A stretch of DNA of 64,000 nucleotides from an uncultured bacterium. GTDB taxonomy: Bacteria; UBP6; UBA1177; CALOFP01. Positions 1-64,000 of the stretch are shown here, one piece after another (within the stretch, counting starts at the first letter, position 1; every line of letters starts with the position of its first letter). Under the pieces are notes generated by a model. The model worked only from the letters and a program-made list of their open reading frames with translations, made no database searches and was not told where the DNA came from. The position numbers and the translations under genes are program-made. The DNA lies in NCBI GenBank assembly GCA_942492635.1, contig CALOFP010000003.1, positions 1,137,102-1,201,101 of the forward strand, read 5' to 3'.

Positions 1-138
1 CCCGGCCGGGGCTAAACTATTGTAGCACCGACCCACCCCACTTTCTCCGGAAGCTCCAGAGGAGTGACACTTTTGATCAAACAGCAACCACTGGAAACAA
101 CTCCAAATTATAGTCAACAATACCCCCACAATCACCAA

Positions 139-615
139 GAACCTCGAAGAGGTGACATGACAAATCACCCCATTCCGGTCCGGCTCTAATCAATCGTTGG
201 ATTTGTCCTGAAGCACCTCCGATATTAACGCTATAGCAGGATTGAATATAATTTTCTCAATTTTATATTTTTACTTATAGTTACTGTGATAATGAAAGTT
301 ATAATATAAGTGATGATAGAAAGGAAATTTCAAAATAAAATTCATTTATGAGTGTTATCCCAAATGCGAATTGGACAAAAGATAAAAAATATGAATTTAA
401 TTGGGCTTCAATAAAAAATAGTGCTAAAACATATAATAAATATCAATAAGAATATTTATAGCGTAAAAAAATAATTGGTGCCATGACGCCATTTTTACAC
501 TTTAGGTCTACCATTAAATATTTTTTTATCATGGTTTTCCCGATTTTTGATTCTTTTAAAGCATTATCGGCACATTATGCCAAATTTCCACTATTATGTC
601 ACCTCTTCGAGGTTC
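139..615. repeat. Perfect 20-bp inverted repeat pair bracketing a ~437-bp AT-rich non-coding segment
   Basis: 139-158 is GAACCTCGAAGAGGTGACAT and 596-615 (ATGTCACCTCTTCGAGGTTC) is its exact reverse complement. The interval between them is visibly AT-rich and holds only a 67-aa ORF with no RBS. Confidence 0.7.
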
Positions 616-709
616 AGGGAAGGTGGGGCGTAGGCGTTCTGCTGGCTAGAATCACGTTACTCAGGAGGTCGGGTATGTATTTGTAAGAAATCCGGACAGG
701 GAACATCCT

Positions 710-3700
710 CTACTGACAGCCTTTGATGACCTTTGCTTTTGTACGCACAATTTTGTCCTGTACCAAATCATCACCTGGATCTATAAAAACGTCGTAACTG
801 CCGGTCCACAGGTTAATGTTATACTTCGCGTCGCCCGTTCCCATAATCATTTGTGAGATCGTGTTTTCCTCACTGTTTTTGCTTACAAATTGAATATCGC
901 ATCTTTTTACAGATGCGGATGGCAGTTCGGGCATGGTTTCGCCGTTGTATTTTATTTCTCCTGAAACTTGTGCCGTATGAAGATCGTAGTCTTTATGGGT
1001 GCTTGAATTTATTGTGATTCTCTTTTCGATTGTCAGGTCCATATTTGGCATGACATTCTGCAAATGCTTGTTGGGTATGATAACCACTTTGTAGTCGCCG
1101 GCATAGAGAAATGTGAAGAACTTCTCTTCGCCGTTTGCCCATATTATATCTTCTCTGTGGTCCCCTGTGGAGAGATTGTAGAAATGGATCACACCGCGTC
1201 TTTCCCCTGACGAGTGAGTGTTGTCCTTCATCTTTTCTCCGTTGATTTTGATACTGCCTCCGAATGTGTATTCGTTGATGTTGAATGATTTGGAGAGTGT
1301 TGAGGATGAGCTGTTCATGTGAAAATCATCATCAAGTACGACATCGAGTTTTGTAATATCGTTTCCTTCGTGTTCGTTGGGAAGAAGCAGTACTTTATAG
1401 TGGGCTTTGTAGAGAGTTCTTTCGTATCTTGCCGGACCGGATTCGGAGAAAGATCTTGAGAGATAGTCCTGTGTATCTTTATTTACAAACCGAATTTTTC
1501 CTCTTGATACCGAGTCGTTATCCTCCATTGCCGTTTCATTTATTGTCACTTCACCGCTGACGGTTACCGTGTCAATATTAAAATTTTTAATTCCCGCGGA
1601 GGAACTGTCTATCACAATGTCATCCCCGACAACGGCGGTCATTGGGGGAATAACATTCTTTTTCATTAAGCTGTCCTTTGTCGGAAGGATAAGAACCTTG
1701 TAGTTGCCTTCGTAGACGGTTGTGCTGTACGTCGCTTTACCTGTGGCGCCGAGAGGAAGCGAAAGCTCGCATTTTTTGGAGGTAGTCGCCACACTCGGGT
1801 CGCACTCCTTCTGGATAAGGTGCAATTCTCCACGGGAGAAATCGGCATAGGTGGAATCAGGCATCTGAGTTCCGTTGATTTTCATTTCACCGCTGATTTC
1901 CACAGTGTTTACGTTGAAATTTTTTGTAACGGTTCCTGCTGCAAGCTTATAGCTAGCGTCGAGCGCGATGTTGTAGTGAGGAATCGGATTTTTTCTGTAA
2001 ACTTCCGGCATGAGCATGACCTTGTATTCACCTTCGTAGAGATCGAACGAATAGGTGGCAGCTCCCTTCGGCGGCAAGGTGTAAGTGAGTGTGTCGCCCG
2101 TATCCAACCTGATTACTTTCATAATTCCCCTGGAGTAGTGATCGTCCGAGATATCCTTCATCTGCAATCCGTTGATGGTGACTGCTCCACTGACTTTGGA
2201 TGTGTTGATGTTGAAGTTGTTTACAACCGTATCCTCCGATCCGGTGATTTCCAGAGATTCTTTGAGCTGGATATCTATCTTCGGGAGATCGTTGCCTTCA
2301 ACATTGTAGGGCACGAACTGAACCTTGTATAATCCTTTCACGAGCTCAACTTCGTACTGACCTCCTTTTCCTTCGAGGCCTACCCAGCCATCGAGGGATT
2401 GTCCGGTTTCCATATTGATGAATTTAACGGCACCGCGATAGTATGTATCGCTGTTGTCGGGCATCTGCTGACCATTGAGAGTCACTTCTCCCCTGCAGAT
2501 TGCCGTTTTCATATTCACGTTCAGTACGGTATCTGCCTTAATTGGTTCCAGGTCGCAGGTTTTCTCACAGATGTAGCTTTCGTTGCATATTTCATAGTTT
2601 CCGCATGTTCCGCAGGATTCTCCGCAGACAGGATCCAGTCCACACTCCCTTGCCCCGCATGCAACGGGACACTCTTCGCAGCCCGATTTATCGTAGTCGG
2701 AGCAGTTGTTCAGACAGGCAAGTGTTCCGCTGTAGAAGCCGAAATCTTCACAGGATTTGCCGTTGAGATCTGTTCCGTCACAGGCATCTGTTCCGTCGAT
2801 TTTATTGTTCCCGCACTCTATTTTTCCAGTACAGCCTGAAAGATCGAATTTGCTGCAGTCAGAATCACATGCAAGTGTTCCTCCGGAGTAGTTGAAATTT
2901 GTGCAGGTTTTTCCGTCCAGATCCTTTCCGTCACACACATCCGTACCGTCGACTTTGTCGTTGCCACACTTTATTTTCCCAGTACATTTTGAAAGATCGA
3001 AGTCACTGCAGTTGGAAAGGCATGCGAGTGTTCCCCCGGAATAATTGAAATCTGTGCAGGATTTGCCATCCAGATCCTTTCCGTCACACACATCAGCGCC
3101 GTTCACCTTGTCGTCTCCGCAGGTTTCCGCCGGTGAGCATCCTGACGTATCATAACCGGAGCAGTCGGTTTTACAGGCAAGCGAGCCTTCGCCAAATCCC
3201 AGTTCCTTGCAGGTTTTTCCGCCGAGATCCTTTCCGTCACACACATCCGTACCATCGATTTTGTCGTTACCGCACTCTATTTTCCCAGTACATTTTGAAA
3301 GATCAAAGTCACTGCAGTTGGCAAGGCATGCAAGCGTTCCATCTGAGTAGTTGAAATCTGTACAGGATTTGCCATCCAAATCATTTCCATCGCACACATC
3401 CGTACCGTTTACCTTGTCGTCTCCGCAGGTTTCCGCCGGTGAGCAGTCTGACGTATCATAACCGGAGCAGTCGGTTTTACAGGCAAGCGCGCCTTCACCG
3501 AATCCCAGTTCCTTGCAGGTTTTTCCGCCAAGATCCTTTCCGTCACACACATCCGTGCCGTCGATTTTGTCGTTACCGCACCCAATGCTTCCCGTACAGT
3601 TTGAAAGATCGAAGTCGCTGCAGTTTGAAAGACATGCAAGTGTTCCTCCGGTGTAGTTGAAATCGGCGCAGGATTTTCCATCCAGATCCTTCCCATCACA

Positions 3701-3988
3701 TACATCAGTGCCGTTAACCTTGTCGTCCCCGCAGGTTTCAGAAGCGCCGCATGAAGCGGTGTCGAAATTCGAGCAGTCTGAAAGGCAGGAAAGGGTGCCT
3801 TTTCCAAGTCCGAGTTTCGTACATGTTTTTTTAGAGAGATCCGTGCCATCGCACAGTTCTCCCTGTTCCGCAACGTTGTTTCCACATTCAGCCTTCTCTT
3901 CAGACTTATCCGAAGGTTTCGAAAAACAGGATGAAAATAAAATCATGGAAAACATAAAAAGAATAGTAAGCAGACAATTGTTTTTCAT
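710..3988 (-). CDS. Secreted lipoprotein with eight Cys-rich repeats (Myxococcus cysteine-rich repeat/DUF4215-like) and six ~95-aa beta-rich repeats; function unknown
   Basis: 1092-aa ORF with an N-terminal hydrophobic signal and lipobox (ILFSSC). Eight ~51-aa units follow the pattern CG[DN]xK[VI][DN]GTDVCDGxDLxGKxC...C...C. Next comes a CxxC-rich knot, then six repeats of the type VSGEVTINGxxMxD...Y.G.YKV...P...NFN[IV]NT. Confidence 0.8.
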   Translation of the reverse strand: MKNNCLLTILFMFSMILFSSCFSKPSDKSEEKAECGNNVAEQGELCDGTDLSKKTCTKLGLGKGTLSCLSDCSNFDTASCGASETCGDDKVNGTDVCDGKDLDGKSCADFNYTGGTLACLSNCSDFDLSNCTGSIGCGNDKIDGTDVCDGKDLGGKTCKELGFGEGALACKTDCSGYDTSDCSPAETCGDDKVNGTDVCDGNDLDGKSCTDFNYSDGTLACLANCSDFDLSKCTGKIECGNDKIDGTDVCDGKDLGGKTCKELGFGEGSLACKTDCSGYDTSGCSPAETCGDDKVNGADVCDGKDLDGKSCTDFNYSGGTLACLSNCSDFDLSKCTGKIKCGNDKVDGTDVCDGKDLDGKTCTNFNYSGGTLACDSDCSKFDLSGCTGKIECGNNKIDGTDACDGTDLNGKSCEDFGFYSGTLACLNNCSDYDKSGCEECPVACGARECGLDPVCGESCGTCGNYEICNESYICEKTCDLEPIKADTVLNVNMKTAICRGEVTLNGQQMPDNSDTYYRGAVKFINMETGQSLDGWVGLEGKGGQYEVELVKGLYKVQFVPYNVEGNDLPKIDIQLKESLEITGSEDTVVNNFNINTSKVSGAVTINGLQMKDISDDHYSRGIMKVIRLDTGDTLTYTLPPKGAATYSFDLYEGEYKVMLMPEVYRKNPIPHYNIALDASYKLAAGTVTKNFNVNTVEISGEMKINGTQMPDSTYADFSRGELHLIQKECDPSVATTSKKCELSLPLGATGKATYSTTVYEGNYKVLILPTKDSLMKKNVIPPMTAVVGDDIVIDSSSAGIKNFNIDTVTVSGEVTINETAMEDNDSVSRGKIRFVNKDTQDYLSRSFSESGPARYERTLYKAHYKVLLLPNEHEGNDITKLDVVLDDDFHMNSSSSTLSKSFNINEYTFGGSIKINGEKMKDNTHSSGERRGVIHFYNLSTGDHREDIIWANGEEKFFTFLYAGDYKVVIIPNKHLQNVMPNMDLTIEKRITINSSTHKDYDLHTAQVSGEIKYNGETMPELPSASVKRCDIQFVSKNSEENTISQMIMGTGDAKYNINLWTGSYDVFIDPGDDLVQDKIVRTKAKVIKGCQ
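2670..3889 (-). repeat. In-frame tandem coding repeats (51-aa unit, 102-aa / 306-bp super-unit)
   Basis: Shadow ORFs 3133..3354 and 3439..3660 on the + strand give almost identical peptides at an offset of 306 nt. The protein shows three near-identical 102-aa super-units. Confidence 0.85.
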
Positions 3989-4767
3989 TGGATTGCCACC
4001 ATGCTATGTATCATTAATAAAACTGGAGGCTTGGTACCACATATTGCAGTTCATGTCAATTTTATATAGTCTCCGGCAACAACCTCAAACAGGGGATGTA
4101 AAAATGTAACCGCAGGACACTTTAATGGTTTTTTATTTTCACAAAGATGTAGACAACAGAAATCACTATGAAATTAGAGGCGTACTAACTAAAATGAAAT
4201 GCTGTAAATAAAAATGTTTCAGATGGCAACATAAATATCAGCATTTGATAATATATTTTTGTGAAACAAATAAAATCAACACAAAATAATTACGATCAAC
4301 AGTTATAGACGCAGTCTAGCAAAACAACTCTTCCAACATTGAGTTGTGGATTTTTCAGCCTTCCCATTTCAAGTAGATGATACCTGTTTTCGTAATTACT
4401 CCAGATCAACCATGATCTCAGTATAACTCAATTTCTGTTTATTTTCTTGACAACACCATTTTACCTAATATGTTTTTTAAGTATTGATTCTTTATTTGAG
4501 AGGCTCGCAAAGGGTGCCATCTCAAATGAGATATTTGTAATACTAAACAACATTTCAATCGCAAACAATAAAACAAGGAGTCCTGTTAATGCGTGAGCCG
4601 ATTTTTTGTTAATTCAATAACATATTTCTATTACAGTATCGTTTCGTGTCTCTTCTTCATTATTGTGTTTATGTGACAAGACAACTGCAATCTTTTTATC
4701 ATATATCACGATATGGATTTGTACGCTTAACTGGAAATTATATTGACTAATAAAAATGAGGATAGTT

Positions 4768-5319
4768 ATGTTTGATATACGCAAAATACAGGAAGAAGGT
4801 CTTTTCAATGTGATTGAAGGATGTAGGAACACCGAGTTAGCCCGGAAAATAGTTTATGGAAAAGGCGATGTCCATGAGGATGATTCTGAATGGGTAAAAT
4901 CCACAATGTCCAAATTGGAAGAGAGTTTTAACGATTCTCAAGTTGAGAATATTAGAATGAAATGCCAATGTGGATATGGAATGGATAAAAAGCTGGAATT
5001 ATTAAACCGACTGATTATCTCCTCATCCAATCTTGAAGAATTTGCAGGAAAAGGTGAAGCAAGAACAGCAGGATTGTATCTGGAGAATGGAGAATTATTC
5101 CTGGAATTTGATAGTTGTCCATGCCCTATGCTTAAGGATGTAGACAGATTGGAAAATGACACATGGTGCAAATGCACTGTAGGTTACACTAAAACCCTTT
5201 TCACAAAAGCCTTCGGATGTGATATTGATGTGGATCTGTTAAAAAGTGTCAAAATGGGCGATGATGCATGTCTTCAAAAAATCGACATCAAGGATTTCAA
5301 CTGGAACATCAACAAATAA
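4768..5319 (+). CDS. Small Cys-rich protein, probably metal-binding; resembles the family I recall as DUF6144
   Basis: The ORF runs 4756..5319, and the ATG at 4768 has GAGGA 5 nt upstream. Motifs present: CQCGYG, CPCPML, WCKCTVGY and GDDAC. Confidence 0.55.
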   Translation: MFDIRKIQEEGLFNVIEGCRNTELARKIVYGKGDVHEDDSEWVKSTMSKLEESFNDSQVENIRMKCQCGYGMDKKLELLNRLIISSSNLEEFAGKGEARTAGLYLENGELFLEFDSCPCPMLKDVDRLENDTWCKCTVGYTKTLFTKAFGCDIDVDLLKSVKMGDDACLQKIDIKDFNWNINK

Positions 5320-5893
5320 AAACTAATTCCCATCAGACATCTACGGGGGAAGAATCGCTTATGGTTCTTTCCCTGCAATTTGCAGAAAATCATTTACAAA
5401 ACTCCAAACGGATTGGGCTGGAAAAAGTTTTTAGCAGTCCTTAAATTCCTGCAGTTTCCTCGATCCTTCCGGATCCTAATTAGGGGATCCCTCCTCCATA
5501 ATTTTTTAAATGATATTAAAATTGCTGGAAATATTGGGCGTTCCAGCGAAACGCCCCTACGGCTGCTTTTCGTGGTTCGCCTTCTTCCGACAAGATTATT
5601 TGTGGCTTAAAATCGTTTCAAATTCCATTCTCTTTAACGAAGCTTCATCTATATTGGAGATTCATTTCCCACCGGCAAAGGCTTCACCTATAACCACTTG
5701 ATAAATCAAGGGAACCACCCTGAATTTACTTTTAGATCAAATGGGACTTGATCTTGTGGTTTTTTCAAATTATTTTAAATACAACTCGCATGTAAATGAT
5801 GACTTGAGTGAATTCAATCTCCTTCGCAAATTTTGCGAAGCTTTTCACCTTTACATATCGGGCAAACAGTATACAAACCTATGGAGGCTCTTT

Positions 5894-8800
5894 ATGGACA
5901 GATCAAAACAATGGGGATTCCGGTTCCTTGTATCCACTTTTTTAATGATCATGTTTTTTTCTGCCGGCCTTGAAGCGGCGGACATGGTGATTTCAGGAAA
6001 TCCGCTTGTAATCACATCCCACGGGATGGGAAAAAAGACGGTCACCTACAACAGCACCAGGCAATACTACTCACCTTTTCCAACCTACCTTTTTCTAAAC
6101 GGCACAACACACAGAATCACATCCTTTACTGAGGTTTCCCATACAAAGCCGGATGAATGGACAATCGTCGCGGTTTACAAAAATGCCAATCCGCTGGTCA
6201 CGATCACTCAGACAATCACATACCGTAACGGCGACGCCTACTACAAGATTGTCTGGGATGTGAAAAATGAGAGCGGTACAAACTTCACGGACTGCAGGCT
6301 GATCCATGGCGGAGATACATACTTCGGCGGTTTCGACAGTTCGGAAGGAAACTACGATCCGACTCTCAAGATGGTCTATCTTTCAAATCCGGATCCCAAT
6401 GTGGACGGAATCATGGGCTTTTACGGTGCCCCCAGCTCTCCGGCGGATCACTATTTCGAGGGAGGCTACTCCGAAAACGGATCTGCAATGAGCAGCGGAA
6501 GACTTCCGGACACTTTCGTATCCAGTTTTATCGATTCGGGATATTCACTGGAGTGGGACAGGGCGACATTCAACAACGGCGAGACTTGGAGTGTTACGGC
6601 TTTTGAAAAGTGGACGGAAGCAGGAATGATCCAGGTGTTTGCTCCGGCAGCACAGGATGCTAGCCCCAGCCAGACTCTGACGTACAACTTCGTCCTTCAG
6701 AATCTCCAGAGCAGTCAGGATACATTCAACCTTTCTCTCAGTTCGTCACAGGGTTGGAGTTCGAATATTTCCGGCAGCAATCCCGTGACCGTTTCCGCAA
6801 ACGGATCCGCCACGGTATCGGCGACGTTGACAGTTCCTGCGAATGCTGCGGCCAACGTGCAGGATACTCTCACACTTACTGCCACATCCAATGCCAACGG
6901 TTCTATCAACAACAGCGACTCCGTTACAACAACAGTTGTTGCGCCGCCCAACAGCGCACCGGTGATAACCCAGGGTTCATCGACTTCCGTCACAATGTCG
7001 GAGGATTCTTCTCCTACTGCATTCAATCTGACGCTTAACGCTTCGGACAGCAATGGAGATACGATTACATGGAGCGTAACCTCCCCTGCCTCACATGGAA
7101 CTGCAACTGCAAACGGAACCGGCACAAGCAAAGCAATCGCCTACACTCCCGGTGCGAATTTCAACGGAAGCGACAGCTTTGTTGTTCAGGTCAGCGACGG
7201 AAACGGAGGAACGAACACCATTACCGTGAACGTCACAATCCAGCCTGTCAACGACCCGCCTGTAATCACATCAAATCCGAGCACTTCCATTAACGAGGAT
7301 TCTCCATACAGCTACACTCTGACTGCTACGGATGCGGATACAGGTGACAGTAAAACACTTTCCGCACCTACACTTCCATCTTGGCTCTCTTTCAATTCCG
7401 CATCCGGTGTTCTTTCAGGAACTCCGGGAAATGACGATGTGGGTAGTCACACAGTCAAATTGAGGGTAAATGACGGAAGTGTGAATATTGATCAGGATTT
7501 CGCAATAACCGTTGTGAATGTTAATGACCCTCCTGTAATTTCAGGATCACCTGCAACTTCCGTCAATGAAGATTCAGCCTACAGCTTCATTCCGGCCGCG
7601 AATGACGTTGATACGGGTGATTCGAAAACATTCCTGATCACCAACAAACCCGGCTGGGCCAGTTTCGATTCATCAACGGGTAAGCTTTCCGGAACACCGG
7701 ATAACTCCCACGTAGGCACAACCACCGGAATCGTCATCACCGTAAGAGACGGTTCTAATGCTGAAGATTCAATAGGTCCTTTTAATATCGAGGTTGTGAA
7801 CACAAACGACGCTCCGATCATTTCAGGATCACCCGCAACATCGGTAAATGAAGATTCCGGGTACAGTTTTACTCCGACCGTTAACGATGTGGATGTCGGT
7901 GATTCAAAAACTTTTACAATCACGAACAAACCTGTCTGGGCCAGTTTCGAATCTACAACAGGCAAGCTTTCGGGAACTCCGGACAATTCACACGTCGGAA
8001 CAACTACAGGAATAGTCATCACTGTAAAGGACGGATCCAACGCTGAAGATTCAGTCGGACCATTCAATATCGAAGTCATCAACACAAACGATGCTCCCGT
8101 GGTAACTTCGACAGCCGTTACTTCAGTTAATGAGGATTCAGGTTACAGCTATACTTTCACAGCTGAAGATGTGGACGCGTCCGACAGCCTTACTCTTTCC
8201 GCTCCCTCAATTCCGACTTGGCTCACTTTTGATCCGGCCACAGGAAAGTTGACAGGAACTCCGACAAATAATGAAGTGGGAGTTCACAACATAACTCTCC
8301 GGGTCAACGACGGAACTGTCAACACTGACCAGGAGTTCACAATCACCGTCACAAATACCAACGACGTTCCGGTTATCACATCGACGGCACCCGATTCTAT
8401 AAACGAAGATAGTGAATACAACTACACTTTCACAGCCGAAGATGTGGACTCAACCGACAGCCTTACTCTCTCCGCTCCCACAATTCCTACTTGGCTCACT
8501 TTTGATCCTTCCACTGGAAAGTTGAGTGGAACTCCGACAAACAACGAGGTGGGAATCCACAACATAACTCTCCGGGTCAACGACGGAACAGTCGATATTG
8601 ACGAAAATTTCACAATCACTGTTACAAATGTAAACGATTGTCCGGTGGTGACATCAACAGCCGTAACTTCCGTGAATGAGGATTCTACATACAACTACAA
8701 CTTTACAGCTGAAGATGTTGATGTGGGCGACAACCTCACTCTTTCCGCACCCACAATTCCGGCATGGCTTAATTTCAATCCGGAGACTGGCAAACTCTCA

Positions 8801-11800
8801 GGAACTCCCACAAATGACGAGGTCGGAACCCACAATATCGTCCTTCGGGTAAACGACGGAAAAGTAGATGTGGATCAGGAATTTTCCATAACTGTTGTGA
8901 ATACAAATGATGCACCGGTTATCAGCGGTACACCTGCGGCAACTGTCAATGAAGATTCTCCATACAGCTTCACTCCTGCTGTCAGCGATGTTGACGATGG
9001 CGACACAAAAACATTCACCATCACAAACAAACCGGACTGGGCCGACTTTGATTCAACAACAGGCAACCTTTCAGGAACTCCGGAAAATTCCCATGTCGGA
9101 ACGGTTTCCGGGATAGTAATCACTGTAAAGGACTCGGCTGATGCACAAGATTCAATAGGTCCGTTCAATATTGAGGTTATCAATACCAACGATGCGCCTG
9201 CAGTGACTTCGACAGCTGTTACTTCAGTTAATGAGGATAGCGGCTACAGTTACACTTTCACGGCAGAGGATATGGATGTCGGTGACGATCTCACACTTTC
9301 GGCCCCGACAATTCCCGCATGGCTGACTTTCGATGCTGCAACGGGAATTCTCTCGGGTACTCCGACAAATGACGAGGTCGGTTTTCATCGTATCGTTCTC
9401 AGGGTGAACGACGGAACTGTAGATGTCGATCAGGAGTTCAAGATCTCTGTCGTTAATGTAAATGACCTTCCGGTAATAACTTCAACTGCACCAACTTCCG
9501 TAGATGAAGACAGCGGATACAGCTACACTTTCACTGCCGAAGATGTGGATGCAGGAGACAATCTGACCCTCTCGGCACCCTCAATTCCCCTATGGCTTGA
9601 TTTTGATCCGGAAACGGGAGAGCTCTCGGGAACTCCGACAAATGATGCTGTCGGAGTTCACAATATCGTTCTTCGCGTGAACGACGGAACTGTCGATGTT
9701 GACCAGACTTTCTCAATCACGGTTGCAAATGTGAACGATGCTCCGGTAATCACTTCCGCCGCTCAAGAATCGGTAAATGAAGACAGTGAGTACCGCTACA
9801 CTTTCACGGCGGAAGATGAGGATGTAGGCGATAAGCTGACCCTCTCCGCGCCGATTCTTCCAAAATGGCTCAATTTCGATCCGGCAACGGGGCAACTCCA
9901 CGGCACTCCGACAAACGATGAGGTTGGAATACACAACGTCACTCTTCGGGTGAGCGACGCAAAGGTAGAGATCTACCAGGATTTCACCATCACAGTAGTG
10001 AACGTGAACGATCCACCTGTCATCGAAAGCCAGACTGCAACATTCTCAATAAATGAAGATAGTTACATCAACTTCGACCTGAACAGCGTTATCGCGACTG
10101 ATGTGGACGACAGCTATCCTGCAGGCTTCTCAATGAGTATCCTTCCCGGTGACAACTACTCCTTCAGCGGGCTTCAGGTAGCTCCCGACCGTGATTACTT
10201 CGGTGAACTTTTTGTAAGGGTTTCTGTAAACGACGGAGAACTGGACAGCGCACCTTTTGAAATTTCCGTAACGGTCAATCCTGTGAACGATGTCCCCTAC
10301 TTCGTTTCACCTACACCAACGGGAACCGTTAATATCGGTGAAGGAATCAGCAACAGATTCACCATCCGGGCAGAGGATGTGGACAACACGAATATCACCT
10401 ACGGAGCAAACGATCTTCCCGCTGGAGCACATGTGGATGGATCGACCGGAGAATTCAGCTGGAAACCGACATGGCGCGATGCTGGAATCTATCCTATCGT
10501 AATCTTCGCAACGGACGGTCAGCATCCTGTGATCAGGAACCTCACTCTTGTTGCCGAGTACATCGATAACGACAGGGACGATCTTCCCGATCTGTGGGAA
10601 GTTACGGTGGGACTGGATCCCTACAACAGCGACAGCGACGGTGACACAATTCCCGATGAAGTTGAGGTGGGAGCCAATCTCGACATGCCTTTGGACAGTG
10701 ATGGCGACGGAGTAATCGATGCGCTCGATGACGATAGCGATAACGACGGAATTCCCGATCAGCTGGAAGCCGGAAAGGATGTTGCCGAGAAAGGTCCGAG
10801 AGATACGGATGGAGACGGAGTCCCGGACTATCTTGACGCGGATTCCGATAACGACAGCGTAAACGACGATATCGACAACTGCGTACTTGTATCAAATGAG
10901 GATCAGCTCGATACGGATCTGGATGACATCGGTGATCTCTGTGAAAACGATACGGACGGTGACGGCATCGAGGACGATATCGAAACCGTAATCGGAACAG
11001 ATCCTATGAACAGGGACAGCGACGGAGATGGAATAGACGATAACATCGAAATCGGCGATCCCGTTAATCCTCCGGATTCCGACAGCGACGGAATAATCGA
11101 TGCGCTCGACACAGATTCCGATAATGACGGAATCGAAGACAGAAAGGAACGGGGAGAGGGCGAAACTCCCGTAGATACGGATTCGGACGGAATTCCGGAC
11201 TATCTCGACAGAGATTCGGATGACGACAATGTGGAAGATTCCCTCGACAACTGCCCTACGATCGAAAACAGTGATCAGACCGACGTCAACGAAAACGGTA
11301 TCGGAGATGCCTGCGAATCGGATTTGGATGGCGATGGTGTTTCAAATTTTCATGAAGCCAAGATAGGAACAGATCCGAACAATGCAGACAGCGACGGCGA
11401 CGGAATAAGCGACGATGTTGAGATAGGCGATCCTGAAAATCCGAAGGATTCGGACGGTGACGGAATAATCGATGCTCTCGATACCGATTCGGACAACGAC
11501 GGAATCGATGACAGAGATGAATGGGGAACCGGAGAAAAGCCTCAGGATACGGACGGCGACGGAACTCCAGACTATCTGGACACGGATTCCGACAACGACG
11601 GTGTGGAAGACTCCGCGGACAACTGCAGAACAGCTTCAAATGCTGATCAATCAGACCTCAATGAAAACGGCATCGGCGACCGCTGTGAGGATGACCGGGA
11701 CGGTGACGGAGTAAGCGACGAAGATGAGGCTAAAGCGGGAAGCAACCCCGATCTCGCCGACACGGACGGCGACGGAATTGGCGACGGAAAGGAGATCGGC

Positions 11801-14335
11801 GAAGATCCTGAAAACCCCCGAGACAGCGATGGCGACGGAATTCCCGATTTTGCGGATTCTGATTCTGATGACGATGGAATTTCGGACAAAGATGAAGGCG
11901 ACAGGGACAGTGATGAGGATGGAATCCCCGACTTTCTGGATGCCGATTCAGATTCCGATGGTGTAACTGACGACAAGGACAACTGCAGGCTCGCTGCCAA
12001 CAGCGATCAGGCCGATATCGACGAAGACGGAATCGGCAACGTGTGTGATGATGATCGGGACGGTGACGGTATTCCGAATGAAAAGGAGGTCGAAATCGGA
12101 TCCGATCCGGACAATCCGGACAGCGACGGTGACGGGAAAATCGACTCGGAAGAGATTCCGGACACGGAAACACCTAAAGACACTGACGGAGACGGTATCA
12201 TCGATGCACTGGATGATGACAGTGACGGCGACGGCGTGAAGGACAGGGATGAGGGAACCGGTGATATCGACAACGACGGTATCCCCGACTACCTGGACAG
12301 CGATTCCGATAACGACGGTGTGAAGGATTCGGAAGACAACTGTCTCCACACGCAAAATCCGGATCAGAAAGATCTTGATCAGGACGATCTTGGAGATGCA
12401 TGTGACGACGACCGGGACAGCGACGGTATTCCCAACGAAAAGGAGATTGAAGCGGGATCGAATCCGGACAAACATGACAGTGACGGTGACGGAATTCCCG
12501 ATTCGGATGAATTCAACAACGGCATAGACAGTGACAAGGACGGAATCATCGATGCCATGGATACCGACAGCGACAACGACGGTATTCCCGATGGAGAGGA
12601 AAACAGAAAGGATACCGATAACGACGGAATTCCCGATTTTCTTGACGGAGACAGTGACGGAGACGGAGTACGGGACAAGGACGACAACTGCCTTCTCGTC
12701 CCCAACTCCGATCAGGCAGATCTTGACGGCGACGGTATGGGCGATATCTGCGACGACGATCGTGACGGCGACGGTATTTCAAACGAAAAGGAGAATGAAA
12801 TCGGAACAAATCCGGATAAAACCGATAGCGACGGCGACGGAATTCCCGACAATGTAGAAATCGATAACACCGAAAAACCCAAGGATACGGATGGAGACGG
12901 AATCATCGACGCTGCGGAAGATGACTGCGATGGAGACGGAATAAATGACAACGAGGACAACTGCTGTGAGATATCCAACGCTGACCAGAGTGATCTGGAC
13001 GGTGACGGAATCGGCGACGCCTGCGATCCCGATCGTGACGGCGACGGTATTTCTAATGAAAAGGAGAATGAAATCGGAACAAATCCGGACAAGACCGACA
13101 GCGACGGCGATGGAATCGACGATTCTACGGAGTTCGGAAACGGTACGGAACCGAAAGACAGCGACGGTGACGGAATTGTCGATGCTGCGGATGAAGACAG
13201 CGACGGAGACGGAATTCCCGACAGCGCCGAAACCGGCACCGGCCAGATAAAGGACACAGACGGCGACGGAACGCCGGATCATCTCGATTCCGATAAGGAC
13301 GGCGACGGTGTGAATGACGATAAGGACAACTGTCCGAATGTTAAAAACAGCGATCAGGCGGATCTGGACGGCGACAAGTTCGGTGATCTCTGCGATGAGG
13401 ATCGTGACGGCGACGGTATCCCGAATGAGGAGGAGGACGCCATAGGATCGAACCCCAACAATCCCGATTCCGACAACGACGGTATTCCCGACGGTGACGA
13501 ACTTGGAAAGGATCGTGGTTATCCGGAAGATACCGACGGAGACGGAATTCCGGATGTCGTAGACAAGGACAGCGACGGAGACGGAATAAGTGACAGGGAG
13601 GAGGCGGGAAAAACCGATCCGACAGCGGATCCCAAGGATACAGACGGCGACGGAACTCCCGACTATCTCGAAAAGGATTGCGACGACGACGGCGTGGATG
13701 ACGATAAGGACAACTGTCCGCTTGTTGCCAATCCTGATCAGCTCGATACTGATGGAAACGGTGAAGGAGACCTGTGTGACGGAGACAAGGACGGCGACGG
13801 CGTTGAAAATGAAGAGGATAACTGCCCTCTCGTAAGAAACAACGATCAGAACGATCTGGAGGGTGACGGTATCGGAGATGTTTGTGATGGTGACGACGAC
13901 GGCGACAACATCTCCGACAGTACGGACAACTGTCCTCTGGTTGCTAATCCTTCACAGGATGACAGCGACGGCGACGGAATCGGAGACGCCTGTGACGATC
14001 CGGACAGCGACAAGGACGGACTCAGCGACGAGGAGGAGAAGAAGCTGGGAACAGATCCCAACAACCCCGACAGCGACGGCGACGGAGTTAAGGACGGCAT
14101 GGAATCGCTCAAGGACAGCGACGGCGACGGAGTTATTGATGTTAAGGACCCTGACAACAGCGATCCATACGATGAAAACTTCGACGTGGGCGGCGGAGGC
14201 GGATGTTCGATAATGGCAGTCACAGAGGAAAACGACGATCTTCCAATTTGGGTAACTCTTCTGCTGCTCTTTCTGATACTCTTTTCAGCAAAATCTAAAA
14301 ATCCGATCAATAGCAGACGAACAAACTCTGAATAG
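5894..14335 (+). CDS. Giant (2813 aa) secreted surface protein: N-terminal domain, 13 cadherin-like/He_PIG-like Ig modules, 11 thrombospondin type-3 (TSP3) calcium-binding super-repeats, and a C-terminal Gly-run/Cys/TM/basic tail
   Basis: The long ORF starts at 5741, but the ATG at 5894 has GGAGG 6 nt upstream and begins a signal peptide ([28 protein letters not shown]). The repeats have the form VN[DV]xPV...INEDS.Y.Y.F.A.D.D..D.L.LS...P.WL.F....G.LSGTP.N..VG. There are eleven DNCxxxxNxDQxDxDxDGxGDxCD motifs. Confidence 0.85.
6940..10560 (+). repeat. Array of ~92-aa cadherin-like / He_PIG-like module repeats (13 modules) within the giant CDS
   Basis: The protein repeats are bounded by VN(D/T)xP(V/I) and show clear DNA-level similarity between modules, for example 7800-8090 versus 7530-7800. 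Confidence 0.8.
10560..14150 (+). repeat. TSP3-type Asp-rich calcium-binding repeat array (~115-aa super-units) within the giant CDS
   Basis: The pattern [18 protein letters not shown].....N.DQ.D.D.DG.GD.CD.D.DGDG recurs throughout. GAY-rich codons leave many shadow ORFs open on both strands. Confidence 0.85.
14189..14332 (+). other. C-terminal tripartite sorting-signal-like tail of the giant protein
   Basis: The tail reads GGGGGCS, an acidic spacer ([12 protein letters not shown]), a hydrophobic helix ([13 protein letters not shown]), then a basic end ([16 protein letters not shown]). Confidence 0.5.
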
Positions 14336-14588
14336 CTGTCGCAAATTTCTTTTTAGAAACTTCATCAATTCTCTTCACTCTGAAAAACAATAGATTCTCT
14401 ATTCGAATTTCCAATATTTCCCGAGTCCATTTTTCTTAAACAACAAAACTGCAGGGTCGTTTTCTAAAACCCGATAAATTATGAAGAGATAGGAATATAA
14501 AAGCCGAATTACTCATTGACATATTTTTCAAATAAGATACAATGGTAATATTTTTCCTCAAACATACAAACTTTTCCTGAGGACAGGA

Positions 14589-15479
14589 ATGAAGATAAGT
14601 TTCTGCAAAAACCCTATCGTTTTTTCTCTCCCTCTAATCTTTTCACTGCTCATAACTTTTTCCTGCGGAAGCGAAGATATCGTCTCTCTCGAAAGGGACT
14701 CTCTTCCTGCGAACCACAAAAAAATCACGGTCAGAATTACCGACTACTGTCCTGAGGACAACAAGGAGTACGTGGACTTTTACGCCGTAAACAGATCGGC
14801 GAGGATCAGGGATGGAGAGCTTCGTATAGATTTCGACAGGGAGGGACTGGTCAACATCTACGACAACGATGAGGAACTCAACATAAATCCGTTCAAGGCG
14901 GACAGCAACGGCGACGGCTACGGGGACTTCCTGATCCACCTCTCGGGAATCAACCGGGAAAATCAGACTCACCTTAAAATATGCGAGGATCCCACTCAGG
15001 ACACCGATCTGGACGGTCTTACCGACTGCGAAGAGAACAACCTGCTCCACACCCATCCCCAATATTTCGATACCGATCACGACGGAATCCCGGATGAGCT
15101 GGAGGTGAGAAACAACATGAATCCCAGTGACCCCAACGATGCGTTCCAGGATATAGACGGTGACATGCTTTCAAATTCCGACGAGATCAAGTTGAACACA
15201 CCTATAGATGTAAGCAACACGAGATCAATAAATTCGCTTGCCTACAGGTACGACATACAGACCGAAATCAGGGAAGGCAGGAGCTGCTACGATATGACTG
15301 TTTTCAACATTCCTCTGGTCAAAGTATCAAACGGCAACCTGATCCGCATATATCTCATTGAAAAGATCAGCGATCTGGACATGAACATGAGAACTTTCAG
15401 AATCCTGGTCGATCATGACAAATATGAGGACGATGATGTCCTGGAGTTTACTTTGGATTCACTCAAGGAGGGAGCTTAA
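14589..15479 (+). CDS. Lipoprotein with TSP3-like Ca-binding motifs and a C-terminal module shared with the next gene
   Basis: It has a signal and lipobox (LLITFSC). TSP3-like motifs are DSNGDGYGD, DTDLDGLTDCEE and DTDHDGIPDELE. The C-terminal YRYDIQTEIREGRSCYDMTVFNIP...LIRIYLIE is paralogous to 15483..17207. Confidence 0.75.
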   Translation: MKISFCKNPIVFSLPLIFSLLITFSCGSEDIVSLERDSLPANHKKITVRITDYCPEDNKEYVDFYAVNRSARIRDGELRIDFDREGLVNIYDNDEELNINPFKADSNGDGYGDFLIHLSGINRENQTHLKICEDPTQDTDLDGLTDCEENNLLHTHPQYFDTDHDGIPDELEVRNNMNPSDPNDAFQDIDGDMLSNSDEIKLNTPIDVSNTRSINSLAYRYDIQTEIREGRSCYDMTVFNIPLVKVSNGNLIRIYLIEKISDLDMNMRTFRILVDHDKYEDDDVLEFTLDSLKEGA

Positions 15480-15482
15480 ATC

Positions 15483-17207
15483 ATGAAAACCATGAAAATC
15501 ATTGAAATTTCCTCGCTTTTCCTGTTGATTTCAAGTCTACTCCTTTTCGGCTGCGGCAAAGAGAAGCTAAAGGAACTCGATAAGTACCAGCTGATCAAGA
15601 ACCAGCTGGTGAGTGCAGAGGTCGATTTCTGCACGATAAAGGCGGATAAAATAAAATCGAACCTGAAGTTCATCTTCGTAGTCGACAAATCAGGAAGCAA
15701 CCAGGATATTCCCTCAAAAAGCAAACTTGGAACCGATACGGACGGCAGTCGCCGTTACGTTCCCCTGCAGACCTATCTCGACGCTTCGGATTCTGATCAG
15801 ACCACCTTCTACTCCCTCATAAACTTCTCCACAAATTCCAAACTGGTTGTGGGGTTCACTAACGACAAGGAGGAGTTCGAGAACGTTATCGAGCAGGAAA
15901 ATCCCAACGGTGCCGAAACGCCCGATCCTTCAGACGGAGGGTGGACGAACTTCTCAAGGGCACTCAAGGAGATAAGCGATCTTATTGCAAACGATATTGC
16001 CGAGGCAAAGAAACAGCCCAAGGTTGTCAGCTCGTTCTACGTTGTAATTTTCATCAGCGACGGAGCACCCTATATCGGAACGGACACACTTCAGAAAAAG
16101 CAGGATATTCTCGATCAGGTAAAGGGTCTGACCGCTTTTGAAGAGGGAAACAGGGAGTACGTGGACAGCGTTCAGCTTCATACCGCCTACTACTACAACG
16201 ATGAGGTCGATTCGGAAGCTCAGATATACATGCAGGAGATGGCGAAAGTCGGAAACGGAGATTCGTTTGAATTCGGGTCGGGCCAGGTTATCGATTTTTC
16301 CCAGTTCAGTGTTCCTGAAAGAAAGGTAAAACATCTTCTTCGAGACATCATCGTAACAAACGTGAGCACAAAGTGGCACGGTGACCAGCTTCAGATGGAT
16401 ACCGACGGAGACGGCCTTGTCGACGAGCTTGAAGATACTCTCGGTTCGAACAAGTACTGGGCCGACAGCGACGGAAACGGAATTTCAGACGGAGTGGAGT
16501 ACTACATTTCAGAAAGACCGTGCAGGGACCCCAACTGCGCACCTCAGAACAGCGAGCCCTACATCGCCTGTAACAAGTGGGAGGTTCCCGATGAGGAAAC
16601 GGATAGTGAAACATCGGATGACGATTCGGTTGATGAAGATGTCAGTGATGAGGAAATTTCAAATAGTGAAGTCCCTGATGACGACGGTTTCAAACCCTGG
16701 CTTCCGGAAAAACCTCCGGTCGTACGAAAGCTTACGGATCTGGACAAGGATTTTCTCAACGACTGTGAGGAACAGATTGTTCTCAAGAGCAAGATCGAAA
16801 GTTTCGACTCCAACGAGGACTGGATTCCCGACGGACTGGCATTCAGAAGATCCATGGCCTTCGTTGAGGGCACCAATCAGGAGTCTCTTCTCGATCCGGA
16901 CTGGGACGGCGCCAACAACTATTCGGAGGTGAAAACCAACACTCCGATGCAATACGACAACAACAAGATATACGGTATAAAACCATACAGATACAAGATC
17001 GAAACTGTGAAAGAAGACAGTGCCCAGACATGTTTCCATCTCAAGGTCGACCAGATTCCGGCAAAAACGGAACATGACCTCATAAGGGTCTACATCATGG
17101 AAAACACGTCGGTTATAAACAACAAACGTTTTTTCAGAACCGCAGAGAAAAGGCTCAGGCCGGGAGTAACCAATGTAAAATTCAAGGACGATGATTTCAC
17201 AAATTAA
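15483..17207 (+). CDS. vWA-domain lipoprotein with TSP3-like motifs, an acidic linker and the shared C-terminal module
   Basis: An RBS (GGAGGGA) precedes the start, and the lipobox is LLLFGC. MIDAS-type DxSxS (FVVDKSGSN) and a later ISDG motif mark the vWA domain. Further motifs are DTDGDGLVDELED and DSDGNGISDG. The C-terminus reads YRYKIETVKEDSAQTCFHLKVDQIP...LIRVYIME. Confidence 0.8.
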   Translation: MKTMKIIEISSLFLLISSLLLFGCGKEKLKELDKYQLIKNQLVSAEVDFCTIKADKIKSNLKFIFVVDKSGSNQDIPSKSKLGTDTDGSRRYVPLQTYLDASDSDQTTFYSLINFSTNSKLVVGFTNDKEEFENVIEQENPNGAETPDPSDGGWTNFSRALKEISDLIANDIAEAKKQPKVVSSFYVVIFISDGAPYIGTDTLQKKQDILDQVKGLTAFEEGNREYVDSVQLHTAYYYNDEVDSEAQIYMQEMAKVGNGDSFEFGSGQVIDFSQFSVPERKVKHLLRDIIVTNVSTKWHGDQLQMDTDGDGLVDELEDTLGSNKYWADSDGNGISDGVEYYISERPCRDPNCAPQNSEPYIACNKWEVPDEETDSETSDDDSVDEDVSDEEISNSEVPDDDGFKPWLPEKPPVVRKLTDLDKDFLNDCEEQIVLKSKIESFDSNEDWIPDGLAFRRSMAFVEGTNQESLLDPDWDGANNYSEVKTNTPMQYDNNKIYGIKPYRYKIETVKEDSAQTCFHLKVDQIPAKTEHDLIRVYIMENTSVINNKRFFRTAEKRLRPGVTNVKFKDDDFTN

Positions 17208-17227
17208 AAACTTTAATGGAGGGATCC

Positions 17228-18901
17228 ATGAACAGAAAACATTTTTTCTTCATCAGCCTTTTAACTTCCCTGGTGCTTTTAACCTTCGGATGCGATGAGG
17301 CTAAACAGGGAGACCCCGGCATTGAAATCACCGTCAAATCGGAGGCTTATCTATTGGAGTCGATTGAGCTTTCCGCAACACCAAAGGAGAGGCTCTCCGA
17401 TTTTCAGTGGTCTCTTGCCTATGAGTCGGGAAGGTCGGTAGATTCGTGTGACGCATACAATGTTCCCGTTATCCACTGCACCTTCGATGAAGGCGGGGAA
17501 GTGACAATTACTTTGAAAGGCGACACTATCCACAGGGAAAAAATCGACATTAATAAAAAGGTGAAAGTACTCGATCAGGACTACCCTGTAAACCAGGCTC
17601 CGGTTATCCTGCTCGCCCTCAAATCCGAAAGCAACGAAGGCGCCGTAGTTTCCACCCTTCACTACAAGGAGAGCGGCGTTATAGCCTTCCCTGTAAACGA
17701 GAAGGTTGATCTGGACTTTTCCGGCACAACCGACGACAACAGCACGGTTGACGAACTCTCGTACCAGATCGATTTCGGAAGCGGTTTTAAAAAAGTTGAA
17801 AAGATAGACAGCCACACATTTACCGAGGTCGGTCAGAAGGTGATAAAGGTGAAGGTATCCGATCCGGACAGCCACACGGCGGAAAAAACATTCATGGCCT
17901 TCATAAGCTGCTCCGATGAAGAGAATAAGCTCGCAGTTGACGCATCGAAAATCAAGATCACCGCCGACGATGTACACAACTTTTTCACATACGACGCCAC
18001 CGGCGCTGCAACGGCCGGTGAAAATGCGAAATTCAAATACAGGTGGGATTTCAACGGAGACAACATCTTCGACAGCGACTGGCTGGAAGCTGCCAGCATC
18101 TACGAATACACAATTTTCAGAGGACTCCGCAATGTGAAACTGAAGGTGTGGGAAACCACATGCCACAACGTAGCCCAGGTTAACCTCGGAGATCTTGAGC
18201 CTGCCCGATACAACTTTCAGATTCCAATGGCGGACGGAGTTCCCAAGACTCTTCAGGGGCCGCAGATACCTGGATACTACTTTATCCAGGGACACGTTGC
18301 AGGACTGGAAGAGTTTAAATCGAACAATACCAATGCGGATGTAGTCGTGACGAAGATTATGACTGCATCAAAGGAAGAGCAGTGGAGAGTGGAATGCGAT
18401 TACAGAAAAGACCGTGAGGATCTCTCCAAGGCTACATTTACAATAAAGGGTCAGAACAGATACGAACGAAGCGGAGAGGACGGTGAGCTCCACGGATTTC
18501 TCCTGAAGGTAAGGGACATCAACGACCCGATGAACGACAAGATGTCCGGGGGAGACAGTGTTTCCTTCGAAAACGCAGGCGGTACTCTCGACAAAGCCTA
18601 CTACTACACGGACGAAGGGTACGACAAGGTAAGCAACGTCATCTACAGCAGGGACGGCGATTGTGATATAAACCTTGTTCTGACAGCAGTGCCGAATGAA
18701 GGAACGTGTGCGGACGGAACTCCCGATTTCGAATATGCCATCACAATTGACGGAACCTACTCCTGTCCGAAAATGAAAGGTACCAACAAAAAATTCGTAG
18801 AGATTAAGAAGGGGGCCTTTTACTGTGAGGTTTCAAAGGTCGACGGCTGCATCGGAGGCGGCGGAGGAGGCGGCGGCGGACAGCCTCCGGTTGAAGAGTA
18901 A
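17228..18901 (+). CDS. Lipoprotein with about three PKD-like Ig domains, a Cys-containing C-terminal domain and a poly-Gly tail
   Basis: The ATG at 17228 follows GGAGGG, and the lipobox is LLTFGC. PKD-like signatures include YRWDFNGDNIFDSDW and VKVSDPDSHTAEKTF. The protein ends in CIGGGGGGGGGQPPVEE. Confidence 0.7.
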   Translation: MNRKHFFFISLLTSLVLLTFGCDEAKQGDPGIEITVKSEAYLLESIELSATPKERLSDFQWSLAYESGRSVDSCDAYNVPVIHCTFDEGGEVTITLKGDTIHREKIDINKKVKVLDQDYPVNQAPVILLALKSESNEGAVVSTLHYKESGVIAFPVNEKVDLDFSGTTDDNSTVDELSYQIDFGSGFKKVEKIDSHTFTEVGQKVIKVKVSDPDSHTAEKTFMAFISCSDEENKLAVDASKIKITADDVHNFFTYDATGAATAGENAKFKYRWDFNGDNIFDSDWLEAASIYEYTIFRGLRNVKLKVWETTCHNVAQVNLGDLEPARYNFQIPMADGVPKTLQGPQIPGYYFIQGHVAGLEEFKSNNTNADVVVTKIMTASKEEQWRVECDYRKDREDLSKATFTIKGQNRYERSGEDGELHGFLLKVRDINDPMNDKMSGGDSVSFENAGGTLDKAYYYTDEGYDKVSNVIYSRDGDCDINLVLTAVPNEGTCADGTPDFEYAITIDGTYSCPKMKGTNKKFVEIKKGAFYCEVSKVDGCIGGGGGGGGGQPPVEE

Positions 18902-18948
18902 AAACAGTTATAAATGTCATTTTTGTATGATTTTTGAGGAGATTCACC

Positions 18949-19566
18949 ATGATCGATTTTTTGAATGAAGGCGGCATCTTCATGTACATTATCCTGGCAG
19001 TTTCCGTTGTTGCCGTTGCGATTATTATTGAAAAAGTTTACATGCTTCATTTCTACTACAAACCGCGACAGACGTTTTTCAACGACATCATCAACTACGT
19101 CAAAAAGGGAGATCTTCCATCAGCCAAGCTTCTCTGCAGCGGCACCAATCACCCCCTTGCAAAGGTCATTGCCATTCTTCTCAACAACAATCACTACTGC
19201 AAGGAGGCGATGGAATCCGAGATCAGCAAGGAGGTGCAGAAGCTGACTCCCAGAATCCAGAAACACACAAACTATCTCCACATGATTGGAAACATCGCCA
19301 CCCTTCTGGGTCTCATCGGGACAATCAAGGGTCTCATCATGTCCTTTTCCAGTCTCCAGAGCAGCAGCGCAGCAAGCAAGGCTGAGCTTCTGGCTGCCGG
19401 TATTTCGACGGCGATGAATACGACCGCATTCGGTCTGATCATTGCAATTCCCTGCATTGTGGCCTACACAATTCTCGTAAACATGGAAACGGACATCATG
19501 CAGAAATACAATGAAACACTGACAGAAATTTCCCATATAATCGACTTTGAAATTCTCAAATCCTAA
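18949..19566 (+). CDS. MotA/TolQ/ExbB-family proton channel (AglR-like position)
   Basis: The ATG at 18949 follows GAGGAG. The protein has three hydrophobic helices and the characteristic C-terminal half NIATLLGLIGTIKGLI...AAGISTAMNTTAFGLIIAIP. Confidence 0.85.
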   Translation: MIDFLNEGGIFMYIILAVSVVAVAIIIEKVYMLHFYYKPRQTFFNDIINYVKKGDLPSAKLLCSGTNHPLAKVIAILLNNNHYCKEAMESEISKEVQKLTPRIQKHTNYLHMIGNIATLLGLIGTIKGLIMSFSSLQSSSAASKAELLAAGISTAMNTTAFGLIIAIPCIVAYTILVNMETDIMQKYNETLTEISHIIDFEILKS

Positions 19567-19578
19567 AGGAAGGCTGCC

Positions 19579-20085
19579 ATGAGTTTCAAATTTAAAGTCC
19601 CGACAAGAGAAGTTGAAGATGCTGATGTATTGCTTCCCATCATGAGCCTGATGCTCATACTTATTCCTGTTCTTGTAGGAAACATGGCCTTCTATCACTT
19701 TCACGCCGTGAGGGTCAACTCTCCGGCCGTCAGCGAAGATGCGGCGGCCGCCGCTCTCGAGAAGAAAAAGAGCACTATGAAGGTAATGGCGAGATTGAAA
19801 ATTCTCCCGGAGATCTTCAACCTTGAACTTCTCGATGAGGATTCGGGCAACATCATCGTGAGAAAAGAGATAAGGCGGGACACAACCGGAGTGGTACATT
19901 TGAGAAAGGAACTCAACAAGATGGTTGAAGAGTACAAGAAACTCGATGTTCTCCTCCTGAGTTCCTACAGGAAACTTCGATACGAGCAGCTCATAACCAT
20001 CCTGGACGAGGGTGTAAAATCGATTACAGATGTAAAAACCAAGAAATCGGCGCTGAAAGTCGTGATGGTTCCCGAGGAGGTTTGA
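19579..20085 (+). CDS. ExbD/TolR-family protein, copy 1
   Basis: There is a single N-terminal TM helix preceded by Asp (ADVLLPIMSLMLILIPVLV). The size is right and it sits immediately after the TolQ-like gene, with a 12-nt gap. Confidence 0.65.
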   Translation: MSFKFKVPTREVEDADVLLPIMSLMLILIPVLVGNMAFYHFHAVRVNSPAVSEDAAAAALEKKKSTMKVMARLKILPEIFNLELLDEDSGNIIVRKEIRRDTTGVVHLRKELNKMVEEYKKLDVLLLSSYRKLRYEQLITILDEGVKSITDVKTKKSALKVVMVPEEV

Positions 20086-20086
20086 C

Positions 20087-20575
20087 ATGGCTGACTTTTT
20101 CGATTCCGAAACCAAACGCAACCCGCCGAGGCTCAGCATCACATCTCTGATGGATGTGCTTACGATCATTCTCATTTTCCTTCTGACCAACTATTCGGAA
20201 GAGGCTCCTGACCCATCCATCGACTCCGGTGTTTCTCTTCCCATAATCGAGGCTAAATCCAGACGTCAGCCGGCGGCCTACGAGAAGGAGATAAAAGTAA
20301 CATTCGGCACCAACAAGCTTGTAATCGCCGACGACGAAATATCCTTCAAATCATTTGAGGACCAGGAGGAGCAGATCATAGAAGTAGCCGTAGGAAAGCT
20401 GAAGAATCTTATTTCCGACCTTAGTCCGGAAGAGAGACCCAACAGCGTGATAACGCTCCATGCGGACCGTGATGTAACCTACTACATGGTGGACAGCCTC
20501 ATGCGCTCCGCCTCCGTAGCGGGAATCACACAGATCGAGCTCGTGGGAATTTTTGAACAGAAGGGAGAAAAATAA
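20087..20575 (+). CDS. ExbD/TolR-family protein, copy 2
   Basis: An RBS (GAGGAGG) precedes the start. The TM helix has the conserved Asp (ITSLMDVLTIILIFLL) and is followed by a periplasmic alpha/beta domain. The start lies 1 nt after the preceding stop. Confidence 0.75.
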   Translation: MADFFDSETKRNPPRLSITSLMDVLTIILIFLLTNYSEEAPDPSIDSGVSLPIIEAKSRRQPAAYEKEIKVTFGTNKLVIADDEISFKSFEDQEEQIIEVAVGKLKNLISDLSPEERPNSVITLHADRDVTYYMVDSLMRSASVAGITQIELVGIFEQKGEK

Positions 20576-20577
20576 AG

Positions 20578-20808
20578 ATGAATAGAGTGATCAATGTATC
20601 TGTTTTTTCGTTTCTACTGCTCTTTTTATACGCATCGGCCGTCGGAGCGGATAAAAAACAGATTCCGGAAGAAAAAAAGGCGATAGAGATAAAAGGTCAG
20701 ACAAGAAACTTCAACATGACACTGATTCTCAAAACCAAGAAAGACAAGATTTCCTTCGTGAAGACAAGAACCGATTACAGAAAGGAAATTCTCTCTACAG
20801 AACCGTAA
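20578..20808 (+). CDS. Small (76 aa) secreted protein of unknown function (GltF-like position)
   Basis: It carries a signal peptide (MNRVINVSVFSFLLLFLYASAVGA) and a Lys-rich mature part. It is tightly packed between the ExbD-like and TonB-like genes. Confidence 0.6.
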   Translation: MNRVINVSVFSFLLLFLYASAVGADKKQIPEEKKAIEIKGQTRNFNMTLILKTKKDKISFVKTRTDYRKEILSTEP

Positions 20809-20822
20809 ATCCGGGGTGAAAA

Positions 20823-22148
20823 ATGTTACTCAATTTTTTGAAAACACCGAACCTTTTCATTACATACGGCGGATCAGGAGGACAAATTCACCATCCCGTC
20901 ATTCCAATTACTGGAAAAAGCGACCAGTCCATAGAGATCGACAGGCGTAAATTCGGGATAATCCGATCCAGATCCCTGAGAAAAACCTTCCACATAAGGG
21001 ACGACGAGGGAAACACCCACGAACTAAAGTCAAACAGCGTTCTGAGCATCAAGATGCCGGGCAACTCCTACATGTTCCGAATAATCTATGAGTGGGGAAA
21101 TCCGGGAAATCGTTCTTTAAAAACGTTCCTGCTGCAGTCGTTTCTTTTTCATGCAGCAGTCATACTTGGATTTGCAATCTACTCCGCTGCAGTCGCCCCC
21201 AAGGTTGAGAGACCCGAGAACCTTGATCCTACGGCGGAAAGAGTCAAGGAGCTTCTCTCTAAAATGCAGGACAAGACACCCCTCAAAATCGTGAAGGAGG
21301 CGAAACCAAAACCGGCACCGGAAAAAGTGGTCGTTAAGAAAAAAGAGAAAAAGCGACAGGGGGTTTTCCCGACAAAACAGAAGGTTGCAGAGAAAACAGT
21401 TCGCAATAGAAGAGCCGTTGCCGCGAGATCCCTCCCTTCCGGAGCTCGAACATCCGCAAAATCAGGAGGCGGTGCAAAATCAATCGAGTCTTCTCTCTCG
21501 TTTCTTTCCAGTTCCGGATCGAAGGGACCTTCCCTCAATAACGGATCGGCGAAAAGAGGAAGAAGCTTCGGCCCCTCCTACGGAAAAGGAGGAATTCCAA
21601 TCGGGAAGGGAATTAAATCGGGCAGCAAACTTGGCGAAGGAGCCGCTTCCAGCTACTCAGGCCCCATAGAGACAAGAGGAATACGCAGCGTTAAATCTGC
21701 AGTTTACGGAGACGGAAGAGGTTACGGTGGAGGAGGAAAGAGCCTCAACAGCGTGCAGGGAACAGTTACAACAAGGGCGCTCAGAGGATCGAACAGAGGG
21801 CATGTGGGTGGAGCTTTGACCGCTTCAGGGGGATTATCACTTTCAGGGAAAGGAAAAGTTTCCGAGGCTTTGATTCAAAAGGCGCTCAACAAGAGAATTG
21901 CAAGGCTCACCTACTGCTATGAAAAGGCGCTTCTCACCGACTCCTCGCTGGCCGGTACCATTAAGATGCAGTGGACAATTCAACCGGGCGGAGCCGTTCA
22001 ATCGGTAAAGGTTGTTCGATCCGAACTGAACAACAGCAAACTGCACCGCTGTCTTGTGAGGGAGATCGAGAAGACACCGTTCCCCAAGCCTAAAGGCGGA
22101 ACGGCAACTGTTCAATACCCTTTTAAATTTAAAGCATCGACAATATAA
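20823..22148 (+). CDS. TonB-like envelope-spanning protein with an AgmX/PglI (GltG/GltJ)-type C-terminal domain
   Basis: It has a cytoplasmic N-terminus, one TM helix (FLLQSFLFHAAVILGFAIYSAAVA), a Lys/Pro-rich segment (KPKPAPEKVVVKKKEKK) and a Gly/Ser-rich linker. The C-terminus reads YCYEKALL..SLAGTIKMQWTI.PGG.V.SVKVV.SELNN..L..C....I....FPKPKGG.ATVQYPFKF. Confidence 0.75.
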   Translation: MLLNFLKTPNLFITYGGSGGQIHHPVIPITGKSDQSIEIDRRKFGIIRSRSLRKTFHIRDDEGNTHELKSNSVLSIKMPGNSYMFRIIYEWGNPGNRSLKTFLLQSFLFHAAVILGFAIYSAAVAPKVERPENLDPTAERVKELLSKMQDKTPLKIVKEAKPKPAPEKVVVKKKEKKRQGVFPTKQKVAEKTVRNRRAVAARSLPSGARTSAKSGGGAKSIESSLSFLSSSGSKGPSLNNGSAKRGRSFGPSYGKGGIPIGKGIKSGSKLGEGAASSYSGPIETRGIRSVKSAVYGDGRGYGGGGKSLNSVQGTVTTRALRGSNRGHVGGALTASGGLSLSGKGKVSEALIQKALNKRIARLTYCYEKALLTDSSLAGTIKMQWTIQPGGAVQSVKVVRSELNNSKLHRCLVREIEKTPFPKPKGGTATVQYPFKFKASTI

Positions 22149-22286
22149 CCCAATCCAACACATTCAAATTATTATACACCAAACAACAAAATCGAACACC
22201 AAAACTTGACATTCTATTAAAAAGACAATACTTTAAATTAAGCATTTAAAATAATAACAGTAATTATCATTAGGGAGCGATTTTTA

Positions 22287-22919
22287 ATGTTAAAAATAAG
22301 AGGTGTGTTACTACTTTTTACTGCTGTGGTGGTCGGTAACTGTCTTTGTTTCAACTTGTATGGCAATTCCAAGCCCTACGGAAAACTGGACGGAGCCCCC
22401 ATTTCATCGCTCGAAACCAACATTCAACCTCACAGGCACTCAATATTTCTGGGTATGGACAACCTTCCCTTCAACGCCTACTATGCGGGGCTGGGCATTT
22501 CGGCGAGCTATCAGTTCAACTTCACCAAAAACTTCGCGTGGGAAATTGCCAGAGGATCCTACTTCTTTTCCGTCGAAAAAGATCTCACAACAGAACTTGC
22601 GGAGGAATTCAGGGTCAATCCGGAACGGATAGAGAAGGTTGAAGCGATAGTAAAATCAAACATAAAATACTATTTCGTATACGGAAAGTGGCTGTTTCTT
22701 GAAAAATATATCCGCTACTTCCGCCTGGGAGTTCTTGCCGGACCGGCAATGGCCTTCACATCTGAGGAGATGAAGTTTCTGGCAAACGCAGGTCTCTGCT
22801 TTGACCTGAGCATCAACAGACACTTCTGGGCAACCTTCGAATTCCAGGACAGCATATCCATTGAAGAAGATTTTGAAACATACCCCGCCTTCAACTTTGG
22901 AATGAAACTCTCTTTTTGA
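22287..22919 (+). CDS. Small outer-membrane beta-barrel-like protein
   Basis: It has a signal peptide, alternating aromatic/hydrophobic beta-strand patterns, and a C-terminal aromatic end (FNFGMKLSF). Confidence 0.6.
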   Translation: MLKIRGVLLLFTAVVVGNCLCFNLYGNSKPYGKLDGAPISSLETNIQPHRHSIFLGMDNLPFNAYYAGLGISASYQFNFTKNFAWEIARGSYFFSVEKDLTTELAEEFRVNPERIEKVEAIVKSNIKYYFVYGKWLFLEKYIRYFRLGVLAGPAMAFTSEEMKFLANAGLCFDLSINRHFWATFEFQDSISIEEDFETYPAFNFGMKLSF

Positions 22920-22927
22920 GTGGGAGA

Positions 22928-24259
22928 ATGAACATGTTAAAGAATCTCCTCCCCATCGTTCTGCTTTTCGCCTTTGCCCTGGAACTGGCGGCAGCCACCA
23001 GATGGCACGGCGAAATCCCGAAAAACGCCAAAAATCCAGACAGCTGGAGAAAACTCCTTTCTGTACTGGAGCAGGAGCAGATGTACTACAGCGCCATGTC
23101 GACAGCCAACAGGATGCTACTCTTTTTCAACGACCTGAAGGTTAAGGAGGATGCCTACAGAGCCATCGTCAAGGTCAGCGGCCAGGGCTACCCCTTTCCG
23201 ACAAGACACATGTATCTTACGAGCGATCTGGAACCGAAAACCGGCTACTATTTTGTAAACAGCTTCAATCTCTACAAGGGAATCGTTAACCGGGAAAAGG
23301 GTCTGGAGAAGTGGGCAGAGCACTACTTTAAAAAAATAGACAGAGATCATTTTCCCAAATATCTTTTTTATACGGCCCTGACAGCCTATGAAAAAAAGGA
23401 TCTCGAGAAAGCCGCAAACATCATAAACAAGCTGCTGAAGATGGATCACGGTCCTTCCCGGCTTGCCTTTGTAAAAAAGATATCGAGAACACTCGCAAGG
23501 ATCTACTTCGAGATGGAACATTTCGACAAATCGCTGGATATCTACCTCAGCTTCCTTCTCAAGACTAATCCGGTAAAGTCCACAGACTGGCTTGAGGCAG
23601 CATGGAGTTTTTACCACCTCGGCAGGTTTGAGGAGGCTCTGGGTATTCTCTACAATCTGGAATCGGAAACTTTCAGTGAAGTTATTCACCTTGAAAAATT
23701 CATTCTGAGGGCACTCATATACAGGGCTGTTTGCGAAACAGAGTACATGGAAGGTTTGTCGAATAGTTTCAACAGAAAATTCGGCAAAATTGTCCATGGA
23801 GTGAAAACAGGAAAGTCGATGAACGAATTTGAAGAGCTAAACCTGCTCTCAAGTCACCAGCATCGTAAATTTTTCCAGTACCATTTCGTAAGAAAAAAGC
23901 TTCGAGAAGAGTCAAAAAGAGCGGTCTCGATTCCAGCCGACCTCAGAGTTCTTTACGATTACATGTTGGAGACGGAAGATGAGCTTCTTGTTAAGAACGC
24001 CCGCCTTTTTCAGGAGGAGAGCAGGCACAAATCCGTGAGGTATCTGATAATGCTTTCGGAAAATCTCAAGTTCCTCAAATTCGATGTCGAACTTGAAAAA
24101 CACAATCCTGACGTCGTTTTCGAGGAGCCGACAAAGGCAGGTGAGAAAGCGGACAGGGAGGAAAATCCCTTTTCCTATCTCTGGCCTCAGACGGGCGACT
24201 TCTGGGCAGATGAAAGAAACCACTACAGAGGAAAGTTGGAAAACAAATGTCGAAAATAA
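22928..24259 (+). CDS. Secreted helical-repeat (TPR-like) protein (GltE-like position)
   Basis: The ORF overlaps the upstream stop, and ATG 22928 or 22934 is the probable start. A signal peptide (LLPIVLLFAFALELAAA) is followed by repeated Y/A/L-rich helical hairpins, for example AAWSFYHLGRFEEALGILYNL. Confidence 0.6.
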   Translation: MNMLKNLLPIVLLFAFALELAAATRWHGEIPKNAKNPDSWRKLLSVLEQEQMYYSAMSTANRMLLFFNDLKVKEDAYRAIVKVSGQGYPFPTRHMYLTSDLEPKTGYYFVNSFNLYKGIVNREKGLEKWAEHYFKKIDRDHFPKYLFYTALTAYEKKDLEKAANIINKLLKMDHGPSRLAFVKKISRTLARIYFEMEHFDKSLDIYLSFLLKTNPVKSTDWLEAAWSFYHLGRFEEALGILYNLESETFSEVIHLEKFILRALIYRAVCETEYMEGLSNSFNRKFGKIVHGVKTGKSMNEFEELNLLSSHQHRKFFQYHFVRKKLREESKRAVSIPADLRVLYDYMLETEDELLVKNARLFQEESRHKSVRYLIMLSENLKFLKFDVELEKHNPDVVFEEPTKAGEKADREENPFSYLWPQTGDFWADERNHYRGKLENKCRK

Positions 24260-27200
24260 AAATTAAAATCTGGCTGATAGTCCTTCTGTTGGCAATCACC
24301 CCTCTATCCTCATTGAACGCCGAGGACAACACGGCACAGTTTCAAATAAAGCTTTCCAGCATGCTGGAGCGAATCAACAAATCGGTTGAAATTCTCAGAG
24401 CACAGATCCTGAACAACCAGAACGCCCCATTCCTCCCTGACCTATATCTTCAGCTCGGGAATCTCCTCACAAAGAAAGCAAATGTTCTCTATTACATACA
24501 GATGGAACGACAGGGAAGCGAAGTGCCGGCTGAAGGAGGAAAACAGAAATTCAAGGCGGTAACCGACGCCAGCATAGAGGCTATCCGGGTTTACCAGACC
24601 ATAGCGAACGATTTCAAATCGTACGATAAGATACCGAAAGTTCTATATCTTCTCTCGGTTTCATACCATTCGATAGGTGAAACAGCCAAATTCATGGCAA
24701 TGTCCGAAAAGCTAACCCGAACCTACCCCGAATCGACGGAAAGTTTGAGAGTGAGACTTCTTCTCGGAAAGCACTATTTCGACGAAGAGGAGTATGAGGA
24801 TGCGGAAGAGGCTCTCGAACCTGTGACGGAATCCAACCTCGTCTATGAGAGAAACCGTGCGAAATACTATCTTGGAGTGCTCTACCTCAGACTCGAGCGA
24901 TATAAATCGGCCTTGATGACCTTTGAGGAGATCATCCTCGACGAGGAGCTTGACGATGAAGATTCTCCGAGAAGCGTTTCACTGAAGACCAGCAAGATCA
25001 GTTCCAGCCTGAAAAGGGAGGCTCTGATAGACTCAATAAAGGCGTTCACGCATGTCTTTCCCGACCACAAAAATCCGGTTCAATACTACGCCCAGCTTGC
25101 ACCAACGGAGATTCTCTTTCAGGAGGTGATTGAGAAGCTGGCATTCAGACAGATAAATCTCAAAAAGTATCAGTCGGCGATAAATCTGCTCCGCGCACTC
25201 AGCGAACGGACCCGTGATCCTGAAAAAGTTGTAAACATCTACCAGGAAGTTCTCACCATGGTTCCGCTTCACAAGCGGCTGGACATAAAGGTAGACGAAA
25301 TCAGTTACGTTCTCGAAAAGTTCAACATCTGGTTTTCTTACTTCAAGCTGACTCCCGAAATGAAAAAGACCGCCTACCGTTTTCTTGAAATACAGCTGAG
25401 AGAATTCGGTACGAAAAGTCATGACATGGCAAAAAAGATGAAGGGTTCCGAAAAGGAGATCTACCTGAAAAGAGCTGCGGAATTTTACAGGATCTATCTG
25501 GGATTTTTTCCAAATTCCGAAAACAAGGTCAAGGTTGCCACGAATCTTGCCGACACATATTTCCTTCTCAAAAAATTTCCCGAAAGCGGCAGCTACTATC
25601 TCAGAATTGCAGAAGATGAGTTCGGCAAACCGAAAGAGAAGGATCAACTTTTAGACAACGCACTTCTCATCCTCCAGAAAGATGGCGAATACTCCTATTA
25701 TGAGCAGTTCTGGCGCAGAGGACTGCTCATAAGCGCCATTAAAAAGGCTTTTGAGTTGAACGAAATGAAAAAGAAGGATCAGAAGCTCAACTTCATACTT
25801 GCAAAAACCTACTACGAGCAGGCGCTCTACGACACGGCTCTCACCTCACTCTACGATTACATGCGGAACTACCCTGCAGGCGAATACGTTGAGGATGCCG
25901 GAGAACTAATCCTGAGTTACTTCAATGAAAAAGGGGACTATGAAAAGTTGAATGAGTGGGCAAACAAACTGCTCAGCCTCAATCTCAAAGATCCGAAATT
26001 CACTGCTAAAATCGACAAAATCAAGATGCAGGCAAAAGTAAAGAGCCTGGATAAAACAATAAGGAACACTGAAGGTTACGACGAACTTCAGCAGGGAAAA
26101 AGCTACTATAAGTTTGCACAACAGTCAACGGATATAGAAGTCAAGTCGGTTGCCATGCAGCAGGCACTTCAAAAAAGCAGGGACGAAAAGGATGTCAGGA
26201 CATTCTTTAAAGTTGCAAATTCGATGGCTTCAGGCGAAAAAGATGGCAAGAAACTGCTGGCTATCTACCTTTCGATAGCCAATGAAAGCATCTACCTGGC
26301 CCGCTACTACACCGCTATCGACGCTCTGATGAAAATCGTAAACGGTTCCTTCGAACCGAATTCAAAACTCGACGCCTTCATGGAATCGATAAATATCGGT
26401 ATCGCCCTCAAGGATTTCTCACTGCTGAAAGGCTACGTTTTCCATCCGCTGTGGAACAGGCTGGCGGAAAAGGTGAAGAACAGGGTTGTCCGGACAATAG
26501 CCGATGCGATAGAGTCTCCACTCAAAATGGACGATCAATTCGCAAGGATACTACTGAAGGACGACAGATCACTCGCCGCGCTTTTCAAGGCCAGATACAA
26601 ATTCTCACCGTCGATTCAAAGTGAAATAGAGAGCAGAGTATCCTCACTGTGCAAGGGAGAAAACGGCAATCCAACATGTCTTTGGAGCTATCTGAATCAG
26701 TTGGATTCGACCAAAGTTCAATTTATTGCAAAACTCGAAAAGGCATCGGTTTCACCCGATGAGATCTCAACTTACGGAAACGAGTTCTTCAACATCCAGC
26801 AGTCCTACCAGCGAATATCCAACAGTGAAGACATCCAACTTGAGATGCTGATTGCCATAAGAAACATAGAACTTTACGGAGCATTTGCCATGTACCTTCA
26901 GAAAGTGGCCAACAGCAACCCGGAAATAAGCGGTCCTCTTACGGCAAAGGTGGACGAGAGTTTAAGAACACGTGGACAGTACGTCGATTTCTGCAGCAAA
27001 ATTCAGGATCAATCACCCGAAGTTGTAAAAACCAGAAAGTACTGTTCTCTCAAATCGGGAGTTCCCTCAATCGACGATGTTTTGAAGTGGCCTAAGCAGC
27101 TCAGACATGTCACACCTGAAAAGAACGATTCCGAGAACTCCGATATTCTTGCGATCCAGAAAAGCATACTCGGCAACGGCAAGAATGCTGAAAACTATCT

Positions 27201-27432
27201 GAAGATGGGAGAAATATATCTTGAGAAGAAAAAGTTCCACCACGCTGCGGCAACAGCCATGTACGGAATGTCCTTTTTCAACGAACAGAAAGATAAGTTT
27301 TACGCAATCATCGGCTGCGGGGCTCTGAAACTGGGGCTAGTAAGCGAAGCAAAATACTATTTAAACCAGGCTTCCGATTACGAGGATTTAACTTCAGAGT
27401 GCCTGGAAGAGTTAAAGGATTTTGAGGAGTAG
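24247..27432 (+). CDS. Large (1061 aa) secreted TPR-repeat protein (GltD/AgmU- or NfsD-like)
   Basis: It overlaps the upstream gene by 13 nt and carries a signal peptide (IWLIVLLLAITPLSSLNA). Many TPR-like hairpins are present (YLLSVSYHSIGE, YYLGVLYLRLERYKSALMTFEEI, LAKTYYEQALYDTAL, MGEIYLEKKKFHHAAATAMYG). Confidence 0.7.
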   Translation: MSKIKIKIWLIVLLLAITPLSSLNAEDNTAQFQIKLSSMLERINKSVEILRAQILNNQNAPFLPDLYLQLGNLLTKKANVLYYIQMERQGSEVPAEGGKQKFKAVTDASIEAIRVYQTIANDFKSYDKIPKVLYLLSVSYHSIGETAKFMAMSEKLTRTYPESTESLRVRLLLGKHYFDEEEYEDAEEALEPVTESNLVYERNRAKYYLGVLYLRLERYKSALMTFEEIILDEELDDEDSPRSVSLKTSKISSSLKREALIDSIKAFTHVFPDHKNPVQYYAQLAPTEILFQEVIEKLAFRQINLKKYQSAINLLRALSERTRDPEKVVNIYQEVLTMVPLHKRLDIKVDEISYVLEKFNIWFSYFKLTPEMKKTAYRFLEIQLREFGTKSHDMAKKMKGSEKEIYLKRAAEFYRIYLGFFPNSENKVKVATNLADTYFLLKKFPESGSYYLRIAEDEFGKPKEKDQLLDNALLILQKDGEYSYYEQFWRRGLLISAIKKAFELNEMKKKDQKLNFILAKTYYEQALYDTALTSLYDYMRNYPAGEYVEDAGELILSYFNEKGDYEKLNEWANKLLSLNLKDPKFTAKIDKIKMQAKVKSLDKTIRNTEGYDELQQGKSYYKFAQQSTDIEVKSVAMQQALQKSRDEKDVRTFFKVANSMASGEKDGKKLLAIYLSIANESIYLARYYTAIDALMKIVNGSFEPNSKLDAFMESINIGIALKDFSLLKGYVFHPLWNRLAEKVKNRVVRTIADAIESPLKMDDQFARILLKDDRSLAALFKARYKFSPSIQSEIESRVSSLCKGENGNPTCLWSYLNQLDSTKVQFIAKLEKASVSPDEISTYGNEFFNIQQSYQRISNSEDIQLEMLIAIRNIELYGAFAMYLQKVANSNPEISGPLTAKVDESLRTRGQYVDFCSKIQDQSPEVVKTRKYCSLKSGVPSIDDVLKWPKQLRHVTPEKNDSENSDILAIQKSILGNGKNAENYLKMGEIYLEKKKFHHAAATAMYGMSFFNEQKDKFYAIIGCGALKLGLVSEAKYYLNQASDYEDLTSECLEELKDFEE

Positions 27433-27438
27433 ATCTTT

Positions 27439-28128
27439 ATGCCAAAAATAAAAAACATCGGTTTTCTTTCTACAACCCTCCTACTCTGGGCAGTGATTTT
27501 CATTCCATCCTCACTTTTCGCAGGTGCAACTCAAAGCAGCGATTTCATGAAAGAAAACAAAAACCTCCAGCAGTACATCCACAAGGAACCGCACTCCAAT
27601 ATCTATCTGGGTGCCGGACTTGTTCCCGTCGGGCTCATGAAAAACCGGTTTTTTTTCGGAGCCAGCATCTTTCAGGCCCACTACATAAACAAGTGGGTAG
27701 ACGTAGAGATGCTTAACATCACATTCGGAGCCAGCAGGGCGGAAGAGAGCGAGTACTCCGCGTATCACTTCATATTCCGCGCCAGTCCGAAATACCGGCT
27801 GTTCGACTTCCTGAGCATCGGACCACTCGTCGCGCTTGAGTATGTCAGTTTCCCGGATGTAAGCAAAAAAGAGTATAAAATCCCCTACTTCACTCCACTC
27901 GAACCTTTCTCTTCCCTCGGATACATCTGGGGTGTAATGATCAGTGAACAGTTTCTTTACAAAAAGTACATAATAAAAATAAACCAGTTCTTCTACCAGC
28001 AGAACTACTCCGTAAAAGAGTCCCTTCACGGTTGGAGCTACTGGTTTGAGGACGAGGAACTGCAGAACGACCCCGAACCGATCGAAGCCGGATTCATCAT
28101 CGGACTGGAGTTGTCGTTTCTTTTCTAA
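27439..28128 (+). CDS. Small outer-membrane beta-barrel-like protein, second copy
   Basis: An RBS (GAGGAG) precedes the start. It has a signal peptide, beta-strand periodicity, and ends in GLELSFLF with a terminal Phe. Confidence 0.6.
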   Translation: MPKIKNIGFLSTTLLLWAVIFIPSSLFAGATQSSDFMKENKNLQQYIHKEPHSNIYLGAGLVPVGLMKNRFFFGASIFQAHYINKWVDVEMLNITFGASRAEESEYSAYHFIFRASPKYRLFDFLSIGPLVALEYVSFPDVSKKEYKIPYFTPLEPFSSLGYIWGVMISEQFLYKKYIIKINQFFYQQNYSVKESLHGWSYWFEDEELQNDPEPIEAGFIIGLELSFLF

Positions 28129-28218
28129 AATTTATCCTAAATTCCGACACTTGCTTCCTGAAATAAAGAATCAGAAAAATATCGACAGCTTGCAGGCTGT
28201 AGTTGACGGATCCTCTTT

Positions 28219-29310
28219 CTATGATTTTCTTTTTTTACCGATAGCATCCATGGTTTTTATGGCGTAGAAAACTTTTTGCGGGGTAACTTTTAAGGCTTCA
28301 TTGTGAATTGTTTCCCCTTCGGCACAGGATGCTTCGGCAACTTTCATCAGCTCTTCATCCGATACATTTTTCAGACCTATTTCCGCCAATGTTGTCGGCA
28401 GTCCTACAGATTCACAAAAGCTGAAAACCCGGTGAATTTCTTCACTGCTCTTATCCGTCAACATGAGTGACGCCAATGTTCCGATTGCAACTTTTTCTCC
28501 GTGAAAGTATCCGTGGGTCGGTTCCAGTACCGTGAGTCCGTTGTGGATTGCGTGGGCTGCGGCGAGACCTCCGCTCTCGAATCCCAGACCGCTCAGGAGC
28601 GTGTTCGCCTCGATAACATGATCAAGAGCGGGAACGACGCAATTTGAATCGCAGGCCGTTTTGGCATCCAGCCCGAACTCCATCAGGGTCTTGAAACATA
28701 GTTCAGCAAGTGCGAATGCCGTCATCGAACCCGGATCGCCGGCCATATTCCCCGCGTAACTTTTTTTACAGGATTCCGCTTCGAACCAGGTTGCGAGGGC
28801 GTCACCCATTCCCGCCACAAGAAATCTCGACGGCGCATTGGCCACGACGACAGAATCAATTAAAACGAGATCCGGGTTCTTTTTAAGAAGAAGATACCTC
28901 TTGAATTCTCCGTCAGGCGTGTAGATGACTGAAAGAGCGCTGCAGGGAGCATCGGTGGATGCCAATGTGGGAACGATAGCGACAGGAACCTTCATTGTGT
29001 GGGCGACCGCTTTCGCCGTATCCAGCGCTTTTCCGCCGCCGATTCCGATAACTACGTCCACATCGGCATCCTTCGACTGAGATACGATTCTCTCTATCTC
29101 CTCATCCGAACATTCCCCTTCGAACTTATCCAATATCACATTCAATTCCGTTTCCATCTCCTTTTTGAAACCCGGAAGCAGATTCTCAAAAACAAAGGGA
29201 TCGCAGATAACGAATCCTTTTTTCCCAAAACGCGAAACCTCTTTTCCAAGTCTTTTCAATGCACCGGCACCCTGAACATAACGTCCCGGAAATAGTGTTG
29301 TCGTGATCAT
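28219..29310 (-). CDS. gldA: Glycerol dehydrogenase (iron-containing alcohol dehydrogenase family)
   Basis: The protein is collinear with E. coli GldA as I recall it: GIGGGKALDTAKAVAH, ASTDAPCSALSVIYT, GMGDALATWFEA, GFESGGLAAAHAIHNGLT, HGEKVAIGTL and CAEGETIHN. The RBS is AAGGAGG. Confidence 0.95.
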   Translation of the reverse strand: MITTTLFPGRYVQGAGALKRLGKEVSRFGKKGFVICDPFVFENLLPGFKKEMETELNVILDKFEGECSDEEIERIVSQSKDADVDVVIGIGGGKALDTAKAVAHTMKVPVAIVPTLASTDAPCSALSVIYTPDGEFKRYLLLKKNPDLVLIDSVVVANAPSRFLVAGMGDALATWFEAESCKKSYAGNMAGDPGSMTAFALAELCFKTLMEFGLDAKTACDSNCVVPALDHVIEANTLLSGLGFESGGLAAAHAIHNGLTVLEPTHGYFHGEKVAIGTLASLMLTDKSSEEIHRVFSFCESVGLPTTLAEIGLKNVSDEELMKVAEASCAEGETIHNEALKVTPQKVFYAIKTMDAIGKKRKS

Positions 29311-29586
29311 TCAGACCTCCTTTGACTGTCGATTTTTTTATGATTTAGATCAGGGACCGACATGTGAAACAGCTTTAGATCCCATTCTCTTTCAAACACT
29401 AAAGATACTTCGCCGTAAGCTACATTTCAAATCGATGGGTTCGTCCCGGATAGATCCAGTTTTTTATTGAAAGATGATGGGCACGCCATGCTTTATCGAA
29501 GTTAATTTTACTTTTGTTTTCATGGAAGGCTGTGGACTTTGAGAAAGATGTAACGTGCTTCTGATTTGTGATGACTTTTCGAAAAT

Positions 29587-30747
29587 TCAACCTTTTACTA
29601 CAGCAAGGGGCTCCAGCTTTGTCTCTATTTCGACAAGGTCCGCCTGGTTTTTCATTACTGTTTCGATGTCTTTGTAGGCTCCGGCTGCTTCGTCGAGATC
29701 TTTCTGTTTCCTGATGGAGTGCAGGATGTGGCGCTTTTCAAGTTTTGCTACTTCTTCTTTCATGTCGAGACTCCGAATGGCCGCTTTTCTTCCCATTTTT
29801 CTTCCGGCGCCGTGACTGCATGATTCGAAACTCTCTTCGTTGCCGAGCCCTTTTACGATGTAGCTGGATGCACCCTGGGATCCGGGTACTATTCCGAGTT
29901 CCTCTTTCCTCGCGCTTGTCGCTCCCTTTCTGTGTACGATCACATCTTCGCCATAGTGATTTTCCATCGAGGCGTAGTTGTGGGCGATGTGAATCATCCG
30001 GTCGAAGCTGACACCGCCGCTCATTGCGACGTTGAATGCCTCCTTAACACGTTCCATCATGAGCGACCTGTTCGCCCAGGCGAACTCCCTGCAGTAGTTC
30101 ATCTCACCGAAATAGATTTGACCGGTTTCCGAATCAAGTGAAAGCGGAGAAAGCTGCCACGAGCTCGGTACACCCACATCTTTCTTCTGAAGCATCTGCT
30201 TTGCCAGCCTGTTGTAGTGTTCGGCTACTTTCAGGCCGATATTCCGACTACCGGAGTGGATCATTATCCAGATAAAACCGTCGGATCCTTTCTGAATTTC
30301 GATGAAGTGGTTCCCTCCGCCAAGTGTGCCGATCTGGGAAAGCGCATTTTCGTACTCCCTCTCGACGATGGGAAGATAGAGATCGCTGCTCGGCATGAGC
30401 GAAGAGTCCTGTTTTCTTTTGTGATGCAAAAATCCCAGAGGAATCAACTGTCGGATCAGGGAAACGATCATCCTCAGTTTTTCACCGTCGATCTCACGTA
30501 CGGAAGTTCGAACAGCGTATACACCGCAACCGATATCCACTCCGACAGCGTTGGGAACAATCATTCCCTTTGTCGCCAGAACTCCACCGATCGGCATTCC
30601 GTAACCCTGATGGGCATCGGGCATAATCGCGACGTGGTGAAAGGCAAAAGGCAGATTGGCGAGATGAATCGTCTGCTCCATCGCACCGGACTCCATCTCA
30701 TCAAGCCACATCTTTATCGGAATCGCTTCCGTTTCAATAATCTTCAT
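29587..30747 (-). CDS. rtcB: RtcB-family RNA 3'-phosphate ligase (short ~386-aa form)
   Basis: Motifs present: PDAHQGYGMPIGGV, GVDIGCG, GGGNHFIE, HSGSRNIG, AHNY and SCSHGAGR. The RBS is GAGGAGG. Confidence 0.9.
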   Translation of the reverse strand: MKIIETEAIPIKMWLDEMESGAMEQTIHLANLPFAFHHVAIMPDAHQGYGMPIGGVLATKGMIVPNAVGVDIGCGVYAVRTSVREIDGEKLRMIVSLIRQLIPLGFLHHKRKQDSSLMPSSDLYLPIVEREYENALSQIGTLGGGNHFIEIQKGSDGFIWIMIHSGSRNIGLKVAEHYNRLAKQMLQKKDVGVPSSWQLSPLSLDSETGQIYFGEMNYCREFAWANRSLMMERVKEAFNVAMSGGVSFDRMIHIAHNYASMENHYGEDVIVHRKGATSARKEELGIVPGSQGASSYIVKGLGNEESFESCSHGAGRKMGRKAAIRSLDMKEEVAKLEKRHILHSIRKQKDLDEAAGAYKDIETVMKNQADLVEIETKLEPLAVVKG

Positions 30748-30780
30748 GGGACCTCCTCGGCGTTTTACGCCTCGTCGTAG

Positions 30781-31134
30781 AACGGCGCGCTTCGCGGCCT
30801 TGTGAACGCCCGGTCAAGCCGGGCTTATGAACGGCTTGCAGGCAAGCCTTGTGAACGCTTCGCTTGTGAACGGCTCGCTTCGCGAGCCTTCAGGACGCCA
30901 CGTTCCACGTGGCAGAGGGAGAAGGGAGTCGGCATTTTCTCAAGTGCAGCCGAGCGTTCACGAGCCGAAGGCGTTCTCAAGCATAGCGCAGCGGAGCGTT
31001 CGCAAGCCGAAGGCGTTCACAAGCTTAGCGCAGCGAAGCATTCACAAGCCGAAGGCGTTCTCAAGCATAGCGCAGCGAAGCGTTCGCAAGCCGAAGGCGT
31101 TCTCAAGCATAGCGCAGCGGAGCGTTCTCTCTCC
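30781..31134. repeat. GC-rich non-coding array: five to six ~25-bp hairpin units followed by ~4.5 copies of a 42-bp tandem repeat in inverse orientation
   Basis: 30781-30905 holds units of the form GAACG-stem-TTC-stem-CTTGT with differing self-complementary stems (GCCCGG/CCGGGC, GGCTTGC/GCAAGCC, GGCTCGC/GCGAGCC, GCCACG/CGTGGC). 30944-31134 holds 42-bp units (30986, 31028, 31070, 31112) containing GCGTTCACAAG, the reverse complement of the left-arm flank CTTGTGAACGC. Confidence 0.8.
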
Positions 31135-31224
31135 ATTATCGCAAAAATGGATTCATATAGCGATATTTGTATAATAAAGATGTGCGATTCGCACTCGTGA
31201 ATATAATTTCTGGAAGGATTTGTA

Positions 31225-31710
31225 ATGTCTAAAAAAATAAAGATTAAAACCCCGGCAACGCGTTTTCTCGATTCGAAGAAGATCCCCTACGCCGTCCACA
31301 TCTACGACTATATGGAAAAGGGCGGAACCCGGGTTGCCTCGGAATCCATCGGTGTGGATGAGCATGCAATGATTAAAACTCTGGTAATGGAGGTTGATAG
31401 AAAGCCTCTCATCATTCTCATGCACGGCGATATGCAGGTTTCTACAAAATCCCTGGCACGTCAGCTCGATGTCAAGGAAGTGATTCCCTGCAGGCCCGAT
31501 ATTGCGCAGAAACATACGGGATACATGGTTGGAGGAACGAGTCCTTTCGGGACAAGGAAAGAACTAAAGGTATACATTGAAAAAACCATCACGGAGCTTG
31601 AGACTGTATACATCAACGGTGGGAAACGGGGCGTTATCCTTGAAATCAAGCGGGAAGATCTTCTGAAGTCACTTCCCATGACTACTGTTGAGGCGGCAAT
31701 CCCACACTAG
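31225..31710 (+). CDS. ybaK: Cys-tRNA(Pro)/Cys-tRNA(Cys) deacylase, YbaK family
   Basis: 161 aa, collinear with E. coli YbaK as I recall it. Motifs present: TGYMVGGTSPFG and YINGGKRGVILEI. Confidence 0.85.
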   Translation: MSKKIKIKTPATRFLDSKKIPYAVHIYDYMEKGGTRVASESIGVDEHAMIKTLVMEVDRKPLIILMHGDMQVSTKSLARQLDVKEVIPCRPDIAQKHTGYMVGGTSPFGTRKELKVYIEKTITELETVYINGGKRGVILEIKREDLLKSLPMTTVEAAIPH

Positions 31711-31783
31711 TTTTTTGTTTCCTTTCAAAAACGTTTCTGGTATAAAGAGCCTGAAATTTTTTTTCCATTTTTAGGAGGATCTT

Positions 31784-33250
31784 ATGACACAGGTAAGAAC
31801 GAGGTTCGCACCGAGCCCAACAGGATATATGCATGTGGGAAACCTTCGTACAGCGCTTTACGCCTATCTTCTGGCTAAAAAGGACGGAGGTACTTTCATT
31901 CTCAGAATCGAAGATACGGATCAGGAACGCTACGTTGAAGGTGCCGTAGACATCATCTACAACACTCTGAAAGAGACCGGACTCATTCACGATGAAGGTC
32001 CTGATGTAGGCGGCGATTACGGTCCCTACATCCAGACCGAGCGTATGGGGCTTTACAAGGAGTACGCCATTCAGCTCATCGAAAAGGGTGAAGCCTACTA
32101 CTGCTTCTGTGACAAGGAGAGACTGGACGGGATGAGAAGAGCCTGCGAGCTCCAGAAAACCGCTTTCCGTTACGACGGAAGCTGCAGAAATCTCTCAAAG
32201 GAAGAGGTGGCGAAGAAGCTTGCCGAAGGCGTTCCCTACGTTATCAGGCAGAAAATTCCGACAGAGGGAACGACAACCTTCGACGATGCCGTTTACGGAT
32301 CCATCACAGTTGACAACTCGACTCTAGACGACCAGATCCTCATAAAATCCGACGGTCTTCCCACATACAACTTCGCAAACGTTGTGGATGATCACCTGAT
32401 GGGAATCACTCACATCGTAAGAGGAAGCGAGTACCTCTCATCCACACCTAAGTACAACCTTCTCTACAAGGCTTTCGGCTGGGATATTCCGGTTTACGTT
32501 CACGTTTCACCGGTTATGCGGGACGCTCAGCGCAAGCTCTCAAAACGTGACGGAGACGCCAGCTACCAGGATTTCATCGACAAGGGATTCCTCAGCGAAG
32601 CTGTAATGAACTACATCGCGCTTCTCGGATGGAACCCGGGCGATGAAAGGGAAAAGTTCACAATGGACGAACTTATCCAGGCTTTCAATATCCGCGGAAT
32701 CAGCAAGTCACCGGCCATCTTCGATGCTGTCAAGCTTCAGTGGCTCAACGGCGAGTACATCAGGGAACTTACTTTCGAGGCATTCTTCGAGAAGGCCGAA
32801 CCTTTCATAAAGAAGGGACTCATACGTGACGATCTCGACCCGAAAAAGATCGCGGCACTTCTTCACACAAGAACAGAGAAGTTCTCCGACATTCCCGAGC
32901 AGCTCGATTTCTTCAACGAGCTTCCCGAGTATTCACCGGAACTCTACATCCATAAGAAGATGAAGACGAACTTCGAGAACTCCCTCGAGAGTCTCAAAGT
33001 TATTCTTCCCGCCATCGAAGAGCTCGAGCAGTGGGATAACGATTCACTCTATGCGAGACTTCTCAAACTTGCGGAGGAGACGGAGATCAATAAGAAGAAG
33101 ATTCTCTGGTCGATGCGTGTTGCAGTTTCCGGAAAACAGTTCACTCCGGGAGGCGGAACCGAGATCGCCGCAATCGTAGGAAAGGAAGATACCCTCAACC
33201 GAGTCAGGAAGGGAATCGAACTTTTGGAGAAAACAGTGGCGGAACAGTAA
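31784..33250 (+). CDS. gltX: Glutamate--tRNA ligase
   Basis: It has a HIGH-type motif ([20 protein letters not shown]), the KLSKRDG motif (KMSKS class), and typical class I GluRS length and layout. The RBS is AGGAGGA. Confidence 0.95.
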
Positions 33251-33272
33251 ACAGAACCCCATTCAATTCTTT

Positions 33273-33298
33273 GGGCGGCCTTCGGGTCGCCCTTTCTT
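33273..33298 (+). terminator. Rho-independent terminator of gltX
   Basis: GGGCGGCC-TTCG-GGTCGCCC forms an 8-bp stem (one G.U pair) with a UUCG tetraloop. It is followed by TTTCTT and lies 23 nt after the stop. Confidence 0.8.
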
Positions 33299-33519
33299 CA
33301 TCATGCTGTTCCTTTGAATCTTAAAAAGGTCTATAAAGATAAGACAGCCGAACACCGGTTCTGTCCAAAATTATATACCCTAAGAAATCCGGACATCTTC
33401 GATCAATCTTTTTTAAACACCGAAAAGCTGAATCTTTTTCTTTTTTCCATCTAAAATCAACCTGTTAAAAATCCCAGCAGGCTGAACCTGACTTTTTACA
33501 ACGCATAAAGACCGGAATG

Positions 33520-33535
33520 TTTAGTGCAGTCGAAA
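33520..33535 (+). promoter_or_regulatory. Conserved upstream motif TTTAGTGCAGTCGAAA, copy 1 (77 nt before ATG 33597)
   Basis: The identical 16-mer also occurs at 35677 and 39717, each time exactly 77 nt upstream of the start codon of a paralogous lipoprotein gene. Confidence 0.7.
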
Positions 33536-33596
33536 CAATAAAAGAAAACATCATAATCATACTGATTTCGTATTATTGACAGATATGAGGCAAGCC

Positions 33597-35156
33597 ATGA
33601 AGTGCTTTAATTTTTTTATCGGACTCTTTGCAATCGCAGCGATTATCTCCTGCGGATCGGGGAACGACAATTCCTCAAAGAAGGAGTTGAACGGAACAAC
33701 CGACAGCGACCAGGATTCACAGATCTCCTCAACTGACGACGATCAGGACAAGGAACCGGACGACGATTCCAAACAGGATACAGATCCGCAAAACCCTGAG
33801 AAGGATGATTCAGATAAAATTGATGAGAAAAACGACAGCGAAACTATCCCCGAGGACCTCTGTGAGGATGTCACCTGCAACGATCATGGAGAGTGCGTAT
33901 TGGAAAAAGGCCTTCCAATCTGCGACTGCGAAGAGGGTTATGAAAACGATTTCAACAATCCGACCGGTTGCGTTATCAAAAGAGACTCCTCATTGATAAT
34001 CTCCGAAATAGTACAAAATGAGATATCGGCAAAAAAGGCCGGATCCTACATTGAAATCTACAACGCTACAGATGCGGCAATCGACCTTTCCGGCTACAGA
34101 ATAGCAACCAACGGGGCATCAGAGTCGCTTGACCAGGAAGGCGTTTTGAGCAAAAAGACAATAAACCCCGGCGAAGCGGTGGCAATTTCCCGAAATATTC
34201 TGCAGCTTATGGAGCCGACCGATTACTTCGCCAACGTATTCGGATTCTCGTCCGTAGGCCACTCAATTCTGATCACTCACCTGACTGAAAACAGGGCAAT
34301 AATCCTTCTTAATCCGGATGATGAGGTCATCGATATCTACGGTAAAATCTGCGACAACGTCTGCGATTTCTCATGGGACTACCAGAATAAAATCGTAAGA
34401 AGAAAATTCGGGGTTAAATCAGGATCAAAAACATGGAACAAAGATGAGTGGGATGCAATCGATTATGAAGATGTAGTAAAAGAGGCAAACCCTGAAAAGC
34501 ACTTTGTTTCCGACCCATGCAGTTCAAAAACCTGCGATAACGAATGGAACAGCTGCAACACTCTTACCGGTGAATGCGACATTCTGAAAGAGGGAATGTG
34601 CTCAAAGTCCGAAGATTGCAAGGCAGAGACCCCTAAATGCAATACAGAAACACACACCTGCGAAGCAATCGATGTAGCCGACTCCGAAAACCTTATCAGA
34701 AACGGTAGCTTTGAAGAGTGGGAGGGCAACTATCCGGCCCACTGGAACGGCAATAAGACATACATGGGCTCCGCCGAGGCTCTTCTCTTTACTGATTCTC
34801 CCTATGACGGAAGCAACGCCATCCAGATCGTAAACGCAACCAACAACGTCAGAAGATTCACTACTGCAGAAATTCCAGCGCTTGAAGCAGGCACATACAA
34901 CCTATCCTACTATGTTAAGGGCAACGGAAAATTCACCGTCGGCTACTACAGTCAGAGCGGATCCGTTAACGGAGGAAGCAGCGATTTCACCGCGATCGAT
35001 TCCAGAGGGTGGACAAAAAAGAGCTTCACATTCACACTCGATAGCCCAACCACAAACGTTCAGTTTTCCATCTGGACCAGGGAGACAAACCTCATCGAGT
35101 ATCACGACTCAAACAAGCATCTTGTTTTCGACAAATTTTCCTGTGTGAAGATGTAA
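33597..35156 (+). CDS. Modular surface lipoprotein, family member 1 (519 aa): acidic linker, one EGF-like unit, LTD-like domain, Cys-knot, C-terminal jelly-roll-like domain
   Basis: The signal and lipobox read MKCFNFFIGLFAIAAIISCG. The EGF-like unit is CEDVTCNDHGECV...CDCEEGY...C, and the LTD-like segment is LIISEIVQNE...YIEIYNATDAAIDLSGYRI. The C-terminal domain has NGSFEEWEGNYPAHWNG and ends in FDKFSCVKM. Confidence 0.8.
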   Translation: MKCFNFFIGLFAIAAIISCGSGNDNSSKKELNGTTDSDQDSQISSTDDDQDKEPDDDSKQDTDPQNPEKDDSDKIDEKNDSETIPEDLCEDVTCNDHGECVLEKGLPICDCEEGYENDFNNPTGCVIKRDSSLIISEIVQNEISAKKAGSYIEIYNATDAAIDLSGYRIATNGASESLDQEGVLSKKTINPGEAVAISRNILQLMEPTDYFANVFGFSSVGHSILITHLTENRAIILLNPDDEVIDIYGKICDNVCDFSWDYQNKIVRRKFGVKSGSKTWNKDEWDAIDYEDVVKEANPEKHFVSDPCSSKTCDNEWNSCNTLTGECDILKEGMCSKSEDCKAETPKCNTETHTCEAIDVADSENLIRNGSFEEWEGNYPAHWNGNKTYMGSAEALLFTDSPYDGSNAIQIVNATNNVRRFTTAEIPALEAGTYNLSYYVKGNGKFTVGYYSQSGSVNGGSSDFTAIDSRGWTKKSFTFTLDSPTTNVQFSIWTRETNLIEYHDSNKHLVFDKFSCVKM

Positions 35157-35180
35157 CGATTCGCAGCTTTTCAACACATT

Positions 35181-35340
35181 CATGTAAAAAGCCCATTTCC
35201 GGTTTCAATTCAACCTCAAAAAATTAATCTGCTCCAGAAAGCCGTTATTTTTGTCATGATATTTTTAATTTCTCAACTTCAGAGGCTGGAATGATCAAGA
35301 TATTTGTTTCGTAATAAATTTAGTCGCTGATTTGTGTTGA
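35181..35340. repeat. Dispersed intergenic repeat, copy A (short variant)
   Basis: It aligns by eye with 45330-45592 and 57952-58215. Shared blocks are CCTCAAAAAATTAATCTGCTCC.GAAAGCCGTTATTT and GGCTGGAATGATCAAGATATTTGTTTCGTAATAAATT, and this copy lacks the central part. Confidence 0.65.
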
Positions 35341-35676
35341 AAAAAGTTTTTTCAGGATTCCAGAAGATCAACAGTCATCGAAGTTCTTAAAGATCCATAT
35401 ATTTGACAAACCCGGCGTGCTGCCATCACTGCAAGACCGGAAATAGTGCTTGAATTTCCAGGCACCGAAAGCTCATCTTACCTCTCTTTCGCTACCACGA
35501 ACCCCCACAAAAAACTCTCGAATTTTAAGGACCTAAATTTTATGGACTTTTCCTCAGCAAACAATAGCAGGTACAACCGTGCCCAGACTAAAAACTTTTT
35601 ACCCTGTTATTTCATTATCTTGAACGTGTATTATTTTTATCCGCACCAACATTACAACCCATTTTTGTTCAAAAAA

Positions 35677-35692
35677 TTTAGTGCAGTCGAAA
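35677..35692 (+). promoter_or_regulatory. Conserved upstream motif TTTAGTGCAGTCGAAA, copy 2 (77 nt before ATG 35754)
   Basis: This is an exact 16-mer repeat. The downstream leader also shares GTGTGT.AA.CCATTAAC.AT.G.GGAGCAAAC with copy 3. Confidence 0.7.
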
Positions 35693-35753
35693 TACCTTTA
35701 CACCAAAGATAAGATCCGTGTGTGTTAAACCATTAACCATTGCGGAGCAAACC

Positions 35754-38700
35754 ATGAAGTGTTTTAGGTACTTAATTGCAGTCTTTGCAATTTTCTCCAT
35801 CCTGTCCTGCGGAGATTCGAACTCCGGGAGCAAAAAGACCGATTCGGATGAATTTGCCGACACGGACAACACAGAAGAGACAGAGAAGAAAGACGATTCC
35901 AAAAAGGTTGAAAATGACGATGAGGCAAAGCCGTCCGATAAAGAGGAAAAACCCGACGACAGCTCGAAAAACGACGATGATCATTCCGGAAACTCCGATC
36001 TCGACAACGACGGGGGAAGCAATCCCCTCTCGGACTCTGATCAGAATAACTCAGAGCAGGATTCTGATGAAACTCAGGATGAGGAGAGCGATGCCGATTC
36101 TTCCAACCCCTGCATCAATCAAAAATGCGGGGGGAACGGAGAATGCTCCGTCGACAGTTCAGGCAGTGCCGTTTGTTCATGCAACGACGATTTTATAAAC
36201 GATAAAACCGACGCGATGAACTGCATAGCCGACCCGTGCAAGGATATGACCTGCGGAAACAACGGAACATGTTCCGTCAGTTCTTCTAACAATGCGGTAT
36301 GCACCTGTAACGACGGTTTCATGAAAGATACAAACAATCACCTGAACTGCGTCGCAGACCCCTGCGACAATATCGACTGCGGTGGACACGGGACATGCGA
36401 GGTAATTACAAACACAAAGGGGTGGTGCACCTGCAACAACGGTTACCTGACAGACTCAAACAACACCTTGAACTGTATTGAAGGATACGATTTCCCCAAC
36501 GGTGATTTTGAGAACTGGGATAAAACGACAAGCGGTGTCGCGAAACCGACCGACTGGAGAATCGGAAGTTCCACAAAATCCTACAAAATAACAGATGCAA
36601 ACGCCGACAACTACCTTCGCCTGAACTACCCTTTCAACGCATCTTACACAGAGGATATGTTGACCAGCGCGGCTATCGACTGTGGAAACAGCATACCTGC
36701 AAGAATCACTTTCAGAATGAAGGCGGAGGGAAAGATTGCCGTAAAACTAAATATCGCAAACAGGGATCTTTTCTATAAACTCTCACCTGAAACAAATCTC
36801 TTTTCGTACCTGGGAGAGACGGAAGACGATTCAAACTACATAAAAACCGTGGATTCCTCACAGAGCTGGGCAACTTTCACAGTTAAACTTGGAAGTGAGC
36901 TTGACGGTTTGTGGACAGAGGGGAACAGCATGGAAATCACCCTCGCAAGCGGAAAATCCCAGGAATTCATCGGTGAAATCGACAGTTTCAACATAGAGAT
37001 GGAGAAGCCGGAATGCTACGACAACAGCGAATGTACAGATACTGAAAAACCGATGTGTGATCTTGATAAGGCATCCTCGACCTTCATGACCTGCATTCCG
37101 GAACAGACATGCTCAGGTGTATCCATAAAAGACATAAGAAAAGGAACAGGAATTAAAACAGGAGATGAAGTTACAGTATGTGTTGCCCATGTAACCAGCG
37201 ACTACATTAAAAACTTCAGCGGAAAAAATATCGGTGTCTACATTGCGGATCCGGACGGTGCCGAATACAGCGGCATAAAAATCTATGAGCCGACAGGCCT
37301 CGAAGGATTCGGTCGCGGCGATTTTATTAAAATTACCGGTACTTACGAAGAAAACCTCAACAATTCCCAGTTATCCGGAGTAAAAATCGTAAAACTGCCG
37401 CTTGAAAAAGTCGATCCGAAAGCAACACCGGCACTATCTACCGAAGTTACCGATGAAAAGTACGAAGGAATGCTCGTAAAAGTTGAGAATTTAGCGGTTA
37501 CAGCCGTAAGCCGCTACACTCCGGACAAGGAAGGAAAGATCACTGTAACCGACAACCTTACAATCTCCACATACTTCCATATTTTCGAAAGACCGCAGAT
37601 CGGTACCGCCTACAAGTCGATTACCGGCATCCTGAATAACTACCAAAGCGGCAGTTTCGAGATCAGGCCGAGAGACGCCGCTGACATGGTACCGGAATCC
37701 GGCAACAACGATCCATGCACCGATATAGATTGTTCCGGGCACGGAAAATGCAGCGTTGTATCAAACACAGCTACGTGTCAGTGCGCGGACGGTTACGTAA
37801 ACAGTACCGATAATCCTCTGAACTGCGTTTTGGCAGGAACAAACCCATGCGAGAACGTAACATGCGGAGATCATGGAACATGTTCGGTTACAAACAGTGA
37901 TCCCGTCTGCGAATGCGACAACGGATTCGTAATTGACGAAAACGATCCCCTCAACTGCATGGAAAAGGCTCCCGAACCGATAAAATCGCTGATAATATCC
38001 GAAGTTGTCCAGCACCGTGAAAGTGTGACAAGCATCGGAACATACATTGAAATATTCAATCCGACAGGGAAAACAGTTGACCTCACAGGATACACAATTG
38101 AAACCGACGGCACCGTTGACAACTTGGACGACAGCTCCATTCTCCCCTATTCCACTCTCGCACCGGACAAAGCCGTAGCCATATCCAAAAGGCCTTTCCA
38201 GGACGGAACACTGGATTACTTTAAGAACGTATTCGGATATGCCTCTGAAGGTCACGGAGACATTATCCCACACCTTGTGAACAACAGAGCCGTTATCCTG
38301 AAAAACTCCAAAGGCGACATCGTGGACATCTTCGGAGAAACTGGAACCGACGGCACAGGAAAAGCCTGGGACTACCAGGGAAAAGCGGCAAGAAGAAAAT
38401 ACGGAGTCGTTCTTGGAAAAAGCGTATGGGATCCTGCAGAATGGGAGATAATTGCATACTCGGATGTAACAAAAGAAACCAATCCCGGGAAACATTTCAT
38501 AGAAGACCCCTGCATTTCATATAGTTGCGGTAATGACTGGAGCACATGCAATCCACTTTCCGGCAACTGCGATATCGTTAAGGATGGAATGTGCGCGACA
38601 TCTGCAGACTGCTCCGGAGAAACTCCAAAATGCAATCCTGAAACCCACGTCTGCGAAGCCTATTCAGGCCTGGAGGAAGAAAACGTTATTACAAACGGGA

Positions 38701-39188
38701 GCTTCGAGAACTGGACCTACGGCAAGCCCGGAGACTATCCTGACAGCTGGGGCGGCAGTAATACTTCGCTGAACCCCACATCATCCTTTGCCACAATGGC
38801 AGTTCCATTCACCGTGTCTCCCATGGACGGAGAGAAGGCCATTCAGATAAACAACAGCAGTAGAACCCCCAAAACCCTGACAACCGCAGAGATAGACTCC
38901 CTTGAGGCCGGTACATACAAATTCACCTGTTATGTAAAGGGTAACGGTAACATAAAAACAGGTCTTTTCTACAAAGAGAACTCATCATCCGATCAATACA
39001 TCTCGAAAAATGGTGAATACACGAAACTGAATACAGCTGAATGGACTGAAAAAAGCTACACATTCACTCTTGAAAAAGATGTAACCAATGTCCAGTTCTC
39101 AATATGGGCATATGACACAAACTTTGTCGGCACCGCCATTGTCGATTACCACCTGATCATAGACATGGTTTCATGTGTTAAACAGTAA
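35754..39188 (+). CDS. Modular surface lipoprotein, family member 2 (1144 aa): 3+2 EGF-like units, jelly-roll-like domain, OB-like segment, LTD-like domain, Cys-knot, C-terminal jelly-roll-like domain
   Basis: The signal and lipobox read MKCFRYLIAVFAIFSILSCG, after GGAG 6 nt upstream. The OB-like segment is GDEVTVCVAHVTSD...GVYIADPDG..YSGIKIY...GDFIKITGTYEENLNNSQL. The LTD-like segment is LIISEVVQHRE...YIEIFNPTGKTVDLTGYTI. The protein ends in VSCVKQ. Confidence 0.8.
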   Translation: MKCFRYLIAVFAIFSILSCGDSNSGSKKTDSDEFADTDNTEETEKKDDSKKVENDDEAKPSDKEEKPDDSSKNDDDHSGNSDLDNDGGSNPLSDSDQNNSEQDSDETQDEESDADSSNPCINQKCGGNGECSVDSSGSAVCSCNDDFINDKTDAMNCIADPCKDMTCGNNGTCSVSSSNNAVCTCNDGFMKDTNNHLNCVADPCDNIDCGGHGTCEVITNTKGWCTCNNGYLTDSNNTLNCIEGYDFPNGDFENWDKTTSGVAKPTDWRIGSSTKSYKITDANADNYLRLNYPFNASYTEDMLTSAAIDCGNSIPARITFRMKAEGKIAVKLNIANRDLFYKLSPETNLFSYLGETEDDSNYIKTVDSSQSWATFTVKLGSELDGLWTEGNSMEITLASGKSQEFIGEIDSFNIEMEKPECYDNSECTDTEKPMCDLDKASSTFMTCIPEQTCSGVSIKDIRKGTGIKTGDEVTVCVAHVTSDYIKNFSGKNIGVYIADPDGAEYSGIKIYEPTGLEGFGRGDFIKITGTYEENLNNSQLSGVKIVKLPLEKVDPKATPALSTEVTDEKYEGMLVKVENLAVTAVSRYTPDKEGKITVTDNLTISTYFHIFERPQIGTAYKSITGILNNYQSGSFEIRPRDAADMVPESGNNDPCTDIDCSGHGKCSVVSNTATCQCADGYVNSTDNPLNCVLAGTNPCENVTCGDHGTCSVTNSDPVCECDNGFVIDENDPLNCMEKAPEPIKSLIISEVVQHRESVTSIGTYIEIFNPTGKTVDLTGYTIETDGTVDNLDDSSILPYSTLAPDKAVAISKRPFQDGTLDYFKNVFGYASEGHGDIIPHLVNNRAVILKNSKGDIVDIFGETGTDGTGKAWDYQGKAARRKYGVVLGKSVWDPAEWEIIAYSDVTKETNPGKHFIEDPCISYSCGNDWSTCNPLSGNCDIVKDGMCATSADCSGETPKCNPETHVCEAYSGLEEENVITNGSFENWTYGKPGDYPDSWGGSNTSLNPTSSFATMAVPFTVSPMDGEKAIQINNSSRTPKTLTTAEIDSLEAGTYKFTCYVKGNGNIKTGLFYKENSSSDQYISKNGEYTKLNTAEWTEKSYTFTLEKDVTNVQFSIWAYDTNFVGTAIVDYHLIIDMVSCVKQ

Positions 39189-39716
39189 ACGCTCCTATTC
39201 TGCGAACAGCAACTGATCACGTCCAAAACTCGGCTCTCCTTTCCAAAATCATTGTTTACAAAACCAGAGCAATCACCCATCAAACAACAATTATAAATAA
39301 TAAAACAAACAAAGACGGACAGTCATTCCGATCCAAATTTGCAAGTCTTGGTGATAATCGGGAAACTTTCTCAAAGTACAAAAGACAAGCCTGATACTAC
39401 TATGAATTCAAAATGGTTTTTCCATCACCATCGGTTCAAGATCAAAAATCGAATCAACTAATCGTTTTAAATAACCGGTGTCCGAAAAACAAAAAGAGAC
39501 CCATTTAATTCACTCGCTACAATGCCCATTTCTCCTTGAAAACACTCATCATTTGCTTAACTGCCATTACCCCAACAAATCAGGACCATTTTCGAAGCAA
39601 CTCACCGCAGGTACGAGCACACATAGACCTTAAAGATATAACCAAATAATTTCGTCTGGTTACCAAATGTCCTAATTAATTCGCACCCGACAACCACAAC
39701 TAAACAGTTCACATTA

Positions 39717-39732
39717 TTTAGTGCAGTCGAAA
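39717..39732 (+). promoter_or_regulatory. Conserved upstream motif TTTAGTGCAGTCGAAA, copy 3 (77 nt before ATG 39794)
   Basis: This is an exact 16-mer repeat with identical spacing to the start codon. Confidence 0.7.
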
Positions 39733-39793
39733 TACTTTTAACTCATCATTAACATTTCTGTGTGTAACACCATTAACTATCGTGGAGCAAACG

Positions 39794-42700
39794 ATGAAAT
39801 GTTTTAATTTTCTAATTGCAGTCATTGCAATTTTCTCCATCATCGCGTGTGGAGAAGGCAGCTCAAAAAAGGAAGAAGTTTCCGACAGTATTGTCTCGGA
39901 CTCCGACATTGAAGACAAATCAACGCAAAATGAAAAACCGGAACCAGAAGAGAAACCGGATGAAGATAAAAAACAGGACGTAGATCCTGCAAACGATGAA
40001 GACGAAACAAAGCAGGATAACGATTCTATAATTGACGGAGACAACATTTCTGATGATGAAGACAAAGAAGCGGTTCCTGATTATGACGAAAAGAGTGACG
40101 AAGATATCGTAAAACCCGATCCATGCAAAGATGTTACCTGTGGAAACAACGGAACATGTTCCGTGAAAGATGATAGTACCACAGTCTGTACCTGCAACGC
40201 AGGTTTTATTAACGATAAGACAGATGCGATGAACTGTATCGCTGATCCGTGTAAGAATCAGAATTGTGGTGGTAACGGTATTTGTTCCGTAAATGATGAC
40301 AACACTGCTGTATGTGCATGCAACACAGACTTCATTAATGACAAGACAGATACCATGAACTGCATTGCTGATCCGTGTAAGAATCAGAATTGTGGTGGGA
40401 ACGGAACCTGCTCCGTAGATGATGGAAACACTGCTGTCTGTACATGCAACACTTACTTTATTAATGATAAGACAGACGCAATGAACTGTATCGCTGATCC
40501 GTGTAAGAATCAAATTTGCGGTGGTAACGGTATTTGTTCTGTAAATGATGACAACACTGCTGTCTGTACATGCAACACTGACTTTATTAATGATAAGACT
40601 GACACAATGAACTGTATCGCTGACCCGTGTAAGGATCAGAATTGCGGTGGTAACGGTATTTGTTCTGTAAATGATGACAACACTGCTGTCTGTACATGCA
40701 ACACTGACTTTATTAATGATAAGACTGACGCAATGAACTGTATCGCCGATCCGTGTAAGAATCAGAATTGCGGTGGTAACGGTATTTGTTCAGTAAATGA
40801 TGACAACACTGCTGTCTGTACATGCAACACTGACTTTATTAATGATAAGACTGACGCAATGAACTGTATCGCTGACCCGTGTAAGAATCAGAATTGTGGT
40901 AACAATGGTACCTGTTCAGTGAAAGATGACAACACTGCAGTCTGCGGTTGCAACACTAACTTCATTAATGATAAGACTGACGCAATGAACTGTATCGCTG
41001 ACCCGTGTAAGGATCAGAATTGCGGTGGAAACGGTACCTGTTCAGTCAAAGATGACAACACTGCAGTCTGCGGTTGCAACACAGATTTCATTAACGACAA
41101 AACTAATGCTATGAACTGCATTCCTGACCCGTGTAAGGATCAGAATTGCGGTGGAAACGGCACCTGTTCTGTAGATGATTCCAATGCGGCTGTTTGCGGC
41201 TGCAACACAGGTTTCATACACGACAAAACTAATACGATGAACTGCATTGCCGATCCTTGTAAGAATCAGAATTGCGGAAACAACGGTACCTGTTCAGTGA
41301 AAGATGACAACACTGCAGTCTGCGGTTGCAACACAGATTTCATTAACGACAAAACTAATGCTATGAACTGCATTCCTGACCCGTGTAAGGATCAGAATTG
41401 CGGTGGAAACGGCACCTGTTCTGTAGATGATTCCAACACTGCAGTCTGCGGTTGCAACACTGACTTTATTAATGATAAGACTGACGCAATGAACTGTATC
41501 GCTGACCCGTGTAAGGATCAGATATGTGGTGGCAACGGAACTTGTTCTGTAGATAGTACGAATAACGCATCCTGCGGATGTAACGAAGGGTTCAAAAACG
41601 ATCCTGAAGATGCAATGAACTGTATCACTGACACTTGTCATAACCAAACATGCGGTGGAAACGGAACCTGCTCAATGAATGCAGAAGGTTATGCCATCTG
41701 CACATGCAGCCCGAATTTTATCAACGATAAAACAAATCCCCTCAACTGTATCGCCGATCCATGTGAAAATCAGACATGCGGAGGAAACGGAAGTTGTACT
41801 GTCGATAATTCCAACACTCCTGTCTGCGGTTGCAACCCAGATTACATCAATGACAAGACAAATGCCATGAACTGTATCGCAGATCCGTGTAAGAATCAGA
41901 ATTGTGGAAACAACGGTACCTGTTCTGTTGATGATTCCAATACCGCCGTTTGTTCCTGTAACACAGACTTCATTAATGACAAGACAGATCCGATGAACTG
42001 TATCGCAGATCCATGTAAGGATCAGAATTGCGGCGGAAACGGAAGTTGTAATGTAGATGATTCCAACAGTACCGTCTGCGGCTGTAACCTCAATTTCATA
42101 AAAGATAAAAATGACGACATGAACTGTATTGCAGATCCATGTCTTGATGAAAACTGCGGTGGAAACGGATTGTGCAGCGTAAACGATTCCAACCTTCCGG
42201 AGTGTGCATGCAACACTGGTTCAATTATTGACAAAACAGATCCTATGAACTGCATTGCAGATCCGTGTACGGGGCAGAATTGCGGTGGAAACGGAAGTTG
42301 TTCCGTAAATGATTCAAACACTGCTGTTTGCAGCTGTAATACCGACTTTATAAACGACAAGACAAATACTATGAACTGTATTGCGGATCCGTGTAAGGAT
42401 CAGACCTGCGGAGACAATGGAAATTGTACTGTAAATGATTCAAACACTGCTGTCTGCAATTGTAACACGGACTTCATAAACGATAAAACAAATGCTATGA
42501 ACTGTATTGCAGATCCGTGCAAGGATCAAACTTGCGGTAACAACGGAACTTGCAATATAGATGATTCCAACACTCCTGTATGCGACTGTAACACAGACTT
42601 CATAAACGATAAGACAAACGCAATGAACTGTATTGCGGATCCATGTAAAGATGAGAATTGCGGTGGAAACGGAAGTTGCTCTGTAAATGATTCGAATAAT

Positions 42701-45163
42701 GCTGTCTGCACATGCAACATTGACTTCATAAAAGACAAAACAGATGCCATGAACTGTATCGCAGATCCGTGTAAAGATGAGAATTGCAGTGGAAAAGGAA
42801 GCTGTACGGTAGATGATTCCAACAGCGCAGTCTGCGGCTGTATCCCAGGTTTCAAGAACGATCCTGCAGATGCAATGAGCTGTATCGCAGATCCTTGTCA
42901 CAATGTGGACTGCGGCGGAAACGGAACCTGTTCTGACAACGCCGGAACTGCTGAATGTGAATGCAACAACGGCTATATCAACGAAACAGGGAATGCTCTC
43001 AACTGCGTGGAGGGATACGCTTTCTTCAACCCCGACTTTGACCGGTGGGACAATGAAACACCAGGATCCGCAAAACCGACGGACTGGACACTCGACAGCA
43101 AAGCCGTATCCGAGAAAAGGACTGAGAATTCAAACAACTACCTCGTATTAAGTCATGCGTACAATCTCGTCGAAAACGTTATTTTCGCTACTAAACCCGT
43201 AGCTTGCGCTGATCACAAACCATCCGTAATTACTTTCAGAATGAATGCGGCAGGCAAAATCCAGCTCAAACTCAATGTCAACGGAACAGATCTTTTCTAT
43301 AAGCTTTCATCCGGATCAAATATCTTTTCGTACACCGGAACAGCTGAAGTCAGCGAAAACTATGTTACTTTCGGCAACGCCCTCAGCATCGGCAACGGCC
43401 AGGAATGGGAACAGTTCACCATCAAACTCGGGTCGGAGCTTGACGGATTGTGGCAGGAAGGTTCAACAATGACGCTCTCTCTTCTCAGAGGTCAGGATAA
43501 GACCTTTGTCGGATACATAGACGAATTCAGAATAGAGATGGAAAAACCTGAATGTCTCGAGAACAGCGATTGTACTGATGCGGAAAATCCGATCTGCGAC
43601 CTTGACAAAACCAGTCCTTCATTCTTGACCTGTCAGCCCAAACCGAGTTGTGAAGGCGTTTCAATCAAACAGATCAATCAGAATGACGGAGTAGCAATTG
43701 GCGATACCGTTACCATTTGTGAAGCTGTAATGATATCGGACAGGTTGGGCTATTCAAAAAACAGCGCATTCGTTACCGATCCCGACGGAGGAGATTTCGG
43801 CGGCATATTCCTTTATGGAAATGCTCTTAAAACATCAGAAATTAAAACCGGCGATATCGTTATGATTAAAGGCTCATACGCCGAGAACAACAACAACTCC
43901 CAGATTAATGTAACAGAAGTTGTAATACTTGAAGGCAATAAAACGTTTACGCCGAAGTCTGTTTCAAAAAGTGATATTCTCGACGGAAACGGCGAAAAAT
44001 ACGAAGGTATGCTGATCTCTATCGACGATGCGGTCATAGTTGATAACGCCAAGTACACAGATCTTGCAAACGGATACGTAACAATATCTAACAGTCCCGG
44101 AAAAACTCTTAACATTTCAAACAAGTGTTCCGTCATGGCAAAACCTGAAAAGAATGATTATTTCTCGACTATTACAGGAATTCTATTTCAACAGGACGAC
44201 ACATGGAATATCGCCCCGAGAAATGCAGATGAGATGGTAAAGGGTACCAATCCGTGCGACGCTCATACATGCATGGAAAACGCTTCGTGCTTTGTCGAAA
44301 ACCACACCTCAAAGTGTGCCTGCAATGCAGGTTACGAGTTTGATGAAAATGATGCATCCACATGTGTTCTCAAAGATCTCTGCGAAGGTGTTACCTGCGG
44401 AGATCACGGAACATGTTCTTTCGAGAACCTTGTTGTGAAATGTACATGTGAGGCGGATTACAAGAATGATGAAACAGATCCGCTCAACTGTGTAGAGGAC
44501 CTTTGTGCAAACGTAACTTGCGTAAACAGCTGGAATGAATGCAATCCGGCTTCCGGAGCATGCGACATTATCAAAGAAGGAATGTGCGAATCATCGGATA
44601 ATTGTCCAAGCCATGCACCGGAATGCAATGCGGAAACACATACATGCGAAATTCCTTCAGGAGGAAATTTCAACGTTATCCCCAACGGAAGTTTTGAAAA
44701 CTGGACCATTTCTACCCCCGGTGAATACCCTGAAGATTGGGGCGGAAGTAAAACAGCACTTCTCAACTGCAGTATTCTACCCATAAAAGAAAATGTCCAG
44801 GACGGCAACAATGTACTTCAATTTCAGAACACTTCGGGTTCAACAAGAAAAATCACTACAAAAGAAATCCCGGTCCTTGCCGCTGGAGAATATGAGATCA
44901 CTTATTTTGTCAAAGGCAATGGAGAGGAGACTGTCGGACTCTACTACAAGGAAACGCCGGAATCTTTAACGTTCAAGTCAAGCTATCGATCTTATGAACA
45001 AATAGATCAGGATACATGGCAAAAAAAGAGCTACACGTTCACACTGGAAAGAGATGTTTTTAATATTCAATTTTCAATCTGGGGCAAATATACCAACTAC
45101 ACACTCGACAATACATTCCAAACACATCTGCTTTTTGACAATTTTTCATGTATTAAAAAGTAA
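39794..45163 (+). CDS. Modular surface lipoprotein, family member 3 (1789 aa): 23 tandem EGF-like units, jelly-roll-like domain, OB-like segment, 2 EGF-like units, Cys-knot, C-terminal jelly-roll-like domain (no LTD)
   Basis: The signal and lipobox read MKCFNFLIAVIAIFSIIACG. There are 23 units of the type DPCKxQNCGGNGxCSVxDxNTAVCxCNTDFINDKTxAMNCIA. The remaining modules are collinear with member 2, and the protein ends in FSCIKK. Confidence 0.85.
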   Translation: MKCFNFLIAVIAIFSIIACGEGSSKKEEVSDSIVSDSDIEDKSTQNEKPEPEEKPDEDKKQDVDPANDEDETKQDNDSIIDGDNISDDEDKEAVPDYDEKSDEDIVKPDPCKDVTCGNNGTCSVKDDSTTVCTCNAGFINDKTDAMNCIADPCKNQNCGGNGICSVNDDNTAVCACNTDFINDKTDTMNCIADPCKNQNCGGNGTCSVDDGNTAVCTCNTYFINDKTDAMNCIADPCKNQICGGNGICSVNDDNTAVCTCNTDFINDKTDTMNCIADPCKDQNCGGNGICSVNDDNTAVCTCNTDFINDKTDAMNCIADPCKNQNCGGNGICSVNDDNTAVCTCNTDFINDKTDAMNCIADPCKNQNCGNNGTCSVKDDNTAVCGCNTNFINDKTDAMNCIADPCKDQNCGGNGTCSVKDDNTAVCGCNTDFINDKTNAMNCIPDPCKDQNCGGNGTCSVDDSNAAVCGCNTGFIHDKTNTMNCIADPCKNQNCGNNGTCSVKDDNTAVCGCNTDFINDKTNAMNCIPDPCKDQNCGGNGTCSVDDSNTAVCGCNTDFINDKTDAMNCIADPCKDQICGGNGTCSVDSTNNASCGCNEGFKNDPEDAMNCITDTCHNQTCGGNGTCSMNAEGYAICTCSPNFINDKTNPLNCIADPCENQTCGGNGSCTVDNSNTPVCGCNPDYINDKTNAMNCIADPCKNQNCGNNGTCSVDDSNTAVCSCNTDFINDKTDPMNCIADPCKDQNCGGNGSCNVDDSNSTVCGCNLNFIKDKNDDMNCIADPCLDENCGGNGLCSVNDSNLPECACNTGSIIDKTDPMNCIADPCTGQNCGGNGSCSVNDSNTAVCSCNTDFINDKTNTMNCIADPCKDQTCGDNGNCTVNDSNTAVCNCNTDFINDKTNAMNCIADPCKDQTCGNNGTCNIDDSNTPVCDCNTDFINDKTNAMNCIADPCKDENCGGNGSCSVNDSNNAVCTCNIDFIKDKTDAMNCIADPCKDENCSGKGSCTVDDSNSAVCGCIPGFKNDPADAMSCIADPCHNVDCGGNGTCSDNAGTAECECNNGYINETGNALNCVEGYAFFNPDFDRWDNETPGSAKPTDWTLDSKAVSEKRTENSNNYLVLSHAYNLVENVIFATKPVACADHKPSVITFRMNAAGKIQLKLNVNGTDLFYKLSSGSNIFSYTGTAEVSENYVTFGNALSIGNGQEWEQFTIKLGSELDGLWQEGSTMTLSLLRGQDKTFVGYIDEFRIEMEKPECLENSDCTDAENPICDLDKTSPSFLTCQPKPSCEGVSIKQINQNDGVAIGDTVTICEAVMISDRLGYSKNSAFVTDPDGGDFGGIFLYGNALKTSEIKTGDIVMIKGSYAENNNNSQINVTEVVILEGNKTFTPKSVSKSDILDGNGEKYEGMLISIDDAVIVDNAKYTDLANGYVTISNSPGKTLNISNKCSVMAKPEKNDYFSTITGILFQQDDTWNIAPRNADEMVKGTNPCDAHTCMENASCFVENHTSKCACNAGYEFDENDASTCVLKDLCEGVTCGDHGTCSFENLVVKCTCEADYKNDETDPLNCVEDLCANVTCVNSWNECNPASGACDIIKEGMCESSDNCPSHAPECNAETHTCEIPSGGNFNVIPNGSFENWTISTPGEYPEDWGGSKTALLNCSILPIKENVQDGNNVLQFQNTSGSTRKITTKEIPVLAAGEYEITYFVKGNGEETVGLYYKETPESLTFKSSYRSYEQIDQDTWQKKSYTFTLERDVFNIQFSIWGKYTNYTLDNTFQTHLLFDNFSCIKK
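40118..43015 (+). repeat. 23 x 126-bp in-frame tandem repeat (42-aa, 6-Cys EGF-like unit)
   Basis: I counted the units from the translation. Several adjacent units are nearly identical at DNA level, and 41051-41184 is repeated exactly at 41303-41436 (offset 252 bp, or 2 units). Confidence 0.9.
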
Positions 45164-45299
45164 TCAATTCTGACATAGCAATTTCAAAATAATTTTGAAT
45201 CTTCTTCAGAACTTGGGTTTGGAGGCCGAAAAATTAATCAGGTAATTTATCACTTTGCCATTTCTAGTTATCATACGATCAAATTTCCCTCTCCTGTTT

Positions 45300-45322
45300 C
45301 CTCCCCTTCTCGGAAGGGGAGG
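45300..45322 (+). terminator. Stem-loop (10-bp stem, 3-nt loop), possible terminator; also the left boundary of repeat copy B
   Basis: The sequence is CCTCCCCTTC-TCG-GAAGGGGAGG followed by ATTTTA. It lies 137 nt after the stop of 39794..45163. Confidence 0.5.
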
Positions 45323-45329
45323 ATTTTAA

Positions 45330-45592
45330 ATGCTTATTCACAAATGCAAAAATACCGTTTCCGTTCCCAATCCGAACTCAAAAAAATATCGTGCTCGATT
45401 CAGCCACTGGGATGATGAAATTATTTGTTTATTGGTGCAAAGAGCCGCCAAATCGGTCTCAAAAAAATTAATACGATCCCATCAGCCGTTATTTCAGCCT
45501 TTATATCTTTAATTTCCTGAATTCAGAGACTGTGACGATAAATTTATTTCTTTTCATTGGATTTTAACGGCTGGATTGATCGGGATATTTGT
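45330..45592. repeat. Dispersed intergenic repeat, copy B (full length ~260 bp)
   Basis: It aligns by eye end to end with 57952-58215, from ATGCTT.TT.A.AAATG.AAAAAT.CCG.TTCCGT..CCAATCCGA.CTCAAAA to TTTTAACGGCTGGATTGATCGGGATATTT versus TTTTTACGGCCGGAATCGCCTGGATATTT. Confidence 0.75.
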
Positions 45593-45627
45593 TTCATGAT
45601 AAATTCAGGCTCTTCTTCAGGTAATCT

Positions 45628-45657
45628 CTCCCCTTATTGTAAGGGGAGGAGCTTTTT
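45628..45657 (+). terminator. Stem-loop plus T-run, related in sequence to the 45300 hairpin
   Basis: The sequence is CTCCCCTTA-TTG-TAAGGGGAG followed by GAGCTTTTT. It lies between repeat copy B and the 3' end of the convergent gene 45694..47463. Confidence 0.55.
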
Positions 45658-45693
45658 AATACAGACCCTCAAACAAATAAAAAAAGTTGTCGT

Positions 45694-47463
45694 CTACTCG
45701 CACTCTTCTTCAGATTCCTTCAGGTGAATGTTTCCGAAAAAACTTACGATTTCATCCATTTCAAAGGAGTCTGCGAAGAATTTTATTCTTGAATCCTTTT
45801 CGGGGTCGGTCACCATTTCAACACACTCCCGTATCCTTTTTCCCGTCTGGTTGTCGACAAATATTTTCACGATACCGAAACCTTTATCGGAAACTGATAT
45901 TTCATTTTCTCCGTTTTCCACTGTCTGAATGAGTTCTTCAACTGGAATCGGAAAAACTACTTTTCTTATAAGCCTTTCCGCTCCGTTTGTTTCAGCCAGA
46001 TAAGATTCATCCCCAATGTTTGCAAGGATAACTACACTTTCTGTTCCATCCACCTCTTTGAGAAAAATCTCCTCTATCATCTGTCCGGAATAGGTGGCTG
46101 CGTACCCGTCAACTCCTTTCAGGTCAAAGTACGCTGTGGGAAGAAGCATGTTCTGAATTGTTCCGGTAAATTCATCCAGGTAACCGGATATCCTGAAGGT
46201 TACAAAGTGCTCGCTGTCATTTTCAAAAAAGCTCTCTTCCGCTTCCCGGTGTTCCGGATAATCTATTTTATCTTTGTAGACTTCGTAAATTCTGTAGTTG
46301 AGGTTACTGAATTCACCGTAATTGACGGATGCGTTCTGGTTCACCATTACCGCGATTTTTTCATCGGGAAAATATGTAACCCAGGAGTTGAACACAAGCA
46401 TGTTGCCGCCGTGTCCCCATGAAAGAATCTGCTTGATTACGGATTTCATAACCCCGAGACCGTAATCCGCCGCTTCTGCCTCTCCGGATGGAAAATCAAC
46501 CATCATTTCAACGGATTCTTCCTCAAGAATTTCTCCGTTGAAAAGTGCATAGACAAATCTCGCCACATCCCCTGAAGATGCAAAGATATCTCCGGATGCC
46601 ATTTTCTGGGCATAGACGTAATCTTCTATGGGGTAGCTGTAAAACTCCCCTTCGTAAAAAACGTGACCCGTTACATCATCCGGTCTCTCTTCCAGCGCGA
46701 AATAGGTCTGTTTCAGCTCAAGAGGGTCCAGAATTATCTCCCGAATAAGATCTCTGTAGCTCTTATGGGTGACTTTCTCACAGATTGCCGCAAGAATTGC
46801 GTAGTGCATGTTTGAATAGCTGAATCTCGTACCCGGATTAGTGACGTAGGGAGCCTTTATCGCGAGAAATGTTTCCGCAACTTCCTGCACCGAGCTGAAC
46901 ACGGTCTTATTGTTCTTCATTTCGGGGACGAGCTCCTCTCTTGGCATTGCGGCTGTGTGATTGAGGAGCATTTTCAAAGTTACTTCATCCGCCTTAAGCG
47001 CATCGGGATACCACCGGGACATTTTGTCCTCTAGAGAAATCTGACCCTCTTCAATCAGCTTCATAACGACGGTGGCCGTATACAATTTTGTAATACTTGC
47101 GACGTTTATGGTGTTCTCGGCTTTAAGAAGCGTACTGCTTTCAAGATCCCTGTATCCAGCAACTGCATTTATCGAATTTTTACCGTCGTATACTGAAACG
47201 GATATTCCGGCTCCCATGCTGAAGTATAGTTGTTCATTTGTAAGATTTTTGATGGCCTTCTCAATTCTGGAATCCGTCTGGGCCGGAGTGCTTTCCCCAT
47301 CGTCAAGTTCACCGTCCGGCTCCTCCGAATCATCGGAAATGATCGCCTGGAGAGAATCGGTGTCGGGAATGTTGTTTCCTTTTTCCTCAGAACTGTTCTC
47401 AGTCCCATCAGAACATGAAATAAAAACCAGTAAAATCAAGGCAACAAAGGCAAACCTCTTCAT
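45694..47463 (-). CDS. Serine hydrolase of the beta-lactamase/PBP4-like (class C-type) fold, a lipoprotein with an extra C-terminal domain
   Basis: The ATG at 47463 follows GGAGG, and the lipobox is LVFISCS. Motifs present: SxxK (ASITKLY), YxN (FSYSNMHY) and a later WGHGGN. About 200 additional C-terminal residues are of unknown fold. Confidence 0.75.
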   Translation of the reverse strand: MKRFAFVALILLVFISCSDGTENSSEEKGNNIPDTDSLQAIISDDSEEPDGELDDGESTPAQTDSRIEKAIKNLTNEQLYFSMGAGISVSVYDGKNSINAVAGYRDLESSTLLKAENTINVASITKLYTATVVMKLIEEGQISLEDKMSRWYPDALKADEVTLKMLLNHTAAMPREELVPEMKNNKTVFSSVQEVAETFLAIKAPYVTNPGTRFSYSNMHYAILAAICEKVTHKSYRDLIREIILDPLELKQTYFALEERPDDVTGHVFYEGEFYSYPIEDYVYAQKMASGDIFASSGDVARFVYALFNGEILEEESVEMMVDFPSGEAEAADYGLGVMKSVIKQILSWGHGGNMLVFNSWVTYFPDEKIAVMVNQNASVNYGEFSNLNYRIYEVYKDKIDYPEHREAEESFFENDSEHFVTFRISGYLDEFTGTIQNMLLPTAYFDLKGVDGYAATYSGQMIEEIFLKEVDGTESVVILANIGDESYLAETNGAERLIRKVVFPIPVEELIQTVENGENEISVSDKGFGIVKIFVDNQTGKRIRECVEMVTDPEKDSRIKFFADSFEMDEIVSFFGNIHLKESEEECE

Positions 47464-47762
47464 TAAAACCTCCAAAACAAAAGATTAATGTTAAACATTG
47501 CAGTCTATATTTGTGGATATCTAATAAAGATAAAGCAAGTGCTGTGCTAAACTTTTTTTAGAAGTGTTTTTAAAGCGTTAACTTACACTTCGACACTGTT
47601 TTACAACCGACTGACACTTTGTGGACGTTGTGGACACGATGGACTTCGGGGACGCTACCGACTGTTTGTATTTTATGGTTGAAGGAGCGCGAGGGAGAGA
47701 ATTTTTGACTACGACTCTGACAATCCTTAGAATGGCTCGGTAACATTTCATTGGGGGAAATA

Positions 47763-48158
47763 ATGATTTTGAAACCGAATTTTCTGAAGATCGCATTAAA
47801 CATAAGCGTGGTTCCCGTCGCCCTGCTTATCGGGCTTCTTTTAAGCGGACAGTCGCTGAACTGGTTGATTTTAGGTGCTGTAACAGGTGCGTACCTTCTT
47901 TTTTGGATTGTTTCCTACGCCATATCTTTCCGAAAGATCTATGTTGAAAATAAAATGCTCGTGGGACCTTTCGGGAAATTCGGAAGAAAAGAGTCCATTC
48001 CCGTTACAAGGGTTTCTGCAATCAAGGTTGAGAAAAACAGACTGATTTTTCAATTCAAGGATAAGACATCCCTGGCTGTGAGAATCAGGGATTACAGCAT
48101 AAATGATGTTGCAGTCTTCATAAAAGAGTTCGAGATGCTTTATCTCGACATCGACTGA
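47763..48158 (+). CDS. Small membrane protein (two TM helices plus a ~70-aa soluble tail), unknown function
   Basis: The ATG at 47763 follows GGGGGAA. The hydrophobic segments are ALNISVVPVALLIGLLL and WLILGAVTGAYLLFWIVSYAI. Confidence 0.5.
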   Translation: MILKPNFLKIALNISVVPVALLIGLLLSGQSLNWLILGAVTGAYLLFWIVSYAISFRKIYVENKMLVGPFGKFGRKESIPVTRVSAIKVEKNRLIFQFKDKTSLAVRIRDYSINDVAVFIKEFEMLYLDID

Positions 48159-48407
48159 TCTTTTCAGGGTTAGAACGGAAAACACATGCTATCAATTCCG
48201 TTACGATTTGAATTAATATTAATTTTCTAAAACTAAACTAAGCTTCAATTATTTATTTAAAAACCATCCAAAACCTGAAAACATTCATCGATAAATTAAA
48301 AGAAATAGTTATATTTATGCGAATCAATATTCAACTCAGAATATTTATCTGCATAAAATGCAAATAGTTACTGCAACTTTTAATTTCACCAAACCCTTTT
48401 ATTTTAC

Positions 48408-48413
48408 TTGACA
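48408..48413 (+). promoter_or_regulatory. TTGACA -35-like hexamer conserved 84 nt upstream of the start codon
   Basis: TTTTACTTGACAA occurs here and at 52829-52841. Both copies lie 84 nt before their ATG, and the leaders also share TTTTTTGGAGGT.ATTAATGATTC. No clear -10 box was identified. Confidence 0.4.
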
Positions 48414-48491
48414 ATTAACCTTCAAAACACAATTCTTTACTGCTATTTAATTAAAAACATCCCTTTTTTAACATTTTTTTGGAGGTTATTA

Positions 48492-64000: not shown

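Follow-up and report, generated by a model that had tools for sequence, protein, structure and literature searches.

A predicted 12-gene operon of an uncultured bacterium probably combines a Bdellovibrionota-type Agl/Glt-like trans-envelope machine with surface adhesins

We report that positions 14589-28128 of a 64,000-nt stretch of DNA from an uncultured bacterium (contig CALOFP010000003.1; the whole stretch is called the window here) are, in our moderately confident judgment, one predicted 12-gene operon for a Bdellovibrionota-type Agl/Glt-like trans-envelope machine together with probable surface adhesins. By sequence, nine of the genes appear to specify the Agl/Glt(Nfs)-type machine that the initial annotation had proposed, and not an ordinary ExbBD-TonB or Tol-Pal set; the AgmX/PglI tail of the TonB-like protein, its match to the GltG model over 340 residues and the GltD-position homology of the 1061-aa protein all argue for this assignment. 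The remaining three genes encode a trio of lipoproteins, which we designated lipoA, lipoB and lipoC.

All 13 plus-strand open reading frames of the locus were found in the ORF check of the window (Table 1). They are separated by -13 to +32 nt, save for two larger gaps of 253 nt (14336-14588) and 138 nt (22149-22286), and their coordinates match the layout described initially. The promoter-like site within the first gap is the best match in a scan of 5.2-24 kb, by consensus match only, and probably represents the start of the 12-gene transcription unit. Nothing was found by Rfam in the 14336-14588 gap.

Table 1. Features of the adhesin and Agl/Glt-like locus, in window coordinates.
Feature	Position	Strand	Basis or remark
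Giant secreted adhesin-like protein	5894..14335	+	~2813 aa; longest ORF from 5741
Sigma-70-like promoter match	14516..14543	+	TTGACA-16-TACAAT, 11/12; 45 nt upstream of lipoA
lipoA, 296-aa lipoprotein-like, TSP3-type Ca-binding repeats	14589..15479	+	NCBIfam
lipoB, 574-aa lipoprotein: N-terminal vWA, then TSP3 repeats, C-terminal beta-sandwich	15483..17207	+	VWA_2
lipoC, 561-aa lipoprotein with PKD domain	17216..18901	+	PKD_4/PKD
AglR/TolQ-like proton channel subunit, 210 aa	18934..19566	+	MotA_ExbB
TolR/ExbD-like protein 1 (TolR1), 168 aa	19579..20085	+	ExbD, below cut-off
TolR/ExbD-like protein 2 (TolR2), 162 aa	20087..20575	+	ExbD, 46 bits
76-aa secreted protein	20578..20808	+	Conserved motif; occupies GltF place upstream of GltG
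GltG-like TonB-type transducer, 441 aa	20823..22148	+	NF033768, GltG model
OMP1, 210-aa GltA/GltB-like outer-membrane beta-barrel	22287..22919	+	OMP_myx_plus, hhalign
GltC-like periplasmic TPR protein	22916..24259	+	447 aa from TTG; 443 aa from ATG at 22928
GltD-like 1061-aa TPR scaffold protein, signal peptide	24247..27432	+	phmmer, profile, hhalign
OMP2, 229-aa probable outer-membrane protein	27439..28128	+	Conserved C-terminal signal
Convergent Fe-ADH gene	28219-29310	-	Marks the end of the operon

In the GltG-like protein, residues 7-90 are predicted to form a cytoplasmic beta-sandwich and residues 97-123 a transmembrane helix; a disordered linker rich in Lys, Pro and Gly follows, and residues 339-436 make up an AgmX/PglI TonB-like C-terminal domain. 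The last of these, already recognized in the initial annotation, scored 95.6 bits against NF033768, for which the cut-off is 40. The GltG model was matched too, at 83 bits along residues 102-440; since its equivalog cut-off is 650, we classify the protein as a homologue of GltG, not an equivalog. A profile built from its family retrieved the G-position proteins of Myxococcota clusters with 96 and 61 bits, and TonB C-terminal domains were matched when its AF2 model was searched with Foldseek. FHA domains, which are N-terminal and cytoplasmic in GltG of M. xanthus and of the Myxococcota clusters L035 and L036, were found neither by Pfam and NCBIfam in the GltG-like protein nor by Foldseek in its 90-residue N-terminal beta-sandwich. 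With no FHA domain detectable, nothing visibly connects the machine to a platform in the cytoplasm or on the cytoskeleton.

The GltD-like protein retrieved P0101 and P0102 by phmmer, with E=7.5e-7 and 7.5e-5 among 5.8 billion sequences; both are D-position genes of Myxococcota B-A-C-D-E-F-G-H clusters. Its family profile scored 81 and 80 bits against D-position proteins, and hhalign gave 99.1% and 98.5% over 520-650 columns. Neither the window protein nor the D-position protein of L035 was matched by any NCBIfam model named GltD, and the YbgF TPR model that is matched by the 1061-aa protein is likewise the only signature of GltD-position proteins. The alignments indicate distant homology between this protein and the one encoded at the GltD position in the glt clusters of Myxococcota. 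Its smaller neighbour scored 40 bits (E=1.7e-10) against the NCBIfam GltC model NF033756, far under the equivalog cut-off of 450, and aligned with the GltC of L035 at 92% over 220 columns (hhalign), and at only 10% with that of L036. TPR repeats were found in both proteins first described as TPR-like, the shorter of which we count in its larger form from TTG. Neither of them matched E-position proteins (hhalign <=3.4%), and no third TPR gene that could stand for GltE is present at the locus. Counterparts of GltH, GltI, GltJ, GltK and CglB are also lacking there; like GltE, these are parts on which M. xanthus gliding depends, and their absence speaks against a gliding role. The reference Myxococcota glt clusters contain proteins that match the GltC, GltE, CglF, GltG and CglE models; in the window, homology extends to the GltD position of those clusters and probably to the GltC and GltA positions, and the curated equivalog cut-offs for GltG, GltC and CglD are all missed widely.

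Two barrel-like outer-membrane proteins had been proposed. OMP1 scored 47.9 bits against OMP_myx_plus, under the cut-off of 60, and aligned by hhalign at 96% with the protein in the GltA position of L035, for which that model gives 95 bits. For OMP2 the barrel call rests on a conserved C-terminal aromatic signal, E-I-S-x-L-F/Y, and on a weak match between its profile and that of the OMP1 family (84.7%, 57 columns). OMP2 is conserved in at least 14 loci and is specific to clusters of this type; it matched no known family model, OMP_myx_plus matched none of 14 family members, and no tie to GltA, GltB or GltH emerged. The candidate barrels measure only 210-229 aa.

The channel subunit matched MotA_ExbB (PF01618) with 92 bits, its best NCBIfam model being tolQ, and the two TolR/ExbD-type proteins annotated beside it matched ExbD with 18 bits (TolR1; E=0.0025, below cut-off) and 46 bits (TolR2). 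In TolR1, Ser replaces the transmembrane Asp of TolR/ExbD proteins, and the surrounding PIMSLML is conserved in 11 orthologues; alignment shows that TolR2 keeps the conserved Asp (SLMDVLT). The 76-aa protein fits GltF/CglF in position, size and signal peptide, and its motif, GQ(S/T)RN(F/L)NM ... F.K.R..Y..E, is conserved in 13 loci. It matched no family model, the CglF model NF033764 matched none of 13 members of its family, and hhalign to GltF/CglF-position proteins gave 4%.

The domains initially assigned to the three lipoproteins (TSP3, vWA plus TSP3, and PKD) were supported. In lipoA, the TSP3 region of the MtsD model was matched with E=1e-19 and the CglD model with E=3e-6 (NCBIfam), and the C-terminal region (residues 138-272) cross-hit the C-terminal part of lipoB orthologues. 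lipoB scored 27.8 bits against VWA_2 (cut-off 27) in addition to its TSP3 repeats. Its MIDAS is intact (D68-x-S70-x-S72, T155, D193), and across 43 homologues these residues and the lipobox Cys24 show little or no variation. Foldseek searches with the AF2 model (pLDDT 87.5) returned ANTXR2, Plasmodium TRAP, the LapA vWFA domain and the integrin alphaM I-domain as top matches, and the modelled fold is that of an adhesion-type vWA domain. lipoB carries domain-level features of CglD/CglB-type proteins, namely a lipobox Cys and a MIDAS vWA and, for CglD, also TSP3 repeats; the M. xanthus gliding adhesin CglD is a MIDAS vWA lipoprotein with TSP3/COMP-like Ca-binding repeats (bioRxiv 10.1101/2023.10.19.562135). 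Membership in the CglD family (NF033765, cut-off 400) was not reached by lipoB (20 bits), lipoA (25) or the giant protein (41), and we read these matches as similarity at the level of repeats and domains only. For lipoC, PKD_4 scored 25.3 bits, slightly under its cut-off, and a sequence search of the PDB found the ColH PKD domain (E=3e-7). Its C-terminal tail, Cys-x-Gly(7-9)-x-Pro-Pro-x-Glu, is conserved, the Cys and seven Gly being invariant in 8 orthologues (23-56% identity) and the residues beyond varying slightly; apart from this tail, the C-terminal half has no assignment.

Gene neighborhoods were compared in 28 distinct related loci, nearly all labelled Bdellovibrionota and mostly from MAGs, the closest of which share 37-50% identity with the window locus. 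The wider family includes MAGs labelled 'Bdellovibrio sp.' (L020, L026). The nine core machine genes recur in most of the 28 loci. Within the window's clade, each of the four loci (L002, L004, L009, L010) has the trio beside the machine with the gene order unchanged, as do the distant loci L015 and L016. In L013, L020 and L021 the trio lies near the machine, which makes 9 of 28 loci in all, many of the 28 having short flanks. It occurs with TolQ subunits of both sequence clades; in L037 it stands alone, with no machine genes near. Since the trio adjoins the machine throughout the window's clade and in 9/28 loci overall, we conclude that it belongs with the machine, and the linkage of lipoproteins to motor that had been claimed from the window is kept in relatives.

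How these parts may work can be sketched by analogy with the Agl-Glt and Nfs systems of M. xanthus, from which we infer that the machine would serve gliding or the movement of surface adhesins. The TolQ-like channel and the TolR1/TolR2 pair, of which only TolR2 has the protonatable Asp, would assemble into an inner-membrane stator driven by the PMF. This stator would energize the GltG-like protein, whose long disordered linker and TonB-like C-terminal domain could span the periplasm, where the GltD-like and GltC-like proteins would provide a TPR scaffold connected to OMP1 and OMP2. The three lipoproteins would be retained at this platform in the outer membrane, or displayed by it, and may bind a substratum or prey surface through their Ca-binding TSP3, MIDAS-vWA plus TSP3 and PKD domains. 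Motor work would then shift the adhesins relative to the cell, resulting in gliding or in directed motion of surface-bound adhesins or cargo. It is possible, if somewhat doubtful, that the trio, in which most lipoC copies continue the invariant Cys-x-polyGly stretch with x-Pro-Pro-x-Glu, supplies the adhesins long sought for the Bdellovibrionota gliding engine, and that the 12-gene operon, with the lineage-specific OMP2 and the 76-aa protein, is a complete, self-contained minimal gliding or adhesin-conveyor unit that dispenses with the Myxococcus cytoplasmic platform (GltI, GltJ, AglZ, FHA) and uses the poly-Gly tail as a tether threaded into the outer-membrane barrels.

The locus, being without FHA domains, resembles the non-motility Nfs paralogue more than Glt, and an alternative of lesser but real probability is that its PMF-driven machine moves or organizes a surface polymer or proteins without propelling the cell, in envelope or coat assembly, in prey attachment or invasion, or in exit. 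M. xanthus and B. bacteriovorus have several paralogous sets each, only one of which drives M. xanthus gliding (PMC3169522). As in Nfs, GltI, GltJ, AglZ-type cytoplasmic parts and FHA domains are absent from the locus, and the F-G and A-C-D gene order resembles the single-operon layout of nfs and of the Anaeromyxobacter type. However, the genes co-encoded as cargo are for adhesin-type lipoproteins (MIDAS vWA, TSP3, PKD), not for polysaccharide synthesis, and no glycan genes of the kind associated with exo/nfs lie nearby.

The giant gene upstream had been regarded as coupled to the machine. Its product contains He_PIG (x11), Big_9 (x12), Cadherin_4/5 and TSP_3 (x17) domains (Pfam, NCBIfam) and ends in GGGGGCS followed by a transmembrane helix and a basic tail. 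The start at 5894 chosen in the initial annotation is sensible and preferred to 5741, because the signal peptide then falls at the N-terminus. That the machine has this ~2800-aa TSP3/cadherin protein as its cargo, to be exported, anchored or moved, so that all 13 genes would act together as a functional unit, seems improbable to us. The gene does lie directly upstream of the operon on the same strand, shares TSP3 repeats with lipoA and lipoB, and encodes a Gly-Cys, transmembrane and basic C-terminus that suggests envelope anchoring. Yet no related locus has an orthologue beside the machine (TSP3-repeat cross-hits were the only matches); its place is taken by a divergent TPR gene in L002 and by a chemoreceptor gene in L004, and the 253-nt gap with the strongest promoter-like site of the region sets it apart from the operon. 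Counting the giant, at least six genes of the window encode large surface proteins; with at least five others present, its adjacency is unremarkable. The coupling claimed for it was not upheld, and the giant is probably a neighboring, separate gene outside the conserved module.

That the locus is an ordinary Tol-Pal or ExbB-ExbD-TonB gene set for energy transduction, with TPR proteins as accessories and a role in envelope integrity or nutrient uptake, or, as a variant, a Bat-like vWA/TPR aerotolerance operon, is very improbable and largely refuted: the channel's best NCBIfam matches are tolQ and exbB, the YbgF match of the 1061-aa protein would suit such a cluster and the BatB vWA domain is among the Foldseek matches of lipoB, but the reading fails because no TolB/Pal or TonB-dependent receptor (Plug plus 22-strand barrel) gene occurs, nor TolA or CpoB, among the 13 proteins and flanking genes, MoxR and DUF58 genes are likewise missing at the locus, the TonB-like protein has an AgmX/PglI-specific tail above cut-off, and GltD-position proteins can be aligned with the 1061-aa protein across more than 500 columns. 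Grouping of these two proteins with uptake clusters had been named beforehand as evidence against an Agl/Glt-like machine; by profile and alignment they side instead with GltG and the GltD-position proteins.

The Agl/Glt-like locus is a tidy further example and no new type of system, because four such sets are known in B. bacteriovorus, as is a vWA gene that belongs to a gliding cluster. What it offers is a compact arrangement, kept together across distant Bdellovibrionota, in which a Glt-like machine is co-encoded with three adhesin-type lipoproteins. The trio are candidate adhesins, OMP2 and the 76-aa protein are uncharacterized conserved parts that we nominate for study in Bdellovibrio, and the whole is a minimal inventory against which the 17-protein machine of Myxococcus can be compared.

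B. bacteriovorus glides, according to the literature, and strain HD100 has four 'expanded core complex' sets, Bd0828-0838, Bd1474-1481, Bd2369-2377 and Bd3598-3601 (Luciano et al. 2011). The window locus is of this 'expanded core' type and not the 'reduced core' known outside the former Deltaproteobacteria, to which the initial annotation had likened it. In inventory and protein size it agrees with Bd1474-1481 and Bd2369-2377 (Luciano et al. Table S3). The HD100 sets share with it an AglR/Q/S-like motor, a short GltG, a GltF-position protein of ~80 aa, a GltD of ~1000-1200 aa, a GltC of ~450-700 aa and an OMP of ~240 aa, mostly have no GltE, and have no GltH, I, J or K, which are also missing from B. 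bacteriovorus (PMC3169522). A vWA adhesin-type gene is associated with gliding clusters in Bdellovibrio too; bd3099 is surface-induced together with aglQ bd1480 (Lowry et al. 2022, PMC9140294). The window locus differs in joining three lipoprotein and nine machine genes in one collinear predicted operon, and comes from an uncultured lineage. Of the initial statement that such a configuration is not characterized, one part holds, in that no cluster of this kind is known to have been taken apart by experiment in organisms other than Myxococcus; the gene sets and bd3099 were already known.

With the Agl-Glt system of M. xanthus (the bacterial focal adhesion, with adhesins CglB and CglD), the locus shares a TolQR-type motor with two TolR-like subunits, a GltG-type transducer with an AgmX/PglI tail, a TPR scaffold of a GltD-like and a putative GltC-like protein, a probable OMP_myx_plus-type barrel, and lipoproteins, here candidate adhesins, with MIDAS vWA and TSP3/COMP-like Ca-binding repeats. 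It differs in lacking GltE, GltH, GltI, GltJ, GltK, CglB and the FHA domains of GltG. The vWA/TSP3 order differs from that in CglD, and TSP3 repeats occur also in the separate lipoA. The M. xanthus genes are spread over the G1, G2 and M1 clusters and separate cgl genes, whereas those of the window form one predicted operon.

The Nfs spore-coat machine of M. xanthus (nfsA-H) is likewise a Glt paralogue that is encoded in a single operon and lacks cytoplasmic platform proteins; it is powered by a similar motor and moves material associated with the surface, as the window machine may do by analogy. Nfs has GltE- and GltH-type members, in contrast to the window locus, lacks co-encoded adhesin lipoproteins and borrows the AglRQS motor encoded elsewhere, whereas the window encodes the motor in the operon. 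The 'core complex' of Gammaproteobacteria, Geobacter and Fibrobacter (aglRQS plus gltD, E, G, C; Luciano et al. 2011) also has motor, GltG, GltD and GltC in one operon, the last of these having a putative counterpart here. Relative to it, the window locus has no GltE and has in addition probable GltA/B-type OMPs and a gene in the GltF position; both are 'Group A' features, confined to Myxococcales and Bdellovibrionales (Luciano et al. 2011).

The thirteen plus-strand ORFs were found exactly as laid out in the initial annotation. On the ORF map they are spaced by -13 to +32 nt, except for gaps of 253 nt (14336-14588) and 138 nt (22149-22286), and a convergent Fe-ADH gene closes the run. The longest ORF of the giant adhesin-like gene begins at 5741; the start at 5894 in that annotation is more plausible because the signal peptide is then N-terminal. 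The best sigma-70-like match within 5.2-24 kb (11/12) lies 45 nt upstream of lipoA, the first gene of a lipoprotein trio, and neither the 253-nt gap nor the rest of the window gave an Rfam match to a riboswitch or another RNA. Pfam and NCBIfam reproduced nearly every domain call made earlier for the thirteen proteins. The 76-aa secreted protein and the 229-aa OMP2 matched no family model.

Features of the window, with Pfam and NCBIfam matches of the ORFs in the run and scores of family profiles against the Myxococcota reference clusters L035 and L036
Feature	Position	Strand	Domain or family match	Reference position and scores
Giant	5894-14335	+	He_PIG, Big_9, cadherin-like, TSP3
Giant, C-terminal signal	14180-14335
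lipoA, 296 aa	14589-15479	+	TSP3 region
lipoB, 574 aa	15483-17207	+	VWA_2 + TSP3
lipoC, 561 aa	17216-18901	+	PKD
lipoC, tail	18850-18901
TolQ-like, 210 aa	18934-19566	+	MotA_ExbB
TolR1, 168 aa	19579-20085	+	ExbD, weak
TolR2, 162 aa	20087-20575	+	ExbD, strong
GltG-like, 441 aa	20823-22148	+	AgmX/PglI C-terminal domain, 95.6 bits (cut-off 40)	G; hmmsearch 96 and 61 bits
OMP1, 210 aa	22287-22919	+	OMP_myx_plus, 47.9 bits (below cut-off 60)	A; hmmsearch 34 bits, hhalign 96%
GltC-like, 447 aa	22916-24259	+	TPR	C, not E; hmmsearch E=4e-6, hhalign 92%
GltD-like, 1061 aa	24247-27432	+	TPR	D; hmmsearch 81 and 80 bits, hhalign 99.1% and 98.5% over 520-650 columns
Fe-ADH	28219-29310	-
DUF6144 protein	4756-5319
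Three secreted proteins	33576-35156, 35718-39188, 39782-45163	+
Tandem paralogues, 1430 and 1402 aa	48408-52700, 52918-57126
Ankyrin-repeat protein, 326 aa	61150-62130	-
RHS/YD-shell protein	62195-63943	-

A database search returned few close homologues of the GltG-like protein, and a scan with its alignment (one genome per species) gave 25 loci, nearly all of them under the labels Bdellovibrionales, Oligoflexia, Bacteriovoracaceae or Bdellovibrio sp. Identity is 37-39% at the closest loci. We read one near locus labelled 'Anaeromyxobacter' as a mis-binned MAG, and take the wider family of the locus to be Bdellovibrionota. When all 13 window proteins were compared with every related locus by tblastn, the nine machine genes, from TolQ-like to OMP2, were present in almost every locus with sufficient contig, either collinear or with the OMP-TPR-TPR-OMP block ahead of, or divergent from, the motor block.

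The proposed linkage of the lipoproteins to the machine was borne out, as the trio lies beside or near it in 9 of 28 distinct loci, with a flank too short to judge in many others. It stands immediately upstream of the motor, its order kept, in four loci of the window's clade (L002, L004, L009, L010) and two distant ones (L015, L016), has the OMP block as its neighbour in L013 and L020, and is found 5 kb downstream in L021. The trio occurs with both TolQ-subunit sequence clades, and also without the machine (L037, on a contig of 2.78 Mb). A fourth lipoprotein of 565-584 aa is encoded upstream of the trio in the distant Bdellovibrionota loci L015 (1052-2806) and L016 (459-2156); by BLASTP, the L016 copy clusters with the lipoA/lipoB family and the L015 copy is a weak match to the giant's repeats only. 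An FGE-sulfatase-domain gene, absent from the window, directly follows the last OMP gene of L002 on the same strand (17544-18506).

The giant adhesin, previously proposed as probable cargo or adhesin of the machine, fared differently: no relative's locus has an orthologue of it adjoining the machine, and the gene before the trio is a divergent TPR gene in L002 and a chemoreceptor gene in L004. Because the giant thus has no syntenic orthologue, a promoter-like site precedes lipoA, and at least five further genes for large surface proteins lie in the window, we define the module as the 12 genes at 14589-28128.

The C-terminus of the giant has GGGGGCS, next a hydrophobic helix and last a basic tail; it resembles MYXO-CTERM/exosortase-type sorting signals and is recognised by no NCBIfam model. 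Between the giant and an upstream minus-strand 1092-aa lipoprotein-like gene lies the gene of a DUF6144 protein (259 bits); tblastn detected no similarity of the 1092-aa gene to its positional counterpart in L004, a gene of 1106 aa. Elsewhere in the window, three consecutive genes encode secreted proteins that combine lamin-tail (LTD) and CBM_4_9 domains with numerous EGF-like ones (Pvs28/teneurin-type), an adhesion vocabulary like that of eukaryotes, and each of two tandem paralogues has REJ-like regions besides five K319L-like PKD domains and three proprotein-convertase P-domains. An ankyrin-repeat protein (at least five repeats) adjoins an RHS/YD-shell protein in a region with a GC content of just 35-39%, possibly an island of toxins or effectors.

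The 12-gene locus very probably encodes a machine of the Glt/Nfs family. The GltG-like protein matched the NCBIfam model of M. xanthus GltG (83 bits, residues 102-440) and the GltJ tail, and generic TonB weakly. Homologues of the 1061-aa protein are many (980-1240 aa), all of them unnamed; its most distant matches, the Myxococcota proteins P0101 and P0102, led to the neighbourhoods L035 and L036, which served as reference clusters and share the gene order B-A-C-D-E-F-G-H. NCBIfam verified L035, with two OMP_myx_plus proteins, GltC (207 bits), GltE, CglF (=GltF), GltG (279 bits, with the AgmX tail) and CglE (=GltH). P0022, a Hyalangium protein and the sole GltG-named match of the first search, was dropped as a reference, its neighbourhood not being a glt cluster. 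Family profiles made from the related loci were then set against L035 and L036 with hmmsearch and hhalign. The TonB-like and 1061-aa proteins, which could have grouped with ordinary ExbBD-TonB clusters, both sided with the proteins at the G and D positions. The 1061-aa protein matches no NCBIfam model with the name GltD; this carries no weight, since the D-position protein of L035 matches none either, and both have YbgF-type TPR matches only. No protein of the locus contains a Plug/TonB-dependent-receptor, TolB, Pal, MoxR or DUF58 domain, and Tol-Pal, TonB-uptake and Bat readings were therefore rejected. GltE, H, I, J, K and CglB have no counterpart at the locus.

In the AF2 model of the GltG-like protein, a cytoplasmic beta-sandwich of 90 residues is followed by a TM helix, then by some 190 residues of disordered linker and a TonB-like domain that is modelled with confidence. 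Foldseek matched this model to TonB C-terminal domains (6sly, 5lw8), with no FHA fold among the matches for its N-terminus, and a profile search against PDB sequences returned TonB alone (E=0.41). TolR/ExbD proteins conserve a transmembrane Asp, taken as the proton-binding residue. In our alignment TolR1 has Ser at this position in 11/11 orthologues and TolR2 retains Asp, a pairing that suggests, from sequence, an asymmetric stator dimer. The 76-aa protein occupies the place of gltF and is kept in 13 loci; neither hhalign nor a scan of 13 family members detected similarity to GltF/CglF. OMP2, kept in 14 loci, bears a C-terminal aromatic signal and weakly matches the OMP1 family. Its assignment to GltA/B/H was unsupported by hhalign and model search, and it matches no known family.

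At least 147 clusters, of 520-590 aa, belong to the lipoB family. An alignment of 43 members shows no variation at the lipobox Cys24 or at the MIDAS residues D68 and S70, and very little at S72, T155 and D193. The AF2 model of lipoB is confident (pLDDT 87.5), and structure comparison placed its vWA domain nearest to adhesion-type vWA domains (ANTXR2, Plasmodium TRAP, LapA, integrin alphaM I-domain). TSP3 Ca-binding loops are present in lipoA, whose C-terminal region aligns with the C-terminal part of lipoB orthologues by tblastn. In domain vocabulary (TSP3, MIDAS vWA) the two resemble CglD, the TSP3/COMP-like and MIDAS-vWA surface lipoprotein that serves M. xanthus as a gliding adhesin (bioRxiv 10.1101/2023.10.19.562135); their arrangement, however, is unlike that of CglD, and they miss the CglD model cut-off by far. 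LipoC has a PKD domain and a C-terminal tail with Cys-x-Gly(7-9), in which the Cys and seven of the Gly do not vary across 8/8 orthologues with 23-56% identity (window, L005, L009, L010, L011, L016, L021, L037), followed in most copies by x-Pro-Pro-x-Glu. This tail, after which there is no TM helix and which no family model spans, might be a tether or processing signal.

Read by analogy with Agl-Glt/Nfs (PMC11761067), the observed parts, with their conservation and homologies, point to a working scheme in which a TolQ/TolR1/TolR2 stator driven by PMF would energise the GltG-like transducer. The linker and TonB-like domain of the latter would engage a GltD/GltC-like periplasmic scaffold, which in turn would couple to an OMP1/OMP2 platform holding the lipoprotein adhesins. 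With an adhesin bound to a surface, motor work would result in gliding or in movement of surface-bound material. A rival reading, that the machine has a non-motility, Nfs-like role, seems to us rather unlikely. The whole statement, a Glt-like machine in which the lipoproteins act as adhesins, appears reasonably probable.

Luciano et al. 2011 (PMC3169522) defined a core complex of aglRQS with gltD, E, G and C, described four 'expanded' sets in B. bacteriovorus with GltF, A and B and without H, I, J and K, and proposed bacteria with such sets as potential gliders. Two of the HD100 sets, Bd1474-1481 and Bd2369-2377, share the window's inventory, with proteins of similar size, and GltE occurs in one HD100 set only (PMC3169522). 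The vWA-motif gene bd3099 of a gliding cluster is surface-induced alongside aglQ bd1480 (Lowry et al. 2022, PMC9140294), and a 2026 review still counts the motor and adhesins of Bdellovibrio as yet to be identified (PMC13104615). Since these sets and the vWA gene have been described, this kind of system, even its vWA link, is already in the literature; the machine and lipoproteins of the initial annotation are retained, and its giant adhesin and claim of novelty are not. What the locus adds to the known systems is two conserved parts without an assigned family (the 76-aa protein and OMP2), evidence that all three lipoproteins track the machine as one unit, and a 12-gene version, from an uncultured lineage, that is collinear throughout.

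Follow-up and report, generated by a model that had tools for sequence, protein, structure and literature searches.

Three tandem predicted lipoproteins of an uncultured bacterium join EGF-like units to accessory modules of extracellular nucleases and are candidates for non-catalytic polymer capture

The 64-kb stretch of DNA analysed here (hereafter, the window) carries three tandem open reading frames on the + strand, designated G1, G2 and G3, whose products of 519, 1144 and 1789 amino acids all start with MKCF (Table 1). A GAGG or GGAG ribosome-binding site stands ahead of each start codon, and the signal sequences end in a cysteine at residue 19 (MKCF..IISC in G1, MKCF..ILSC in G2 and MKCF..IIAC in G3), a pattern of the SPII lipobox type from which the three products are predicted to be N-terminally lipidated lipoproteins. 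The signal is followed by an acidic tether of 67-96 residues, which is predicted to be disordered and in which Asp and Glu account for 37-42% of the residues. The shared signal, lipobox and acidic linker described in a first-pass annotation of this DNA were thus borne out by the ORFs and their composition. The net charge of the whole proteins amounts to -46 in G1, -91 in G2 and -162 in G3. No additional family member was found within the 64-kb window besides these three.

Table 1. Features of the G1-G3 locus, in window coordinates
Feature	Position	Strand	Basis or detail
16-mer TTTAGTGCAGTCGAAA 5' of G1	33520..33535	+	putative promoter or operator element
G1, predicted lipoprotein, 519 aa	33597..35156	+	ORF, Pfam, regex
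G1 signal and lipobox	33597-33653	+	
G1 acidic tether	33654-33860	+	
G1 EGF-like unit, n=1	33861-33971	+	
G1 LTD	33987-34343	+	Pfam E 4.3e-12, 46.8 bits
G1 8-Cys knot	34518-34661	+	
G1 CBM_4_9	from 34689	+	Pfam E 5.1e-10, 40.3 bits
16-mer TTTAGTGCAGTCGAAA 5' of G2	35677..35692	+	
G2, predicted lipoprotein, 1144 aa	35754..39188	+	every module type present
G2 EGF-like units, n=3, aa 120-241	36111..36476	+	regex; Pvs28 EGF, EGF_Teneurin and EGF_2 above cut-offs
G2 middle β-sandwich, CBM4_9-like jelly roll, aa 243-418	36480..37007	+	AF2 fold matches, hhalign
G2 5-Cys linker PEC..C..C..C..C, aa 419-453	37008..37112	+	5 Cys invariant in 4 family members
G2 tandem-OB module, DUF5689 / ExeM-NucH N-terminal type, aa 456-649	37119..37700	+	NCBIfam ExeM_NucH_DNase positions 3-130, Pfam, HIN-200 fold
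G2 EGF-like units, n=2, aa 655-735	37716..37958	+	regex
G2 lamin tail domain, aa 742-861	37977..38336	+	Pfam LTD E 3.8e-12, 47.0 bits
G2 8-Cys knot, aa 920-967	38511..38654	+	
G2 C-terminal CBM_4_9, NGSFE.W subtype	38682..39185	+	Pfam E 3.2e-7, 31.2 bits
16-mer TTTAGTGCAGTCGAAA 5' of G3	39717..39732	+	
G3, predicted lipoprotein, 1789 aa	39794..45163	+	no LTD
G3 EGF-like array, n=23, aa 111-1071	40124..43006	+	126-bp tandem repeat
G3 middle β-sandwich, aa 1073-1250	43010..43543	+	
G3 5-Cys linker, aa 1252-1286	43547..43651	+	
G3 tandem-OB / DUF5689-like module, aa 1287-1487	43652..44254	+	Pfam, NCBIfam
G3 EGF-like units, n=2, aa 1488-1566	44255..44491	+	regex
G3 8-Cys knot, aa 1571-1618	44504..44647	+	
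G3 C-terminal CBM_4_9-type domain	44672..45160	+	Pfam 18.6 bits (below cut-off); 43-46% identity to G1 and G2 domains
Strong terminator-like hairpin, then T run, 3' of G3	45299..45323	+	
		

The 16-mer that had been noticed in front of each gene has exactly three copies in the window, one per gene of the trio, and none in 100 window shuffles. Its core, TTAGTnnAGTCG, is invariant and stands at a fixed spacing 5' of five family genes, whose contigs come from two or more sequencing runs. A common upstream element of this kind (TTAGTnnAGTCGAAA), held at a constant distance from the start codon, might provide for the co-regulation of G1-G3. A scan of the window for σ70 promoters was uninformative, with 18 sites vs 22.5 expected. 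An RNA element in the conserved 5' leader was also considered and rejected (RNAalifold -0.9 kcal/mol, no covariation, no Rfam match).

Counted by regex, the six-cysteine units number one in G1, 3+2 in G2 and 23+2 in G3, 31 altogether and exactly as first annotated. Nearly all of them are spaced C-x4-C-x5-C-x9-C-x-C-x13-C, the tested pattern allowing x8/9 at the third gap. Their proposed EGF-like nature is supported by Pfam, where the Pvs28 EGF profile scores 104.6 bits in G3 and 37.2 bits in G2, EGF_Teneurin and EGF_2 exceed their cut-offs in G2, and the single unit of G1 falls below threshold (18.5 vs 21.5), as well as by the model of one unit (pLDDT 77-83), which forms two β-hairpins. A calcium-binding type of EGF was ruled out, because the signature D-x-D/N-E-C is missing from the unit sequences. 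At the DNA level, the array of G3 is a 126-bp tandem repeat of 21.8 copies (40193-42935), with 95-97% identity among units 4-6, and the 23-unit array is still amplifying. In this respect the family can be called expanding, as the first-pass annotation had it, but the term does not extend to the three genes, which at 43-47% amino acid identity are old paralogues. In the same way, the statement that 25 such units are uncommon holds in so far as G3 has the maximum among the multi-EGF bacterial lipoproteins compared, although others with 7-13 units do exist, in nine other matches (P0003, P0004 and P0006-P0013).

The three proteins share a C-terminal domain of about 160 residues that starts with NGSFE.W and ends with SC[VI]K, as had been described, save that G1 has WNG where WGG was given. 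The domain of G3 is 43-46% identical to those of G1 and G2, and the gathering score of CBM_4_9 (PF02018, 25.9 bits) is exceeded by G1 and G2 and not reached by G3. The Cys-knot linkers of the earlier description correspond to an 8-Cys knot, C.N.W..CN...G.CDI.K.GMC...C...P.CN.ETH.C, which is common to G1, G2 and G3 and also stands ahead of CBM-like domains in L003, L025 and P0019. Fourteen relatives of the C-terminal domain were inspected, in other genomes, where they go together with nucleases, OB modules or T9SS tails. Specifically, two are fused to Endonuclease I (Vibrio) and two to an EEP nuclease (Alkalicoccus), three have OB or DUF5689 modules fused or adjacent, and none of the 14 has a glycosidase or lyase attached. 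The genes around the flavobacterial relatives that combine CBM_4_9 with T9SS are housekeeping ones and uninformative.

G2 and G3 contain, moreover, a cassette made of a β-sandwich, a disulfide linker and a tandem OB module. The AF2 model of the middle β-sandwich of G2 matches CBM4-2, CBM61, CBM22, CBM29, CBM6 and MAM folds, and hhalign pairs this module with the C-terminal domain (90% probability, E 1.5e-6), of which it is a distant paralogue. The lamin tail domain (LTD, PF00932, gathering score 34.3 bits) had been assigned to the first two members only, and in fact it lies above the gathering score in G1 and G2 (Pfam E 4e-12 each) with none in G3; NCBIfam places the LTD of G1 on positions 23-194 of ExeM. 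For G1 residues 85-519, the AF2 model is poor (pLDDT 51) and gives weak fold matches to lamin B1, the lamin A/C Ig domain, CBM4-2, CBM6 and CBM16; the toxins that top its list of fold matches were discarded as noise, with an rmsd of 25-30 Å.

The OB-like segment is present in G2 and G3 and absent from G1, a distribution on which sequence and profile searches agree with the first-pass annotation. Taken together, the features confirmed from that annotation lie well outside chance expectation. It aligns to positions 3-134 of the 546 of ExeM_NucH_DNase (NF033681), at 31 bits vs a cut-off of 300, and scores 25.0 bits in G2 and 25.3 bits in G3 against DUF5689 (PF18942; E 2e-5), for which the gathering score is 28.6. 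In the relative P0023, DUF5689 reaches 38.6 bits, above the cut-off, over profile positions 4-217, that is the full profile. These matches would place the OB module in the DUF5689 / ExeM-NucH N-terminal superfamily. An AF2 model of the β-sandwich together with the OB module, of medium confidence (pLDDT 70.8) and built from a 4-sequence alignment, which is shallow because the homologue search with this segment gave a single protein, matches the HIN domains of AIM2, IFI16 and p202 (3rn5, 2oq0 and 4jbm; E 1e-4 to 7e-4). These HIN domains bind double-stranded DNA, and the OB module, as modelled, resembles them.

A search with the family OB profile retrieved 2740 proteins, about a third of this class having a lipoprotein signal. 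Among 125 sampled matches, Pfam recognised DUF5689 in 29 (best E 2.5e-55), an OB nucleic-acid-binding domain in 17 and PLD, EEP, SNase or Metallophos domains in about 11-12. In other words, roughly 90% of the sampled OB-module homologues have no nuclease, and the association with nucleases therefore applies to a minority only. The net charge of the module is -5 in G2 and -10 in G3, ranges from -5 to -10 family-wide and averages -19 per module in the wider homologues. Taken as a whole, the 2740 representatives form a large class of mostly enzyme-free, very acidic and uncharacterised proteins.

In agreement with the earlier reading, Pfam, NCBIfam, PDB sequence and fold searches detected neither a nuclease or glycosidase nor any other catalytic domain in G1-G3, and no catalytic family scored at lax thresholds in Pfam, NCBIfam and PDB. 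In particular, Exo_endo_phos gave no Pfam match in any of the three, and the match to NF033681 excludes the nuclease part; the PDB sequence searches returned weak matches to EGF and one to RPA2 that was not significant, nothing else. The whole of G2 is accounted for by signal, tether, EGF, β-sandwich, linker, OB, LTD, knot or CBM, and none of the unassigned stretches of G1-G3 is long enough for a catalytic domain. As judged from these searches, the three proteins appear to have no enzyme domain.

The architecture invites comparison with the extracellular nuclease ExeM, in which an N-terminal LTD is followed by a YhcR-like double-OB region, the latter being essential and the former contributing to activity in vitro (PMC6085458). 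NCBIfam matches and the same work support the description, in the first-pass annotation, of LTD plus OB segments as N-terminal accessories of ExeM/NucH-type enzymes. Like ExeM, NucH and Xds (NF033680, NF033681), the trio has LTD and double-OB modules in proteins that are secreted and envelope-associated, as predicted here for G1-G3. However, the order is LTD then OB in ExeM and OB then LTD in G2, whereas G1 has the LTD alone and G3 the OB module alone. Unlike ExeM/NucH, G1-G3 are devoid of the EEP domain (31-35 bits vs cut-offs of 300 and 1300), would be anchored by an N-terminal lipid instead of GlyGly-CTERM, and add EGF arrays, Cys knots and CBM-type sandwiches. In two Vibrio Endonuclease I proteins (L016, L019) and two Alkalicoccus EEP nucleases (L008, L011), the NGSFE.W CBM_4_9 domains are 29-36% identical to those of G1-G3; these proteins have the nuclease domain and no EGF, LTD or Cys knot.

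Two DUF5689 proteins have been described in a functional context. DdbD, from the ddbABCDEF DNA-utilisation locus of Bacteroides thetaiotaomicron, resembles the p202 HIN domain (4JBM) and has been proposed as the substrate-binding partner of the outer-membrane transporter DdbC (preprint); RA0C_RS04920 of Riemerella anatipestifer, annotated as choice-of-anchor J, pairs DUF5689 with the uncharacterised DUF5017 and is required for natural transformation. DdbD seems to be the first studied example of the OB-module class. Like DdbD, G2 and G3 would be non-catalytic envelope proteins of DUF5689 type, with a predicted likeness to p202 HIN in both cases. However, DdbD is encoded beside a TonB-dependent transporter on which it is predicted to dock, whereas no transporter or nuclease adjoins G2/G3. 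Moreover, the partner of the DUF5689-type module is DUF5017 in RA0C_RS04920 and the β-sandwich in G2/G3, which are 2-4 times longer than a two-module DUF5689 protein and hold the module between EGF units.

A further group of proteins from uncultured bacteria (P0006, P0008-P0013 and P0015, the last annotated as 'lamin tail domain-containing protein [Myxococcales bacterium]') has, like the trio, a lipoprotein signal and 7-12 EGF-like six-Cys units, together with an LTD as in G1/G2, except in P0010. With these proteins, all uncharacterised, only the EGF and LTD parts are shared (7-20% query coverage), and neither the β-sandwich plus OB cassette nor the C-terminus of knot and CBM_4_9 is seen in them. 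The modules are re-shuffled in family relatives (P0022, P0023, P0149, P0148 and the neighbour of P0148), and the diversification by module shuffling proposed at first is plain to see when the three genes are set beside four relatives. In one relative, a Cadherin-like domain replaces the EGF units. The best match in a scan of GTDB genomes is 34% identical, two JGI metagenome scans (protein profile and DNA leader pattern) gave no match, and the lineage was seen only on two contigs at NCBI and in a handful of Logan runs (ERR9669565, ERR9670067 and SRR16297625), of which no mention was found in the literature. G1-G3 are a rare, uncharacterised variant assembled from known modules.

As for the neighbourhood, the trio lies next to gltX, a β-lactamase-family lipoprotein and PKD giants. 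The best GltX matches are from Clostridia and Oscillospiraceae MAGs, at about 71% identity. Giant adhesin-type proteins (He_PIG, cadherin, TSP3, PKD) abound in the window, which also includes a VWA/ExbB/ExbD/TPR cluster; ExbB/ExbD are characteristic of diderm bacteria. Among the window genes scanned, there is no nuclease, TonB-dependent transporter or competence gene next to G1-G3, and no CAZyme or SusC/D-like gene. In a third organism (L025), two family genes have a Reg_prop/Y_Y_Y/AraC sensor directly upstream, a sensor type that detects glycans in Bacteroides.

With no enzyme domain and with the accessory modules of DNases, G1-G3 would therefore probably serve to bind, and not to cleave, extracellular DNA or some other polymer of the matrix. 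A reading that we tentatively favour, at a little under an even chance, is that they are non-catalytic polymer-capture lipoproteins, with extracellular DNA as the most likely ligand, possibly along with matrix glycan. Each protein would consist of a tether, an EGF rod and β-rich modules presumed to bind; lipidated, the proteins would stand on the cell envelope and hold the polymer without cutting it, tether and rod fixing the distance of the binding head from the membrane at three reaches. Eukaryotic EGF arrays give an estimate of about 2.5-3 nm per unit, on which the reaches would span from about 3 to more than 60 nm. The DUF5689 homology, the HIN-like fold and the nuclease or OB partners of the C-terminal subtype suggest the link to DNA. 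The net acidity of modules and whole proteins is unusual for DNA binders and disfavours a simple electrostatic binding of DNA, unless divalent cations or locally basic patches act as intermediaries. Further points against this reading are the lack of an OB module in G1, the Pfam label 'carbohydrate binding' of two modules, the small share of nucleases among the OB-module homologues, the sensor beside family genes in L025, the absence of a nuclease, TonB-dependent transporter or competence gene next to the trio, and the medium confidence of the single model on which the structural likeness is based. More doubtful is a narrower version in which G1-G3 represent a class of nuclease-free receptors for extracellular DNA, combining LTD, DUF5689 tandem OB and a DNA-targeting NGSFE.W 'CBM_4_9'. 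Carried on EGF rods of graded and evolving length, and controlled by a promoter or operator motif of their own, such receptors could retain DNA at more than one distance from the cell, where it might feed the cell, transform it or help to build a matrix.

A different ligand is envisaged if a polysaccharide of host, prey or biofilm matrix is bound, in the manner of SusE/F, by both CBM4_9-like β-sandwiches and perhaps also by the OB fold as an oligosaccharide binder, DNA being no ligand at all. G1 and G2 exceed the Pfam cut-off for CBM_4_9, the middle module is modelled with the fold of CBM4-2, CBM61, CBM22, CBM29 and CBM6, proteins and OB modules are net acidic, most OB-module homologues are nuclease-free, and the Reg_prop/Y_Y_Y/AraC regulator beside the relatives in L025 fits as well. 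Nevertheless, none of the 14 relatives of the C-terminal subtype carries a glycoside hydrolase or lyase, while half are joined to, or lie beside, a nuclease or an OB module of nucleic-acid type; homology links the trio's OB module to DUF5689 and to the ExeM/NucH N-terminus, with a HIN-like model; and the window genes scanned include neither a CAZyme or SusC/D-like gene near the trio nor the SusC/SusD polysaccharide-utilisation context typical of SusE/F. Glycans as the only ligand are unlikely, if by no means negligible.

Less probable still, the trio might encode adhesins of eukaryote-like matrix design that attach the cell to substratum, host tissue or prey. The model would be CglD of Myxococcus xanthus, a surface-exposed integrin-like lipoprotein with EGF-like repeats in a Cys-rich stalk, and the giant adhesin-type proteins and VWA/ExbB/ExbD/TPR cluster of the window, like the relative with a Cadherin-like domain, are in line with it. 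However, CglD, which functions in gliding adhesion, has a VWA/MIDAS head and COMP-like Ca-binding repeats, and G1-G3 have neither these nor an integrin-like head or a Ca-binding EGF signature; apart from EGF, their modules belong to nucleases and DNA-uptake proteins and not to known adhesins. A protein could, in any case, serve both adhesion and polymer capture. Least probable is a cryptic enzyme or carrier, with a hidden catalytic site or with docking of a separately encoded nuclease, as in a split ExeM-like enzyme. All the ExeM/NucH accessory modules are there and EEP is absent, and low-ranking fold matches include the GH12 β-jelly-roll and other enzymes with such sandwiches, but non-catalytic CBMs and HIN domains head the list of fold matches, catalytic families are missing from the lax Pfam, NCBIfam and PDB searches, and no nuclease occurs among the window genes scanned.

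Little is known of what LTD and DUF5689 do in bacteria, and the capture of extracellular polymer by G1-G3, if true, would therefore give them a testable function. If the ligand were an ordinary glycan, the trio would represent unusual surface glycan-binding proteins of an uncultured lineage. If, instead, polymer capture were confirmed, the accessory modules of ExeM/NucH would work alone as a binding device, the CBM_4_9 subtype that travels with nucleases may be mis-named, and the three genes, with their 1, 5 and 25 EGF units, would form a natural series in which to see how the length of the stalk tunes capture at a bacterial surface.

The three tandem genes G1, G2 and G3, which encode Cys-rich predicted lipoproteins, were reproduced by ORF listing and translation, all on the + strand and with the lengths initially reported. 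All three products begin with MKCF, and the hydrophobic signal ends in a lipobox (IISC in G1, ILSC in G2, IIAC in G3) whose Cys is residue 19; a GAGG or GGAG ribosome-binding site precedes each gene. The lipobox is followed by a tether of 67-96 residues, composed of 37-42% Asp+Glu and nearly devoid of hydrophobics. Six-Cys units, nearly all with the spacing C-x4-C-x5-C-x9-C-x-C-x13-C, number 1 in G1, 3+2 in G2 and 23+2 in G3, a regex count identical to that of the first-pass annotation. The C-termini, 43-49% identical in pairwise alignments, start with NGSFE.W, end with SC[VI]K and have in common an 8-Cys knot, C.N.W..CN...G.CDI.K.GMC...C...P.CN.ETH.C; the signal, lipobox, acidic linker and C-terminus previously described as shared were all recovered. 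In pairwise BLAST, G1 corresponds to G2 minus residues ~126-698, and G3 to G2 with the first EGF block enlarged and the LTD (lamin tail) missing. At 43-47% identity, the three genes are old paralogues. A neighbouring β-lactamase-family protein also carries an acidic tether; therefore, such tethers may be a general feature of the organism's lipoproteins.

A 16-mer occurs once before each of G1-G3 and nowhere else in the window. Its core, TTAGTnnAGTCG, also precedes the genes of two related proteins, P0002 and P0149, is invariant in all five genes, lies always 50-53 nt upstream of GGAG and is followed in four of the five by a leader block, ATTAACTATCGTGGAG(C/G)AAAC(G/C)ATGAA. Conservation of layout thus extends beyond the 16-mer to the entire leader. 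Since no conserved RNA fold is predicted in the five leaders, a promoter or operator element is likelier. In four leaders GT(T/C)(C/T) is located about 16 nt upstream of TCGA, an arrangement possibly bearing a loose resemblance to an alternative-sigma promoter.

Coordinates of the features discussed (L, loci or contigs in other genomes or sequencing runs; P, matched proteins)
Feature	Location	Strand	Description
Giant repeat protein	window 5741-14335		one gene, 2864 aa; He_PIG, Big_9, cadherin-like, TSP3 repeats
Gene cluster	window 14589-28128	+	VWA protein (weak), ExbB, ExbD (one confirmed, adjoined by a 168-aa ORF without assignment), two TPR proteins
Tandem repeat	window 30946-31127		42 bp, 4.3 copies, 90% match; between rtcB (-) and ybaK-like gene (+)
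gltX	window 31784-33250		best GltX relatives: Clostridia and Oscillospiraceae MAG proteins, ~71% identity
Conserved leader	window 33500-33602, 35657-35759, 39697-39799; L001 87-189; L024 1860-1962
G1	window 33597-35156	+	519 aa
G2	window 35754-39188	+	1144 aa
G3	window 39794-45163	+	1789 aa
β-lactamase-family protein	window 45694-47475	-	lipoprotein signal, then acidic low-complexity tether
Adjacent paralogues	window 48408-52700, 52918-57126		~1400 aa; PKD, proprotein-convertase P-domain, Sde0182_C repeats
Low-GC segment	window 58000-64000		GC down to 35-39%
IS200-like Y1 transposase	window 60472-60942	-
Ankyrin-repeat protein	window 61150-62130	-
RHS/YD-shell protein	window 62195-63943	-
8-Cys knot and CBM-like sandwich elsewhere	L003 4204-6840; P0019; L025 8001-12986
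Sensor-regulator and two family lipoproteins	L025 5004-12986		run SRR16297625, another organism; one lipoprotein with Cadherin-like domain replacing EGF units

The neighbourhood of G1-G3 is rich in giant extracellular proteins. The VWA/ExbB/ExbD/TPR cluster, several proteins of which have no Pfam match, may encode a Bat-like system or else a motor or transporter of the envelope, and it indicates a diderm organism. The clostridial affinity of GltX is at odds with these diderm features, reflecting either horizontal transfer or mislabelled Clostridia/Oscillospiraceae MAGs. The low-GC segment may represent a mobile island or a toxin island; near the family gene of L001, too, there is an RHS gene.

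Concerning module identities, Pfam LTD scores 46.8 bits in G1 and 47.0 bits in G2 (cut-off 34.3), the two members to which it had been ascribed, and CBM_4_9 matches the C-termini with 40.3 (G1), 31.2 (G2) and 18.6 bits (G3, below the cut-off of 25.9). The view of the Cys units as EGF-like holds, as Pfam EGF families match (Pvs28 EGF up to 104.6 bits, in G3) and the unit modelled in G1 forms two β-hairpins. In NCBIfam, the LTD region of G1 aligns with ExeM positions 23-194, and the OB segment of G2 and G3 with positions 3-134 of 546 only of ExeM_NucH_DNase. An AlphaFold2 model of G2 243-652 (4-sequence alignment, pLDDT 70.8) is all-β. Foldseek pairs the first half of the model with sandwiches of the CBM4-2, CBM61, CBM22, CBM29, CBM6 and MAM types, and the second half with HIN domains, which are tandem OB folds that bind dsDNA, from AIM2, IFI16 and p202 (E 1e-4 to 7e-4, TM 0.40-0.49 on target). 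Profile-profile comparison (90% probability, E 1.5e-6) shows that the middle sandwich and the C-terminal CBM_4_9 domain are distant paralogues. The model of G1 85-519 is poor overall (pLDDT 51), its confident part being the EGF unit alone (77-83); its weak local matches to CBM4, CBM6, CBM16 and the lamin Ig fold are in line with Pfam but count for little. The 8-Cys knot has no model in Pfam or NCBIfam and is therefore an unnamed conserved mini-domain; with the pattern C..W..C...G.C.LK.G.C...DC...P.C...H.C, it recurs directly before CBM-like sandwiches in unrelated MAGs.

When the C-terminal alignment was used to scan one genome per GTDB species, 21 loci with this domain were found (23-36% identity), and 14 encoded proteins were inspected. 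CBM_4_9 accompanies Endonuclease I in Vibrio (L016, L019), an EEP nuclease in Alkalicoccus (L008, L011, where it forms the C-terminus), an OB nucleic-acid-binding domain in Bacteroidales (L015), a weak DUF5689 and a T9SS tail in Flavobacteriia (L004), and a T9SS tail only in Flavobacteriia and relatives (L006, L009, L014). In a Bacillota MAG (L002) a CBM_4_9 ORF lies next to a 1710-aa OB + DUF5689 protein, and various MAGs encode Cys-rich proteins (L003, L010, L018), L003 carrying the knot and sandwich cassette of G1-G3 type two times. The Vibrio and Alkalicoccus proteins are secreted nucleases with the NGSFE.W subtype, for which the label 'carbohydrate-binding' may be misleading.

A profile of the β-sandwich and OB segment from four family members, searched against 1.84 billion representative proteins, retrieved 2740 with an E below 1e-3, of which 889 had an E below 1e-10. 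Nearly all match in the OB half alone, which is frequently present as 2-7 copies in tandem; full-length matches are limited to P0022, G2 itself, P0148 and P0149. Pfam scanning of 125 of the top 148 matches identified DUF5689 in 29 (best E 2.5e-55), a T9SS tail (Por_Secre_tail) in 18, the OB nucleic-acid-binding domain (tRNA_anti-codon) in 17, LTD in 13, and PLD, EEP, SNase or Metallophos in about 11-12. DUF5689 matches the related protein P0023 over the whole profile above cut-off (38.6 bits), and G2 and G3 slightly under it (25 bits). A large class of homologous lipoproteins (P0174-P0294, ~410-520 aa) has two tandem DUF5689-like OB modules, mostly with no enzyme domain; enzyme-free OB-module lipoproteins turn out to be common. 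Judging from the partner domains, all three non-EGF module types of G1-G3 therefore accompany secreted nucleases elsewhere. Of the new arguments that favour a role connected with DNA this is the strongest, in a small sample (n=14 inspected).

The literature also links these modules to DNA. ExeM combines LTD, a YhcR-like double OB and EEP, the OB region being essential and LTD contributory for activity (PMC6085458). DdbD, a DUF5689 protein of a Bacteroides DNA-utilisation locus, is proposed to bind substrate as the partner of DdbC, a TonB-dependent transporter, and its model was independently compared with p202 HIN, 4JBM (bioRxiv 10.1101/2025.03.18.642099), to which the G2 OB model is likened too. 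Moreover, Riemerella natural transformation requires a DUF5689 protein (PMC8459023).

We propose that G1-G3 would capture polymer non-catalytically at the cell envelope, with the acidic tether and EGF rod determining reach and the β-modules forming the binding part; surface exposure is presumed only from the lipobox and long tether. DNA is tentatively the favoured ligand. Against it stand the net charges of the OB modules (-5 in G2, -10 in G3; family -5 to -10; mean of -19 over 387 modules of wider homologues), of the ~470-aa double-OB lipoproteins (extreme, mostly -40 to -100) and of the whole proteins (-46 in G1, -91 in G2, -162 in G3), as well as the lack of the OB module in G1; moreover, no adjacent nuclease, transporter or competence gene was found among the window genes scanned. 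A further objection comes from L025, in which two tandem genes for family lipoproteins are immediately preceded, on their own strand, by a gene for a Reg_prop/Y_Y_Y/AraC-HTH sensor; in Bacteroides this sensor type detects glycans. Glycan-only binding is nonetheless a doubtful reading, no glycosidase being present in the 14 inspected relatives of the C-terminal domain. Adhesins in the manner of CglD, an EGF-stalked lipoprotein, would be suggested by the EGF rod that G1-G3 likewise carry, and appear unlikely. A cryptic or docked enzyme might be expected from ExeM, which has EEP besides LTD and double OB, whereas the G2/G3 OB match stops at position 134 of ExeM_NucH_DNase. As in the first-pass annotation, no catalytic family was detected in G1-G3, even at lax thresholds (Pfam, NCBIfam, PDB), and unassigned stretches in G2 do not exceed about 40 residues, therefore leaving no room for an enzyme; this last explanation is highly improbable.

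Relatives of G1-G3 are very few among ~15 billion proteins. P0023, of which P0002 is a truncated copy, contains 2 EGF, β-sandwich, OB, 2 EGF and 2 LTD, the C-terminal sandwich being absent; P0149 starts with MKCF and has 2 EGF, β-sandwich, OB, 2 EGF and LTD; P0022 consists of tether, β-sandwich and OB only. In P0148 a Cadherin-like domain replaces EGF and the remainder follows the G2 order, the gene downstream encoding another lipoprotein with knot and CBM_4_9. As these proteins recombine the same modules, the proposed diversification by shuffling is evident. The EGF array of G3 is currently evolving: units 4-6 share 95-97% DNA identity, while identity is mostly 73-96% for units 2-11 and mostly 55-83% for units 12-22 at the distal end. 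The module types are all already known; what is rare is their combination, EGF rod, LTD, β-sandwich/DUF5689 cassette and knot/CBM_4_9 having been seen together only in the window, one other NCBI contig and two further sequencing runs.
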